A DNA stretch of 62,721 nt, filler included, from Sanchytrium tribonematis (GCA_018985235.1; 11 parts of 11 records of this genome joined end to end with filler, not necessarily neighbours in it); one strand, 5' to 3'. Counted from the first letter of the whole stretch, positions 1-62,721 are shown. The notes: generated by a model not told the origin, from the letters alone. Translations and numbers: made by a program.

Positions 1-137
1 GGACAGTCTAAAGGACCCACATGTACTGATGCCTCATGAGACCTTCTAGCATAGCGACTGGAAAATAATTTACCGCATGTACCGCATACATTGTCTTTTT
101 CTTTGTCTAGAGGGTTTAACAAGCTTCCGATATTCAT
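1..137 (-). CDS. C2H2 zinc-finger protein, 5' part (runs off the window start; not in the ORF track)
   Basis: Manual translation of the reverse strand from ATG at 137: MNIGSLLNPLDKEKDNV-CGTCGKLFSSRYARRSHEASVH-VGPLDCP, i.e. C-x2-C-x3-F-x8-H-x4-H followed by the probable start of a second finger. Confidence 0.75.
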   Translation of the reverse strand, partial: MNIGSLLNPLDKEKDNVCGTCGKLFSSRYARRSHEASVHVGPLDC

Positions 138-503
138 AGAAAGGGTAGAGATTCGAGAAAGTGGCTTGACCGTTTTTCTTTTTCTACGATTGGAGGAAAA
201 TGAGACGTAATCTTTCTTGAAAATACGTAGAAGAGTCCCTATAAAGTCCAAAATCAACACATTTGAATATCAAGCAAATCAAAAAGAGTTTAAATAAACA
301 AAATGAAGATCTTAGTACTATACCTGTTATTCACGGGCAACGAAAGCGATGAAAGATAGTTTTTTACCATTCACTTCATCTCTAAAATCACTTCTTAGTT
401 TTTGTTTTGTTTTTTTCAGAACTTTCTAATTGTTTACCAATCAAAGAGGCCAAAAACGAATATAAATAAAAAAACAGAAATTTTGCTTCCCAAAGCAAGA
501 GAG

Positions 504-959
504 ATGCCCAGACAATCAAATTTGATACCAATGCAAAGACAGCATCTACCGGACCAGTACATTTACCAATCTGCAATGTTTTATCAACATCCTGCAGTTT
601 ATTTCATACCAAACCATGTTTATGTCCCAAAACCCATTCAATATGTTCCCATCTTACCCAAACAAAAAGCTGATGCCATTGTTAGTGAAAGGGTACAAGT
701 TAAAAAAGATTTAAACATTTCTACTGAGTCTTCCCCGCCAAAAACGGATTTTCAAATTAAGACAGATTTCCCAGCAACTAAGATGCTCTCACCCATTAGA
801 AGTTCAACTTCTTACTTCCCTCTTTCTCCCAAATCACCCGGTAGTCCTGATTTCCTCAGAGGACTTTCACCAATGCTTTTGGCGCACAAAAGAGAATTTG
901 ATGATTTGGATGACGATGAAGATTTGACAGAAAAAAGAAAGAAATTAGATGTCGATTAA
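504..959 (+). CDS. Hypothetical Pro/Ser-rich protein (about 151 aa from the first in-frame ATG, MPRQSNL)
   Basis: Open frame, SP-rich, basic C-terminal KRKK; no recognisable domain. Confidence 0.5.
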   Translation: MPRQSNLIPMQRQHLPDQYIYQSAMFYQHPAVYFIPNHVYVPKPIQYVPILPKQKADAIVSERVQVKKDLNISTESSPPKTDFQIKTDFPATKMLSPIRSSTSYFPLSPKSPGSPDFLRGLSPMLLAHKREFDDLDDDEDLTEKRKKLDVD

Positions 960-964
960 GTAAA

Positions 965-1276
965 TCAATTTACTTTAGCTAAGATCTCGCTATCACGAAC
1001 AATTACAAACTCTTCATTGTCGACTTTAATGGTGTTTCCAGTAAAATTTGGCAAAACAACTTTGTCACCAACTTTAACACTAACTGGTAAAGTCTTTCCC
1101 TCTTTGTTCATCATACCAGGTCCACATGCAAGTACTTCTCCTCTATTTAATGCTTCCTGTGCTTTTTCAGGAATTAAGATGCCAGATTTGGTCTTTTCTT
1201 GCGGTTTGATTCTTTGTACTAAGATACGGTCTAACAATGGAACAATCTTTTTGGCTGCAGTAGAAGCTACGCTCAT
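965..1276 (-). CDS. HSP10: Mitochondrial co-chaperonin Hsp10 (GroES family)
   Basis: PLLDRILV, KTKSGILIPE, VKVGDKV and RDSEILA motifs; start taken at MSVASTAAKK. Confidence 0.95.
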   Translation of the reverse strand: MSVASTAAKKIVPLLDRILVQRIKPQEKTKSGILIPEKAQEALNRGEVLACGPGMMNKEGKTLPVSVKVGDKVVLPNFTGNTIKVDNEEFVIVRDSEILAKVN

Positions 1277-1319
1277 AATTTCAAGGAGTATAACTTCGAT
1301 TCGTTGTTGTATCCCCATC

Positions 1320-1334
1320 CCTCTAGAAACTTCG
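1320..1334. promoter_or_regulatory. Heat-shock element in the HSP10/HSP60 bidirectional promoter
   Basis: cCTCt-aGAAa-cTTCg: two perfect and one near-perfect alternating nGAAn pentamers, centred between the two start codons. Confidence 0.55.
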
Positions 1335-1371
1335 ATGTCGAATGAAACCAAATTGTACAAAAAAGAAGGAG

Positions 1372-3033
1372 ATGAGACGATTCGCTAGATTCAGTCATAA
1401 AGAAATCGTATTTAGTACCGATGCAAGAGACAAACTGTCCAAAGGTATCCGCAAATTGAGTCGTGCAGTAGCAGTTACTTTAGGACCTAAAGGAAGAAAT
1501 GTATTGATTGAGCAATCATTCGGATCCCCTAAAATCACCAAAGATGGTGTCACTGTCGCCAAAGCAGTCGTATTAGAAGACAAATTCGAGAATCTAGGTG
1601 CTAAACTAGTCCAAGATGTCGCAAACAAAACAAATGAAGCAGCTGGAGATGGAACCACTACAGCAACCGTATTAGCAGAAGCAATCTTCAATGAAGCACT
1701 TAAGAATGTTGCAGCTGGTTGTAATCCAACTGATTTACGTAAAGGTGTCCAAATTGCAGTTGAAAAAGTCATTCAATTCATCAAATCAAATGCAAAACAA
1801 GTCACTACTCCTGAGCAAATTGAACAAGTAGCAACCATCTCTGCCAATGGAGACAATGAAGTCGGTAAATTAATTGCTAAAGCAATGGAAAAAGTAGGGA
1901 AAGAAGGTGTCATTACTGTTCAAGAAGGTAAAACCATTACAGATGAAATTGAAATCACAGAAGGTATGAAATTCGATAGAGGTTATATTTCCCCATATTT
2001 CGTCACTGATGCTAAATCTGCCAAAGTAGAATATGAAAATCCATTCATTTTACTCACAGATAAGAAAATCTCTGCTTTAGTGGATATTTTACCAGCTTTA
2101 GAAATTGCAGCTAATAGTCGTCGTCCATTGTTGATTATGGCTGAAGATGTTGAGGGTGAAGCACTTGCAGCATGTATTTTGAACAAATTAAGAGGACAAG
2201 TCAATGTAGCAGCTGTCAAAGCACCTGGATTTGGAGACAACCGAAAAGCCATTTTAGAAGATTTGGCAGTATTAACAAAAGGAACCGTCTTCAATGATGA
2301 TATTGGCATGAAATTAGAGAAATTAACTCAATCTGATTTGGGTAATTGTGGCAATATCACCATTACTAAAGATGACACCATCATTTTAAATGGAAAAGGA
2401 GAAACACAAGATATTCACGGTAGATGTGAACAAATCAAATCACAAATTGATGAAACCACTTCAGAATATGAAAAAGAGAAATTACAAGAAAGATTGGCTA
2501 AATTGAGTGGCGGTGTTGCTGTCATCAAAGTAGGTGGATCTAGTGAAGTAGAAGTAGGTGAGAAGAAAGACAGATATGTAGATGCATTAAATGCAACAAA
2601 AGCAGCTGTAGAAGAAGGTATTTTGCCAGGTGGCGGTACTGCATTATTAAAAGCATCTAAAATCTTGGATAGTTTGAAATTGACTGTGTTTGACCAACAA
2701 TTAGGCGTTGATATTGTCAAGAGAGCATTACGCGCACCAGCAACGACTATTGTCAATAATGCTGGCACAGAAGCAAAAGGAGAATACGTGGTTGGTAAAT
2801 TATTAGATATGGACCAATTTGAGATGGGATATGATGCTGCTAATGGTGAATACGTAGATATGATCAAAAGTGGTATTGTAGATCCATTAAAAGTAACTAG
2901 AACTGCACTGCAAGATGCAAGTGGAGTTGCTTCATTATTGGCTACTTCTGAATGTTTAATTGTTGATGCACCTAAACCAGAATCAAGTGGACCACCAATG
3001 GGAGGTATGCCTGGTATGGGAGGCATGATGTAA
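1372..3033 (+). CDS. HSP60: Mitochondrial chaperonin Hsp60 (GroEL family)
   Basis: [30 protein letters not shown]-terminal GGM repeats; short Arg-rich presequence MRRFARFS. Confidence 0.97.
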
Positions 3034-3069
3034 GATTGAATAAATGCCAAATTTGAATTTTATTTTGCG

Positions 3070-3561
3070 ATGAAACAAAGTTTGTCTATTACTATTTCTA
3101 AAGAATCCAATATCAATCAATTAAAATCCAAGGAAGTACATCATATAATGCAGAAAGGCATCAATTTTTATCAAGAATTATATCCAGAAGGTGGTAATGC
3201 ATCAGAATATCTCACGAATATGGATGAATTGATTTCAAAAAATGCATCTATTTATGTTGCTAAATCAAATCAAAGCATTATTGGAATGGGTGCAGTAATT
3301 TATTATGATGGATATGCAGAATTTAAGAGATTATATGTAGATCCATCGATGCGTGGACATGGAATTGGTAAATCCATCTTTTTAGCACTTGAAAATGATG
3401 TCAAATTCAATCAATGCAATAAAATATGCTTAGAAACTGGTATAAGACAATTAAAAGCCATTAAATTGTATAAATCATTAGGATATACTGAAGTAGAGCC
3501 ATATGGAGACCATGAAGCATATTCACTTTGTATATTTCTTAGTAAATCATTGAAATTTTAG
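3070..3561 (+). CDS. GNAT-family N-acetyltransferase
   Basis: AEFKRLYVDPSMRGHGIG (acetyl-CoA motif A), LETGIRQLKAIKLYKSLGY (motif B). Confidence 0.9.
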   Translation: MKQSLSITISKESNINQLKSKEVHHIMQKGINFYQELYPEGGNASEYLTNMDELISKNASIYVAKSNQSIIGMGAVIYYDGYAEFKRLYVDPSMRGHGIGKSIFLALENDVKFNQCNKICLETGIRQLKAIKLYKSLGYTEVEPYGDHEAYSLCIFLSKSLKF

Positions 3562-3614
3562 TCAATTCTTATCGTCCCCTTTTGCAAATCTGATTGACAA
3601 ATCTGTGAGACCAC

Positions 3615-3873
3615 ATGAAACCAGTCATTGTCAAATCCAACTGTCTCGCAGAATTGCATTCAAATGGGGTCAAAGACATTATTCAACAGGGAGATGATTT
3701 CCATATTCTAACATATCCAGAAGCAGGTGATCCATCCACATATTTAACTAGTATGGAAGAATTGATTAACGAGAAAGCATCCATATTTATTGCATATAAT
3801 GATAAACGAGTAGTAGGCATGGGCGCGGTAGTGTATTATGATGGATATGTCGAATATAAGAGACTATTTGTGG
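3615..3873 (+). CDS. Second GNAT acetyltransferase, tandem paralog, truncated by contig end
   Basis: YPE.G..S.YLT.M.ELI and GMGAV.YYDGY.E.KRL shared with 3070..3561. Confidence 0.85.
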
Positions 3874-3973
3874 NNNNNNNNNNNNNNNNNNNNNNNNNNN
3901 NNNNNNNNNNNNNNNNNTTAATTAATTAANNNNNNNNNNNNNNNNNNNNNNNNNNNNNNNNNNNNNNNNNNNN
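3874..3973. other. Artificial contig linker
   Basis: N44-TTAATTAATTAA-N44 (six-frame stop cassette). Confidence 0.98.
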
Positions 3974-5305
3974 TTTTTAAAAATGATTCAAGGAGACCTG
4001 GATGGCTATGAGCCTTACAATGGAGATACAGAGGCAGAGCTCTCCTTAAATCTGAAAAATGCAGTGACTGAATATATAGGCACAATACCTATGCACATGA
4101 AAGAAAAGTTCAGAGTAAAATACAAATTGAGAGAAAAGAAAACCTTATGCCAGTTTGATGTTATTCCCTTTGATATGCCAGCAGCTTCTTTAAATTATGG
4201 TGAGACATTAGCTAAAAAGGTTGGAATGCGCGTTTTCTTCGGAAGATTTATGGAAAAAGTTGCCGTTTGTAGCGCATTTAAGACAGTTGGTGTCGTATCA
4301 TTAGTTAATGATTTGATGTCTACTGTATTAATTAGGCAAACTGATTTGCAGTACCTGAAAACGGAAGTTATTCCGCCAAGTTTAATCCAACAAGCTAGAA
4401 TTTTAGTCAGCAATAGGGAAATTAAAAACGCAAAAGTTGTGGACAATGCCTCGGGTAAGTTACTTGTTTGTGAAGTCATAAAATCCGTAAAAGTTGATGG
4501 TAAAAGGGTTAAATCTGCTGTCAGTACGAAATTTAATTTAAGTCAACATTATAATCCCAGCATTATGTTTTCAAACTTTAAACATATCAAAAAAGTCTTG
4601 GGCAAATTGACTACTTATCTAGAAAATGACCAATTTGCATCTGTAGCACAGTGCTGCTATGAACTAGCCCGGTATGAGCAATATATAGATCATGATTGGA
4701 TATTATTTGTAAATCAGATGACTGTAAATGATTTATTGCCATCCAATTATGATAGCTGGAATGATCTTTCATTGTCTTTTCGAAAGTCTTTGGGAACTTT
4801 TGAATTATTATCGTCACAAGAAGAAATTTCAATGAATTGGCTAGAAGTGGTGAAAATGTTTGCTCCTGAGATTCTTGACATTCCTGCAGAAGACCTCAAA
4901 TTTCAATTTATAGAAGCGACTCCTTTTCATGGAATACCAGATGTTGTCTGTCAAAATGGTGACTCAGTGGAAATTATTGATTTGAAATGCTGTGAGAGCG
5001 AGGAAGATGTTTATGTTGTAGATCATATTTTACAAGTGTTATTTTATACCGTCATGTATCATAAAAAAGTCAAGAAGAGTCGACCAGAGGTGGTTGTCGT
5101 TCACCTGTATAGCATACGTACTATGAAATGTTATTCTTATAGCTTTTCTTATAACGAGGCCTACAATATTGTAAAGGAATCATTACAGTGTGCATTTGAC
5201 ACAATTAAAGAATGGCTTAAATCTGAAGCCAAAGACAGAAAATTGGAGACATTTTCCAAATTGGATATTGGCTACGTCAATGATGTTTTATTGAAAGAAG
5301 AGTAA
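3974..5305 (+). CDS. Protein with C-terminal RecB/Cas4-like PD-(D/E)XK nuclease domain; frame open to the contig start, so probably 5'-truncated
   Basis: HGIPD-x10-IIDLKC-x10-HILQVLFY (PD...D-x-K and Q-x3-Y motifs); codons ttt tta aaa precede the ATG at 3983 with no stop. Confidence 0.65.
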   Translation, partial: FLKMIQGDLDGYEPYNGDTEAELSLNLKNAVTEYIGTIPMHMKEKFRVKYKLREKKTLCQFDVIPFDMPAASLNYGETLAKKVGMRVFFGRFMEKVAVCSAFKTVGVVSLVNDLMSTVLIRQTDLQYLKTEVIPPSLIQQARILVSNREIKNAKVVDNASGKLLVCEVIKSVKVDGKRVKSAVSTKFNLSQHYNPSIMFSNFKHIKKVLGKLTTYLENDQFASVAQCCYELARYEQYIDHDWILFVNQMTVNDLLPSNYDSWNDLSLSFRKSLGTFELLSSQEEISMNWLEVVKMFAPEILDIPAEDLKFQFIEATPFHGIPDVVCQNGDSVEIIDLKCCESEEDVYVVDHILQVLFYTVMYHKKVKKSRPEVVVVHLYSIRTMKCYSYSFSYNEAYNIVKESLQCAFDTIKEWLKSEAKDRKLETFSKLDIGYVNDVLLKEE

Positions 5306-5344
5306 ATTATTAATTTTTTTGCATCCTTGAAATTTTTCAAACAA

Positions 5345-6364
5345 ATGACAAAACAGAAACAACAAAAACAACAAAAAGCCAAGAAAGTGGCTCCAAAAGT
5401 TGCCTCTCAATTGCCCTTCTTTTCTCATTTAGAAGCACCAATATTGCCGTTGGTGGATAAGAGCATAAATCCTATAATACAGCGAATCGGAATATTGATG
5501 GCAAAATATCAAATTATTGGAAGCAACGCTAGAACAATTGCAATATTAAATGGTATACTAGAGTGGATAAATACAGCTGAAAAATCGCAGCTCACTTCAT
5601 CACTTAATCACCAAATTAATTTTATTAATTCTTGCAGGCCACTTGGCGTCAGTGTTGGAAATACTGTTAGATTTATTAAAAATGTAGTTACAAAGCACGC
5701 TAAACTACACAGCAAATCAGAAATTATAGAAAGTATCACAAATTACAAAGAAAATAGAATTTATAAATCAATGGATCATATTTCAATGCAAATGCAGCCT
5801 TACTTCAAAGAGGAGGATTTATTTTTGGTATATGGTAAATCATCCACTGTTCTCAAGGTGTTAAATTATAACAAAAACAAAAGATTTAAGGTTTTGATTG
5901 TCAACTCAGAACCACTCAATGAGGGTCAAATTATGAAGAAACATTTGGACGATTGTGGCATAATTAATGAAATTATTGATGTGAGCTCAATCTCTTCCAT
6001 CATTACAATGGTTTCCAAAGTGCTTTTGGGAGCTCATGCGATGCTTTCCAATGGATCATTGATATCAAGAATTGGAACTGGAATTGTTGCATCAACTGCT
6101 AAACTTTACAATATTCCCGTAATTGTATGTTGCGAAACGCACAAGTTTTCTGATCGGATTTATATGGATGGCACTTCTTGGAACGAACTCGGTACGGAGC
6201 CCGTCAATCTTGACAAGAAATCTTTTTTAATGGTAAATCCAATGTATGACATTGTCCCTGCTCACTTTTTAAGCATGATATGCTGCGATATTGGATGCAT
6301 TCCACCCACTAGCATTCCTGTGGCGTTGAGAGAAGATCGTCAAATGATGAATCAATACGAATAA
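5345..6364 (+). CDS. GCD2: Translation initiation factor eIF2B delta subunit
   Basis: IIGSNART, CRPLGVSVGN, VLLGAHAMLSNG, SRIGT, VCCETHKFSDR, CIPPTSIPV. Confidence 0.92.
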   Translation: MTKQKQQKQQKAKKVAPKVASQLPFFSHLEAPILPLVDKSINPIIQRIGILMAKYQIIGSNARTIAILNGILEWINTAEKSQLTSSLNHQINFINSCRPLGVSVGNTVRFIKNVVTKHAKLHSKSEIIESITNYKENRIYKSMDHISMQMQPYFKEEDLFLVYGKSSTVLKVLNYNKNKRFKVLIVNSEPLNEGQIMKKHLDDCGIINEIIDVSSISSIITMVSKVLLGAHAMLSNGSLISRIGTGIVASTAKLYNIPVIVCCETHKFSDRIYMDGTSWNELGTEPVNLDKKSFLMVNPMYDIVPAHFLSMICCDIGCIPPTSIPVALREDRQMMNQYE

Positions 6365-6390
6365 ATTACACTTTAGAAATTCCCCTTTTC

Positions 6391-7401
6391 ATGCATGAAA
6401 ACAAACTTTCCGTTGAAAAGCGAGCCATGCTAGAAATTGATCAGCTTTTGCATGAATTGGATGGCAAGGCTGAAAAATATTATCAGAAATACATCAAAGC
6501 GGCTAGACAGCAACTAAAGAAGATGGAAATCGAAAAATCAAATGAGCTGGTACTTCAAATCAAACAAGCTCACAACTTCGAATTGCCAGATTTATCTCAA
6601 AGATTAGAATTAGATAACTTTCCGATATTCAATATAGACTACAAACCTACCCAATTTGAGCATTTTGATCAAAAATGGTTAAGTGAAATGCCACAATTGA
6701 TTAAATACTTAAGTGTTGAAATAGAAAAATCGGAGCAACAATTGATCAAAATCGGGATAAGCCCAGAATCTGTCTGGGAAGAACACGAACTTGTCGGAAA
6801 AATGGATTTGTCGGAAAATATTTGTGATGTAGGCTCCACAGAACTGCAAGAACTGGAGAAAACCCTTAAAAATCTCAAGTTAGATGCCGCATCAAAAGTG
6901 GAACTACTAAACTGTCAATTGCAAACAATAAATGATACCCAGAGACAAATTAAAAAATGTAGCGGCAAATTAAATAGGCAAATTGAAGAATTGAATTTAA
7001 TAAGCGAAAAAAACTATGAATACATCAGAGAAAACGACTTGAGTTTCCTTTTGGAAAACAATGGCATTAAATTGCTCGAAGAGGATGAAAATAGATTACT
7101 ATTTGAGAAACAGTTGCAAGATATACTAAAAATATTAAATTTAAATCCCTTCAGTAGCAAGAATGAGTTGCTAGCTGCATTGGAATACGATGAAAATGAT
7201 CCGCTACTGGATTTCGATCCCGAAGAATTATCTCATTGCGTAAATTATGAAGATTTTGTAAATAACGTGAATGATTATAATGAGAATGCCAAAGAAATTT
7301 TGAATTCTAGAAGAATCCAAGAATCAAACATTGATGAGAATATCGCAGCCATAGAATTTGAAATTGAAGAGTTAAAAAGAATCAGGTCAATCACGAAATA
7401 A
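6391..7401 (+). CDS. Hypothetical coiled-coil protein (336 aa)
   Basis: Long E/L/K/N-rich ORF that fills the gap between two genes. Confidence 0.7.
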   Translation: MHENKLSVEKRAMLEIDQLLHELDGKAEKYYQKYIKAARQQLKKMEIEKSNELVLQIKQAHNFELPDLSQRLELDNFPIFNIDYKPTQFEHFDQKWLSEMPQLIKYLSVEIEKSEQQLIKIGISPESVWEEHELVGKMDLSENICDVGSTELQELEKTLKNLKLDAASKVELLNCQLQTINDTQRQIKKCSGKLNRQIEELNLISEKNYEYIRENDLSFLLENNGIKLLEEDENRLLFEKQLQDILKILNLNPFSSKNELLAALEYDENDPLLDFDPEELSHCVNYEDFVNNVNDYNENAKEILNSRRIQESNIDENIAAIEFEIEELKRIRSITK

Positions 7402-7404
7402 TGT

Positions 7405-7695
7405 TTACTCCAAAGCATTCAATGCTGCAGTTTTTTCTTCACAATCTGCTGCAGACTCCAATAAAGATTTTAACTCTGTCTCTGCCTTTTCTAATCTTTT
7501 TTGAGTGTCTTGAATCATAGTTCTAGATTCATCCACAATTTCTTTTTGTTTTCGCAATTCACTATCTTGCAGACCAGCTAGCTTTGATTCATTATCTTTC
7601 AACTCATCAGAGTAGTATTTCAACTCCTTTTTCAATCTTTTGACACTTCCCGTGGTAATTTTTAATTTTTTGAAATCAGTTGTTTGTTGTAACAT
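7405..7695 (-). CDS. TBCA: Tubulin-specific chaperone A (Rbl2/TBCA)
   Basis: LKITTGSVKRLKKELKYY, RKQKEIVDESRTMIQD; start at MLQQ (7695). Confidence 0.85.
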   Translation of the reverse strand: MLQQTTDFKKLKITTGSVKRLKKELKYYSDELKDNESKLAGLQDSELRKQKEIVDESRTMIQDTQKRLEKAETELKSLLESAADCEEKTAALNALE

Positions 7696-7727
7696 TTCTG
7701 TTTCAAATTTTGAAATTGACAATTAAT

Positions 7728-8723
7728 TTATTGCTTGACGTACATAAGCATATACGCTTCATTCCTCTTATTGTTGAGTGCTTCTTGTTGGGATATCTTA
7801 AAAACATTGGTATCGTCAACAATTATCCATGATTTGAGTTTAGAATCCTCAATTGCACAGGTATAGTGCCCACTGTCCAATGTAGCGCCATTGTGGTATA
7901 TAATCGCATACAAGTCATATCTGATATAAGATTGCTCATCATCAACAGTAATAGGAACAGATAAAGTTTTGGGATAAATTGCATTTTTAGTAGATTTGCA
8001 TAGACCTCGTTCTTTGTGATAATAAAAACGCTTCAATTGAATTGTTAAAATGTTGGGCAAAGAGTTGAAGTATGGTTTTTTAAATTCCCGTGTAGCTCGT
8101 AATGTGTATTCCGAAATTACTTTCTGAACAGGATCAAACAATTCAATGGAGAGGAATAGGAAAGGTTCAAATGATTTTGTGGTTAGTTTTCCTTTTTTGG
8201 TAATCAGATTACATAGTTGACCATAAAATACTAAAAATGGCGATTGATGTAGGGAGTAATTGCGAGTTTTAACAACTTGATTTTTATAACCAACTTCTAA
8301 CCAGCTTGAGTCTTCTTCCTCGTTTTTAGCTTCGATGTTATTATCTTCGTTTTTCAGATTTTCATGTAGCATATCTATAATCATATGGAAACATTCAGTG
8401 ACGTCTTGTTGTTGCTTCAAAAAATTAGAATGATGGCTTTCCATTATTGAGTGAAAATTGGTTGGAAAAAATGGCTTTTCATTGGAGTAAAGTAGTTTTT
8501 TAAAATTTTCCATTTCAGCGCAAAAGGGATGATCAATATCCCAACTAAAATTAGGAATCGTGGCTAAAACCTGTAATACAATATGAAAAAAACAATCATT
8601 CTTAGTATTGATTAATCCTGCTCTTTGAATTTCTTTAATTGGCTGTATTTGAATTGCTTGTGGAGTTCTTTTCACTCCATTTTTATCCCCAACGTTTTTT
8701 GCAACCATCGATGCCCATGACAT
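7728..8723 (-). CDS. Ubiquitin-specific protease, Ubp3/USP10-like
   Basis: Cys box GLINTKNDCF, QQQD, LTIQLKRF, His box HNG..LDSGHY, DD; N-terminal SWAS motif. Confidence 0.85.
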   Translation of the reverse strand: MSWASMVAKNVGDKNGVKRTPQAIQIQPIKEIQRAGLINTKNDCFFHIVLQVLATIPNFSWDIDHPFCAEMENFKKLLYSNEKPFFPTNFHSIMESHHSNFLKQQQDVTECFHMIIDMLHENLKNEDNNIEAKNEEEDSSWLEVGYKNQVVKTRNYSLHQSPFLVFYGQLCNLITKKGKLTTKSFEPFLFLSIELFDPVQKVISEYTLRATREFKKPYFNSLPNILTIQLKRFYYHKERGLCKSTKNAIYPKTLSVPITVDDEQSYIRYDLYAIIYHNGATLDSGHYTCAIEDSKLKSWIIVDDTNVFKISQQEALNNKRNEAYMLMYVKQ

Positions 8724-8773
8724 TTCGTTTCAAAATGGAGGTTGAAAATGTAAAATATGTATTATTTATTATA

Positions 8774-11700
8774 TTAATCAGCAGCAATCTTTCTAATAAC
8801 ACTGCATTGATTAATATTCTTTGAAATTTTATAGTAATTATCAATGAATTCTCTTTTCCCTAAAATATTGAGAAATTGCTCATCGTGCGTAATTACAATT
8901 AATTGAAAATTACTTTGCTTACGCCTAGTTTCTATAATTTTACACAAACTAGTAGCAAGTGCCTCAATATTTCGTCTATCAAGATTAGTCGTTGGTTCGT
9001 CCAAGGCCAATATTCCGCAATTTGTTCCAAATACCTCTGCAAGTGCTAATCTAATAATTATGCAGCTTAAAACTTTTTGGCCAGCAGAGCATCTTCCTCT
9101 CATATCGATTGAAACATCTCCCTTAACCATACAGACTCGGTAATTATAACTCTTGTTGCCTTTTGTTTCTAATTCTGTTCTAATTTCAATGGTATCAATA
9201 TCATTTCCTTGATAAGTTTCCACCCATAAATCTCGAATAATGTTATTCACAAGTTTCATTTTTTCTTTATGATATTGCATGATCGCCTGATCGAGGGCAG
9301 TTGCATAAACCTGGAGATCGTGAATAGCCAATTCCCCAGTGACTTTGTCTACCAAGGCGGTATGGTGTTTTAAGGCTGCGTCTTTATATTTTTCAGCAAG
9401 TTCTTTGCTTAAATCCTTTCTTCTATCATCTAGTTGTTTTAGCTGACCTGTCAAGCTTGCAATCTGTTTTGTAAAATTAGTAATTTGGGTCTTTAAGTCG
9501 TTTTGTTGGGTGCTGTAAATTCTTATATCGCCAATATTGCTCTGCTTCTCGCTTATTTTGATAGACAGGGATTTGATCTCTTCCTTCCATTTCCTGTATT
9601 TAAAAACATCTTCTACGTGTCTTTCAAAGGCTTTTGACGTAAGTTCCATTGCATCTTGCGTATTGTAATCTTGTTTCATGGTCGAAATTTGTTCATTAAT
9701 ATGTTGAATTTCAGAATTGATTTTGCCTAATTCATTGTTGAGCTTATGCATCTCTTTCTCAGAATTCACATTTTTTAAATTTTGAATTTCAACATCGAGC
9801 CTTGAAAAAGTTGAAATTTTATCGGCACAAACGGATATTTCATGTTCTGTATTCGATCTAGTTTCATTATATTCGTTTTGAATATGATTAAGATTAGTTT
9901 TGGTTTGTTTTAATTCATCTTGAATTACTTTAATTTCATCTTCAAGTGAACTTTTTGATTTAATTAATTCGTTAATTTGAGAGGTATCTTTTAGCTTATA
10001 TTGTTCGTACTCCTGCAATTTAGATCTAGATTCTTTATAATGCTGAAGTTTTTCATTATACGATACAATTTTCTTGTCGACTGAGAATTTTTCCTGATCT
10101 AGTTTTCTTATTTCCAAATTAAGCTGGTGTTTTTTTTCATTCTGAAACTGAATTTCTTTGCTCAATTTGGCTTTTTCCTGATCTAGCTCTGATACGGTAG
10201 AGGATTCCTGCAGCTGTAGAAGCTCTTGTTGAGCAGTTAAAATTTTTGAATTCAAGCTATGATTATTCAACTGAGCAATTTCTTGGTTGCTTGACAACGA
10301 AGAGTTGATCAAAGTAAGAGTGTTTTTAATTTTTTCAAATTGACTTTCAAAATCTTTGTAATTTTCTTCTTTTAATTGGAGTTTTACTTTAATTTCGCTT
10401 TCATCCTGTAATTCCTCATATATACCTCTAGAAATAACATCATGTAAAGATTTAAGGGCCCTTAGATCGATGAGTTTCTCTTTGGCTTCAATAACCGCAC
10501 TTTCACCCATGTTCAGCATCTCAGAATCCTTTTTTAACGAAGAAATAAAATCTTTTAATTTTTTCTCCTCCTTCGATGAAAAAGACCTTCTACAAAGACT
10601 GCATGATCTAGCCTCAACAGCTTGACTTAAATATTCTTTATATAAAGGGATTAAGGCACTAGATCCATTTGCGTTGTCAAATTTTTGCTGTGCATCTTGC
10701 AGTGTCGATTCAAAGTTTTCTATGGCGCAAATGTTATTGAGCTTGTCTCTTAATTCATCCTTGTTTTTGTTGTACTGTTCTATTTTTGTTTTGACGACTT
10801 CCATCTTAGCCTTGAGCCCATATATATCATTTTGAAGATCCCGACATTTGTTTTGCTTGTCCTCATAGTCTTGCTGTACCTGAGTTTGCTTTAATTGTAG
10901 GTTCATTTTAATATCATTAAAATCATCAATATAAGTTATTACACCAGAAAGCCTCGTGACGCAATCATCATAGTAGAGTTTAGTTTGGGTTTCAATTTCC
11001 TGCAATTGCTCCCTGTATTGCGTCAGTTCTTTGGAAATTATTTTTCGGTTTATTGCAATATCACGTCGCTTTTCCAAGCGCTCCAGATCCCGAGAATGAT
11101 TGCCATTGTTTTGCTCCGCATTTTCCAAGTCCCGCTGTAAATTTACAATCCGAGTATTGAGTTCATGTAGCTTCGACTGCTCCGTAGAAATTAATGAGCC
11201 ATAGTCTTGATCAAGCGCTTCTATCTTTTTGATATCATCTGAATACCTTTGAATTTGTATTTTTAATTGGTGTATATTTCTGTCATAATTTTGATTGTTC
11301 GCTTGTTGCTGAGAAATTTTGTTCGAGAGATTTTGAATCTTAAACTCTTTGTCTTGTTTCTTGACTTCAAAGTTATCATTTAATAGTTTCAAATTAGTTT
11401 TTAACTCGCTAGATTTTTGTTGCAATTGCAGATTGCATTGCTGCTGAGTTGACATTTTATATGATTTGAGGAGACGATCCATTTCCGTCAGTTTAGAGTT
11501 CAACTGCTCCTTTCTCTGCTGAAGTTTTCCGATATTATTTATCAAATTATCTTTGTTTTTAGATTTTTGGATTGATTCACTTTCAAGCTGCTGAATCTGG
11601 TTTTGTAATTGTTCCATACTAGCTCTGGCGGTTATGAGACCCTCTCTTTGTTGCTCAAGTAGAAGCTCTAATTCCTCATTAGATTCAACGGGCATCTGAT

Positions 11701-12577
11701 GTATTTGATTCTCTAGTTCGTTCACATTTTGTTGCATATGGTCTCTTTTACTTTTCCATTCTTTCAGCGTGACTTCTATGCTTTGCCATTCTTTTGTAGT
11801 TTCGACAAGTTGATCCATTTCCCTATTTTTTACATTTAAGGTAGCTTCTAATTCGCCAATTTCGGTTTTATACTTTATAATTTTCTCACTAATTTCAGCC
11901 ATCTGTATTTTTTTCTCCACGCTACTATTTTTGTCATTTGATAAATATTTTAGCTCTGTCTTACATGTTTTAAGCTCACTTTCCATTTTTTTCCTTAAAT
12001 CTACCAATAGTTTGACCATTTTGGCATATTCAGTGGCGTTAAAGATATCGTCAAACTTTTTCTTTAGAGCTGAAGCTTCGCTTAATGGCCAATTACTTTC
12101 CTCTTGATGACAGAAAATAACGTTTTCCAAGACAGCCTTGCTGACACCTAATCTTTGCTGTGTCTCCAAATTTACATCCGCACACTTTTGAGTTATACTT
12201 TGCTTGCCTTCTGGAGTTTCTACCTGTAATAAGGCTTCAAGGGTTTTCATGCTAATTCCTTTTTTGGTTTGCGAAGCTTGTAAATTTCTGGTCATGGTAA
12301 ATCGTCTAGCTTGTATATCATTGAATCTCAATCTGATTTGAGCTTTTACACTAGTTTCTCCTGCAATTTTTGGATCATAAATAAAAGCACCACCTTTTGA
12401 AGCGCCTGATGGCAAACTTCCTGCTGTGGCGTACATGAGCGATTCAATAATTGTCGTTTTACCGCAACCATTTTGTCCAATAATGAGTGTCAATGGCGTA
12501 TAAAAATCTATAATTTGAGGTTCATCTGGTGCATAACTTCTAATTCCAAGAATGGACAATTTGTCAATTTTGGACAT
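8774..12577 (-). CDS. RAD50: DNA repair protein Rad50
   Basis: Walker A GQNGCGKTT, FCHQEESNWP, zinc hook CSLC, MRGRCSAGQK, ALDEPTTNLD, ITHD. Confidence 0.98.
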   Translation of the reverse strand: MSKIDKLSILGIRSYAPDEPQIIDFYTPLTLIIGQNGCGKTTIIESLMYATAGSLPSGASKGGAFIYDPKIAGETSVKAQIRLRFNDIQARRFTMTRNLQASQTKKGISMKTLEALLQVETPEGKQSITQKCADVNLETQQRLGVSKAVLENVIFCHQEESNWPLSEASALKKKFDDIFNATEYAKMVKLLVDLRKKMESELKTCKTELKYLSNDKNSSVEKKIQMAEISEKIIKYKTEIGELEATLNVKNREMDQLVETTKEWQSIEVTLKEWKSKRDHMQQNVNELENQIHQMPVESNEELELLLEQQREGLITARASMEQLQNQIQQLESESIQKSKNKDNLINNIGKLQQRKEQLNSKLTEMDRLLKSYKMSTQQQCNLQLQQKSSELKTNLKLLNDNFEVKKQDKEFKIQNLSNKISQQQANNQNYDRNIHQLKIQIQRYSDDIKKIEALDQDYGSLISTEQSKLHELNTRIVNLQRDLENAEQNNGNHSRDLERLEKRRDIAINRKIISKELTQYREQLQEIETQTKLYYDDCVTRLSGVITYIDDFNDIKMNLQLKQTQVQQDYEDKQNKCRDLQNDIYGLKAKMEVVKTKIEQYNKNKDELRDKLNNICAIENFESTLQDAQQKFDNANGSSALIPLYKEYLSQAVEARSCSLCRRSFSSKEEKKLKDFISSLKKDSEMLNMGESAVIEAKEKLIDLRALKSLHDVISRGIYEELQDESEIKVKLQLKEENYKDFESQFEKIKNTLTLINSSLSSNQEIAQLNNHSLNSKILTAQQELLQLQESSTVSELDQEKAKLSKEIQFQNEKKHQLNLEIRKLDQEKFSVDKKIVSYNEKLQHYKESRSKLQEYEQYKLKDTSQINELIKSKSSLEDEIKVIQDELKQTKTNLNHIQNEYNETRSNTEHEISVCADKISTFSRLDVEIQNLKNVNSEKEMHKLNNELGKINSEIQHINEQISTMKQDYNTQDAMELTSKAFERHVEDVFKYRKWKEEIKSLSIKISEKQSNIGDIRIYSTQQNDLKTQITNFTKQIASLTGQLKQLDDRRKDLSKELAEKYKDAALKHHTALVDKVTGELAIHDLQVYATALDQAIMQYHKEKMKLVNNIIRDLWVETYQGNDIDTIEIRTELETKGNKSYNYRVCMVKGDVSIDMRGRCSAGQKVLSCIIIRLALAEVFGTNCGILALDEPTTNLDRRNIEALATSLCKIIETRRKQSNFQLIVITHDEQFLNILGKREFIDNYYKISKNINQCSVIRKIAAD

Positions 12578-12783
12578 CTCCGAGTTTTAAATACATTTTA
12601 TTGAGAATTCAAAAATATAAATTCGATATAAAAGAGAATCATAAATATAATCAAGGGCTCATCCAAGATCCCAAATTTGCTCTAGTGACCATCCTCCAAG
12701 TGCCTGGACTGCTGGGATTGTTCCCACATAAATATTGTTTAAAAGGCGACCCAACCAAATGAGGCATTTCTTCCTAAATAAAT

Positions 12784-15003
12784 TTAAATTACAGTTCGAG
12801 CAAAATGACGAACCAAACTTCCGAAAGTGGGGACAAAATGAGTATTGAAAAAAGATACAATGTCACAATACCTTTTGTCACCATTCGTTAAAGTTTTATC
12901 ATAAATAGAGTATAAAATTTCACTTTCAAAATTACTGGTGCTTGTCTGAAGCGCACCGATAAATTCAGCCAATTGTATCCTAATATCTAGATATTTGCAA
13001 AGTGCAAATAATCCACACATTATTATGACATTAATGTCACGAAAATCGAGCATTCTAAACCGATCTTCTTTCAAGATTGCACAAGCAATAAATTTTTTAC
13101 CTTTATCGGCCACAGATCTTCTACAGGTCGTTTTCCAGTGATCAGAGTTTATGTTTTCCATCATTAATTCGACCATTCCTAAGCTTGTGTCAATTACATA
13201 AACAAACACAAACATAATGAATTGATCAAAGTTGAAGTAATGACTTGGTATGTAGTCTTTCGCTTCGGAAAAATCAATTCTAGTAAACAAAAGACTTCGA
13301 TGTAACTCGTAGACTGCTTGTATGTGCTCATAGTAAATCTCAGCTTCATGGTATTTTCCATCTTTAATAATAGCTCTCGCCCGATCTCCATCACTTCCTG
13401 AATCAAAACGAGATTGATAAATCAAGGCACATAAATTAAAAATTTCAGGCTCAGTCCATATTATCCTTAAAAGCAAATCTTTAAGCATGTCTTGGAGTAA
13501 ATTCTCGACAATAAGAGGAAGAGCATCTGGCACGCGACACTTATGGTATTCAATATCGGATTGAGTGACCGATTTCGGCGGATGTTCGTAGAAATCCTTG
13601 GTCTGCATCAAATTGTACACAAAAACAACCTCAATATTATGTACACCCCAAATTTCATATGCTGCATTAAAAAATAATGAGCTTCCTGTCTCTGCAAAGT
13701 GCCAGAGGTCGAAAAACACTGCACTAATGATTTCCATAAACTTCTCAGGGACGTCAGTGAGAGGAACTTGGCATGAGTTTTTCAGGTGATTCAATATAGT
13801 ACTCAAAAATCCATTTACAGGAAAGTCACTAGTTAAATCATGGCTGGCCTTAAATTCTGACGATTTGTATTCAAGTGTTTGCATAAATTCTTGAAAATAA
13901 TCCTCAAAATCTGTAACATCAAATACAAGTGCTCCAGAGGCGAGTATTTGCCTAAATTTTCTCAGCTGCATATTAGAATGTTTCTTATTTTTAAAACCAT
14001 TAATATTGTAAGCTTGCGACTCTGCAAAACTGGGCTTACTCCTCATCTCTTTCGTTTTCATAAACTGCAAAACATTGGGAGCCGGTTCGTATGAGATTCT
14101 TTTGGGCTTTGATGGAATGTCAAATCCCAGATCATCGGCATTCAAATATAGTTGATTAATATGTTGTTGAAATCTTTGCACCTCCTCAGTATATGCCACA
14201 TCTAAAGCATCACCATACCACGACAGATGTCCCAAAGAGCTAAAAGACTTGAGATGCTCATTGATGGCTGGAATAAGCCTTGTCCACTCGGACTTGAACT
14301 GGTCCATATATGCCAATTTGATATTCCACTTTGTAAACATAACAGCCAAGACATAATCTATTTCCCTGTACTTTAAAACTTGTTTGGAGTCCTCTGGCGA
14401 AAACTTCAATAGTTTCTCCACCTCTGTAGGGGTGTTTGACCAATGAACCACTTCAAACATATTTTGCAACACACACGCGACAAATCCAAACAAAATTCTA
14501 GAGTTCTTGTTAGTTTCCATATCATACAAACTCTTTATATACAATATTATATTCCACCCGTGGTTAAATACCAAATCAATATATCTATTTGAACTAGTCA
14601 GTGGTGTGCAATAGCTTGGCACCTGATACACCCATTTCTTTTTGAATAAGATATTAAAGAAGTAAGAATATTCCTGCTGCAAAGATTGATTTAATTGGTT
14701 TCTTGTTAAAACATCGTCACATAATTGCAAAGTGGTGGTTAATCTATTATTATGCTCTGAATTGTCTTGTTTTAAAATGATTGAGATTATATCCTTTATA
14801 GACTGTAGATTTGTTATATTATATTGTTTACAAGATGATTTTTGGTATTGAATTAATTCAGTGGTGAATTTAGTAGTGTTTTCATGCTGTTCGCACCATT
14901 CGCCATTGTTGAGACATATTACTTCTTGAACCCATTCATAAAATCCAGTAAATTGCGCGGGTTTCCGTTTTAGCGATTCCGGTGAATGAATTGCTCTTTT
15001 CAT
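12784..15003 (-). CDS. Hypothetical protein (about 739 aa), no recognisable domain
   Basis: Long uninterrupted ORF; likely start MKRAIHSPESLKRK at 15003. Confidence 0.7.
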   Translation of the reverse strand: MKRAIHSPESLKRKPAQFTGFYEWVQEVICLNNGEWCEQHENTTKFTTELIQYQKSSCKQYNITNLQSIKDIISIILKQDNSEHNNRLTTTLQLCDDVLTRNQLNQSLQQEYSYFFNILFKKKWVYQVPSYCTPLTSSNRYIDLVFNHGWNIILYIKSLYDMETNKNSRILFGFVACVLQNMFEVVHWSNTPTEVEKLLKFSPEDSKQVLKYREIDYVLAVMFTKWNIKLAYMDQFKSEWTRLIPAINEHLKSFSSLGHLSWYGDALDVAYTEEVQRFQQHINQLYLNADDLGFDIPSKPKRISYEPAPNVLQFMKTKEMRSKPSFAESQAYNINGFKNKKHSNMQLRKFRQILASGALVFDVTDFEDYFQEFMQTLEYKSSEFKASHDLTSDFPVNGFLSTILNHLKNSCQVPLTDVPEKFMEIISAVFFDLWHFAETGSSLFFNAAYEIWGVHNIEVVFVYNLMQTKDFYEHPPKSVTQSDIEYHKCRVPDALPLIVENLLQDMLKDLLLRIIWTEPEIFNLCALIYQSRFDSGSDGDRARAIIKDGKYHEAEIYYEHIQAVYELHRSLLFTRIDFSEAKDYIPSHYFNFDQFIMFVFVYVIDTSLGMVELMMENINSDHWKTTCRRSVADKGKKFIACAILKEDRFRMLDFRDINVIIMCGLFALCKYLDIRIQLAEFIGALQTSTSNFESEILYSIYDKTLTNGDKRYCDIVSFFNTHFVPTFGSLVRHFARTVI

Positions 15004-15835
15004 TTTCTCAAAGAATTGTTTCAGACAAATACGTAACGTCAAACCAGTCGGGGTGACAAATTCGCCAAGGGGTCTCATGACCACGATTTGTCATTGGCTG
15101 AGAATATCCTAGTCCTAAATTAACTAAAGAATATGGCCATTAAGGCACATTGAAAATTTTGTATTGAAAAAGTTTGCAATTTTTCGAAAGAACTTAGGTG
15201 CAAGTTAGAATAATTTTAATGTGAAATCAACTAATTTTGATATCGTTACGCCAACTCTTAGTCATGTGTAATTAGCAGCATGCGCTTGATTTGTTGACTC
15301 ATGTGTGAAGTGTCGCAAAAAATAATATTGTTTGATTTCAGTCAAATAAAAAGCATTAATCAATCCATTTTATATCGTAATTTTGAACAATTAATAACTG
15401 CAATATACCTCTAGGTGATTTTTCTCATAATTTGAATAATCAATTGATTGCATATGATCAAAAGTAGCCTTGGTTTCGATATAACGTACTTGTCGGAATT
15501 ATATCAAGATATTTAATACAATAAAATAATATTATGAACAATATCATGCAGTAAATACACGGGCGATGCATCATAATTATAGCAGCGATAGTGGGCGGAG
15601 ATAAGTTATACACGAGATAGGGAAACATTAAAATTAGACAATGCATAAATAAAGACCAGATTTTGTTATGAGGGGTTTGATGTCAACTCACTCCTTTAAC
15701 ATATATGCTTTCCAGCGGTACAGATTTTGGTCTTTCCTATTTCTTCAGACTAAAACAAAATGAAGTGAAATTCACGCATATTTTGAAAGTTGTAAATTCC
15801 ATGTTGCTGGAGGTCCACAATAAAACACCCCGCTC

Positions 15836-16681
15836 ATGTTTAATTTCGAGAACTTCCATAAACAGACAAAAAGCATTCTACCAATATCTTTCAAAGGTCT
15901 TCGAGCTGACGTTACAAAAAGTTTTTCACCTACTTTTAGTGTGATGCATAATATTGGCGAAAATTATCAATTTGGTTCAATGTTATTAGATGAGAATATG
16001 TTTTTGCAGGCCTCTTTAGGTATCAATAGTGGTTTGTTCCGGTTCCATCAGAAAATACTAGATCTGAAAACTGGGCAAGTGGTTCTTAAAGCACAACATC
16101 AAACGAATTCTCAGGGAGCGCAAACACAAACTGAGGCCGAGTACATTAGTCCGCTAAATTGTTTTAACGCGAAATGGGTACCAGGTGCTTTGAACTCAAT
16201 TGGTTATTTACACAGAATTTCGAAAAATTTTATTTTAGGAGCTGAAGTTTATCAAGCTCAAGAATTTGGAGTGTCACTTAACCTTCAGCATTTTGGAAGT
16301 CCGATTTCTGAAAATGTAGAAGCCAGTCCTCCAGTGCCAGTTGGATTCACCTTCATGCCATTTTTATCTCCTGAATTTTGCGTATCACTTACCAAATCAC
16401 CGTCAAATCAAACGTTGTCTGCTAGTTATGCTCACCCATTATCAGAAAAAGTGAGTTTGGCATCCGAACTTACTATCACCCCAACTCTATCGATGACTCA
16501 AATCGGTGCTAGGTATGTCTTTCAGAATGCACTTATAAAAATCGGTTTGGACACTATGGGAGTCGTTTCGAGCGTGATGGAGTACCGCTTAATTCCTGGA
16601 ATCACAGTGGGACTCTCCGGAGAACTTAATCACTTGAAAGGAGAACAAAAGGCTGGTATCTCCTTAACTCTGGAACAATAA
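15836..16681 (+). CDS. TOM40: Mitochondrial import channel Tom40
   Basis: FKGLRADVTK...FSVMH, beta-strand pattern, SGELNH...KAGISLTLE C-terminal beta-signal. Confidence 0.85.
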   Translation: MFNFENFHKQTKSILPISFKGLRADVTKSFSPTFSVMHNIGENYQFGSMLLDENMFLQASLGINSGLFRFHQKILDLKTGQVVLKAQHQTNSQGAQTQTEAEYISPLNCFNAKWVPGALNSIGYLHRISKNFILGAEVYQAQEFGVSLNLQHFGSPISENVEASPPVPVGFTFMPFLSPEFCVSLTKSPSNQTLSASYAHPLSEKVSLASELTITPTLSMTQIGARYVFQNALIKIGLDTMGVVSSVMEYRLIPGITVGLSGELNHLKGEQKAGISLTLEQ

Positions 16682-16721
16682 AGAAGCTTTTTGCAAATCA
16701 TTAACTGCACTTTATTTGGTA

Positions 16722-17370
16722 TTACAAAATCATACACCCACCACCGGATTTCTTCTTCTTTTGACCAGCATCTGGGAGTTGTTTGTTAATTTGTCGAACT
16801 AAATCATAAAATACTTCGTCGACATTGATCTTCTTTCTTGCAGATGTTTCCAAGAATGTGCTTCCCCAATTATTGGCAAGATTCTGTCCTTCTTGTTGTG
16901 AAACAACACGATCATCTACCAAATCACATTTGTTGCCGCAAAGAACCATTGGTACCTAAATAAACTAAAAATACTTTTGGAGAATCTTTGACTCGGGTGA
17001 TTTGTTCTCTCAATTCATTAAGATCTGCAAATGTTGCCTGAGATGTGATAGAATAAACCAAGGCGAAACCTTCTCCTTTTTTCATATACATATCTCTCAT
17101 GGCTGTAAATTGTTCGGTTCCTGCTGTATCCAATATTTCCAACATGCATTGTTGGCCATCAATTTCGACCTGTTTACGATATGAGTCCTCAATGGTAGGG
17201 TCATATTTTTCAACGAATATAGATTGAACAAATTGCACGGTAAGAGCGGATTTTCCAACACCACCACTGCCTAAAACAACTAATTTGTATTCACGCACTA
17301 CGTTAGTATAAATTTAGAGATAGAGCCCAAGATTCTGGTACTTGAAATCTTGAACTCATGGAGACATACT
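16722..17370 (-). CDS. RAP1: Rap1 small GTPase, 185 aa; join(17370, 17297..16975, 16955..16722)
   Basis: [28 protein letters not shown] (Thr61 typical of Rap), NKCDL, ETSA, CAAX CMIL; two introns join the two ORF-track fragments. Confidence 0.95.
16956..16974 (-). other. 19-nt spliceosomal intron in RAP1
   Basis: GTATTTTTAGTTTATTTAG; removal gives [18 protein letters not shown] in exact Rap1 register (V109). Confidence 0.88.
17298..17369 (-). other. 72-nt intron splitting the RAP1 start codon (A|TG)
   Basis: GTATGT donor, TACTAAC branch site directly followed by GTAG acceptor; splicing creates ATG CGT GAA TAC. Confidence 0.88.
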
Positions 17371-17530
17371 TTTTGTGTTTCAAAAATTGTTTCAAAAGAA
17401 GGAGATTATTGAATTCAGTAATGAATATGAAAAGTCATGCAGTCTTTTCGCCAAAATAAATATTTTAAAAGAAATGTTATTCAATCGTTGTAAATCTTGG
17501 GCTCGTATTTTCAAGCGACACACAAGGAGT

Positions 17531-17824
17531 ATGTCTGATTTATTCAACGATGGTTTATTTGAAAAACATGTAATACACGTTAGAGTACAGCAAAGAAATG
17601 GAAGGAAAACTTTGACAACTGTTCAAGGTCTTCCTGAAGATTTAGACCAGAAGAAAATGGTTAAATATTTTAAAAAAGAATTTGCTTGCAATGGCACAAT
17701 TGTGAAAGACGAAGATGGTATGGAAATCATTCAGCTTAGTGGTGATCAAAGGGATAAAATTAAAGAGTTTCTAATGGCCCAGGAAATATGCCAATCGGAT
17801 GAAATCAAGGTCCATGGATTTTAA
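17531..17824 (+). CDS. SUI1: Translation initiation factor eIF1
   Basis: IHVRVQQRNGRKTLTTVQG, KKEFACNG, IQLSGDQR, KVHGF. Confidence 0.95.
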   Translation: MSDLFNDGLFEKHVIHVRVQQRNGRKTLTTVQGLPEDLDQKKMVKYFKKEFACNGTIVKDEDGMEIIQLSGDQRDKIKEFLMAQEICQSDEIKVHGF

Positions 17825-17857
17825 TAAATTTCATTTAATCAAAGTGAAACCAAAGAA

Positions 17858-18205
17858 ATGTCCGAGAAAATTCATACGTCTTTATTTGCTTTATGCGTCA
17901 CACTATATTTTTTAGATCATTCAATAATATCCCTAGGACTTCGGTACTTGGGACTTCTGCATCCAATGCTCTCGTGGATCCATTTTCTCTCGTGGATGAT
18001 GCCTCCGTTAAATATTATTATAGACCCAATAGAAATGCAATCTTCCACCTTATTACATTCAATTTCATTATTTCTGTTTCAATGGCTAATAGAGTTGGAC
18101 GATTATTTTAGGCTGAATGACGAAAGTTTGGAAATCGGATTTTCTCATCTAAAACGATACTATAACCAGGATCCCGTTCAATCTTATGAACAGCTGCCAG
18201 TTTAA
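17858..18205 (+). CDS. Small membrane protein, possibly DUF1746-like
   Basis: Hydrophobic segments; LYFLDHS...LR and IIID...LFLFQ resemble the fungal DUF1746 pattern as I recall it. Confidence 0.5.
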   Translation: MSEKIHTSLFALCVTLYFLDHSIISLGLRYLGLLHPMLSWIHFLSWMMPPLNIIIDPIEMQSSTLLHSISLFLFQWLIELDDYFRLNDESLEIGFSHLKRYYNQDPVQSYEQLPV

Positions 18206-18220
18206 TTTCAAGTAAATAAT

Positions 18221-18754
18221 TTATTCTAGATCGTATTTGTCTGAAATTTCTTCAAATTCAGAATTTGCCAAGGCCTCATCCACCTCGTATTGAATATTAG
18301 AACTTCGCAATAGATTCAAACCATCAAAAGAATGCTTATAAGAATATAACCTAAATAAATTATACAAAAGAACAACATTTGGACCCGGTAAGATCGTAAA
18401 TAACATCGAAAATGGTAAACCGAGGAAGCTTAATAAGTACCATCTTTTGTAATAGGATTCTCTTTCAAATAATTTAGTAATATGGGTATCCGGGGAGACA
18501 TTTGGTGCATGTATCACTGTAATAGTTTCAATAGGCGGCTTTTTTTGAAATATTCCTTTAAATACAGTTTTTACAGTCCATTCCTTATTTGGCTCATGAT
18601 AACATAATCGAGTCAATAGCAATTCTTCCTTAGGCATATACTTGATTCCTTTATTGGCATATCTATATATTGAAGGGTAATTTTTTAACAAATGTAAAAA
18701 AGGATGTGGATGAGAAACGAAGAAATTTGACTTGAAAAATATTAAAAGTGTCAT
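18221..18754 (-). CDS. Mitochondrial K+/H+ exchange-related protein (Mit_KHE1-like)
   Basis: LPFS..FTILPGPNV.LLYNLFRLYS motif; start taken at MTLLIFF (18754). Confidence 0.65.
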   Translation of the reverse strand: MTLLIFFKSNFFVSHPHPFLHLLKNYPSIYRYANKGIKYMPKEELLLTRLCYHEPNKEWTVKTVFKGIFQKKPPIETITVIHAPNVSPDTHITKLFERESYYKRWYLLSFLGLPFSMLFTILPGPNVVLLYNLFRLYSYKHSFDGLNLLRSSNIQYEVDEALANSEFEEISDKYDLE

Positions 18755-19168
18755 ATTCAACTCCTCATTTTGTAAAAGTGTGCTGTCTGTCGGATAGATT
18801 TCAATCATTTCATGTTCTTCACATTGATTTCCTGATTGGGTATTCATGTTAACAAATTGCGTTTGAGAATTTTTTAAAAATTCACTAATAAAAGGTGATT
18901 GGACGATTAAATGAAACACTATGATGGCAATTATATTCAATTTTACTTGAAATATATGCCACAGAAGTTACAAGTGACAACGACCACGGAAATGACGAGC
19001 CAATGGGGTCAATTTTTTCATCTCAAGAATCGGAAAAAATTGATAATGCTTCAACAAAGTAGAGGAGATATCTAATATTAAAGAGGTGATATCTAAGGCT
19101 GAATTTATAGCTATCATTAAGATGGAATTTGGGGGCATCTCAGAGAAACTCTAGAGAAGGAGCCTTCC

Positions 19169-19834
19169 ATGCAAGTCTTAGTTACTCTAAAAGCCAAAAA
19201 CCTATCCAGTTCGCGAGTAATAATGAAAGAAATTAGAAATATCAAAACAATGCTCGACAAATCAGAACAGGAAGCGAAGAAATCTTTAGAAGAATTTGAG
19301 AAATGGCAATCAGAGGCGAGCAAGTTGAAGATAGGCATATCAGATTTGATATATGGGGTTTGTGTTAGCGATATCATCAAAGAACTTCCTGATAAATTAG
19401 CTGAATTCTACAAAAATAATAGCTGGAAGTTTGATATACCAAAATCACTTAAATCAAAAGAGATAGATCTACAATGGCGCATTTTATATGGTTTCGATGG
19501 TTTGAAAAAGGCGCAGGTAGATTTCAATAACTATTTTAAAGATAACATGGACTCAATTAGATCATATCTGATTTTACTTCTTGATATAATAAAGAAGTAT
19601 AGTGAGCAAGAAGGTATTCCATTTAGCAAAATTTTAGTGGATGCTTTAGTATTAAAAAAAGAAAGAAACTTAGATTTGCATTTGAAGTTGGATGACAATG
19701 TTAAAGATGCTGTTGATGTTCTAAATAAGCTGGAAAATAGTACACTCAGAAACATTGCAACCTTAATTGACTCTACATGCTTTTTCGAAAAGTCTGGTGT
19801 TTTGAGTGGTTATTGGCTAGAATCGAACTCATGA
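19169..19834 (+). CDS. Hypothetical protein; 5' region appears frameshifted
   Basis: 221-aa ORF; frame open upstream to 19121, with coding-like sequence (MGSIFSSQE...) further upstream in other frames. Confidence 0.55.
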   Translation: MQVLVTLKAKNLSSSRVIMKEIRNIKTMLDKSEQEAKKSLEEFEKWQSEASKLKIGISDLIYGVCVSDIIKELPDKLAEFYKNNSWKFDIPKSLKSKEIDLQWRILYGFDGLKKAQVDFNNYFKDNMDSIRSYLILLLDIIKKYSEQEGIPFSKILVDALVLKKERNLDLHLKLDDNVKDAVDVLNKLENSTLRNIATLIDSTCFFEKSGVLSGYWLESNS

Positions 19835-19875
19835 TGAAATTAAGTTTGAAAAATTTATACTTGTCACGAATTTAT

Positions 19876-22800
19876 TCAAGGAATCTCAGATATCAGCTTA
19901 TTACATTCAGCACCAAATATATTTTTGATGACACTTTCCCTTGAACTTTCGGCTTGAAATTTGTACAATTCTTTAGTCGTGAAGGCAGAAAAATGTTTTA
20001 AGGTTTCATAACAGGACTCTATCACTGCTTTATCCTGATTTTTGTTGGAGGCGGTACCGCGTTTTATTCCATCGACGAATACTGTGCATTTGTAGGTGCC
20101 ATTGACATCTAATTCTGGAAATATTTCACATTTTGATTTTAACAAGCCTTTTTTGACCAAGTAATTTCTTAAAACGATCTGATGCGATCGGATGGACTCG
20201 GATTCGTCTACAAGCACTTTTATTATTACTTCTCCAAAAGTCTTCCAGAGATCAGAAAGACTTTCACCAGAGTCAATAAATACACCGCCACAAAAAGATT
20301 CAAATATATCTCCAAACAACTTTTTCGTATCATACTTTCTGCAAGTTGCTTCAAATGTGTCAACATCATACGGATCAATATTGTAAAACAACCTAAGAAC
20401 TTCTGAGTAATTAGAATCAACAAATTTAAATAGCCTTTTTTCAAAGCATGACCGGGAGAATGCAACATTTTCAACAAGTCTCTGTTTAAAATTAGACAAT
20501 TTTCCTGGCAAATACAATGGGAAATTGACATAACTATACAAGGCACAACAGAAATCAAGAGCAGCGTCTCCAAGATACTCTAAACGATCAAACGCTTTGC
20601 ATTTTCCAGTTTCAAGGTGAATAGTAGAGCATTCTTCGAAAACCTTGATGTTTTTAAATTTATAACGGATAATGTTTTCACATTGAGCTTGTTTTTCTCT
20701 CTTCTCCATGGTAAGTACTGGTTTTTGCTGATACCTAGGATAACTTAATGACTTTAATATCCCATGGGTGATTTCAAATTTTTCTAAAACTGACTGATAG
20801 CACAATCCAGCGTGCACCATAAATTTTAAAGTTTCCTGCTCCCCAGCTGTACAATAAATTGCACCTATTAATGATTCCACCAAGTCGGCTACACACTTGT
20901 TCGTTATAGACCGAACTCCGTCCCATCTTTCGTAAGTTGATATTTTTGACTCATTGACAACGTGAACTTTTGTAAATAGTTCTGGTTCCATGAAGTCAAG
21001 GCAGAAAAGCGCTTCATCCATTCGCTTAAATTTCATTCTTTCCGGCAAGCGAAAAGTTTTAGCAATGCGGAACAAATTTGAATTTCTGACTTGCTCTGTT
21101 CGTTTCTTAGATAAATCGCCTTCCGTATAGCTGTCTTCCCTGCGATACAAATCTAACCCCACTGCATATTTCAAAAACGCATCGCCTAGAAATTCCAGCC
21201 GTTCGTAATTTTGAAAGTCCATCGCTTCGGTGTGAGTAAGGGCTTGGACAATACGATCTAAATGTGGGAGGTTCAACTTGAATTCTTGCTGAATATCAAA
21301 TGCGTGAGTTATGGTTTCAAGTTTGTAGAAAATAGAAGGGATTAGGTTACTAATCTTCAGATAGGAGACAGAAAAAGGAAGTATAGTACACACTTCTGGA
21401 GGAATATATATTGTGTTTTGGTTTTTGGCTTTGGCTTCCACAACTGACTTTGGACTCTCGTGATTTTTCAATGTGTACGAGTTTTTTGTTCGAATAAGTG
21501 GAGAATTTTTATATTTCAAGTCATAGTCATGTTTTTTCTTGTAGTATGATTGGTAAGTATATTTTGGCATAATCTCACTCGCGCAAGTCAGATGAGTTTC
21601 TATACCCTCAATGAAGTAGCTTCTATTGAAAGAATTAATTGCAAGACTCTGTATGCATCGTTTAATTTTTCCACTAATTTCCGGATGGATTTTTAAAAAT
21701 TCTGATTGATTAAAATTTGTAGACTCCGCATTACATAATGCATGGTAAACCTTTTCGAATTCACCATCAACGATATTGCAATTACTAAAATCGGATCCAA
21801 TCTCACCGCTTCTCGCTATCATTTTTTCTAAAGCTGAATGGGCATTTATCTTAACAGAATTATCAAGAACTCTCTCCATCATTCCATAATCAATTAAAAA
21901 TTCTTTACAAATGGTGTCTCTTGAAATGTACTCTAATTTGTAGTTTTGGTCTTTTTCAAAATCTAAATGGCTAAATTTTGGTTCCAAATATTTTGCTGCA
22001 ATTTTCGCTTTTGAAACACACGGTAAAATACAAAGAGAAACATCATTCATAAAATTTAAGCTATTAATTTCGCGAACCCATTCGCTAAAGTTATTTCTCT
22101 GGATTCCTTTTTCCTTCTCGACCTCTTGAAAAATTAATTCAAGCCTTTTTCGGAGATCCATATGATTTTGTTTTCTTAAAGTTAAGTTCCAAAACTCTTT
22201 CTGGAAATCTTTCAGCATATTTTCATCCAGGTCTATGGGCAACATCTGATGAAACGATACTCGGCAGGGAATTTGTTGATTAATCCAAATGAGACTTTCA
22301 GGAATTGTGCCTTCCAAAGGTTTTGCAGTTAGAAAGCAAAAACTTCTTAGGTAATCACCTGGGATATGTTGCAAATATTCCAAGGCCTCTGGCCCAAATG
22401 ATACTGCAATCGGATAGTAGTGATTATCATAATCTCCTTTAAAATAAGACGATGTTGAACGCTTATAATCATTTAATGTATCGTGATTCATTAATTTGTC
22501 TTCTGAATTTTTTCCGTAATCTTCTCCTGTTGCAATTACTTTGATTGGTTCTACATTGGAAACTGATTTGAATCTGGTGCTAGTAAGAAGTTTGTTTAGC
22601 TTCGAGTCTCCTCCGCCTTGTGAACCAACAGGTAAAAGATTTTTGTCTAATCCATTAAGACTATAAAGTCTTTTTATTGCCATTAGTGCCGCCGCATGCT
22701 TGGCAGCTTTCATGGTGAATCTCGGAGGTCCAATAATAGTTTCATTTTTAAAGTGTGTTATCACATTGGGAAATGATATTTCATATGCGAACTCATGGTA

Positions 22801-24993
22801 AATTACAGTATCACTTTCTCTAGGCTGTTTACCAGGAACAACTTCTGGAAAAGGCCCAAAAATATTCAAATCTCCAGAAACCTCCCGATAGTAATCATCG
22901 AGATTATCATCCCGGATATTTTGTGCTGCGTTTTTCCAACTTGGAGGCAACTCTAGATGAATTGTGTGATTTGGTGGCGATTTTTCCATTATTCTTCGTG
23001 CTTGTACATTTCTTCTAAATAGATACTTTTCTACTGTCTTAGTTGGCATCCTTCCTTGAGCAATTATCAGCTTCAACGTTGGCTTTCTGTTTTCTTTAGA
23101 AATACTTGTAGACCAATCCTGCTTGAGCAAATAGGTTTCAAGATTTCTCATAGCCTCACTGAGGTTTATTTGAGACAATCCCACTCGGAACGGCGCATCT
23201 GACTCAATGTGTTCATTGGAAGATGCTTCTTGATAAAGCCGCTCGTCTCTTTCGACTTCATCATCATTTTGAATTTCGTGCTGCTTTCCTCTTATTGTAC
23301 TGGTTTGAAAATATTCTTCAATATTGCGAGCCGCAAAGTTTTCTATCGATTGCTTGTCACCGTCCTCAAGGAAAATAATATATTCAGAATTTTTCTTTCT
23401 AGCTCTCCCTCTGGTCTGGATCATTTCCTTGCTAGTTTTCGGAACTTCAAACATAAAAACAATATTGCAGGAAGATATATCTATGCCTTCTTCGGAAACA
23501 TCGGTAGTAACCAAAAGGTTGTATTTCCCGGAGTTAAAATTACTAGTGATAGCTTCCTTGACATTAGGTCCTAATTCAGCATGCAAAAAATAAGGCTTGA
23601 CGGAATAAGGGACAATCTCAGTATGTGCTGCCTCATGGAGAAAAGATGCAAGGGTCGTTACCATTGCCTTATTGTTAATAAATATCAAACTTTTAACTTC
23701 ATCTGAAGAATCGTAAAGCCTATTTAAGTGAATTAAAAGATTAATAAGCTTCGAAGATATAAAAAGAATCGGTTCCACATCAGCACTATCAGGTGAAATT
23801 AAGTCATTCTTTGACCGAATCGAGGAGGTTGAGCCAATTAATTTGTTATAATGCATCAGACCTTTCAACTCTCCACTATCGAAAAAGCAATATTCCAAAT
23901 ATCTTCCAGCCAGCCAAGGTCCTAGTGAATTGTTGATATAATCTCCATTTCTAATCATTCGTTTAAATCCTTCTGATTCTTTATTTTTGGAATAATTTTG
24001 TTTTAGGTATAATTTTTGTCGATAGTACATAAAATGGCGATAGACTATGCAAGAAACTTTCTCGAATTCATCCCTGTTCTCCATTATAATTTTGGTTTCT
24101 TTAATATCATATTTTGGGTAAAACCTTGAAAAAAACAAAACTTTAGTCTTTGCCCTTGTCAAATATGCATCAATCATCTCTGGTGGAACCGTAGAGATTT
24201 TGCTCATCATAATTGATTCTAGTTCGTAAATGTCTTGATGAAGTTTTATATCGCTTTGGCTTTTAGATGCCAGTGGAGACGCAGTCATTCCAAAAACTCT
24301 TGGTCTACAAATAGGTTCCGTAGCTTTGTAGTAGTCGAGCATAATCCGCTTATAAACATGGTCTCCTGAGCAGTGGTGAGCTTCATCCAAAATTAACAAA
24401 GATATATTTGTCATTCTAATAAATCCCGTCTGTAAAAGATTCATTAAAATTTGAGGCGTCATTACAATAGCCTGAGTCTCTGAAAATGTTCTGTGCCATA
24501 AAATTCCATCCTCGGTGTCGGAAAATTTATCATGCTTAGTTTGACCTTGAAATTCTTTGACAACTAATTCTGCGTTATGCTGCAATTGAATCGTTTGCTG
24601 TTTAACGAGGGTAGTAGTGGGAACTAGAAAAATTACTTTCTTGTTTAATGTAGGAAGCATATTAAAAATTTCACTTTTGTCTTTCACTCTACCACTTTTG
24701 ATTTCTGTGACAATATCATCATATACCTTCTTCGGAAACAAATCCAGTGGTTCAGAGTACTCTTTTGCAAGAAGACAGGCAATTAAGGTTTTACCTGTTC
24801 CAGTTTCTAAAAAGGCAATTATATTCTCTTTACAAGCTTTTCGAAATAATAATTGTTGGTATGGTCTTGGATGTTGCACAATATTGGAGGTATTAATAAT
24901 TTCATTAGAAGATTGGTCAGCATTACTAGCTATCGATGGATCGTGGACTTGCATAAAATTATCAATGATAGCATCATCAACTTCCATCTCCAT
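19876..24993 (-). CDS. DCL: Dicer-like RNase III (DExD/H helicase, dsRBD-like dimerisation domain, PAZ, two RNase III, dsRBD)
   Basis: ETGTGKT, DEAHH, GMTASP, EEGIDI, QTRGRAR; PAZ-like TYQSYYKKKH...IPPEVC; NYERLEFLGD/ADLVES and DRLEYLGD/GDIFES; start taken at MEMEVDD. Confidence 0.95.
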   Translation of the reverse strand: MEMEVDDAIIDNFMQVHDPSIASNADQSSNEIINTSNIVQHPRPYQQLLFRKACKENIIAFLETGTGKTLIACLLAKEYSEPLDLFPKKVYDDIVTEIKSGRVKDKSEIFNMLPTLNKKVIFLVPTTTLVKQQTIQLQHNAELVVKEFQGQTKHDKFSDTEDGILWHRTFSETQAIVMTPQILMNLLQTGFIRMTNISLLILDEAHHCSGDHVYKRIMLDYYKATEPICRPRVFGMTASPLASKSQSDIKLHQDIYELESIMMSKISTVPPEMIDAYLTRAKTKVLFFSRFYPKYDIKETKIIMENRDEFEKVSCIVYRHFMYYRQKLYLKQNYSKNKESEGFKRMIRNGDYINNSLGPWLAGRYLEYCFFDSGELKGLMHYNKLIGSTSSIRSKNDLISPDSADVEPILFISSKLINLLIHLNRLYDSSDEVKSLIFINNKAMVTTLASFLHEAAHTEIVPYSVKPYFLHAELGPNVKEAITSNFNSGKYNLLVTTDVSEEGIDISSCNIVFMFEVPKTSKEMIQTRGRARKKNSEYIIFLEDGDKQSIENFAARNIEEYFQTSTIRGKQHEIQNDDEVERDERLYQEASSNEHIESDAPFRVGLSQINLSEAMRNLETYLLKQDWSTSISKENRKPTLKLIIAQGRMPTKTVEKYLFRRNVQARRIMEKSPPNHTIHLELPPSWKNAAQNIRDDNLDDYYREVSGDLNIFGPFPEVVPGKQPRESDTVIYHEFAYEISFPNVITHFKNETIIGPPRFTMKAAKHAAALMAIKRLYSLNGLDKNLLPVGSQGGGDSKLNKLLTSTRFKSVSNVEPIKVIATGEDYGKNSEDKLMNHDTLNDYKRSTSSYFKGDYDNHYYPIAVSFGPEALEYLQHIPGDYLRSFCFLTAKPLEGTIPESLIWINQQIPCRVSFHQMLPIDLDENMLKDFQKEFWNLTLRKQNHMDLRKRLELIFQEVEKEKGIQRNNFSEWVREINSLNFMNDVSLCILPCVSKAKIAAKYLEPKFSHLDFEKDQNYKLEYISRDTICKEFLIDYGMMERVLDNSVKINAHSALEKMIARSGEIGSDFSNCNIVDGEFEKVYHALCNAESTNFNQSEFLKIHPEISGKIKRCIQSLAINSFNRSYFIEGIETHLTCASEIMPKYTYQSYYKKKHDYDLKYKNSPLIRTKNSYTLKNHESPKSVVEAKAKNQNTIYIPPEVCTILPFSVSYLKISNLIPSIFYKLETITHAFDIQQEFKLNLPHLDRIVQALTHTEAMDFQNYERLEFLGDAFLKYAVGLDLYRREDSYTEGDLSKKRTEQVRNSNLFRIAKTFRLPERMKFKRMDEALFCLDFMEPELFTKVHVVNESKISTYERWDGVRSITNKCVADLVESLIGAIYCTAGEQETLKFMVHAGLCYQSVLEKFEITHGILKSLSYPRYQQKPVLTMEKREKQAQCENIIRYKFKNIKVFEECSTIHLETGKCKAFDRLEYLGDAALDFCCALYSYVNFPLYLPGKLSNFKQRLVENVAFSRSCFEKRLFKFVDSNYSEVLRLFYNIDPYDVDTFEATCRKYDTKKLFGDIFESFCGGVFIDSGESLSDLWKTFGEVIIKVLVDESESIRSHQIVLRNYLVKKGLLKSKCEIFPELDVNGTYKCTVFVDGIKRGTASNKNQDKAVIESCYETLKHFSAFTTKELYKFQAESSRESVIKNIFGAECNKLISEIP

Positions 24994-25122
24994 TGTATGA
25001 AGGGAAAATGATTTTATTTCCACTTCAAATATGATCCAGAATATAGCGTATTTGTCCGTCTTCTTCGTACTCTTTTTAGAATTTAGATTTATCTGTCTTG
25101 AATTTAAAGTTTTTAGGATACC

Positions 25123-27156
25123 ATGAAACATCTTAATAGACTGGCTTCGTCCACCTCGCCATATTTATTGCAACATAAACACGATTTAATTGACTGGTAT
25201 CCGTGGGGTACAGATGCTTTACATGCAGCACAGCAACATCACACGCCAATCTTCTTGTCGATTGGATATTCCAGTTGTCATTGGTGTCATGTGCAGCACC
25301 ACCTTAGTTTTCAAAACGAAAGCGTTATAGAGCTACTCAACAAACATTTTATTTGCATCAAAGTTGATAAGGAACAAAGACCCGATATTGATTCGATGTT
25401 CATGGACCTGGTTGTTGGGTTAACGGGATCTGGTGGACATCCCATGAGTATTTTCACGACTCCAGATTTGAAGCCAATCTATGGTGGCACTTATTATCCT
25501 CCTGAAGTGTTTAAGTCAATATTAAGGCAAATATTGACTCAGTGGAAAAACAATAGGGAAGATGTCGTCGAGTCTGCCAAAAAAATGTATCAATCTTTGT
25601 CTTCTGGCAACGATTATTCTAAAATAAGTGTACCAGAACAAAATGAAACGCCTCAACGACTAATACAACATTATATGAAAAGATTTGATACCGAATTTGG
25701 TGGATTTTCTAAGGAACCTAAGTTCCCAAGTGTTCCACAACTTCTGACACTTTACAAGGTATGTTTAGGTGCAATTTCTGGAATTTCGGATCCACAAAAA
25801 GCGGCGTCGTGGTCAATGCTGAGTAAGACATTGACTTGCATGAGGAATGGAGGTATTTATGACCAGCTTGAGTCGGGATTTCATCGTTATTCTGTAGATA
25901 GAAGTTGGCTGGTACCTCATTTTGAAAAAATGCTTTATGACCAAAGCCAGCTTTTGGATATCTATGCAAAAGCTACAGCTTTGGCAGTTCGTAGGAATGA
26001 CAAGCGTGCTGATTTATTTCAAAATACAATTTACAACGTTTTCGAATATCTCAATATTCGGATGAAGAGCGAAATGGGGGGTTATTTTACTGCCGAGGAC
26101 GCAGACTCTATGCCATTGAACGGTGAAAGAAACGTAGAGGGTGCCTTTTGTGTTTGGTCGGAGGATGAATTAGAGAGTATCTTGAACGATAGCCAATTTA
26201 AAGTAATTAAATATTACTATGGCATTGAGTCTAGCGGGAACGTGCCTAAGCAATATGATCACCAAGACGAATTAAAACACAAGAACATTTTGATGGTTTG
26301 TCATTCAATTGAAGAAATTGAGGAAAAATTTGGAATGGGTAGGGAAGAAGTTTTAAAGGTTTTGAAAAAATGCAAAGACATTATGTATAAATATAGAACT
26401 ACGCGACCACGACCTTTTAGAGATGAGAAGATTGTGACTTGTTGGAACGCAATGCTTGTCTGGGGATTCTTATCTTGTTATAAAACCACGAGCGACGCAA
26501 TTTTCAAGCAACACGCTATAGACTTATTAGATTTTATTCTTTTGAAGTTGAAACTTCCAGATTGCTACAAGCTTTGGAGAGACTATAAACACGATGAAAA
26601 CCCTTCTACAATGGGGTTCGCTTATGACTATGCTTGCGTAATCAAAGCACTTTTAGAATTTTATTATTTGGAGGGCGATCTTAAATATCTAAACTTGGCT
26701 CTTGAATTTCAATCTCAACAGGACGCTCTTTTTTGGGATCAGGATGAAGGAGATTATTTTACTTCAACTGAAGATCCTTACATTATCAGAGGTAAAGACG
26801 TCCAAGACGGTGCGGAGCCTTCGACACAGACAATTTCACTTGAAAATTTACTTTCCTTGTCAATGGCGACTTCTCGAGAAGAGTTTCTTGAAAAGGCCGA
26901 TAGAATGACTAAAATTTATCTCGGGGTCATCTCTCAAGCACCACACGCTGTGATTGGATTATCCGGGGTGATTTTAACACAATTTAGAAAAATCACAATC
27001 AACAAAAAGGACTATCACAAAATATCCGAAATTCTAAGAGATTCTGTGTATCCCACAATTCTTTCATTTGAAGACAAACTAGATGGAAACTTTATCGAAT
27101 GCTTAGGAGAAACTTGCTTTGACAAAAAACCTATTACCGATTTTCAAAAGATGTAA
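25123..27156 (+). CDS. SPATA20: SPATA20/YyaL-like thioredoxin plus six-hairpin glycosidase-like protein
   Basis: NRLASSTSPYLLQH, SIGYSSCHWCHV, GFHRYSVD, PHFEKMLYDQ, DGAEPS. Confidence 0.93.
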   Translation: MKHLNRLASSTSPYLLQHKHDLIDWYPWGTDALHAAQQHHTPIFLSIGYSSCHWCHVQHHLSFQNESVIELLNKHFICIKVDKEQRPDIDSMFMDLVVGLTGSGGHPMSIFTTPDLKPIYGGTYYPPEVFKSILRQILTQWKNNREDVVESAKKMYQSLSSGNDYSKISVPEQNETPQRLIQHYMKRFDTEFGGFSKEPKFPSVPQLLTLYKVCLGAISGISDPQKAASWSMLSKTLTCMRNGGIYDQLESGFHRYSVDRSWLVPHFEKMLYDQSQLLDIYAKATALAVRRNDKRADLFQNTIYNVFEYLNIRMKSEMGGYFTAEDADSMPLNGERNVEGAFCVWSEDELESILNDSQFKVIKYYYGIESSGNVPKQYDHQDELKHKNILMVCHSIEEIEEKFGMGREEVLKVLKKCKDIMYKYRTTRPRPFRDEKIVTCWNAMLVWGFLSCYKTTSDAIFKQHAIDLLDFILLKLKLPDCYKLWRDYKHDENPSTMGFAYDYACVIKALLEFYYLEGDLKYLNLALEFQSQQDALFWDQDEGDYFTSTEDPYIIRGKDVQDGAEPSTQTISLENLLSLSMATSREEFLEKADRMTKIYLGVISQAPHAVIGLSGVILTQFRKITINKKDYHKISEILRDSVYPTILSFEDKLDGNFIECLGETCFDKKPITDFQKM

Positions 27157-27203
27157 ATTGTGGCTCAATAAACCTTCAAAATTTATGAAATTTTTCAATT
27201 TTC

Positions 27204-27303
27204 NNNNNNNNNNNNNNNNNNNNNNNNNNNNNNNNNNNNNNNNNNNNTTAATTAATTAANNNNNNNNNNNNNNNNNNNNNNNNNNNNNNNNNNNNNNNNN
27301 NNN
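27204..27303. other. Artificial contig linker
   Basis: N44-TTAATTAATTAA-N44. Confidence 0.98.
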
Positions 27304-28156
27304 GTTTTTCCTTGATTATGGCCCAGACATGTTCAATTGGGTTCATGTCCGGTGACTGGGCCGGCCATTCCACCAACTGAATGTCTTTCCGTGCCAAATA
27401 ATCCATCACTTTTTTTGCCTTGTGAGGCCTCGCATTATCCTGCATAAACACCAATGGTGTTCTGATGCTTGTAGCTCCGGTTCTACAGTGTCCTTGATAA
27501 TATCCAAATACGAATTCTGGTTAATTCGCCCTTCAACCACTCGAAGTGGACCAAATTCGTAAAATGAAAAACAGCCCCAAAACATGACACTAAATCCACC
27601 TTGCTGTTTTAACGGAATTGTTGGCCTGTATAGTTTCTTTACACTTGAATGTACTTTTATCTGTATTTGCCGTCGAGTTGGGAATGTTGTAACTGATGTT
27701 TCGTCGGACCATAAAATATTTCTCAAATATTCAATTTCATTTAAGTACTTTCTAGCAAATTTTAACCTCTTTAATTTATTTCTAGCACTTAATACAGGTC
27801 TTTTATAGGCCTTGACGGTAATAATTCCGTTGTCATCTGCGTATTTTTTGAGCCAGGAGTGACAAATTGAGATTTTGAATTCGTCAAATATATAGCCTGA
27901 AAGTCTTCTATAACTTAATCTTGGGTTTGCTAAGAGTTGTTGTTTAATAAATACCCCTATTGGACCAGTTATTTTGCTGTTTTTATGGATATTTGGCTTG
28001 GGTGGCAATCCTTTTATTCCTCTTAAAATTCTGATAAAATTTTCGACAGGTCTCCCAATTGACATTCTGTGCTATACCGATGGGTTTCCACTCCCAACAT
28101 TCCTCTTCGTTCAATCGGATGACCTCTTTTTGCTTCTCAGATGTCAATTTTGTCAT
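27304..28156 (-). mobile_element. Tc1-family (DD34E) transposase, frameshifted and 3'-truncated
   Basis: ILWSDET, VMFWGCF, FMQDNARPH, WPAQSPDMNPIEHVW with 34 residues between D and E; about three frameshifts (near 28125, 28020, 27455); ATG at 28156. Confidence 0.9.
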
Positions 28157-28169
28157 GTTTAAAGGGGTG

Positions 28170-28650
28170 GGAAAATATTACTTTACAAACAATACTTATC
28201 TCGCAAAACATGAAAGATTAGGTGTAGGTTTTATTGCAGCTTATTATGAATCTTTAGCAAATGTTTGCATTACTGAGATTGTTAGCAAATCGAAGCAGTT
28301 TGAAGCTGATGAATTAGGCGAATATAACGGTAGCTTTATAAAATGGTATCCAAATAATACGTCATGTTAATCTGTATAATTTTGATCCTGATGCAGAACG
28401 TGCTACTTTAAGAACCAGAACTTCTGTTGATCCATTGACAAAGACAAGAAGTGAATGTGAAGCGCGAATATATAAAATTTTAGATAGAGCTTCTCCAAGT
28501 GAACTGACTGATAAAGTTTGTGTATTTTGTAACGTTGAAATGTTATCGACCCAAAAACATGTCTGTGATAAATGTCTTCAACTTGTACATGGATTTACTA
28601 TTGGATGTATGAATAGAAGTAATATCTGTTTAAATTGTACCAATGAATAA
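28170..28650 (+). pseudogene. Decayed ORF fragment ending in a Cys/His zinc-finger (PHD-like), probably transposon-derived
   Basis: CVFC...HVCDKC..LVH..GC...ICLNC; upstream frame broken by a stop; lies between Tc1 and Helitron remnants. Confidence 0.4.
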
Positions 28651-29861
28651 ATTAATTTATTCTTAAATTCTTAGAAGCGTTCTAAGAATAGGACCCCTGA
28701 TATAACGGTATCACCTAATAATACGGTAATCAATTTTAAAAATGGTGAATAGAACGGTACCGTGCTAACCGGCATATTACGAAACTTGCTATGACGGAGG
28801 CCAACAAAATATAAAATTTTGAATCTGAAAGTAAAAGGTTAATTAATGAAAGTAAAAGTGTAAATAATAAATTAGATTTAGGTTTCGAAACAAATACTCA
28901 GGATTGTAAGAAAATAAGTGTATTACCTTTGACTAATGCTGAACAATTAAGCAAAGAGCCGGCTAAAAATTCATTTGATTTTGCAATAAACGAGCAATCT
29001 ACAAAAAGTAAACATAGGCAAAATATTTTTCAATATATCAAAGATATTTCAGAGGATTCAAAAAAGGGAATGAATCCGCAGCAGTTTGAATATCATTGTA
29101 ATACCTGTGGAGCAATACGTAAAAGATCTGCTCTTAGTTTTAGGTCGGCTACAAAAAAATTGACAAAAATCTACAAAAGCTTATATGTAAAAACAAAAAA
29201 TGTATAACACTATAAATGTGGCATACCCAGCAGATTAACCCAAAAAGTTAAAGCAATTGAGCAAAAGGTGGAGGAGATGATGGTTCCTGAATTTAATTTT
29301 TCCCCAGAACATCTCTCTGATTTCTCCAAAACAATTTATTCCAATAAGGCCGAAATTGTTCTTGCAGAAATTCAATATCTTTTCAAACGAGTGGAAAAAG
29401 GCCATATGAAACATTAAACGTAAATCATTTAAAAGATATCAGATTTAAACGAATAGTTTAGAAATGGAGTTGCCACATATCAAGCATTGAGTGATACAAG
29501 ATATGAGAAGTCATTAAACGAAAAAAGTTGGCAGCCATTGGAGAATGTCCTAGACTGCATGGCGTTTGATGAACTTTTGGAACACGCGTTCATCTCACCC
29601 TTTAAAGCCCTTAATTGTTGATGAGGCAGATCATGAAGAAATGGGGATGTAATGACCCAAAGGCATTAGAAGACCCAAGTATGGGCAAGTTATGAGTTAG
29701 ACCCAAGGAGTGGGTCTATTGGAGTTGGCAAGTAGAGTGAGTCCTTGCCCAGTAGTTAGAAAGAGATGATCCCTCAATAATCAGTTTACTGATCTTAAAC
29801 ACCCACCAACGTTAAAAAGGATTTAGTTGAGCCCAGCAAATACAATCCAGGTAGAATTAAG

Positions 29862-31162
29862 ATGAATGAAGATCTCAGCAGTCCTCTTCCAATTCAAATT
29901 AGAGGCGGAGCTGCATATTTTAATAGTGTTAAGTGTAATTTAGGAGGATTTATTAGAGAAAACCGACGACCACATTTGTTTGTCGCATTTTCTGTTGACG
30001 AAACTACTAATTCAGATTTACACGATATTATTTCTAAATTTGAGGGTTCCAATATTGTTTGAATCCAGCGAGCCACTTCATATACAGTTTCCTTTTCTAT
30101 CTACAATAACCAACTCCGAGATGCTTCGTGATATGTTTAGTTACATCAAAAAGAAGGGAATAGACGGATTACAAGTTCTTCATTCTTTTTATAGAATAGA
30201 ATTTCAAAAACGTGGATCTCCTCATATTCATATGCTACTTTGGATGGATATCAACAAAATGGAAGAGTTGCTGCCTTTAATATCCTGCAAACTACCTACT
30301 TTTGAAACGGATCCGATTTTGAATCAACTTGTTCGTACATATCAGGTCCATCACTGTACCAAAAACTATTGCAAAAAACTTTCATCTGATTGCAGATCGA
30401 GTTTCCAAACCTAATCATTTTGTAAGTGGTAGCAACCACTACGAATTACATCGATCTACACATAAAGTCAATGTAAATGCATACAATGAAAAATTATTAA
30501 ACTTTGGTGTGGAAATATGGATATTCAGATTGTGACCACTGATTCATTTGTCACATATTTAAAGAAGTATATAAACAAAACCTAGCCTGAAGAATTAGTT
30601 AAAAACATAGGTAGTGTAGGCGAATATTTAAGATGTCTGAACAGATCCATTCCGGAGGTCTTATTTTACGCCATGGGAGTTCGAATTACAGAATTGAATT
30701 TTAAGGGATTTATTAGATAAACGAGTCTTGAAAAAGTTAAATGATATACTAAAAGAAAAGTAAAACTCAACAGAAAACTTTTTGTCTAACGATGTGGATA
30801 GATATCTAGAAAGAGATTGCTATGTAAATCCAGAACTAAAAGAAGTTTGCTTGTATGATTTTTACAAATATTATAAAAAGCAAGACAAAACAGGGTTGAT
30901 AAAATAAAACGAGTAAAACCTTGTATTGTCAGACACTATCCGTTCTTAAATGAATTTGATGGAGAAGATTATTTTATTCAGCAACTGCTATTATACACAC
31001 CTTTTACTAACGTGAAAGAGATTCTAAATATTGGATTAAAATCTACTTTTCGAGACTATGCAAAAGATAATTTAAATCATATATTGACTTCTGTTCCTAA
31101 TATTATTGATTCAATTGATGAGGTACATAACAATCAAAATTCTTATGAGTTGGATATTAGGA
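29862..31162 (+). mobile_element. Degenerate Helitron/Helentron Rep (HUH endonuclease) region
   Basis: Motif I-like RPHLFVAFS, motif II RIEFQKRGSPHIHMLLW (about 30193-30243), VNAYN...WCGNMDIQ and motif III YLKKYINK across frameshifts, downstream EDYFIQQLLLYTPF; many stops. Confidence 0.85.
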
Positions 31163-31262
31163 NNNNNNNNNNNNNNNNNNNNNNNNNNNNNNNNNNNNNN
31201 NNNNNNTTAATTAATTAANNNNNNNNNNNNNNNNNNNNNNNNNNNNNNNNNNNNNNNNNNNN
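31163..31262. other. Artificial contig linker
   Basis: N44-TTAATTAATTAA-N44. Confidence 0.98.
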
Positions 31263-31955
31263 GATTACTGTATTGCCTGCGATCTAGATGAGCTGTTTAA
31301 AGAAAACTTGAATCCACATGCTCTCAGCCCGCTCTGTCCCACAAATCTTTTGTACCATTCTTGGATTCTATTCAAAGATCTTGCAGGACATTCTCAGCAA
31401 GACAGTCATGAGTATTTTATGCATTTACTTAATGCCTTGCATGATGCATTATCTCCTAATTCCAAAAGCGCAAGATGCAGATGTATCGTACATTATGCTT
31501 TTGGTGCGACCTTAGAGTCTGTAGTGCGTTGTACGGCTTGCAATAGCAAAAGCTTAAGATCCGATCCTGTCTTAGACATAAGTCTTGATATTAGAATGAG
31601 CACTTCTAGATATAATTTGTTAATGTGCTTAGATCAGTTTTGAGGTGGTGAGCACTGGTAATCCCACTAACAATAGGCATAAAATTGACAACCAAATTAT
31701 ATTTCCTTTAGACCTAAATATGAGCAAGTATAGCAAAGATGCTAATTCATACTATGAGCTATTTTCGGTAGTTATGCATCGTGGAAAATTAGATTCGTAT
31801 ATAGTCATTTATTTAGAGGTCATTATTCGATGTACGCAAAGTCAAACGAACGTTGGTTTTATTTTGATGACCACAAGGTCGATTGTGTCTCAACTGAGGA
31901 TGTACTTAACACAAAAGCTTATCTACTTTTCTATTCTCGAAAAGTTATTCAATGA
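31263..31955 (+). CDS. UBP8: Ubp8/USP22-like deubiquitinase, 3' part; has a 20-nt intron and an internal deletion/frameshift near 31640
   Basis: CIACDLDELF, LAGHSQQDSHE, CRCIVH, DPVLDISLD, FPLDLNM, spliced HRGKLDSGHY...WFYFDD...AYLLFY. Confidence 0.8.
31797..31816 (+). other. 20-nt spliceosomal intron in UBP8
   Basis: GTATATAGTCATTTATTTAG; removal restores the catalytic His box LDS|GHY and the conserved C-terminus. Confidence 0.88.
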
Positions 31956-31957
31956 AT

Positions 31958-32605
31958 TTATTTCAATATTGACGACCTTTCCATAGTCACTTGCTGCGGC
32001 TGCTTCTCGTGATACGGAACTATTAAACTGTCTTTACCCACAAGATCGTGTATTTCACAAAATTTTACAAAATCATCATGAGTTTTTTGAAATTTAGTCC
32101 AGGCATCTTTATGATGAAAAAAGACGTGAGCGAATATGCGGTAGAGCCGGCGCGAAACATTAGCGAAATATGTCGCAGCCTCTTTATCAATTGCAACTCG
32201 ACTGGGAAATATTTTGGAAGAATTCAACAGAGCCGTTGTCCCGTCAAGCGTATGTATTATGTAATTAACAGCCGAACATTCTTGAGGGTTGCTGTGTGCC
32301 GAGCACAAAAATTTCCATTCTCCAGCGACCATGCTATCGCATTCGCAAAATTCTATTGCTGGTATTAAAAAATTAAGTTCCGTGCAAAAATACCTTAAGT
32401 ATTCATAAACCCAAACAAGCTGGTCTTGATTCATTGGAGTGTTAAATCTTTTGTCATAAATCTCCGCTTCCGTCTTAGGATTTTTATTGACTTGTTGAAT
32501 ATATTGCCACACATTAAATAAAGAATCCATTTCATCCAGCCCTTGCCATTCAAATTGATTAAAATCGCTAATTTTTGTGCCTGGCTTATTCCTTTTACTT
32601 TGCAT
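31958..32605 (-). CDS. MOB4: MOB4/phocein (STRIPAK subunit)
   Basis: RNKPGTK, DEMDS, WVYEYLR, FLCSAH..PQECSAVNYIIHTLDG, FPSRV, RRLYRIFAH. Confidence 0.93.
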   Translation of the reverse strand: MQSKRNKPGTKISDFNQFEWQGLDEMDSLFNVWQYIQQVNKNPKTEAEIYDKRFNTPMNQDQLVWVYEYLRYFCTELNFLIPAIEFCECDSMVAGEWKFLCSAHSNPQECSAVNYIIHTLDGTTALLNSSKIFPSRVAIDKEAATYFANVSRRLYRIFAHVFFHHKDAWTKFQKTHDDFVKFCEIHDLVGKDSLIVPYHEKQPQQVTMERSSILK

Positions 32606-32614
32606 AAAATCGGT

Positions 32615-34417
32615 ATGTTTCAAAAATGTTTTCAGAAACAGAAAATCTTTGAAATTCCAATTAGTTCCTCATGCTATTACCATATACGATCTTTTAAGGA
32701 GGAAGGAAATAGCCTGACTGCGTGTTTTATTGAAGAGCTTCCTCTTTGTGGGTTGATTGTTCTTGTTGGAGTAGGATCTGCTTACTTTTCATTAAAAATT
32801 CCAGAAACTACAGGAAAAATTGTAAATATCATAGCAAAATCCCTTCAAGGTGGATCACTTAAACCGCTCAAAAAAATTGCTTTTGACCTCGCAGGTTTGC
32901 ATTTATTTAAAAGCGCCACAACCGTTTTTTCCATTGGCTTAGTCACCCTGCTCGGTGAAAGAATAGCATTGAATGCCCGAAAAAAGTTATTTAGCAGCTT
33001 AATTTATAAAGATTTGAGTTTTTTTGATTCGCATACAGTTAACGACTTGACAATTCGATTGTCGCAAGATGTTCAAGATTTGAAGCATTCCGTAAAACAA
33101 ATAATGGGAAAGGGTGTAAAATCTAGTATTGAAATGGTAGGAATCACTGCCAGGCTCTTTCAATTATCTACCCATTTGACAAGCATGCTTTTGGGTAGCA
33201 TGCCTATTATTTATTTGGCGAGTAATATTTATGCGTCATTCCTTCGTCAACTCTCTCGATATTCGAAAGACATGGAAGCATTTGCTAGTGTTGTTGCAAC
33301 TGAAGCGCTTGGCAATATGCGAACAGTCAAGGCATATTGCGCAGAGGAAAAAGAAATTGAAATGTACGAGAAAGCAACTCAAAATGCTAAGAAAGCTACC
33401 ACACATTTGGGCATGCATATCGGTTTGTTCCAGTCAATGACTTCTTTGTCAATTGGTTACATGGTGCTAGGTCTGCTTTATTACGGTGGTCAAAAGGTTA
33501 GTCGGGAAGAAATGGAGGCTGGTGATTTGATGAACTATTTACTTTCTGTAGAAAGCGCTCAAAAATGCTTAATTAATTTCGGGGAACTTTTTGCAAAGAG
33601 TATACAGGCAGTCTCTTCCTCTGAAAGAATTTTTTTCTTCATGAACACCAAATTTAAAGAATCTAGAAATGGAAACTTTTTGCAATACATAAATGGAGAC
33701 ATTAAGTTTGAAAACGTAGATTTTAAATACCCTTCCCGAGACGTTAATGTACTGAGTAACATATCTTTGGAAATTCCTGAGGGGAAAATCATTGCACTCT
33801 GTGGAGGATCGGGAGGAGGTAAATCAACAATTGTAAGCCTTCTTGAAAAGTTTTACAGCCCAACAAAGGGCAAAATATATATCGATGGTGTTGATGTCAA
33901 TGACTTGGACACTAATTGGACTAGGAACCAAATAGGCTATATTACCCAGGACCCGATTTTATTTGCTGCATCAATTATAGACAATATCAAATATGGGCAA
34001 CCAAATGCATCAATAGAAGACGTTTATGAAGCTGCTAAACAAGCTAACGCTCATGACTTTATAACTGCGTTCCCACAAGGCTATAATACTTTAGTGGGTG
34101 AACGTGGTGCAAGTCTGTCTGGAGGGCAAAAGCAAAGAATTTCTATTGCCCGAGCTCTCTTAAAAAATCCGAAAATTCTAGTGTTGGATGAAGCAACTAG
34201 CAGTTTGGATAATCGTTCAGAGGTGTTGGTACAGGAAGCTATTCATAAATTGATCAAAAATAAGACTGTCTTGATAATTGCCCATCGACTTTCTACCATT
34301 GAAAAAGCTGATCAAATTATTGTCTTAAATCAAGGTAACATTGTTGAAAAGGGAACACATTCAGAACTTTTGGCTAATCATGGATTTTATTACCAACTTC
34401 ACTCAATAAAATCTTGA
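32615..34417 (+). CDS. Mitochondrial half-size ABC transporter, ABCB8/Mdl1-like
   Basis: TM domain followed by GGSGGGKST, LSGGQKQR, LDEATSSLD, IAHRLST; exact start uncertain. Confidence 0.9.
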   Translation: MFQKCFQKQKIFEIPISSSCYYHIRSFKEEGNSLTACFIEELPLCGLIVLVGVGSAYFSLKIPETTGKIVNIIAKSLQGGSLKPLKKIAFDLAGLHLFKSATTVFSIGLVTLLGERIALNARKKLFSSLIYKDLSFFDSHTVNDLTIRLSQDVQDLKHSVKQIMGKGVKSSIEMVGITARLFQLSTHLTSMLLGSMPIIYLASNIYASFLRQLSRYSKDMEAFASVVATEALGNMRTVKAYCAEEKEIEMYEKATQNAKKATTHLGMHIGLFQSMTSLSIGYMVLGLLYYGGQKVSREEMEAGDLMNYLLSVESAQKCLINFGELFAKSIQAVSSSERIFFFMNTKFKESRNGNFLQYINGDIKFENVDFKYPSRDVNVLSNISLEIPEGKIIALCGGSGGGKSTIVSLLEKFYSPTKGKIYIDGVDVNDLDTNWTRNQIGYITQDPILFAASIIDNIKYGQPNASIEDVYEAAKQANAHDFITAFPQGYNTLVGERGASLSGGQKQRISIARALLKNPKILVLDEATSSLDNRSEVLVQEAIHKLIKNKTVLIIAHRLSTIEKADQIIVLNQGNIVEKGTHSELLANHGFYYQLHSIKS

Positions 34418-34445
34418 ATTTAGTTTTTAGGTCGTGTTGTTTCCG

Positions 34446-35117
34446 ATGGTAAAATTGAATTGTCAGATTATAAAAGAGTCATGCAAAAAGAATGGTGGAT
34501 ATCACACACCTGGTTTAAATGAAATTTTATACCTTAATCATCTGGGACTGTCAGAATTGTCTGAAATGGAAATGTATTCACCAGTTTGTTTGTGGTTACA
34601 AGGGAACAGGTTGACAAGCCTTAAATTCTTACCACAAACAATTACATGCTTGTATCTGCAAAATAATGCTCTGACTAGTACCGCTGGATTGATTCATTTA
34701 CATTCATTGAAAGAAGTGAATCTTTCAAATAACATGATTGAAAAAATTAAATTTTTACCAACACAATTAGAAAATCTACTTCTAGCTAAAAATTTGATCA
34801 GCCATAGTTCTGAACTATCGGAACTTGGTGATTTAAAGTCACTCCAGATACTCGATGTAAGTGACAACAAAATTGAAGATGAACTATTGATTCAAAATCT
34901 ACGAAATCCGAGTATTTCTGTAATCAATACGGAAAGAAATCCATTTCAAAAGAAAATAATTTATTACAGAAAAAAAATGATCTTAAATTTCCTAAATCTC
35001 AATTCTTTAGATTCTAAATCTGTATCTGCAATGGATCGAGAATTAGCTTTGGCTTTTAATCAGGGCGGGAAGCAATTGGAGAATGAAGTACGGGAAAAAT
35101 TGCTCCAAGAAAAAAAT
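34446..35117 (+). CDS. DNAAF1: Dynein axonemal assembly factor 1 (LRRC50/ODA7)-like LRR protein, truncated by contig end
   Basis: CKKNGGYHTPGLNEILYL...CLWLQGN N-terminal signature; SDS22-type LRRs; YRKKMI...LD...DRELALAF LRR cap. Confidence 0.8.
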
Positions 35118-35217
35118 NNNNNNNNNNNNNNNNNNNNNNNNNNNNNNNNNNNNNNNNNNNNTTAATTAATTAANNNNNNNNNNNNNNNNNNNNNNNNNNN
35201 NNNNNNNNNNNNNNNNN
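35118..35217. other. Artificial contig linker
   Basis: N44-TTAATTAATTAA-N44. Confidence 0.98.
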
Positions 35218-35335
35218 CACTGTTAGTAAGATCAAAATGTTGAAAGCTGCTACTGAAGCTGCTATCAGCATTCTTCGTATCGATGATATGATTAAATTAG
35301 ACCCTGCCAAAAATGAAAAGGAGGAACAATGCTAA
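35218..35335 (+). CDS. CCT1: CCT/TCP-1 chaperonin alpha subunit, C-terminal end (not in the ORF track)
   Basis: TVSKIKMLKAATEAAISILRIDDMIKLDP...*. Confidence 0.85.
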
Positions 35336-35379
35336 TAAATTGATATCGAAAATAATTTACTTTGAGTTCCACTTTCGAT

Positions 35380-37656
35380 CTAAAGTTTTTTCTTTTTGTA
35401 AGATCTTTTGAATTGTTTTGTGGACGATTTTCGTTTTTTGTCTCTATTTGGACAAACATTTGCCATGTGACTTGGATCAGCACAGATAAAGCATTTATAA
35501 CCAGAGTTTTCATTCGATTTAGACACTGAAATTACATTTTTTCCACCTCTGGCTTTTCTAGGTTTTTCCTCTTCGTCGGCCCAAAGGAAAAATTTACATT
35601 TTGCAGAATTAGAGGACTTTGCACAGACAAAAAATTTTCGGTTGCGATTATTTTCTGTATTAGATGTCTTTTCTGCTGCAATTAATCCACAATCACAACG
35701 AAATTCTCCGCTTGACTTTTTTGAATCTGAAAAATAGTTAGTTGTTTTTTCAGCTTTGGTACTCGAGCTCGCCTTTGATTTGGTAGTATTATTTCGCGTT
35801 GCTGCACCAAAAGGTGCATGATCGTTTCCAGAGTCAGCATCTGAATCTCCATCATCATCTCTTCTAATTCTTTCTGTGATTTTGTTTCTAAATATGCCCT
35901 CTATATTAGATCTGTCTTGCTCCATCAATCTGTATACATTTGTATATTCTTGAATCATCTGTCTCAAAACTACGTCTTTAGACTCCATTCCAGTGCAAAT
36001 GTTTCCAAGTTTGGATTCTAGCTGAGATCTTAAATGAGGTTCACTCAAATTAGTAGCGGTCTGAATGCCATCGAGGCCTTCAACCAGAGCTAATCCGACT
36101 TGTGTCGGTATTATAAATTTGCCACTGTTCTGCACATAATTCCGAGTAAATATTTTCGAAATATGGTCGTGCATTGTTGCATCTGTTCCAATACCATTAT
36201 TATCCATCAGACCTATTAAGTCTGCTTCGGTCAAAAGCTGAGGAGCGGTTGTTTTACCTGATTTAAAACCTAATTCAAATAAAACCTGCTCATTTTCAGC
36301 AAAAGACGCTATTTCTTTAGACTCCCATTTGTCAAACTGATATATATCTAGATAATTACGCTCTAAAACTTCCAATCCGGCTGTCAAAAAAGTCTCAATA
36401 TCAATCCCGAGTCGGACTGACGTCTGAAATCCCGTGGCGTCTTTTGAGCAACAGGCTAGAAACCTTCGGCTTATAAAGTTGAAAACTTTTCTTTCATTTC
36501 CAGTCAGATGTGATCCTTTTCCAGTGGGGTGTATAGGGGGATGTGCTTTGTCATTATGCTTGCCTTTACGTGGAAATCTATACATTGCACCATCGAGAAG
36601 TTTGATTGAATGATTTTGGTAGTCTGGATCGGATTTCTGTATTTCAATTAAATCTCTCAAATTGAAATCCTTTTCGAATTCATCAGTTTCAGTTCTTGGA
36701 TAAGAAATTAATCCTTGTTGATATAACTTTTCTGCAATCTTCATTATATTTGCACTGGATATTCGGAGTAATCGAGAGCCAGCTTTTTGCATTTCCACGG
36801 TGGTTAACGGCAATGGTGCCCATTTTGAGGTATGTTTTTTTTCCACTGACAATATTAAGGCCTTTTTATCTATCAAATACTCATAGATTGCTTCTACTAC
36901 TGATTTATCGAACAAGTGATTTCTAGACCAGGAGAAATTATGCAAAATTTTGTCTTTTTTGACTTTTGCTTCAAGAAAATAAAAATTCTCGGAAATGAAG
37001 CCTTGTCGTTCCAAATATCTTTTAACAACAAATCCGAGAGTTGGAAATTGACAAGAACCGTAACTCAGGATCATTCTTTCGCTCAAAAATCGTCTTAGAG
37101 ATAAAGTTAAGAACCTGGTATAAGCTGCTCCTATCCGCAAATCTAATTCCATTCGACATTCAACAGCATTGACTTGTAAATTATCTATTTCGGTTAGATT
37201 GTGGTATGCGGACCAAATTTGCCTATTTTGAACCACACTAAATCGCATTCTTTTGACTGGAAAGCGCTTGATACGACTCATTATATGCACAATCTCCCAA
37301 CCAATGTACTCCCCTTCTCTATCGTTATCAGTAAGTATCACTAGTTCAGTGCAATTTCTGGCTAGTCGTTCTAAGTTTGATGCGATTCCTTTCATTTCTG
37401 AATTCACCGATTTTTCAACTGTTGCAGACATCAATGAAATGGGATCGCAAGATTCCCACTTTTTTAGTGCATTATTTTGAAATTCGATTTCCATTACATG
37501 TCCAGTAACGCTCGTCATGACAATTTGCTCGCCACTGATATCAAATTTGAAATTTTTACACCATTTCCAGCCATCTGTCGTATAAAAGTGGTTATTAGAT
37601 AATATTTGGGTAACTCCTTTGGCAATGGAAGGCTTTTCAGCTACAAAAACTCTCAT
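35380..37656 (-). CDS. TOP3A: DNA topoisomerase III alpha with GRF zinc finger and CCHC knuckle
   Basis: VAEKPS, DNDREGE, SYGSCQFPTL, ISYPRTET, AHPPIHPT, GIGTDAT; CDCG...NRKFFVC...CKFFLW; CFICADPSHMANVC. Confidence 0.96.
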   Translation of the reverse strand: MRVFVAEKPSIAKGVTQILSNNHFYTTDGWKWCKNFKFDISGEQIVMTSVTGHVMEIEFQNNALKKWESCDPISLMSATVEKSVNSEMKGIASNLERLARNCTELVILTDNDREGEYIGWEIVHIMSRIKRFPVKRMRFSVVQNRQIWSAYHNLTEIDNLQVNAVECRMELDLRIGAAYTRFLTLSLRRFLSERMILSYGSCQFPTLGFVVKRYLERQGFISENFYFLEAKVKKDKILHNFSWSRNHLFDKSVVEAIYEYLIDKKALILSVEKKHTSKWAPLPLTTVEMQKAGSRLLRISSANIMKIAEKLYQQGLISYPRTETDEFEKDFNLRDLIEIQKSDPDYQNHSIKLLDGAMYRFPRKGKHNDKAHPPIHPTGKGSHLTGNERKVFNFISRRFLACCSKDATGFQTSVRLGIDIETFLTAGLEVLERNYLDIYQFDKWESKEIASFAENEQVLFELGFKSGKTTAPQLLTEADLIGLMDNNGIGTDATMHDHISKIFTRNYVQNSGKFIIPTQVGLALVEGLDGIQTATNLSEPHLRSQLESKLGNICTGMESKDVVLRQMIQEYTNVYRLMEQDRSNIEGIFRNKITERIRRDDDGDSDADSGNDHAPFGAATRNNTTKSKASSSTKAEKTTNYFSDSKKSSGEFRCDCGLIAAEKTSNTENNRNRKFFVCAKSSNSAKCKFFLWADEEEKPRKARGGKNVISVSKSNENSGYKCFICADPSHMANVCPNRDKKRKSSTKQFKRSYKKKKL

Positions 37657-37703
37657 AAATTAAAAATCAACAATTATTTTGAAACAGGGCATTTTGCGGT
37701 TTT

Positions 37704-38492
37704 ATGCATCCCAAATTATTAATACTATGTCGACAGCTTCTGGTACAAGTTGTACGTACATTTTATGACAAAAATCAACACATAATAATTGACTATCTAA
37801 TGATCAACAATTCTGCCACAGAGACTGCACTTGCGAGTTTGTTTGGTGTTCATCTTCGACAATTGAATGCAATTTGTTACCCTTTAAAAAATGACAAAAT
37901 TATAAGACAGATCGTAAAAAAACAAGTTGCCGGCAACGAATTCGATATTGATTACGTTGCATTAATCTTAATTACAAAATACAAAATTTTGCAAACCAGA
38001 ATTGCCGTTGAAAATAAAATTGAAAGTGCTAAAGAATTGCAAGGATATATTTGTCCAAATTGTGGGAAGCAATACGGGGCATTGGATGTCGCTGAAGTTC
38101 TAAATATACATACCAATTTGTTGCAATGTGAATTTTGTGACATTGAATTGCAACAAAATGTTAAAAATCAAGTCAGCGATGAGAAATTAACAGAATTAAT
38201 GAAGCAAATTGCACATATCGTAACAACCCTGCGAGAAATAGACACAATGGAAATACCGGAAATCTGGTTTTCAACTTCTGTGGTTGAAGACACTTCAGAG
38301 AAACAGCAAATAGTTGTGGAACTAGCAGATGAGGGAGCCGTTCAAAACAGAACTACTACACCAGGTCAAATTGACCATGCAGTTCCTAAGTGGCATCAGG
38401 AATCGACTGTCAAAAGGCCAATATCTGAAAGCGAGCAGCCGAACAAAGTCTTAATAATATCAGACTCTGATGATGAGTTTGAAGATGTCTGA
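37704..38492 (+). CDS. TFA1: General transcription factor TFIIE alpha subunit
   Basis: LVQVVRTFY winged-helix start, YICPNCGKQY...CEFC zinc ribbon, PKWH..STV, acidic DDEFEDV C-terminus. Confidence 0.85.
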   Translation: MHPKLLILCRQLLVQVVRTFYDKNQHIIIDYLMINNSATETALASLFGVHLRQLNAICYPLKNDKIIRQIVKKQVAGNEFDIDYVALILITKYKILQTRIAVENKIESAKELQGYICPNCGKQYGALDVAEVLNIHTNLLQCEFCDIELQQNVKNQVSDEKLTELMKQIAHIVTTLREIDTMEIPEIWFSTSVVEDTSEKQQIVVELADEGAVQNRTTTPGQIDHAVPKWHQESTVKRPISESEQPNKVLIISDSDDEFEDV

Positions 38493-38548
38493 GAATAAAA
38501 ATAACGAATATTTAATTTTAGGATTTTCTTGGATAATGAAGGTGAAAC

Positions 38549-39073
38549 ATGAAATTCAAAGGATTGTTATTTTTGATTTATTTTTTTCAAGGTGCGAGAG
38601 GATATATCGGAACACTGCTGTCAATATATTTTAAAGATACCATAAAAATGGACCCTGCAGTAAGCGGAATTATTAAAACTGTGGCCAAGCAACCATGGAA
38701 TTTAAAAATATTTTTTGGAATCATTTTTGATTGCAAACCATACACAACTAAATTTATGATCATATCTAGCATGTTGATTGTCTCCGGGTTGCTTCTTTTA
38801 ATATTCACATTCGTTTATCACTCTATTGCGATAATTACAATAAGTCTTGTTATTATAAACCTTGGTGGAGCTTGTACAGATGTCATTGGTGACGGTGAAA
38901 TGGTCAGAATAACTCAAAAGTCAGAAGATGGTGAAGCTTTAAGCTCCTATCTACAGAGCTTATCATGGATCGCCTATGGAATTGGAGGTATTTGCGGTAC
39001 CATAATTGGTGGAAGTTTAGCAAAATATCTTGGTGCTCCATCATATTTCATATTCTTACTTCCATTTCCAATT
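38549..39073 (+). CDS. BT1-family (folate-biopterin) MFS transporter, truncated by contig end
   Basis: YFFQG, PWNLKIFFGIIFD, ACTDVIGDGEMV, LQSLSW...GG. Confidence 0.75.
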
Positions 39074-39173
39074 NNNNNNNNNNNNNNNNNNNNNNNNNNN
39101 NNNNNNNNNNNNNNNNNTTAATTAATTAANNNNNNNNNNNNNNNNNNNNNNNNNNNNNNNNNNNNNNNNNNNN
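39074..39173. other. Artificial contig linker
   Basis: N44-TTAATTAATTAA-N44. Confidence 0.98.
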
Positions 39174-39495
39174 TTTGAAATCATGCTGATAGATCACGCA
39201 AGATTCAAAAGTTTACCTAATTAAGGAATTGTATTTTCAAGTTTTAAAAAAACTACCAGGCCAATTTTGGTCTAAACCTTGATTAATATTAGCGTGCGAG
39301 AGCCTTTACAAATAATAATTTACAAACATGGTTTTTTATTTAAACAGGTTAATTTAAAATAATGATGGGTTCAGTATATACCCATTTTGTAAGTCATTAT
39401 TAATAGACTTTACATATGCAAAAAATTTAGATCAGACTAAAATTAGATTTGATATATAACTACTGCAAGCATAATTCATTGGTTTTACTTAGTAT

Positions 39496-40608
39496 ATGAT
39501 TCTAAATACTATTCTGTTTTCAAAAGTCATGTTTATTCCTACATACGGCAATTCCTCAGATTCAAAAGCCAATATTAGGTTTTATGGATTAAATTACGAC
39601 AAAGTAGACAGTAAAACTAGTGGTGTGGCAACTGACTATCTCAATGATGCCGCCATGAAATTACTTCAATCTAAAGCTGAGACTGATGAGGAAAAGGCCA
39701 ACTTAACTAGAAACATTGAGCCCTTCTTGTATTGGAATTACAAGAAAAACACTGAAGTATTTATTGACTATAAAGGTAAAAATATTACTGTCAAGTCTGA
39801 AAACGATGGCAGATTTGACTCCTTTCAAGAAGTTGATTTTTCAGGATATGGTAAAATAGAATATTCAGCTGCTGGTGAAAGTGAAAAAGGCAATGCTTCA
39901 GTTATACAAGAGTCAGGATACGGTATCATTGCAGACATCGATGACGTGTTGAGAGTGACTGAGATTTGGCACCCCGAAACAGGAATTGTGAATACTTTCA
40001 TCAAGCCATATGTAGTTGTTGACGGAATGCCTGAATTGTTTAAAAATGTATTTGAAAAACTGCCAAATGTTTCTTATCACTACGCAACAACTACTCCCAT
40101 TCCACTTAGTATGCCTTATATTGCATGGCTTGAATGGAAATATCCATACGGTAGTTTAGACATGAGACCCATGGACATTAGTGATCCAGGGGCTATTGTA
40201 GGAGCTAGGAGTGATCAACTGGAAAGGCTATTTGCGACATTTAGAGGCAGAAAATTCGTAATGGTGGGAGATTCAAGTTCAGATACTCTCATAAAAGCCT
40301 ACCCTGAAATTAGTAAGAAGTACCCTGACCAGCTAGGTTGCATATTTATCAGAAACATCACGGCAAGTTATCCCGACTTTAGCAATATTAGAGTAAACAT
40401 TCAAGAGAAATTTGATGGTGTTCCTAATGAAAAATGGTTTGTGTTTGATCACCCTGATGATTTGAAGGACATCAACATTACCTCTGGTAATTGTCATCCA
40501 CCTGGAAAAGAGAATCAACAAACGCAAAGCGGTGGATTTGGTGGTGTTCGTGGATCATCTTCGATTCTTCAGAGTAGTTTATGGCTCTTATTATTTTACT
40601 CTATTTAA
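39496..40608 (+). CDS. App1-like (HAD-type phosphatidate phosphatase domain) protein, possibly secreted or GPI-anchored
   Basis: GIIADIDDV, V.GMPEL, YPYGSL, FRGRKFVMVGDS, IFIR; hydrophobic C-terminal tail after a G/S spacer. Confidence 0.75.
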   Translation: MILNTILFSKVMFIPTYGNSSDSKANIRFYGLNYDKVDSKTSGVATDYLNDAAMKLLQSKAETDEEKANLTRNIEPFLYWNYKKNTEVFIDYKGKNITVKSENDGRFDSFQEVDFSGYGKIEYSAAGESEKGNASVIQESGYGIIADIDDVLRVTEIWHPETGIVNTFIKPYVVVDGMPELFKNVFEKLPNVSYHYATTTPIPLSMPYIAWLEWKYPYGSLDMRPMDISDPGAIVGARSDQLERLFATFRGRKFVMVGDSSSDTLIKAYPEISKKYPDQLGCIFIRNITASYPDFSNIRVNIQEKFDGVPNEKWFVFDHPDDLKDINITSGNCHPPGKENQQTQSGGFGGVRGSSSILQSSLWLLLFYSI

Positions 40609-40722
40609 TAAATAAAGATTTATTAGAATGAATAATTTCAAGCATGAATGATAAAGAACACCTTGAACAAGATTTTGACTTGTATCATTTCGTCATAAAT
40701 TAATTTATTGACATGTCATTGT

Positions 40723-40899
40723 CTATACTAACCCGTAAAGTGAGTCTATCCTCTTGTTTCCTTGGGCTATAAATCGATTTTCTTTGCCTATGACGACACC
40801 TGATCGCGAATATTCTTCTTGCAGACATTTAATAGAGCAAAATATACCTTTGCTTGTTTTAATTTCACAGTTCATGCACCAACTTCCAAATATTTCCAT
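40723..40899 (-). CDS. Ecl1-like small zinc-binding protein
   Basis: F..WCMNC......FCSIKC..E pattern of the Ecl1/2/3 family; start at MEIF. Confidence 0.6.
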   Translation of the reverse strand: MEIFGSWCMNCEIKTSKGIFCSIKCLQEEYSRSGVVIGKENRFIAQGNKRIDSLYGLV

Positions 40900-41131
40900 T
40901 TCAAGACCAGGGACTAGTCTACTTTTAAAGACCCGCATTGACTGGGAAATGCTCAGGGAAAAATTCTGGAACAAATCAGATGGCTTGTTACGTCAAAATT
41001 ACAATGGATATCCTAAGCCGTTTTTTGATGACTTGGCATCAGTGGCGATATAATAAAGCAAAATTTGTAATTAATAATTTCCAATAATTGTGAGTTGGAC
41101 ATGGCGTTCAAATTAGAGTCCCTTGCAACAA

Positions 41132-42580
41132 ATGTTTGATTGTATTGTTATAGGTGCTGGTAGCGGTGGGCTTGCTGCTTCAAGACGAATTGCATCTTAT
41201 GGAAAGAAGGTGGCGGTGATCGAAAAATATAGACCTGGTGGAACTTGCGTAATTCGTGGTTGCGTGCCTAAAAAAATGACATATAATTTGGCAAATCTTG
41301 TAGATAATTTCCATCATCATTTCCCAAGATATAGTATCAATTCTTCTTTAAATTCTGTCAATTATTCTAATTTTAAGAATCATAGAGACGAATACATCAA
41401 CAAATTAGAAAATATTTACAGAAACAATTTGAGAAAAGATGGAGTAGAATTAATTGAAGGTCTTGCCCTATTTCATGATCAATCGATTTCCAATGAACAA
41501 TTTTCGATTAAGGTCATTGCTAATAATCAAGAACAGGAATTAAAGGCCAAAAAAATTATCATTGCTTGCGGTACCAAACCCCATCTGCCCGAAATCACCG
41601 GTTCTGACCTCGGAATAACTAGCGACGAATTTTTTTTGATGTCCTACATCCCAAAAAATATTGTAATCGTTGGTGGTGGCTATATTGCAGTAGAAATTGC
41701 TGGTATGTTAAACTCTCTTGGTTCAAATGTAACTTTAATTGTAAGAAGCACTATTTTGAGAAGTTTTGATGAAATGATTCAACAGCAGGTCGCCAAAAAT
41801 ATTTCAAAATCGGGCATCAAAATAGTGCATGGCACAGTGGAGGAAATTCGAGGCTCTCTTCAAAAACCTAGAACTTTTGAGAAGGGAAATAATTTAAGTG
41901 TTAAATTTAGTAATTCTTCGACCGTTGAAAATGTCGATGAGGTTCTCTTTGCGATTGGTAGAGTACCTGATACTGAGAAATTAGGACTAAATTATTTAAA
42001 AGAATTGAATTTAGAGGACGGGTTTGTACAAACGAATGAACTTCAAGAAACCAACATACCAGGAATATTTGCCATAGGAGATATCACAGGACATGATATG
42101 CTAACACCTGTTGCAATCAAAGCAGGGAGGACTTTGGGTGATCGTATTTTCGGCGGTAAGAATACTAAAGTTGATTATTCAATGGTTCCATCCGTTGTAT
42201 TTTCTCATCCGCCGGTTGGGTCTTGCGGCTTATCCGAATCCGAAGCGGTTGAAAAATATGGCAAAGATAATGTGTCTTGTTACGTGAGCACTTTCGTGAA
42301 TTTATTTGATTCGCCTTACAATCATTTGCCCATTCCAGAAGCCATGGGGTATCAAGGCAACCTAGAGAAACAATTCACCAAGTACAAACTTGTCTGCAAG
42401 GGCGCAACTGAACAAGTCGTCGGTCTGCATATGGTTGGAGAAGCTAGTGACGAAATATTACAAGGGTTTGCCGTTGCCATGAGAATGGGTGCAACAAAGC
42501 AAGATTTTGATGATACTATTGCGATCCATCCAACTGCTGCTGAAGAATTAGTGACAATGCCGCTGAAAGCCAAAATATAA
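41132..42580 (+). CDS. GLR1: Glutathione reductase
   Basis: IGAGSGG, GGTCVIRGCVPKK, GGGYIAVE, LTPVAI, PSVVFSHP, IAIHPTAAEELVT. Confidence 0.96.
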   Translation: MFDCIVIGAGSGGLAASRRIASYGKKVAVIEKYRPGGTCVIRGCVPKKMTYNLANLVDNFHHHFPRYSINSSLNSVNYSNFKNHRDEYINKLENIYRNNLRKDGVELIEGLALFHDQSISNEQFSIKVIANNQEQELKAKKIIIACGTKPHLPEITGSDLGITSDEFFLMSYIPKNIVIVGGGYIAVEIAGMLNSLGSNVTLIVRSTILRSFDEMIQQQVAKNISKSGIKIVHGTVEEIRGSLQKPRTFEKGNNLSVKFSNSSTVENVDEVLFAIGRVPDTEKLGLNYLKELNLEDGFVQTNELQETNIPGIFAIGDITGHDMLTPVAIKAGRTLGDRIFGGKNTKVDYSMVPSVVFSHPPVGSCGLSESEAVEKYGKDNVSCYVSTFVNLFDSPYNHLPIPEAMGYQGNLEKQFTKYKLVCKGATEQVVGLHMVGEASDEILQGFAVAMRMGATKQDFDDTIAIHPTAAEELVTMPLKAKI

Positions 42581-42599
42581 TAAAATTTTTGAATATTAT

Positions 42600-42767
42600 T
42601 TATTGTTCTTTAGGAAAATATCTGTTACCTATTACAGGAAGTTTGCTCAAAATATCTCTTTGAAAAATTGGAATTCTTTCAGCAAAGTAAAATACACCTA
42701 ATCCAGCAGCTGCCCCCCAAATACCCAAAGTTGGTCCCCAGCGAGAAACAAACGTACGCACAGCCAT
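42600..42767 (-). CDS. QCR10: Cytochrome bc1 complex subunit 10 (55 aa; below the ORF-track cutoff)
   Basis: MAVRTFVSRWGPTLGIWGAAAGLGVFYFAERIPIFQRDILSKLPVIGNRYFPKEQ*. Confidence 0.85.
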   Translation of the reverse strand: MAVRTFVSRWGPTLGIWGAAAGLGVFYFAERIPIFQRDILSKLPVIGNRYFPKEQ

Positions 42768-43027
42768 GTTTCAAAATAGTTATCCCAGTGAATAAATTTC
42801 AAAATTTGTCCACAGATGAATGTAATAAAATCAAAAATGCAAATAGGATCTGGAATCTGTTATCAGACAAGATTTGTTAATTGATTGGGAACATCAGACC
42901 CAAGGCCTATTATGTTGTACTTAATTAGAGCTTTCCCGCTGTTGAAAGAAATCAATGGGCGGCAGATCACCAAATAGCAATAAGATTAAGCCCACGATGA
43001 CGGTTTACAATGGAATTGCATTAGTTG

Positions 43028-43127
43028 NNNNNNNNNNNNNNNNNNNNNNNNNNNNNNNNNNNNNNNNNNNNTTAATTAATTAANNNNNNNNNNNNNNNNN
43101 NNNNNNNNNNNNNNNNNNNNNNNNNNN
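43028..43127. other. Artificial contig linker
   Basis: N44-TTAATTAATTAA-N44. Confidence 0.98.
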
Positions 43128-43818
43128 CCAATTGCTGGCAGAGATATCACTCAATTTATCCAACAATGTTTAAGAGATCGAAATGAGCCTATTCCCCCTG
43201 AGGATTCTTTATTATTAAGTCAAAGAATCAAGGAATTATACAGTTACACGTGTCCTGATGTCGTGAAAGAATTCAAGAAATTTGAGCAAGAACCAGATAA
43301 ATATATCAAACAACACACGGATTATCATTCTATTACTAAAAAGGAGTATACTGTAGATGTAGGATATGAGAGATTTATGGGTCCTGAAGTCTTTTTTAGT
43401 CCAGAAATATGTAATCCTGATTTTACCACCAGTTTGCCTGATTCTGTAGATCATTCAATTCAGTCATGCCCTATAGATGTGAGAAGAGGATTATACAAGA
43501 ATATCGTGTTGAGTGGTGGATCTACCATGTATAAAGATTTTGGAAGAAGATTGCAGCGAGATATCAAGAGAACTGTAGAAGATCGATTATTATATGCAGA
43601 ACAAAGTCATTTTTATTAATTTAGTGAGTAAAACAAAGCCAACACCCATTGATGTGAATGTGGTAACGCATAAGAAGCAGAGATATGCAGTGTGGTTTGG
43701 AGGCAGTTTATTAGCAAGTACGCCTGAATTTTTACAATATTGTCATACTAAAAAGGATTATGAGGAATATGGACCAGGCATTGTCAGACATTCGCGTGTC
43801 TTTGGAAATATGGGGTGA
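43128..43818 (+). CDS. ARP3: Actin-related protein 3, 3' part; join(<43128..43605, 43625..43818)
   Basis: [63 protein letters not shown]. Confidence 0.95.
43606..43624 (+). other. 19-nt spliceosomal intron in ARP3
   Basis: GTCATTTTTATTAATTTAG; removal gives [17 protein letters not shown] and joins the two ORF-track frames. Confidence 0.82.
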
Positions 43819-44083
43819 ATAAATGGAATGAAATTAAAATTAAATTATTTGTAAAGAAAAGAAGAAGAACAAGGTGAATTCATCTTCCATGTTTGATTAA
43901 AATAAGCATTTTGAAAAGATTTTTCCATTTTCAATGATCACGTGTATTTGATGTCACAAACATCACATGGGTGATCTGTTGATTGCACATGTTGCAATGA
44001 AGGAGTAAGATAAGAGCGATTAAGTCGTACTTTGCACTATTTTTAACAATCCCGATTGCAAACAGAATCCCCAACGTGTCAAA

Positions 44084-44617
44084 ATGATGCTCTGGTTATT
44101 TCTATTTGCAATGCCACCACTTAAATTAAATCCTGAATCGCTTGCACCTACTGTCATTGCGAGTGCAGTTGAGGTGGTTGACTCAAATGTCTCGTCAATA
44201 GCGAGTATCAACATGAAATTGAAAATTGAAATGAAATTTCGTCGTGCTTGTGAGCATAAATATGTAGAATTATATGTGGATCAAAATGAATGGTTCATTA
44301 AAACGAATTTATGGATTAAATCATATGATTCGACTGCATCAAAAAAAATACTACTCAGTGAAATCTCTGATTATATTGAAACAAAATATCAAGAATGCTA
44401 TAAAGATATCGTGAATATGTTTAAAACTGATATCATTTTCAAAATTATGGAGAAAGGAGAGAATTGCTTTGCAGATACAAAGTTGATTACACTTAGGTCT
44501 AACAGTGTTTATCCAAAATATATTCAAACTGATGTTTCTGTCAAGTTGGATGAAAGATTCGAGAAATTAAAGGTTATCAGAAGTTGCAAACTTGTAGAAG
44601 AACGTAAAACGAAATAA
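44084..44617 (+). CDS. Hypothetical protein
   Basis: 177-aa ORF ending in AAATAAA; true start may be MPPLK at 44111. Confidence 0.5.
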   Translation: MMLWLFLFAMPPLKLNPESLAPTVIASAVEVVDSNVSSIASINMKLKIEMKFRRACEHKYVELYVDQNEWFIKTNLWIKSYDSTASKKILLSEISDYIETKYQECYKDIVNMFKTDIIFKIMEKGENCFADTKLITLRSNSVYPKYIQTDVSVKLDERFEKLKVIRSCKLVEERKTK

Positions 44618-44804
44618 ATAGAGATCATCAGCAGTAAATTCATGATTTGTGCCATTTTTAATTAATAAGTTGTCATTCATTGGCTCATTCTGACTTTGTA
44701 TGCCTTGAAATTGCCAAAATTAAAACGGTCAAACAAATTCATTTCATTTGATTGGCCAATATTAAATCTCATTTGAATTTAAATTAAAAAATGCCATTCT
44801 CATC

Positions 44805-45896
44805 ATGTTGTATCCTCTAATCCATGCCATTGATTTCGGTAGTTTAACGGACAATTTACTAACAGCACAAGATCAAAAGAATTTATTACAATGGACCAAT
44901 GGATTACGACAACAAATCGGTGTTTCTTCAGTCCCATGGATGTTAGAAATTGAAAAAGCACAATTGCAATGTTCTAAATCAGGCATTCTACAGAATTGTG
45001 ACCAATATGTGGGGGTTTATGGCAATAATGATGAATATACAGGCACCATTATCAAACCCGATCAAATTGTTAGAATCAAAAATTTATTCTTTGGAATGGC
45101 CAATGGATTATGTCGCAATACGCAAACAAAGTCATTTCAAGCACTTATTCATCCAAATACGAAGGGGATTTCATTTTTTGTGCTTCCAGATGGTAGTTAT
45201 GTTTTTAGTGCTTTATTAAATGGACCCGCCACTGTACAGAATGTCAATGCGCCTGGTGATCCAAATACATATTGTAGTGGAGATGGTATTAATAGAGAAG
45301 TGTGGTTGGGCAAATATGGAAATGGCGCAGTACCTTCTTTGGATGTCTCTATTCCTCAGAAATCCACAACCACGCCATCTACACCCACGACACCAGTACC
45401 CACACCTAGTACATCAGTACCTACACCCTCAGTACCTACACCCAGTTCAATGCCATCTGCAACACCCAGTGTGACACCCTCTCCAACCCAAATACCAATT
45501 TCATTTCCCACGCCATCTCCCACTCAATCTTCTGATAAATTCAACCAACAATCTACGCCACACACATCAGAATCCTATTCCACCTCGCTAATCATTGGCA
45601 TCAGTGCAGCATCACTCATATTTTCAAGTTTCATGTTATATTTATTTTATAGATGGATTAAATCACGCAATCAGAAATCAATGTATTCCATCAAAGCATA
45701 TGATGAATATCCAAGAACATTTAGTACATTGCATAATATGGGACAGACACCTCAAGACATGTATAAAGCATCTACAAATTATTGGGGGAGTATGATTCCG
45801 CCGTCTTTATGTCAGCCAGTGTCATTAATCAGTACGAATACGACTATACAAGAGAATGAATCAGCTGTATTTCAAAGTGAAGTCTTTCACTTTTAG
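44805..45896 (+). CDS. Type I membrane protein: divergent CAP/SCP-like ectodomain, P/S/T stalk, TM helix, cytoplasmic tail
   Basis: LL.WTNGLRQQIG...VPW..EIEKAQ resembles the CAP N-terminus; LIIGISAASLIFSSFMLYLFY TM followed by RWIKSR. Confidence 0.7.
   Translation: MLYPLIHAIDFGSLTDNLLTAQDQKNLLQWTNGLRQQIGVSSVPWMLEIEKAQLQCSKSGILQNCDQYVGVYGNNDEYTGTIIKPDQIVRIKNLFFGMANGLCRNTQTKSFQALIHPNTKGISFFVLPDGSYVFSALLNGPATVQNVNAPGDPNTYCSGDGINREVWLGKYGNGAVPSLDVSIPQKSTTTPSTPTTPVPTPSTSVPTPSVPTPSSMPSATPSVTPSPTQIPISFPTPSPTQSSDKFNQQSTPHTSESYSTSLIIGISAASLIFSSFMLYLFYRWIKSRNQKSMYSIKAYDEYPRTFSTLHNMGQTPQDMYKASTNYWGSMIPPSLCQPVSLISTNTTIQENESAVFQSEVFHF
45368..45530 (+). repeat. Imperfect tandem repeats encoding a (V)PTPS mucin-like stalk
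   Basis: cagtacc(c/t)acacc at about 45394, 45415 and 45430. Confidence 0.7.
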
Positions 45897-46004
45897 TAAA
45901 TAATGAGATATTTCAGTCGCAAATTAATGAATTGATTTAATCGAGCACGGGATGAGTCATTGAACATCTTTGTAGTCTATTAATGAATACAGGGTGTAGA
46001 TACC

Positions 46005-46973
46005 ATGCGTATCTCTAATAGATCTCTAATGTTTCTGACTGCCCCTGGTCAAACAAAACTCGGGATGTCACACGAATTTTTACCAACGACATTTGTTCAA
46101 CCGACATTCTGTGATAGCTGTCATAAATTTATATGGGGATTAACAAAGCAGGGCAATGAATGCAAATCATGTCATTTAAAAACACATTTTAATTGCAATT
46201 CGGATTTGTTGCCATGTTTAGAAAAAGTGACGAAACCATTGAATATGATGACGACGACAAAGAATATGCACAAGTTTCTGAATCGGGTGTCATTTTTGAG
46301 ACAGACTGAGCGTGTAGTTTTGAATGTGTTGCTTTGGAGTGATCCATTGATTTCTTTGTTGGTGCTGATTGCGCTAACACTCGCTTGTTTATTTCCAATA
46401 TTAGCATTTTTAATGCCCCATTTGACTATTATCATGCTATGTGTGATGAGTCATCCTTCTATTTCTGGTAAACCTGGTGAAATACAACAAATTAAAGCAT
46501 CTCCTCAAGAATACAAATTAAATCTACAGCATATTCAGAATCTCATGGGAACTGTGAGTGAGGGTGTCGATGAAGCCTATTTACAATATCAAGTGCATTT
46601 ATCATGGAGAAATGAGCAAAGAACCATGAAAATATTACAATTTGCTATTGCTTTATTGCCTATTTCTATCATGGCGTATTTGACAATTCCAATGAAATAC
46701 ATGATATTATCTGCAATATGGATTGTATTTATGACCAATGCACCCATTTATGAAGAATTGCATAAATATTTGCCACTTTTACAGCAATTATTGAGTTCTC
46801 AAGTTCCTCCAAATACAGTCATTCCAGGTACATTGCGTAAAAAAGCGAGTGAGTATAGTCAATCTGCAATCAATGATACACCATCTACGAGTAGCACACC
46901 CACATCAGCCAATGGTATTTCTGGGAATCCTCAAAATACACCAATCACCAGATCACTCACTATATTTGAGAAT
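46005..46973 (+). CDS. C1-domain plus Pex24p/Pex30-like reticulon-homology membrane protein, truncated at the start of a probable dysferlin domain
   Basis: HEF...FVQPTFCDSCHKFIWGLTKQGNECKSCHLKTHFNC; LLW.DP..SL; NLQHIQNLMG; ends TIFEN. Confidence 0.75.
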
Positions 46974-47073
46974 NNNNNNNNNNNNNNNNNNNNNNNNNNN
47001 NNNNNNNNNNNNNNNNNTTAATTAATTAANNNNNNNNNNNNNNNNNNNNNNNNNNNNNNNNNNNNNNNNNNNN
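46974..47073. other. Artificial contig linker
   Basis: N44-TTAATTAATTAA-N44. Confidence 0.98.
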
Positions 47074-48232
47074 TGTATATTTTTAGCATAAAAGCCTTGA
47101 CTAGGTGATATAAAGGTGGTCTCGTATCTGTTTCCTGATTCATTTGAATTTTTATATCTGGAGGTGGGACAGAAAATAACTCAACAAGCATATCAGCCAT
47201 TACAGATGCTGATTGAGCAGCTTGCTCTGGTGTGGTCTTCTCAATCCAATTTACAAGCCAGTCATTTGGCAACTCATTATCGCTAAATGCCATTTGAATT
47301 TCATTATTGATGTCTTGCATAAGATATTCAAACTCGGCATTTTTATCAACAGCTCCCATTAGAGAGGCAGTCATCACTCTCGTAAGTTTTGCAACTTGAT
47401 TTTTGTAGTGGTCTCTAGATTTTGTACTAGTTGCAATTTCAGATTCGAGAGCAGCCAATCTATTTCTAAGAGGATCCACTTTTGATATCGTGATAGATTC
47501 AGAAAGCTGCTTTTTTAATTGTATGGCCAATTGAGGAACGATTTGATTTGTTAATTCGATGGTTTTTTTGGTGTCGTTCATAATTAATGATCCAATTTTA
47601 TCAAACACATCTTGCAATAAGTCTGCAACATTTTCCTGCTTGGTTTCTACCCTATCTTTCAAGATGTCTTGAATATCTATGATCCTACGCACTAAAGAAG
47701 TGTTGTCGATTTTGGTTGACAATCTATTTTCCGTTTCTTTGAGTAGAGACTCAATATTAGCCGTATCTTCGATTTTCTCATCACTACTTTTGTATAAACT
47801 TAACTGAACGTCTAAGTCCTTGGATGAAATGTTTCCAAAATGACTCTTAATAACTTGCATAAAGGGTTGGGCATCAGCCAAACGCTTTTGAATTTTCTGA
47901 AGTTCCATTTGAAAGTCGTGTATTTCCATGGCATGTTGGTTCGATAAATTCAATAGGTCATTTAATTCATTTTTGTCATAACTTTTAGGTGAATCTTCTA
48001 GGTCTTCTTCGTCCTTGATTTTGTAGAGACTGGGTATCGTATTTTTTGGTTTTGATTCCAAACTTTTATCGGGTTTCTTTGAGATTTCCATTTTTTGAAC
48101 CGACTTTTCCAATTTTTGCAAAACTTGCTCACGAACAGATGTCATATCTTCTATACTTATCGTAGAAGATGTTTCTTGCTTCCTTTCTCGATAGTCTTGA
48201 TTTAATTTTTTCAAAATCTCTTGCTTGGACAT
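47074..48232 (-). CDS. Hypothetical coiled-coil protein, 3'-truncated
   Basis: Long open frame from ATG 48232 to the contig end. Confidence 0.7.
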
Positions 48233-48271
48233 TTTTGTTTGTAATAGATCGCGGGGAAATTTTCAAGGCAA

Positions 48272-49138
48272 ATGACTGCAGCCACTGTCGGATTTATTGG
48301 GCTAGGCGCAATGGGATTAAGAATGAGTAAGAACCTCTCAAAAAAGTACAAGGTTATAGGCTATGATATTTCCAAGAAAGAAGGAATCTTAATGGCAAAA
48401 TCAATACCAGATTTATTTGAAAAAAGCGAAGTTATTATAACAATGCTACCTACGGCAGAGCACGTTAACAAGGTCTCAATAGAAGCAAAGAATCTTATCA
48501 AATCAAAGCTATGGATAGATTCTTCTACCGTTGATCCTATAAACTCTAAAAAATGGCACAAGCTTGTCGAATCCTTGGGAGGAAAATCGTTAGACGCGCC
48601 AGTATCTGGAGGAGTCGGAGGTGCGGAAGCCGCGTCTCTCACTTTTATGGTTGGTGGTAAAGCTGAGATATTGGAATCACTCGCCAAGCCGATTTTATTT
48701 ACAATGGGGAAAAACATTATGCATTGTGGAGAAGCAGGTCTAGGATCTGTCGCAAAGGTGTGCAATAACATGCTTTTGGGTACGACAATGGTTGCTGTTA
48801 GTGAGACTCTGCTACTGGGCAAAAAATTAGGTATGGATGCAAAAATGTTGACTAAAATCATTAACACTAGCTCTGGTCGATGTTGGTCGACTGACACTTA
48901 TAATCCGGTTCCCGGTGTGATGGAGAAAGTTCCCGCTTCTAATAACTACAAGCCTGGATTTGCTGTGGCGTTATGCAATAAAGACATGAAACTTGCGGTC
49001 GACTCGGCAAAGGGCTCCAATAGTCCAATATTTCTCTCTTCAGTTGCTCAGCAAATCTATACACACATGCAAAATAGTAAAGAGTTCGGAGAAAAGGATT
49101 TTAGTGCGATTTATTCTTGGTTAGAAAATAAACATTAA
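48272..49138 (+). CDS. HIBADH: 3-hydroxyisobutyrate dehydrogenase
   Basis: GFIGLGAMG, DAPVSGG, LTFMVGG, AKVCNNML, SSGRCWS.DTYNPVPG. Confidence 0.96.
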   Translation: MTAATVGFIGLGAMGLRMSKNLSKKYKVIGYDISKKEGILMAKSIPDLFEKSEVIITMLPTAEHVNKVSIEAKNLIKSKLWIDSSTVDPINSKKWHKLVESLGGKSLDAPVSGGVGGAEAASLTFMVGGKAEILESLAKPILFTMGKNIMHCGEAGLGSVAKVCNNMLLGTTMVAVSETLLLGKKLGMDAKMLTKIINTSSGRCWSTDTYNPVPGVMEKVPASNNYKPGFAVALCNKDMKLAVDSAKGSNSPIFLSSVAQQIYTHMQNSKEFGEKDFSAIYSWLENKH

Positions 49139-49139
49139 T

Positions 49140-50916
49140 CTATCTTAGTAGACCAACTATTCCCTTTCTTACAATAATCTGCAAATTAGAAGAAACAGAC
49201 GCAACACCACAGACTATAGAAGCCCCGAATACAATTAATGTAATTTGATATGGGAACTCAAAAAAAGAGGGTAAATTCGATAAAATAGCTTGCTGAGCTG
49301 TCATTGTCCATCCAATAAAAGATCCAACTAAGATTCCCAATAAACCTGCACTTAAAACCAACACTACAGCCTCAAAAATATACAAACGAAAGATTTCAAA
49401 TGCAGTTAATCCTAAAGATCTTACAATTCCTATTTCTTTCTTTTGTTCCATGATATTGACAGACATACTAGAATTCAAACTAAAGAACATCAGCAGAATG
49501 ATCATGACAGAAATACACTGAAACATTATCGACAATGCCGATTTAGCAAATGCGGCGGTATTCAGATCTGCACTTATGTTTAGAATGTCAACGTCCTCCC
49601 CAACATTTAGTTTTAAATCTCTTAAAAATACGTATTCCTCCTTGCCACTTAACCGCCTTGTTTTAATAAATGATGTTTGAATTGGAACTTTGTCAATTCC
49701 TGTAAAATTCCAGCCAGCTAATTTGTACATGGTAAAAATATCGGTCAGCGTAGCTGGTACCCTAGAAGTATATTTGCTCAAAGGAAATGCAGCAAATGAT
49801 GAAAAAGTTGCCTGCGTCTCGAATATTGTAACGTTATTAGTGAGCTGACCATTTGGCAATTGTTGTATAAGAGAAATACTAAATTTATCATATAGAGACT
49901 TAAGGAATATCTTATTATATATTGACTCGCCCATCAATAATGTATTTGAATTTCTGAGTCCGTACAAACTCTCCACCGGCGAGGTTGGCGAATTTCTACT
50001 GGACGTCATTTCAATAAAGTCAATATCCATAACTTCCAGAAAATTTGGACTTATGCCATATAAATTAGTTTTAAACATTGCCGTCTGCCCTAGATTACCA
50101 ATTTTTGTAAGTTTAAAATTGATTGCATCCCAGTCCGCAAGTGGGAAAGTTGAATATGCGACGTCAAGAACTTCTTCCCTACTCAGCAAAAATCGCTCAA
50201 TGTCTATGTAGCCAGAAATACCACTGGCTTTACCAGTATCAAAATAAGATGCAGATCTTAATCTGTAAATCGTACCGGCAGCTCTGCGTTTTGTAAAATC
50301 AAGATTATTAAGTTGAATATTGCCGCTCACTGTTAGAAAAATGATAAAGCTTAGAGCGACGGCAAATATTAATGTGGTCTTCTTGTTTCTAGATTTATGC
50401 GCCAGCAAGTTTCTACTAACCAATTGCTTCATTGATTTCTTCTCAAAGGGAATTATAAACAAAATATCTAGAATCATATTTTGAACGAAATGCTCAAAGT
50501 TAGTAGAGAGGATTGTTAGTCCACACAACATCATAACTAGAATTATAAAAAATATGTCAAACATAAGTACAATATCTCCACCAACTAGTGCCACCGGTAA
50601 TAAGTAATAAACAGAAAAGCCTACACCGACACAAATCATGCCGCCAATGACTTGATAAATGGGCACCTTACCGCTTTTACTTCTCTCGATTTGCACTTTG
50701 ACAGGTTTGAAACTGCTTTGCCTTTGGTCTAGAGCATCGTGAATATTATAACTAAGGGCCTTTCTAACAGGAATTATACTCGCAAAAATAGGAATAAAAA
50801 ATCCTAATATAAATGCAATTAATACACCTCTTCCACTAATCTTTACCTGAAGCGCCACTTCTAAAAGCTGATTTAAATACTGTCCAACAAAAATGAAGGC
50901 AATTTGGGACGCCAGC
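49140..50916 (-). CDS. FtsX/MacB-like permease-domain membrane protein, 5'-truncated
   Basis: NIMEQKKEIGIVRSLGL...YIFEA..LVL.AG.LG FtsX-permease signature; RNL..H..RN.KT; frame open to the contig start. Confidence 0.8.
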
Positions 50917-51016
50917 NNNNNNNNNNNNNNNNNNNNNNNNNNNNNNNNNNNNNNNNNNNNTTAATTAATTAANNNNNNNNNNNNNNNNNNNNNNNNNNNN
51001 NNNNNNNNNNNNNNNN
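50917..51016. other. Artificial contig linker
   Basis: N44-TTAATTAATTAA-N44. Confidence 0.98.
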
Positions 51017-51168
51017 CATTGTATTTGTGCTTTTTCCATGGCTGTATCCCAAGTTAATGGTGGACTGCCTACTAATTTTCTGGCTTCATTATGAATTGAT
51101 AAAATTTGGGGAATTTGATCAGAAGTGATGTAATTTGAAATTGAATAACTTATAGAGATCCATAACAT
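51017..51168 (-). CDS. CAP/SCP-domain secreted protein, N-terminal fragment
   Basis: ILSIHNEARKLVGSPPLTWDTAMEKAQIQ, matching the CAP HN..R..VG..PL.WD motif. Confidence 0.7.
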
Positions 51169-51503
51169 GCCTCTAGATCTCCATTCGTCTTTAAATAGAC
51201 GAGTAGGCATCATTCATTGATTTTCATTGGTGGGGCATCGCAGTCATTTTAAACGTGATGTCAAATTATGAATCACAAGTTTATTAATATAGTGTCACAC
51301 AAAGTCCCCAAACTTTGGTAATTACCAATCCAAAGGAGCTGCCTTGTTCAAAACAATTTTGTAATTAATTTAAACTAGCCAATCAAATAAATGGTTGCAC
51401 GATGCGGCAAGACTTTGCAATTTATTAAATTTCCAATCATAGAGTTGCAAGGTCCTGAGTTAATAACCTACTAGCTAATAAGGAAATTCAATCCAAAACA
51501 ATC

Positions 51504-51935
51504 ATGATGATATCTCGCCCCATTGAATACTTGATTACATACCAAAGCAGCGGCGTTGAAGTAATTCCCAAGAAACATCCATTTGCTAAAAGAAGAAGAT
51601 CCGTTCCTGTTCCTTGTGAATTAGTCGAATTGTTGCGACCCCATGTCTCTTCAAATATCTTGCCAGATGTGATTAAACTGGTTTATTTGTTTAAAGTACC
51701 TCGTGTCAGTCTGGAATTGGCATTACAGTATTTGAATGTATATCAACAAGTGGATTCTACTGAAAGGGAGCGGGTGATGGCATCCATCTTAATCTCTCAT
51801 AAAGTGAATCATGATTTAGTTGTAAAAAATGCAATGTGGTCTAAATATGCAAATGTATCCACTGCTAGGTTGAATGAGCTAGAGAGAACATTATTATACA
51901 AGTTGGATTTCTCAGTTTATGTCAATGGAATCTAA
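51504..51935 (+). CDS. Pho80/Pcl-type cyclin
   Basis: LELALQYL, SILISHKV.HD....NAMWSK, LNELERTLLYKLDF. Confidence 0.75.
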   Translation: MMISRPIEYLITYQSSGVEVIPKKHPFAKRRRSVPVPCELVELLRPHVSSNILPDVIKLVYLFKVPRVSLELALQYLNVYQQVDSTERERVMASILISHKVNHDLVVKNAMWSKYANVSTARLNELERTLLYKLDFSVYVNGI

Positions 51936-52089
51936 TAAATACAATAATTAGGAGAACTCCTTGGAATTTATTTACTTTTCAATTCTCAATTCGAAAATAC
52001 CTTTCAAGTGATTCTTGTGCAACATACGAGTTAAAATACTTTGCATCGTCAATTGCCAACATCACAAAGACTTGTTCTCAATCAATTTA

Positions 52090-52758
52090 TTAAATTTGCA
52101 TGAAATTCACTGGAGAATTGGCTTCACAAATAATTTCAATTTTCTTAATATATTCATCCTCATTTTCATATTTCACTTTAAAATTCACTAGGATATGTCC
52201 CATTGGGACTAGAAATGCGTCTTTGGCTTCACCATCCTTGTCAGATTTGATGGAGTGGGTTTGCTTATTTGTTTTGACTTGTAATTTCACTAATTTCAAT
52301 CCATCATAAAATGGAGTTACACTTTCTATTTGCTCGTCCAAATCAAATGTAATTTCATAATCAGGTTCTACATTATCAAATTTCTCTGATTTGCCAATGT
52401 GCCACACCAATCCGTCTTCATTTTCACAACTAATTGTCTCAATTTTATCAGTTGCAATCCCAAATAATCGTCTAATTTTACGACTTTTAGCTGTTTTGAG
52501 TGTATCTGCACCAGACATGCTCATATTCCATGTTCCTTCTAAATTGACTGAATCACCTGCCATGCCTCCACCTGATATTGGAAACTGTAAATTAGTATTC
52601 GTATTGACGTTGGATAAGAAATTGGGTGCAAAATGATTTGTATTGACTGAATTGGACCAACTCATCCCTGTTTGATCCTGTTGCAAAAATAAAAATACAT
52701 ATCTAAATGATGTTTTGAGCATAGTGACTTGGGATATGACTTGTATCCCATTAAGCAT
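52090..52758 (-). CDS. Hypothetical protein with jacalin-like C-terminal beta domain
   Basis: DEQIESV...LVKLQVKTNKQT...F.VP.G..LV.F resembles the jacalin lectin fold; start uncertain. Confidence 0.5.
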   Translation of the reverse strand: MLNGIQVISQVTMLKTSFRYVFLFLQQDQTGMSWSNSVNTNHFAPNFLSNVNTNTNLQFPISGGGMAGDSVNLEGTWNMSMSGADTLKTAKSRKIRRLFGIATDKIETISCENEDGLVWHIGKSEKFDNVEPDYEITFDLDEQIESVTPFYDGLKLVKLQVKTNKQTHSIKSDKDGEAKDAFLVPMGHILVNFKVKYENEDEYIKKIEIICEANSPVNFMQI

Positions 52759-52857
52759 ACGATTAACAAATCAACCATTTAATTTAAGCGTGCAAGATTT
52801 CCAATCATTGGTTCAAATATTTAAAATTGACACAAATGAAATTCATCTGACCACCGT

Positions 52858-53526
52858 ATGTTCTTCTCAATAGTCATTCTCGCATTATCAATATCAAAGA
52901 CAGATCCTATAGTTACCATCTCACAACCATGTCAAATTGCCATTGGTGAGTTTACAACATGTTTACAAAAATTCAATGACAACTTTTTCATTCCCATAGA
53001 GGGAGATCAATGCACCAGTTGCGCATCAAGTTATAAATCGTATCAATTGGCATGCGCATCTGAAATTGCTGCTAAAAATTACATTGTATTTGCTTATGAT
53101 GTGATTTGCCATCAAGAAAAAGGTATTTATTGCAACAATCAAATCAGTCAGACACAAGTTACATTTAACTGCAAAAATGCATGTCATCAATATGCTGCTA
53201 ATTTCATTTTAAATGCACCACAAGGAATGGGATTCATGTACACCAAATCTGCCAAAATAATTAAAAATGGAAATGAATTAAAGCCTAGTGTCTACACAAA
53301 ATACTGGGATTTAGATCAAATGGCTAAATGCGTGGATGATAAATGTACTGAATCATCATGGCAGTATTATTCTTGCATAAATAGCAAGAAATCACTGGGA
53401 GTTAGTAAAATGTGCAAGATGTGCGATGCTTCCAATTATCATAAATACTGCAAATCAAGCAAATTTATGACATGGTCTGATACGACGCACATGCTTAACT
53501 TGTGTTCTACATACAAGAACAAATAA
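52858..53526 (+). CDS. Secreted Cys-rich protein, tandem family member 1
   Basis: Hydrophobic N-terminus; CTSCAS.Y..Y..AC..EIAA.NY.VF.YDVICHQEKG.YCN. Confidence 0.8.
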   Translation: MFFSIVILALSISKTDPIVTISQPCQIAIGEFTTCLQKFNDNFFIPIEGDQCTSCASSYKSYQLACASEIAAKNYIVFAYDVICHQEKGIYCNNQISQTQVTFNCKNACHQYAANFILNAPQGMGFMYTKSAKIIKNGNELKPSVYTKYWDLDQMAKCVDDKCTESSWQYYSCINSKKSLGVSKMCKMCDASNYHKYCKSSKFMTWSDTTHMLNLCSTYKNK

Positions 53527-53591
53527 ATTTAAATTTTACAAGCCACGAAACTTTTTTGTAATAAAAAATTTAAAATGGCTCAAGCCACTTG

Positions 53592-54500
53592 ATGCTATTA
53601 ACCACGACCATTCTAGCTCAGCTACTTCACAAACCAGAAGACTTCCAAGCTATTGATATTGGAACAGATTTATCTTCAGCCTGCACAAAAGCAGTCTCAG
53701 ATTTCACGGTTTGTTTGAATAACTACGGGTCCAAAGGATCAGACCAGGATAAGTGTACCAGTTGCGCGTCAAAATACTCTGATTACAAGTCAGCCTGCTC
53801 CATTGAAATTGCTGCAAACAATTACCAGGTTTTCAACTATGACGTGATTTGTCATCAAGAAAATGGAGTCTACTGCAATACTCCAGTAAATAACACCCAA
53901 GGCACCTTCAATTGTAACAGCGCATGCCACAAGTACGCGTCAAACTTTGTTTTAAGCGGGCAAGAAAGTGTTGGATATTTGTATTCTAAAGCTGCCAAAA
54001 AGACCAGCCCATACTTTGCAAACTACTGGAATTTAGAAGATATGGTATCTTGCTTAGATACTGGATGCGTTAAATCAACCTGGAATCGATTTTCATGCGT
54101 GTATGACAAATTTCAGTTCCTTGATAAATCTGCATCTGAATTTAGCACAGCAATAGCAAGTACATGCAGTGGATGCGATCCAAGTGATTTTCAAGCACAA
54201 TGTAAATGGCCATACAAAATGGCAATGGCGTATCAATTGGATCAAATCTGTCACAAGGAAAATGGAGAATTTTGTTACACAAAATGGTTTGATGTAGCAG
54301 GTACTGGAAAACTAAACAATTTTACTTGCTCTGCATGTGATGAGTACTTGTATACTTCATACTTGAAGGATTTGACTATCAAGGGGGATGCCGTTGCCAA
54401 ATATGCAGAATCTGGCTACAACAGCACTTCTTTCCAAAAATGTGCTTCCTCTGGTGTCACTGGAATGATTCTGGGATTGTTGGGATTGTTGATGTTGTAG
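53592..54500 (+). CDS. Secreted, possibly GPI-anchored Cys-rich protein, tandem family member 2 (two internal repeats)
   Basis: YDVICHQENGVYCN and LDQICHKENGEFCY repeats; hydrophobic C-terminus SSGVTGMILGLLGLLML. Confidence 0.8.
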   Translation: MLLTTTILAQLLHKPEDFQAIDIGTDLSSACTKAVSDFTVCLNNYGSKGSDQDKCTSCASKYSDYKSACSIEIAANNYQVFNYDVICHQENGVYCNTPVNNTQGTFNCNSACHKYASNFVLSGQESVGYLYSKAAKKTSPYFANYWNLEDMVSCLDTGCVKSTWNRFSCVYDKFQFLDKSASEFSTAIASTCSGCDPSDFQAQCKWPYKMAMAYQLDQICHKENGEFCYTKWFDVAGTGKLNNFTCSACDEYLYTSYLKDLTIKGDAVAKYAESGYNSTSFQKCASSGVTGMILGLLGLLML

Positions 54501-54634
54501 ACATGTCAATAAATTGTGAAATTGAATTTTCTGCAAAATGCAACCGTGCAGGATTCATCTTGCAAACATCTGCAAGAAATACTTTAATTGGTACAAGTCA
54601 TCACATTTGTCTCAAAGTGATAAACGACCCTCTA

Positions 54635-54856
54635 ATGAACATGATCTTTTCCATCGCAATTCTAGCATTAAGACTACCAAAAAACCCTAACAAGTATGGC
54701 ATTTCAGAAAACTGCAACATCACAATTAGCAATTTCACAGTTTCATTAAACGATTACTCTTTGATAAAACCAGAAGCATCTGATCAAGAGATATGCACAC
54801 AACCTCAAGTTAAAAGCGATTACAAAGATTATCAATCTGCATGCGCTCCTGAAATC
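54635..54856 (+). CDS. Secreted Cys-rich protein, tandem family member 3, truncated
   Basis: MIFSIAILAL (cf. MFFSIVILAL); IS.NC..TISNFT; YKDYQSACAPEI. Confidence 0.7.
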
Positions 54857-54956
54857 NNNNNNNNNNNNNNNNNNNNNNNNNNNNNNNNNNNNNNNNNNNN
54901 TTAATTAATTAANNNNNNNNNNNNNNNNNNNNNNNNNNNNNNNNNNNNNNNNNNNN
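54857..54956. other. Artificial contig linker
   Basis: N44-TTAATTAATTAA-N44. Confidence 0.98.
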
Positions 54957-55124
54957 TATCTGTGCATCCAACAGTGAGTGTCAACAAATCTCAATGTGTC
55001 AAAAATTAAATCTAATTTAATTTATTGGATGAAGTATTGACTGTACGGAAACTTTACGTTAAAACAAATTTTGCAGTTCTTTCAGAGGCTCTGTTTTTTA
55101 AAAAAGCTCATTCTTATTAAAGAT

Positions 55125-56342
55125 TTAAAATTTTTTAAATTTACTCTTTGGAGGGCGTGTCTTCCTTTTAGAAGTAGGCATTTGCGGCTCAGTAGTTTCG
55201 TTGTTTTTGAGATTTAGATTTTGATTTTTATACAACATCTTGAGCCTTTCTAATCTTCCAGGGATCCTACTATTTATAAGAAACCAACCTTCAAATTGTT
55301 CGTGAGTCCAATTTAATTCTTTTAAAATGCGCCTTCGATTTGCGCTACTTCTTGCATCTTTGTGAAAAGAACCTTCGCCTTCTAAAATTAGAATTTTCAA
55401 CAATTTCTTGTCAACCGAATTTGAATCCTCCGGTCTTGATTGCTCGCTGTATTTGTACTCAAACTCATGGAAATCCAAATCCCCCAAAGTGTCAATCAAT
55501 TCCTCAAAATTGGCTTCACGCTCGTCATCGTACATATCGCAGTCTTGGTAGTTGAGAACAGATTTTTTGACGTCCTCTGGAACTGCTGAAGAAATCTCTT
55601 TTTCCATTAAACTTCTGGTCTCATTTGCTTTTAATGGTTTCAATGCACTAAAATTCTCAGGTAGCGGAGGAAAATTTTGTTCTAACCCAGCATTAACTAA
55701 GCGCTCCACATCCTCACTGAAGTATCCAAGATAGTAAGAGATTTCTTCATTGCTAAGATCTGGAAATATTACCCTAATATTTTCAAAATTTTGGTGGAAA
55801 GACTCTGGACTTTCGGCAACTATGGTTCTCGCCTTATAATCGAGGTGCGGTGGTACAAAAACCTTTTTTGTGAATTTGCGTGCAATGTCGCACAACTCGT
55901 CCATACCTTCCCAATTACTGTAGATCATTAGATCTTGGAAAAAATCACAATCCTCAAAATATGTAGAATCATCTCCAGGCTTATAAAATCTGTTAGCCAA
56001 TTCCACTAGCTCAACTTTCAGATTATTATCTAAATATAAGATCTTAAAATACATCTCAAAAGTCATGATGGTTTTAAGCTTTTCAAGTTTGGAAAAATGC
56101 TTGTAATTCGGCATATCAAAATTCAGAGCTGGTAGATAGCTCCTAAAATTGGGTATATGCAAGACAATATATAATACATCCACATTCTGGATCCAGTCAA
56201 AATTTATCAAAGCTTCACAATGCGATTGTAGCAACTCGATGGCCTGGTCAAGTGAATTAGATAGTGTAGATATACCAATAGCCTTGTTCGTGTTAGTTTC
56301 AATTGATAGTATTTTTTCCAGCTTTGGATTGAGGTTTGACAT
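55125..56342 (-). CDS. CUE-domain protein, Cue3/ASCC2-like (ribosome quality-control trigger)
   Basis: CUE: IFPDLS...L.YF..DVE..VN..LE..PP; YDDE; F.KDAR....R..I......HEQFEGW. Confidence 0.7.
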   Translation of the reverse strand: MSNLNPKLEKILSIETNTNKAIGISTLSNSLDQAIELLQSHCEALINFDWIQNVDVLYIVLHIPNFRSYLPALNFDMPNYKHFSKLEKLKTIMTFEMYFKILYLDNNLKVELVELANRFYKPGDDSTYFEDCDFFQDLMIYSNWEGMDELCDIARKFTKKVFVPPHLDYKARTIVAESPESFHQNFENIRVIFPDLSNEEISYYLGYFSEDVERLVNAGLEQNFPPLPENFSALKPLKANETRSLMEKEISSAVPEDVKKSVLNYQDCDMYDDEREANFEELIDTLGDLDFHEFEYKYSEQSRPEDSNSVDKKLLKILILEGEGSFHKDARSSANRRRILKELNWTHEQFEGWFLINSRIPGRLERLKMLYKNQNLNLKNNETTEPQMPTSKRKTRPPKSKFKKF

Positions 56343-56372
56343 TTTTATTTTTAAGGAGATATCTGTGTTGCA

Positions 56373-57239
56373 ATGATAATTAAATTGTGCGCCGATTCGG
56401 ACACATTGTTCTTGGGAGGATTGAAAAATATCGTTGAGGTCGACAAAAACCTAAAAATTAAGAATGTCATGGGTATACAATCACCAGTGCGACATATGCT
56501 TTTATTCAATGGTAAATTAAAATACATTTTACAAAATAAGGTATTTGGCCTGGCATTACTACCAAAAAAATCAACCGACTTCATTGAACATCAAGGTAAA
56601 TTTTTTGTAAGTGATAAGAGTGGAGACATTTACGAAGCGACCTCAGGTCACCTGAAATTATTACTCGGGCATGTAAGTATAGTTACAAAGATTCTTTTTA
56701 AAGATAACAAAATATATAGTTGTGATAAAGATCGAAAAATTAGAGTCACGCATTATCCTAACACCCAAAATATTGATTATTTTTGCTTAGGTCATACTGA
56801 TTATATCTCTACAATGGATTTTTATCAGGACTTTTTGATTAGTGCAGGAGGTAAGGATGAGGCATATATCTGGAAGGAAAGTAATAATGTGGGTAAAATT
56901 CCACTCCCATTTTTTAAGACTAGAAAGCTTTACTGCATGGATAATTATGTTGTATTTCTCCCTGAAGAGCGTAATGAAATTTACATATATAATTTTCAAA
57001 CAAAGTCAGGCTTTTTGAAAATATTGCCTGATTCTCCTTTGGACTGTTGCTCTTTTATAAACTTCTTGGTAATTTCACAAGCCAATGATTGTTCAGTTAT
57101 ATTACTTGATCTTGAAAAGGATACCATCAGAAGTCTTTTGATTGCCGAACTTGAGAAAGGCTCCATTCCGCATGATTTGGCATTCCCCTCTAAAGAATTG
57201 ACAAACAAATTTAAAGATAGAATGACGCTTAATAAATAA
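56373..57239 (+). CDS. TRM82: tRNA m7G46 methyltransferase WD40 subunit Trm82/WDR4
   Basis: SDKSGDIY, LLLGHVS, CDKDRKIRVTHYP, FCLGHTDYIS. Confidence 0.85.
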   Translation: MIIKLCADSDTLFLGGLKNIVEVDKNLKIKNVMGIQSPVRHMLLFNGKLKYILQNKVFGLALLPKKSTDFIEHQGKFFVSDKSGDIYEATSGHLKLLLGHVSIVTKILFKDNKIYSCDKDRKIRVTHYPNTQNIDYFCLGHTDYISTMDFYQDFLISAGGKDEAYIWKESNNVGKIPLPFFKTRKLYCMDNYVVFLPEERNEIYIYNFQTKSGFLKILPDSPLDCCSFINFLVISQANDCSVILLDLEKDTIRSLLIAELEKGSIPHDLAFPSKELTNKFKDRMTLNK

Positions 57240-57289
57240 TCTTATAACTTTTGTTATGTAAGATTTTGATCTTGTGTGACTAACAGGGG

Positions 57290-58794
57290 ATGGATTTTTC
57301 ACTTCCAAGTGAATCAACAAACCAAAAAAGAGTAAGAGAGGCAATCAGTTACAAAGAGATTGGGTCAAAAAGACAATTGGATAAAAGTGAAGAAGATCTA
57401 AAACGCAAAAAGAATAAAAAAACCATCGAAAGGGAATCAAACATGAGCCTGGATTTTTTAGAATTGAGTCACATTGACAATGCCAGCGAACAGGCACCTA
57501 ATTGTCTTCTAAATTTGAATAAGATGGAAATTTTTGATGGGCGTACCCTCCAAAATTTACTGTTATGGTGCTGTGGTGACGGTTTAAATCCTCCTGCTTT
57601 ATTGGTGAAGAGAAAAACTAAGATATCAAAGGTAGTTATCGTCCACGTTCCCAACTTAAGTCCAATCGACATGGTTACCTATAAAAACCTTAAAGAAAAG
57701 CATTTTTTATCGAAAGACAAATTCAAGCCAATACACATGAAGACCGTCGCTGACTCGAGAGTCATCAATGGTGAATGGAATGGCGATTTTTCTTCTTTGC
57801 GGGATATTTTTAAAACTATTGTCCCTTTTCAGATCCCTGTGCGAAGGCGCCACTTCGAAAAAGTCTACAATTTTCTATTAAGACTTTCGCCTAGCTTGAA
57901 AGTTAAGCATTCTATTTCTACCGAATCAAACATGTCTGTGTCTAAATGGGAGAAGGAAATTTCTGAATGTAAATTTGTACTCAAAAAAGCCATTAATATA
58001 TTTCACGTAACTTCTGAGCAATTGGAATCAAATAACTATCCTAAAATAAGTGACGAAATTAGGTCTGACTTTCATTTTTCGGAGATATTGAAAGAAAATG
58101 TATCTGTCTCCATATATTATTCAAAAGTAAACGAAAATCATAGATATGTCAGTCTGAAGCCGTTATCCACTTCAAATCTAAAGGTTTGGGCACTTGATTG
58201 TGAAATGGTTGAAACAAGCTATGGAGATGAAGCTACGAGAATCAGTCTAGTAGACGATCATGGTCTAATAGTCTATGACAAAATCTTCAAACCCACTGGA
58301 CACATTATGGACTACAGGACTAAGTATTCCGGAATGACTAAAGAATTAATCGAAAATTCCCAAGAATCTTTATGTTCAGTTCAGCTTGAGCTTATTAGAT
58401 TATTTGATGATTTCAAAGGCGTTATATATTTGGTGGGGCATTCTTTAGAAAACGATTTAAAGTCTCTGAGGATCATTTACAATTACAATATCGATACTTC
58501 CTTGCTTTACGATGGCCCAGGTGTTGGTCTTAAAAGCTCACTGAAATATCTCGCTCAGAAGTACTTGGGAAAAACAATTCAAACAGGAGTGCACGACTCA
58601 GTAATTGATGCGAGAGTAGCGTTCGAGTTATTTCTATTAAAAATTCAAAAAGGTCCTACATTTGGGCGAAAACAACTTATGTACGAACCGTTTTGGAGTA
58701 GAATAGAAAGAGCAAACGGTCGACAAGCAGTTGTTTTGGATAGGCCAGAAAGGTTGAAAAGTATTGGCGAGGGAGCTTGGAAGTCTGTTGAAAT
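57290..58794 (+). CDS. DEDDh RNA exonuclease, Rex1/REXO-like, 3'-truncated
   Basis: ALDCEMV, DYRTKYSG, LVGHSLENDL, DTS, SLKYLA.KYL...IQ..HDSVIDA. Confidence 0.9.
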
Positions 58795-58894
58795 NNNNNN
58801 NNNNNNNNNNNNNNNNNNNNNNNNNNNNNNNNNNNNNNTTAATTAATTAANNNNNNNNNNNNNNNNNNNNNNNNNNNNNNNNNNNNNNNNNNNN
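58795..58894. other. Artificial contig linker
   Basis: N44-TTAATTAATTAA-N44. Confidence 0.98.
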
Positions 58895-58960
58895 TATCCC
58901 CTTAATTCCCCCTCTCTTCTCTTTCAAATGTCTCTATTTTTCCTCCTTGAAAATCTCAAA

Positions 58961-59460
58961 ATGAAATCCATCCAAATGCCCATTAATCTACTCCAACACA
59001 TTAAACAATTTCCATTAATCCCGCCAATTAAGAATAAAGTCGTTCAACAGGATCAATTGATGATTATGATGGTCGGTGGTCCCAATAATCGATCTGATTA
59101 TCACATTAATCCCACAAATGAATGGTTTTATCAATTACAAGGCACCATGACTCTCAAAATCATTGAAAATGGCATATTTAAAGATGTAGAAATCAAACAA
59201 GGTGAATCTTTTTTATTGCCCTCTTTAATGCCACATTCCCCTCAAAGAACACCAAATTCATTGGGATTGGTGATTGAAATGGAACGACCTCGTGATTTAC
59301 TAGATGAGTTAAGATGGTATTGTAAACAATGTAAGCATTTAATGCACTCAGAACACGTGAGGGTGAATGATTTAAACAGGATTTAATTGGACCCATCAAG
59401 AAATATACACAAAATGAACATTCTTGTGAGAAATGTGGGGAATTGCATCAGTATCAGTAA
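58961..59460 (+). CDS. BNA1: 3-hydroxyanthranilate 3,4-dioxygenase; C-terminus in another frame after about 59380
   Basis: VGGPN.RSDYHINPT.EWFYQ, PHSPQR, GLVIE, LRWYCKQC; the second CxxC (CEKC) lies in a shifted frame ending at TAA 59460. Confidence 0.9.
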
Positions 59461-59492
59461 AATGAATTCTTATATTTATTTGCTTTTGGAGA

Positions 59493-60302
59493 TTACTTTC
59501 TTGTCTTTGTTCCACCAGCCATTTCTCTCAATTTCTCCTTCAAAAATGTTCCTCCAACCTTGAGGGACTGAAATACTTTTCCGATCGTTCCTAAAAGACT
59601 TTTTTCACCGGAAACACTAACAGTTATGACTATACTTACGACAACCATCGCCAAATTTTTAATGGCATCTGATTTAACGACTCTTGACCAATTAATTGCT
59701 GACGCAAATCTTACTACTTCAGGGCCGATGTTATTGATTAACTTATAAGTGTACAAAGAAATAGCCGCGAAGCCAAAGGCGTAGACAATGCCCCTGAATT
59801 CGGCTAAACTCACTACTTTACTCTCTACTTTTTGAATGGGTGGATTTTCTTCTGCTTTTTTTCTTATCATTCTTTTCTTTAATTCCACATAGGGATTTTG
59901 ATGTACATTTACCCACTTAGTCAGAATTGCTTCAGCTTCCTGCATAACTTCTTCGTCAGATGAGATCGAGTCTAAGAGATCTGCCCAAAACTCAAACAAT
60001 TGAGCCTTTAATTCTTCAGATACACTCAAATTAGGCAATTTGCATGTTTCCATTCTCCCACTTTGAATGCACTCATTTAATTGCGTGGCATCGATCTCAT
60101 CAATTTGAGGATTTTCCAACTTAATTTGGTTCTTCAAATGTTCAATTTTGTCTATATCATAAGGATTCAAATCACTTGATGATCCCGTTGATTCACCTTT
60201 TTGAGGGAGAGCATCGATAGTAGATAAGTCAGATGACTCAATGGCTGCGTTTCTCGCCCAATCTGTTTTCTTTGAAAACATTGAAATGATCAAAAACAAC
60301 AT
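59493..60302 (-). CDS. Hypothetical membrane-associated protein
   Basis: Long ORF with hydrophobic N-terminus and two hydrophobic segments; start uncertain. Confidence 0.6.
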   Translation of the reverse strand: MLFLIISMFSKKTDWARNAAIESSDLSTIDALPQKGESTGSSSDLNPYDIDKIEHLKNQIKLENPQIDEIDATQLNECIQSGRMETCKLPNLSVSEELKAQLFEFWADLLDSISSDEEVMQEAEAILTKWVNVHQNPYVELKKRMIRKKAEENPPIQKVESKVVSLAEFRGIVYAFGFAAISLYTYKLINNIGPEVVRFASAINWSRVVKSDAIKNLAMVVVSIVITVSVSGEKSLLGTIGKVFQSLKVGGTFLKEKLREMAGGTKTRK

Positions 60303-60427
60303 GTGCACAGTGAAAGTACCCGTGATTCTATTTATGTCTAATCGAACCAATAAAGCGCATTAAAACTGGTTACAAATAACTCCTCTGGTTTTACGTCGTT
60401 GTACAAAAGAGTACAAACTTTTCTGAT

Positions 60428-62721
60428 TTATTCACTATATCCCAAATAGTCTGTAGTTGTGCTTTGTTTTCTTTTAATTTGCTTAAATCTCCCACGACTC
60501 ACTACATGTCCCATTAATATCACACTAATCAACATTCTCAAAATAGCAGATAGATTCAATATAGCCACCATTTGGACTGAATTGAAGATGGCATCAATAT
60601 TAGAATGAGAAATGGATTGGATTGTAGTAGTTTCATTCTGAGTGGATAATGGGATGATGGATGGAATATTGGGAATATTGGATGTAGTAGATGGTTGTTT
60701 GGATTGAATTAATGCTTTACGGGTGATGATGGGTGCTATATGAGAATAAATTACGATTTATAGTGATTATGGGAAGAGGGGATGTGCTAGTCGATTCAAT
60801 ATTATTCAGTACATTAAATGACTCACTACCAATGGATTCTAAAATAGTTGAAAGTGTCAGACTGGATTGCCAACTGGATTTCAAACTGGATTTCAAAGTA
60901 GATGGCGCATTGGGTTTCGAAAAATAGTCAGATACTTCACAATTTTGTAAATTTAATAAATTAGACTGATTGTATAATAAATTACCACTTAAATCACATC
61001 CAGATATCAATTTAGGATTCAATACAGTCACATTAGATATCAAATTATCATGAATATAAATATTTATAGTAGAAGTTGATTTAAATAATAATTGACCACT
61101 GATTTGATTACGCGTGAGTTGATTTTTAATACCAATGACCAAATCAGATAATTTAGATGGTATTTGTGGAATTAAACCAGTGATGAAATTGCTTTGTACA
61201 TACAAATAGACTAAATTATTTGAAAATGTGGGTGGTATTTGGGTTAATTTGTTGTATGAGACATCTAAATACGTCATTGTATCTGTCATATTGGGAATAT
61301 TACCAATAAATTGATTTTGATGGAAATCAGCAATGGCTAAACTACTGCCAAATAGTGGCAAATATGAATTGAATTGATTGTTATTTGCATATAGACTATT
61401 TAAAGTGGTTGGGATGATAAATGTACCATTGAATTGATTATCTGCTATATTCAAATTAGTTTTTAAATTGGGAAATATGAAATTAGAAAATGATCCTTTA
61501 AAATGATTAAAATTGAGATCCAACGAAGTTAAATAGGAAGAATTGTATTTTGTACCATTTAATAAATTACCAGTCAAGGCTAATCCTTGTAAAGATGGTG
61601 GAAAACTACCCACAATCTTTATAATTTGATTAAATGCCAATCTTAATTGTGAAATAGTTGGAGGAATTAGTGCAAAATCTAAAATGACATTTGTACCACC
61701 TTGATTCTGATAATCCCAATTAATATAAGTCACACTTCCTTGACTACACCCAATATTTTCTGCAGTACAACAATTATCCACCAAAGTTGAAAAATAAACA
61801 GGATTTTGTATATTTAAATAAAATGATTTTGCAAGTGATATCAGCTTATTACAATCATCATTAATTGGCTGAATATTCCCAATTAAACAATCAGATGGTA
61901 AATTCAATTGTTTAATGAATAAATTTCCCCTTACATCACAAACAAGTCCACTTCCAAATCCACCAGCAACCACATTGACTCCAGATATCTTGTTATAGCT
62001 AATATTCACTTGATAATGACTAGAATACATTGTAAAATTACCAGTAAATTGATTATTTGATATATCTATTTGTTGAACATACTCTGAATTTAATAAATTG
62101 GATACATTTCCAGTCAAATTATTGTGTCTCAAATTTAATGTTTGAAAGGGTCTCAAATTCCCTTGAAATAACCCACTTAATCGATTAAAACTCAAATCCA
62201 AGTTTCTCAATGCATTTAAACTAGTAATATTCCCAATAAATTGATTATATCTCCCACTTAATTCAGTCATAAATGGTGGAATAGCTGGTATTTTCCCACT
62301 TAAATAATTGTAATCTATTCTAATCTGTATTAAATTAGTTGGAAATGATGGTAAATTACCACTTAATTGATTAAATCTCATATATCCATGCACCAATGTT
62401 GATGGAAACACAATAGATCCATTAAATTGATTATTAGCAATGAATAAATCCTTGACATTATTTAATAATGGTATTTTCCCACTCAATTGATTATAAGTCA
62501 CATCAAATGCAATCAAAGTACTACTACTATTCAAATTTAATGTCCCATTCAATAAATTACATCCCAATTTCAAATTACTGATTGGTAATTTAAAATGTAC
62601 TTGTCCCGTCAACAAATTATTATATAAATTCAAAGTATCTAGATATTCTGGTAATATAACATTTGTAATATTACCATTTAATTGTTTATTACTCCAATCA
62701 ATGCTAATCACATTGTTATTG
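60428..62721 (-). CDS. Plant-type LRR receptor-like surface protein, 5'-truncated; join(>62721..60755, 60735..60428)
   Basis: Lx.N.LxGxIP repeats in two blocks separated by a Cys cap (DCNKL...NCC...IGC...VTYINW); S/T stalk; splicing adds a TM-like segment and basic tail RGRFKQIKRK. Confidence 0.85.
60736..60754 (-). other. 19-nt spliceosomal intron in the LRR gene
   Basis: GTAATTTATTCTCATATAG; removal bypasses the stop at 60717 and opens about 100 more codons. Confidence 0.75.

What the first reader, a model, noticed from the sequence alone, without database searches (positions are those of the whole stretch)
16956..60754. A system of ultra-short (19-20 nt) spliceosomal introns with a fixed branch A at -6 in a fungus-like genome
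Seen: four genes on four different contigs are each broken by a frameshift that is repaired exactly by removing a tiny GT..TAG segment. RAP1 GTATTTTTAGTTTATTTAG (19 nt, 16956-16974); UBP8 GTATATAGTCATTTATTTAG (20 nt, 31797-31816); ARP3 GTCATTTTTATTAATTTAG (19 nt, 43606-43624); LRR GTAATTTATTCTCATATAG (19 nt, 60736-60754). All end Y-T-N-A-T-W-T-A-G, with T at -8 and A at -6. The one longer intron (72 nt, RAP1) ends TACTAACGTAG, placing its canonical branch A also at -6. Established: typical fungal introns are about 50 nt or longer; comparably tiny introns are known from heterotrich ciliates (15-16 nt, also with a conserved A near -6), chlorarachniophyte nucleomorphs (about 18-21 nt) and, slightly longer, microsporidia. 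Inference: this lineage has a spliceosome that excises lariats with a loop of only about 14 nt, without a polypyrimidine tract, by reading a fused branch/acceptor motif. I know of no fungal report this short, and gene predictors with a normal minimum intron length would miss them.
Basis: partly seen in the sequence, partly recalled or inferred. Interest (0 to 1): 0.92.

Follow-up and report, generated by a model that had tools for sequence, protein, structure and literature searches.

The report
Nineteen-base introns in sanchytrid fungi
Five genes of the alga-infecting fungus Sanchytrium tribonematis are interrupted by 19-20-base segments that are very likely spliced out as introns, shorter than any fungal intron I found in print, and the public protein sets for this fungal phylum miss them; no RNA data were available to show the splice.

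Summary
Observation confirmed. The DNA is Sanchytrium tribonematis or conspecific. The four GT..TAG segments sit where stated. A fifth (12774-12792, retinoblastoma-like gene) was found.

Removing exactly 19-20 nt is the best-scoring repair for RAP1 and UBP8; ARP3 lies in a variable loop. Contigs of run X1 (possible source) carry the RAP1, RB-like and LRR segments unchanged at 150-220x.

Relatives break at the same codon: ARP3 5 of 5, RAP1 3 of 3, RB-like 3 of 3. Three decodable relatives have 19-, 19- and 21-nt introns, each with A forced at -6. The RAP1 site matches an exon junction in other fungi and fish, so it is an ancestral intron shrunk to 19 nt. The UBP8 intron is absent in 3 of 3 relatives. 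LRR is the weakest case.

The motif alone is not above chance. No RNA run exists here, so splicing and the branch point are inferred. Amoeboradix keeps U1-70K, U2AF, BBP, SF3B1, Prp8 and Dbr1, with no Slu7/Prp18 annotated, as in Stentor.

A new variant of U2-type tiny introns; none found reported for sanchytrids. This scan earlier noted 26-32-nt introns in Rozella, not these.

The parts
16956..16974 (-). 19-nt intron, RAP1, phase 0 between K108 and V109
   Evidence: best repair; unchanged in X1 contig at depth 220.7; same break in 3 of 3 close relatives and at an exon junction of other fungi and fish
17298..17369 (-). 72-nt intron splitting the RAP1 start codon (A|TG); GTATGT donor, TACTAAC branch with A at -6, internal 13-bp hairpin
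   Evidence: only canonical CTAAC-type 3' end directly ahead of a long frame among 11 hits; hairpin z -2.3; relative P0247 reads through a matching end..TNV|V
16722..17370 (-). RAP1 small GTPase gene, 3 exons
   Evidence: Pfam Ras split at profile position 105/113; homologues
12774..12792 (-). 19-nt intron (new here), phase 0, near the 3' end of a divergent retinoblastoma-like gene
   Evidence: relatives P0267 and P0269 decode to 19-nt introns followed by the same exon (8 of 11 residues each); unchanged in X1
12651..15078 (-). retinoblastoma-like gene (764 aa as publicly called, plus 40 codons once spliced)
   Evidence: exact EukProt entry P0265; homologue P0269 hits Pfam RB_B at E 1.3e-5, just under the cut-off; P0265 itself has no RB hit
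31797..31816 (+). 20-nt intron, phase 2, in the His box of UBP8
   Evidence: best repair; EukProt S. tribonematis P0260 reads through it; 3 of 3 relatives are contiguous there
31263..31955 (+). 3' part of the UBP8/USP22-like deubiquitinase gene; the window copy also lacks about 119 nt at ~31636
43606..43624 (+). 19-nt intron, phase 1, ARP3
   Evidence: 5 of 5 close relatives depart at the same codon; P0123 carries a 21-nt in-frame version
43128..43818 (+). 3' part of the ARP3 gene
60736..60754 (-). 19-nt intron, phase 1, LRR surface-protein gene (weakest case: no homologue tested)
   Evidence: unchanged in X1 contig at depth 153.2; the spliced frame gains a hydrophobic C-terminal segment (mean hydropathy 2.27 against 1.36)
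60428..62720 (-). 3' part of an LRR / Ser-Thr-Pro stalk / predicted membrane-anchor gene

Best explanation
These segments are very likely ordinary U2-type spliceosomal introns shrunk to 19-21 bases in the intron-poor sanchytrid fungi, and they are predicted to be cut out as tiny lariats using an adenine six bases before the 3' end. Shown: GT-AG ends, exact repair of conserved proteins, the same positions in related genomes with unrelated interiors, and an ancestral junction for RAP1. Inferred: U1 and then U6 pair with a minimal GT(A/C) donor, and U2 with BBP/U2AF reads a degenerate T-N-A-Y branch that is fused to the YAG. The branch is anchored to the 3' end, not counted from the 5' end: it stays at -6 in introns of 19, 20, 21 and 72 nt. 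The lariat loop is then 14-16 nt with a 5-nt tail. At so short a branch-to-AG distance the second-step factors Slu7 and Prp18 would be unnecessary, and they appear to be lost.
For: Repair scores. No indels in X1 contigs over RAP1, RB-like and LRR. Relatives break at the same codon: ARP3 5 of 5, RAP1 3 of 3, RB-like 3 of 3. Of 11 relative peptides decoded, 3 have their length fixed by the downstream exon (21, 19, 19 nt) and all 3 have A forced at -6; 2 more (20 and 18 nt) have A-6 and T-8 forced if the stop is the intron's TAG. Of 131 RAP1 homologues, 40 depart from the consensus at residue 108/109, mostly fish exon-skip or read-through models plus Paraphysoderma, Boothiomyces, Umbelopsis and Olpidium, marking an ancestral junction. 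The A. gromovi annotation lists U1-70K, U2AF35, U2AF65, BBP, SF3B1, Prp8, Prp16/22/17, Cwc25, Isy1 and the lariat debranching enzyme Dbr1, with no hit for SLU7 or PRP18. Slu7/Prp18/Prp22 are not needed below 7 nt in yeast (PMC3392075). Stentor has A at -6 and no detectable Slu7/Prp18 (PMC9505925).
Against: No spliced read or lariat was seen. The motif is no commoner than chance and is not depleted from coding sequence, so specificity is unexplained. For P0121, P0126 and P0246 the only AG visible inside the read-through peptide would give 14-, 18- and 15-nt introns with T at -6; these either run past the stop or break the rule. P0247 is undetermined, and P0002 and P0122 leave -6 unforced. 3 of 3 forced A's has a chance of 3-6% on its own. 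The UBP8 intron is absent from 3 of 3 relatives. The Slu7/Prp18 absence comes from an automatic annotation of an intron-blind proteome of the sister genus, where only about half of the proteins are annotated; C. merolae lacks both although many of its branch-AG distances are long. snRNAs were not examined.
Confidence: 0.8

Rival explanations
1. The introns are real, but the 3' end is chosen by a length ruler from the donor or by the first AG beyond a minimum distance; the A at -6 is incidental or only one of several branch options.
For: Lengths cluster at 19-21 nt. Earlier internal AGs (position 7-8 in UBP8, 8-9 in RAP1) are skipped. Three relatives cannot be fitted to A-6 within their visible peptide. 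The interiors are A/T-rich.
Against: A stays at -6 while its distance from the donor is 14, 15, 16 and 67 nt. The 72-nt intron and the 21-nt P0123 intron show a canonical TAAC-type branch in that register. A second AG two bases downstream in UBP8 would break the frame.
Confidence: 0.12
2. The introns are spliceosomal but spliced inefficiently, as in microsporidia, so that retention throttles expression or, for the LRR gene, yields a secreted instead of an anchored form. This is compatible with the best explanation; here it is scored as the main biological role.
For: Short E. cuniculi introns are spliced at under 20% (PMC6349667). All five window introns shift the frame. The unspliced LRR frame ends 12 codons on, without the hydrophobic tail.
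Against: No expression data. RAP1, ARP3 and UBP8 need their last exons, and Mikrocytos 16-nt introns reach 63% splicing.
Confidence: 0.25
3. Assembly errors or decayed genes.
For: The window does contain non-intron breaks: a ~119-nt gap in UBP8 against P0260, a one-base frame break in 3-HAO and a broken transposase. X1 may be the source of the window and is then not independent.
Against: The extra DNA is 19-20 nt, not 1-2. It is unchanged at 150-220x in three genes. It recurs at the same codon, with other sequences and lengths, in 11 relative proteins.
Confidence: 0.02
4. Non-spliceosomal removal (endonuclease-ligase splicing of the HAC1/tRNA type) or ribosomal bypass.
For: The size resembles 20-26-nt HAC1/XBP1-type introns (recalled, no call).
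Against: All have GT-AG ends. The two folded (RAP1, ARP3) have no structure (0 kcal/mol). The RAP1 position is a spliceosomal junction in other opisthokonts. The core spliceosome and Dbr1 are annotated in the sister genus.
Confidence: 0.03

Closest known systems
Stentor coeruleus 15-16-nt introns (PMC9505925; passages and Table 1 rows seen)
   Same: GT-AG, U-rich, putative branch A six bases from the end, Slu7 and Prp18 not detected
   Different: ciliate; about 8,800 introns all 15-16 nt; here 19-21 nt, few, and a 72-nt intron with canonical TACTAAC coexists
Mikrocytos mackini 16-17-nt introns (PMC10245619; abstract and passages)
   Same: parasite, tiny uniform introns, a few hundred per genome
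   Different: rhizarian; spliceosome cut to 17-19 proteins with U2, U4 and U6 identified, whereas Amoeboradix keeps U1-70K, U2AF and BBP
Microsporidian introns, Encephalitozoon cuniculi 22-76 nt (PMC3629993, PMC6349667; passages); Rozella about 30 nt
   Same: fungus-related parasites, intron-poor, short introns alongside a rare ~75-nt intron with a strong branch
   Different: 22 nt or longer, strict branch motif, U1 snRNA not identified; sanchytrids are a separate lineage, sister to Blastocladiomycota
Anchored branch-AG introns of Yarrowia lipolytica, Trichomonas and Giardia (PMC2483917; passages)
   Same: no pyrimidine tract; in Yarrowia 2 nt between branch motif and AG, which puts the A at -6
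   Different: Yarrowia introns are long (median 204 nt) with a strong ACTAAC; here the motif is degenerate and the intron a tenth of the size
Myxobolid and dicyemid introns, median 22-27 nt (PMC13644364; parts 1-2 of 3 read); chlorarachniophyte nucleomorph introns (sizes recalled)
   Same: extreme shortening in parasites with U2AF kept
   Different: animals or nucleomorph; in myxobolids the A stretch moves away from the AG as length grows, here it stays at -6

Membership tests
U2-type spliceosomal intron | GT-AG boundaries | tested here: met
   5 of 5 tiny introns and the 72-nt intron
U2-type spliceosomal intron | removal restores the conserved reading frame and protein | tested here: met
   RAP1 and UBP8 top-scoring; ARP3 best GT-AG option; RB-like exon matches relatives; LRR not tested against homologues
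U2-type spliceosomal intron | position conserved while the sequence diverges | tested here: met
   ARP3 5 of 5, RAP1 3 of 3 plus other fungi and fish, RB-like 3 of 3; not met for UBP8 (0 of 3)
U2-type spliceosomal intron | segment absent from mature mRNA | not testable with these tools
   no RNA holder listed
U2-type spliceosomal intron | branch adenosine forming a lariat | tested here: inconclusive
   A at -6 in 6 of 6 window introns and 3 of 3 decodable relatives; others undetermined; no lariat data
U2-type spliceosomal intron | host encodes a major spliceosome | tested here: met
   proteins annotated in sister genus A. gromovi; U1-70K and Dbr1 also in the S. tribonematis rows seen; snRNAs not examined (none in the window)
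Uniform tiny-intron systems (Stentor, Mikrocytos) | all introns confined to a 1-2-nt size range | tested here: not met
   19, 20 and 21 nt (possibly 18) plus a 72-nt intron
Uniform tiny-intron systems (Stentor, Mikrocytos) | loss of Slu7/Prp18 | tested here: inconclusive
   0 hits by name or by recalled KO/KOG ids in the A. gromovi annotation sheet; no sequence search was possible
Anchored branch-AG introns (Yarrowia type) | fixed 2-nt branch-AG spacing without a pyrimidine tract | tested here: met
   the 72-nt intron ends TACTAAC-GT-AG; the tiny ones share the register
Anchored branch-AG introns (Yarrowia type) | strong ACTAAC consensus in most introns | tested here: not met
   1 of 6 window introns; the tiny ones have only T-N-A-T
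HAC1/tRNA-type non-spliceosomal intron | structured ends cut by an endonuclease, no GT-AG rule | tested here: not met
   2 of 2 tiny introns folded have no structure; all are GT-AG

The most novel reading that the evidence does not exclude
Across the phylum Sanchytriomycota most introns are 18-21 nt, the shortest in the fungal kingdom including microsporidia. They are excised by a spliceosome that keeps U1, U2AF and BBP but has discarded Slu7-Prp18 because the branch A is locked at -6. This would be an independent repeat of the Stentor solution in an opisthokont, with new tiny introns (UBP8) still arising.
Probability: 0.45. Interest if true: 0.82.

Novelty: new variant of a known kind. Interest (0 to 1): 0.68.

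Why it matters
It would lower the intron-size floor for fungi from 22 nt (microsporidia) to about 19 nt. It would add a further independent lineage in which tiny size goes with a branch A at -6 and, apparently, loss of Slu7/Prp18, which points to a general geometric limit on lariat formation. Being fungal, these introns can be tested directly in budding or fission yeast reporters. Practically, the two published sanchytrid proteomes were called with TransDecoder on genomic contigs with no intron model (PMC8371127). They hold truncated or wrong-ended proteins: S. tribonematis UBP8 without its catalytic His box, A. gromovi ARP3 cut at 346 aa, and an RB-like protein lacking its tail. Gene-loss and annotation claims built on them need rechecking.

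Tried and rejected
No whole genome is held for this window, so there is no genome-wide intron histogram and no snRNA or spliceosome search; an Rfam scan of the window found nothing. Sequencing runs: one DNA run, X1, possibly the source; no RNA holder listed, which is no evidence on expression. The single metagenome scan, with a degenerate ARP3 pattern, gave one chance bacterial contig (L001), so relatives' introns are known only through their translated read-through. Motif enrichment and depletion from coding sequence: both negative. Motif hits rejected as introns: 18351-18365/73/76 (inside an intact Mit_KHE1 frame), 14845-14861 (antisense), 29926/28-29943 (Helitron remnant), and 42687-42706 (no recognisable gene; not followed up). 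The 3-HAO break was considered as a sixth intron of 17 or 23 nt (59363-59379 has GT..AG and A at -6). A one-base frame change scores better against 3 of 3 bacterial homologues (333/307/329 against 312/299/314) and keeps the CxxC spacing nearer (31 against 25; homologues 33), so it is not counted. The K04353 row in the A. gromovi sheet is ambiguous, so I do not claim RAP1 is missing from the published proteome. Literature searches for an earlier report: (listings). Term searches inside PMC8371127, PMC10459994 and bioRxiv 2025.06.19.660294 found 'intron' only in a reference title or not at all. The supplementary PDF and one spreadsheet of PMC8371127 were too large to read and could bear on novelty; subscription journals are not covered.
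Full report
Source. The window joins 11 contig pieces with N spacers; GC is 34% and genes are dense and mostly unbroken. The UBP8 N-terminal part is 100% identical over 99% of 125 residues to EukProt EP00834 Sanchytrium tribonematis P005048 (P0260). Two other window proteins are exact EukProt entries. ARP3 is 94% identical to a cluster holding Amoeboradix gromovi ARP3. The DNA is therefore S. tribonematis or conspecific: phylum Sanchytriomycota, algal parasites sister to Blastocladiomycota, with 10-11-Mb genomes (PMC8371127, section 6 read). That paper called genes with TransDecoder on contigs (section 18 read), and its main text mentions introns only in a reference title.

Observation. The four segments are present as described, and removing them restores RAP1, ARP3, the UBP8 His box and an LRR tail. 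I scored every stop-free deletion of 1-40 nt and insertion of 1-2 nt within 45 nt of each site against homologues (40 of 68 for RAP1, 40 for ARP3, 3 for UBP8). The claimed removal ties for first in RAP1 and UBP8, 14-16 points above the best 1-2-nt repair. In ARP3 it is third of 744, 1.2 points below 13-nt deletions that are not GT-AG, and is the best GT-AG choice. Contigs of run X1, which may be the source of the window, carry both RAP1 introns and 12774-12792 at depth 220.7 with differences only at 15654-15765. They carry the LRR segment at depth 153.2 with no difference. The motif by itself is not special: 11 hits against 14.5 expected, and no depletion from coding sequence.

A fifth intron. 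Scans of the window gave GTAATTTAAATTTATTTAG at 12774-12792 (minus strand), two codons before the stop of a 764-aa frame. It sits in the longest gap among seven neighbouring genes (207 nt against 4-51). A search of 1.84 billion representatives returned three homologues, one with a weak RB_B hit. All three leave the consensus at the same codon. Two decode as 19-nt introns followed by the same exon as the window's spliced form, with 8 of 11 residues matched each.

Relatives. Intron-blind gene callers translate into introns, so the tails of related proteins record them. ARP3: 5 of 5 close relatives (84-96% identity) break at the same codon, including A. gromovi. P0123 holds a 21-nt in-frame version, with 10 of 11 downstream residues matching. 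RAP1: 3 of 3 break at K108|V109. Of 11 relative tails decoded, three fix the length (21, 19, 19 nt) and all force A at -6. Two more give 20 and 18 nt with A-6 and T-8 if the stop is the intron's TAG. Two fit 19 nt with -6 unforced. Four are undetermined, and in three of those the only visible AG would put T at -6. Among 131 RAP1 homologues, 40 depart at this residue: fish exon-skip and read-through models, and Paraphysoderma, Boothiomyces, Umbelopsis and Olpidium models; two rows are simple substitutions. This marks an ancestral opisthokont intron that has shrunk to 19 nt. The UBP8 intron is different: 3 of 3 relatives, A. gromovi among them, are contiguous there, while the public S. tribonematis protein reads through it and loses the catalytic histidine motif. 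Gain or loss is unresolved. The LRR intron has no homologue test; splicing adds a stalk and a hydrophobic segment.

Mechanism. Shown: GT-AG ends, exact repair, conserved positions. Inferred: U2-type lariat splicing with the branch A at -6, giving a 14-16-nt loop and a 5-nt tail. The A keeps its distance from the AG in introns of 19, 20, 21 and 72 nt, and the longest has a canonical TACTAAC in that register, which favours 3' anchoring over a 5' ruler. The eggNOG sheet for A. gromovi (supplementary file 4 of PMC8371127, term searches only; the file is cut at 4 million characters, which covers the A. gromovi sheet and only the first rows for S. tribonematis) lists U2AF35, U2AF65, BBP, SF3B1, Prp8, U1-70K, Dbr1, Prp16, Prp22, Prp17, Cwc25 and Isy1. 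It has no SLU7, PRP18, YJU2 or K12833 entry (ids recalled). Yeast needs none of Slu7, Prp18 or Prp22 for exon ligation below 7 nt (PMC3392075 passages), and Stentor lacks detectable Slu7 and Prp18. The fit is attractive, but absence from an automatic annotation is weak, and C. merolae lacks them without short spacing (PMC10158995 passages). How the cell avoids the many look-alike sites in exons is unexplained. Splicing may be inefficient, as in microsporidia.

Comparison. It works like the tiny introns of Stentor (15-16 nt) and Mikrocytos (16-17 nt) and shares the 2-nt branch-AG spacing of Yarrowia. It is not a member of the uniform-size class, since a 72-nt intron coexists, and it lacks Yarrowia's strong consensus. 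E. cuniculi introns are 22-76 nt, Rozella's about 30 nt and myxobolids' median 22-27 nt. A 644-genome fungal intron survey names no sanchytrid in the passages seen (PMC8476143). Searches found no report of sanchytrid introns or of fungal introns under 22 nt; unread supplements and subscription papers could hold one. Earlier notes of this scan concern 26-40-nt introns in Rozella, Neolecta and others, and none this genome or lineage.

Verdict. Observation confirmed. Real spliceosomal introns about 0.9; with a 3'-anchored branch at -6 about 0.8. New variant of a known kind. Interest 0.68: a likely size record for fungi and a correction for a phylum's proteomes, but tiny introns and fused branch/acceptor sites are each known elsewhere, the sample is small, and no RNA was seen.

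Noticed in passing
window 58895-59460 (+), break at about 59370-59377: The 3-hydroxyanthranilate dioxygenase frame ends early; the C-terminus with its second CxxC lies in the -1 frame, starting at a T-TTA-AAC heptamer (recognised from memory as a -1 slippery type). The break is unchanged in X1 at depth 204.9. A one-base shift fits homologues better than a 17- or 23-nt GT-AG removal. No stable downstream fold. Could be -1 frameshifting, a null allele or a sixth intron.
   Followed up: partly
window ~31636 (+): The window's UBP8 lacks about 119 nt (some 40 residues) that are present in the otherwise identical public S. tribonematis protein P0260: an assembly artefact or a deletion allele; not checked against reads.
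   Followed up: partly
window 12651-15078 (-): Highly divergent retinoblastoma-like protein, not recognised by Pfam in this species; one homologue hits RB_B at E 1.3e-5. No RB protein appears among the two 'retinoblastoma' rows of the annotation file.
   Followed up: partly
window 17298-17369 (-): The 72-nt RAP1 intron holds a 13-bp hairpin (z -2.3, 6 of 200 shuffles) that would shorten the donor-branch distance to about 30 nt.
   Followed up: partly
window 27304-31162: Contig of decayed mobile DNA: a frame-broken Tc1/mariner-type transposase and Helitron-like fragments.
   Followed up: no
window 19879-25164 (-): Intact 1,750-codon intronless Dicer-like gene: RNA silencing retained.
   Followed up: no
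window 3040-3872 (+): Two tandem GNAT acetyltransferase frames of similar sequence; origin not tested.
   Followed up: no
window 52840-54856 (+): Tandem cysteine-rich, probably secreted or anchored paralogues with no Pfam family.
   Followed up: no
window 59424-60490 and 60609-60683: X1 contigs show joints and lower-depth divergent copies around the LRR gene, suggesting a paralogous family or repeats.
   Followed up: no
window 42687-42706 (+): 20-nt GT..CTAATCCAG segment joining two short open frames with no Pfam match; a possible further intron.
   Followed up: no
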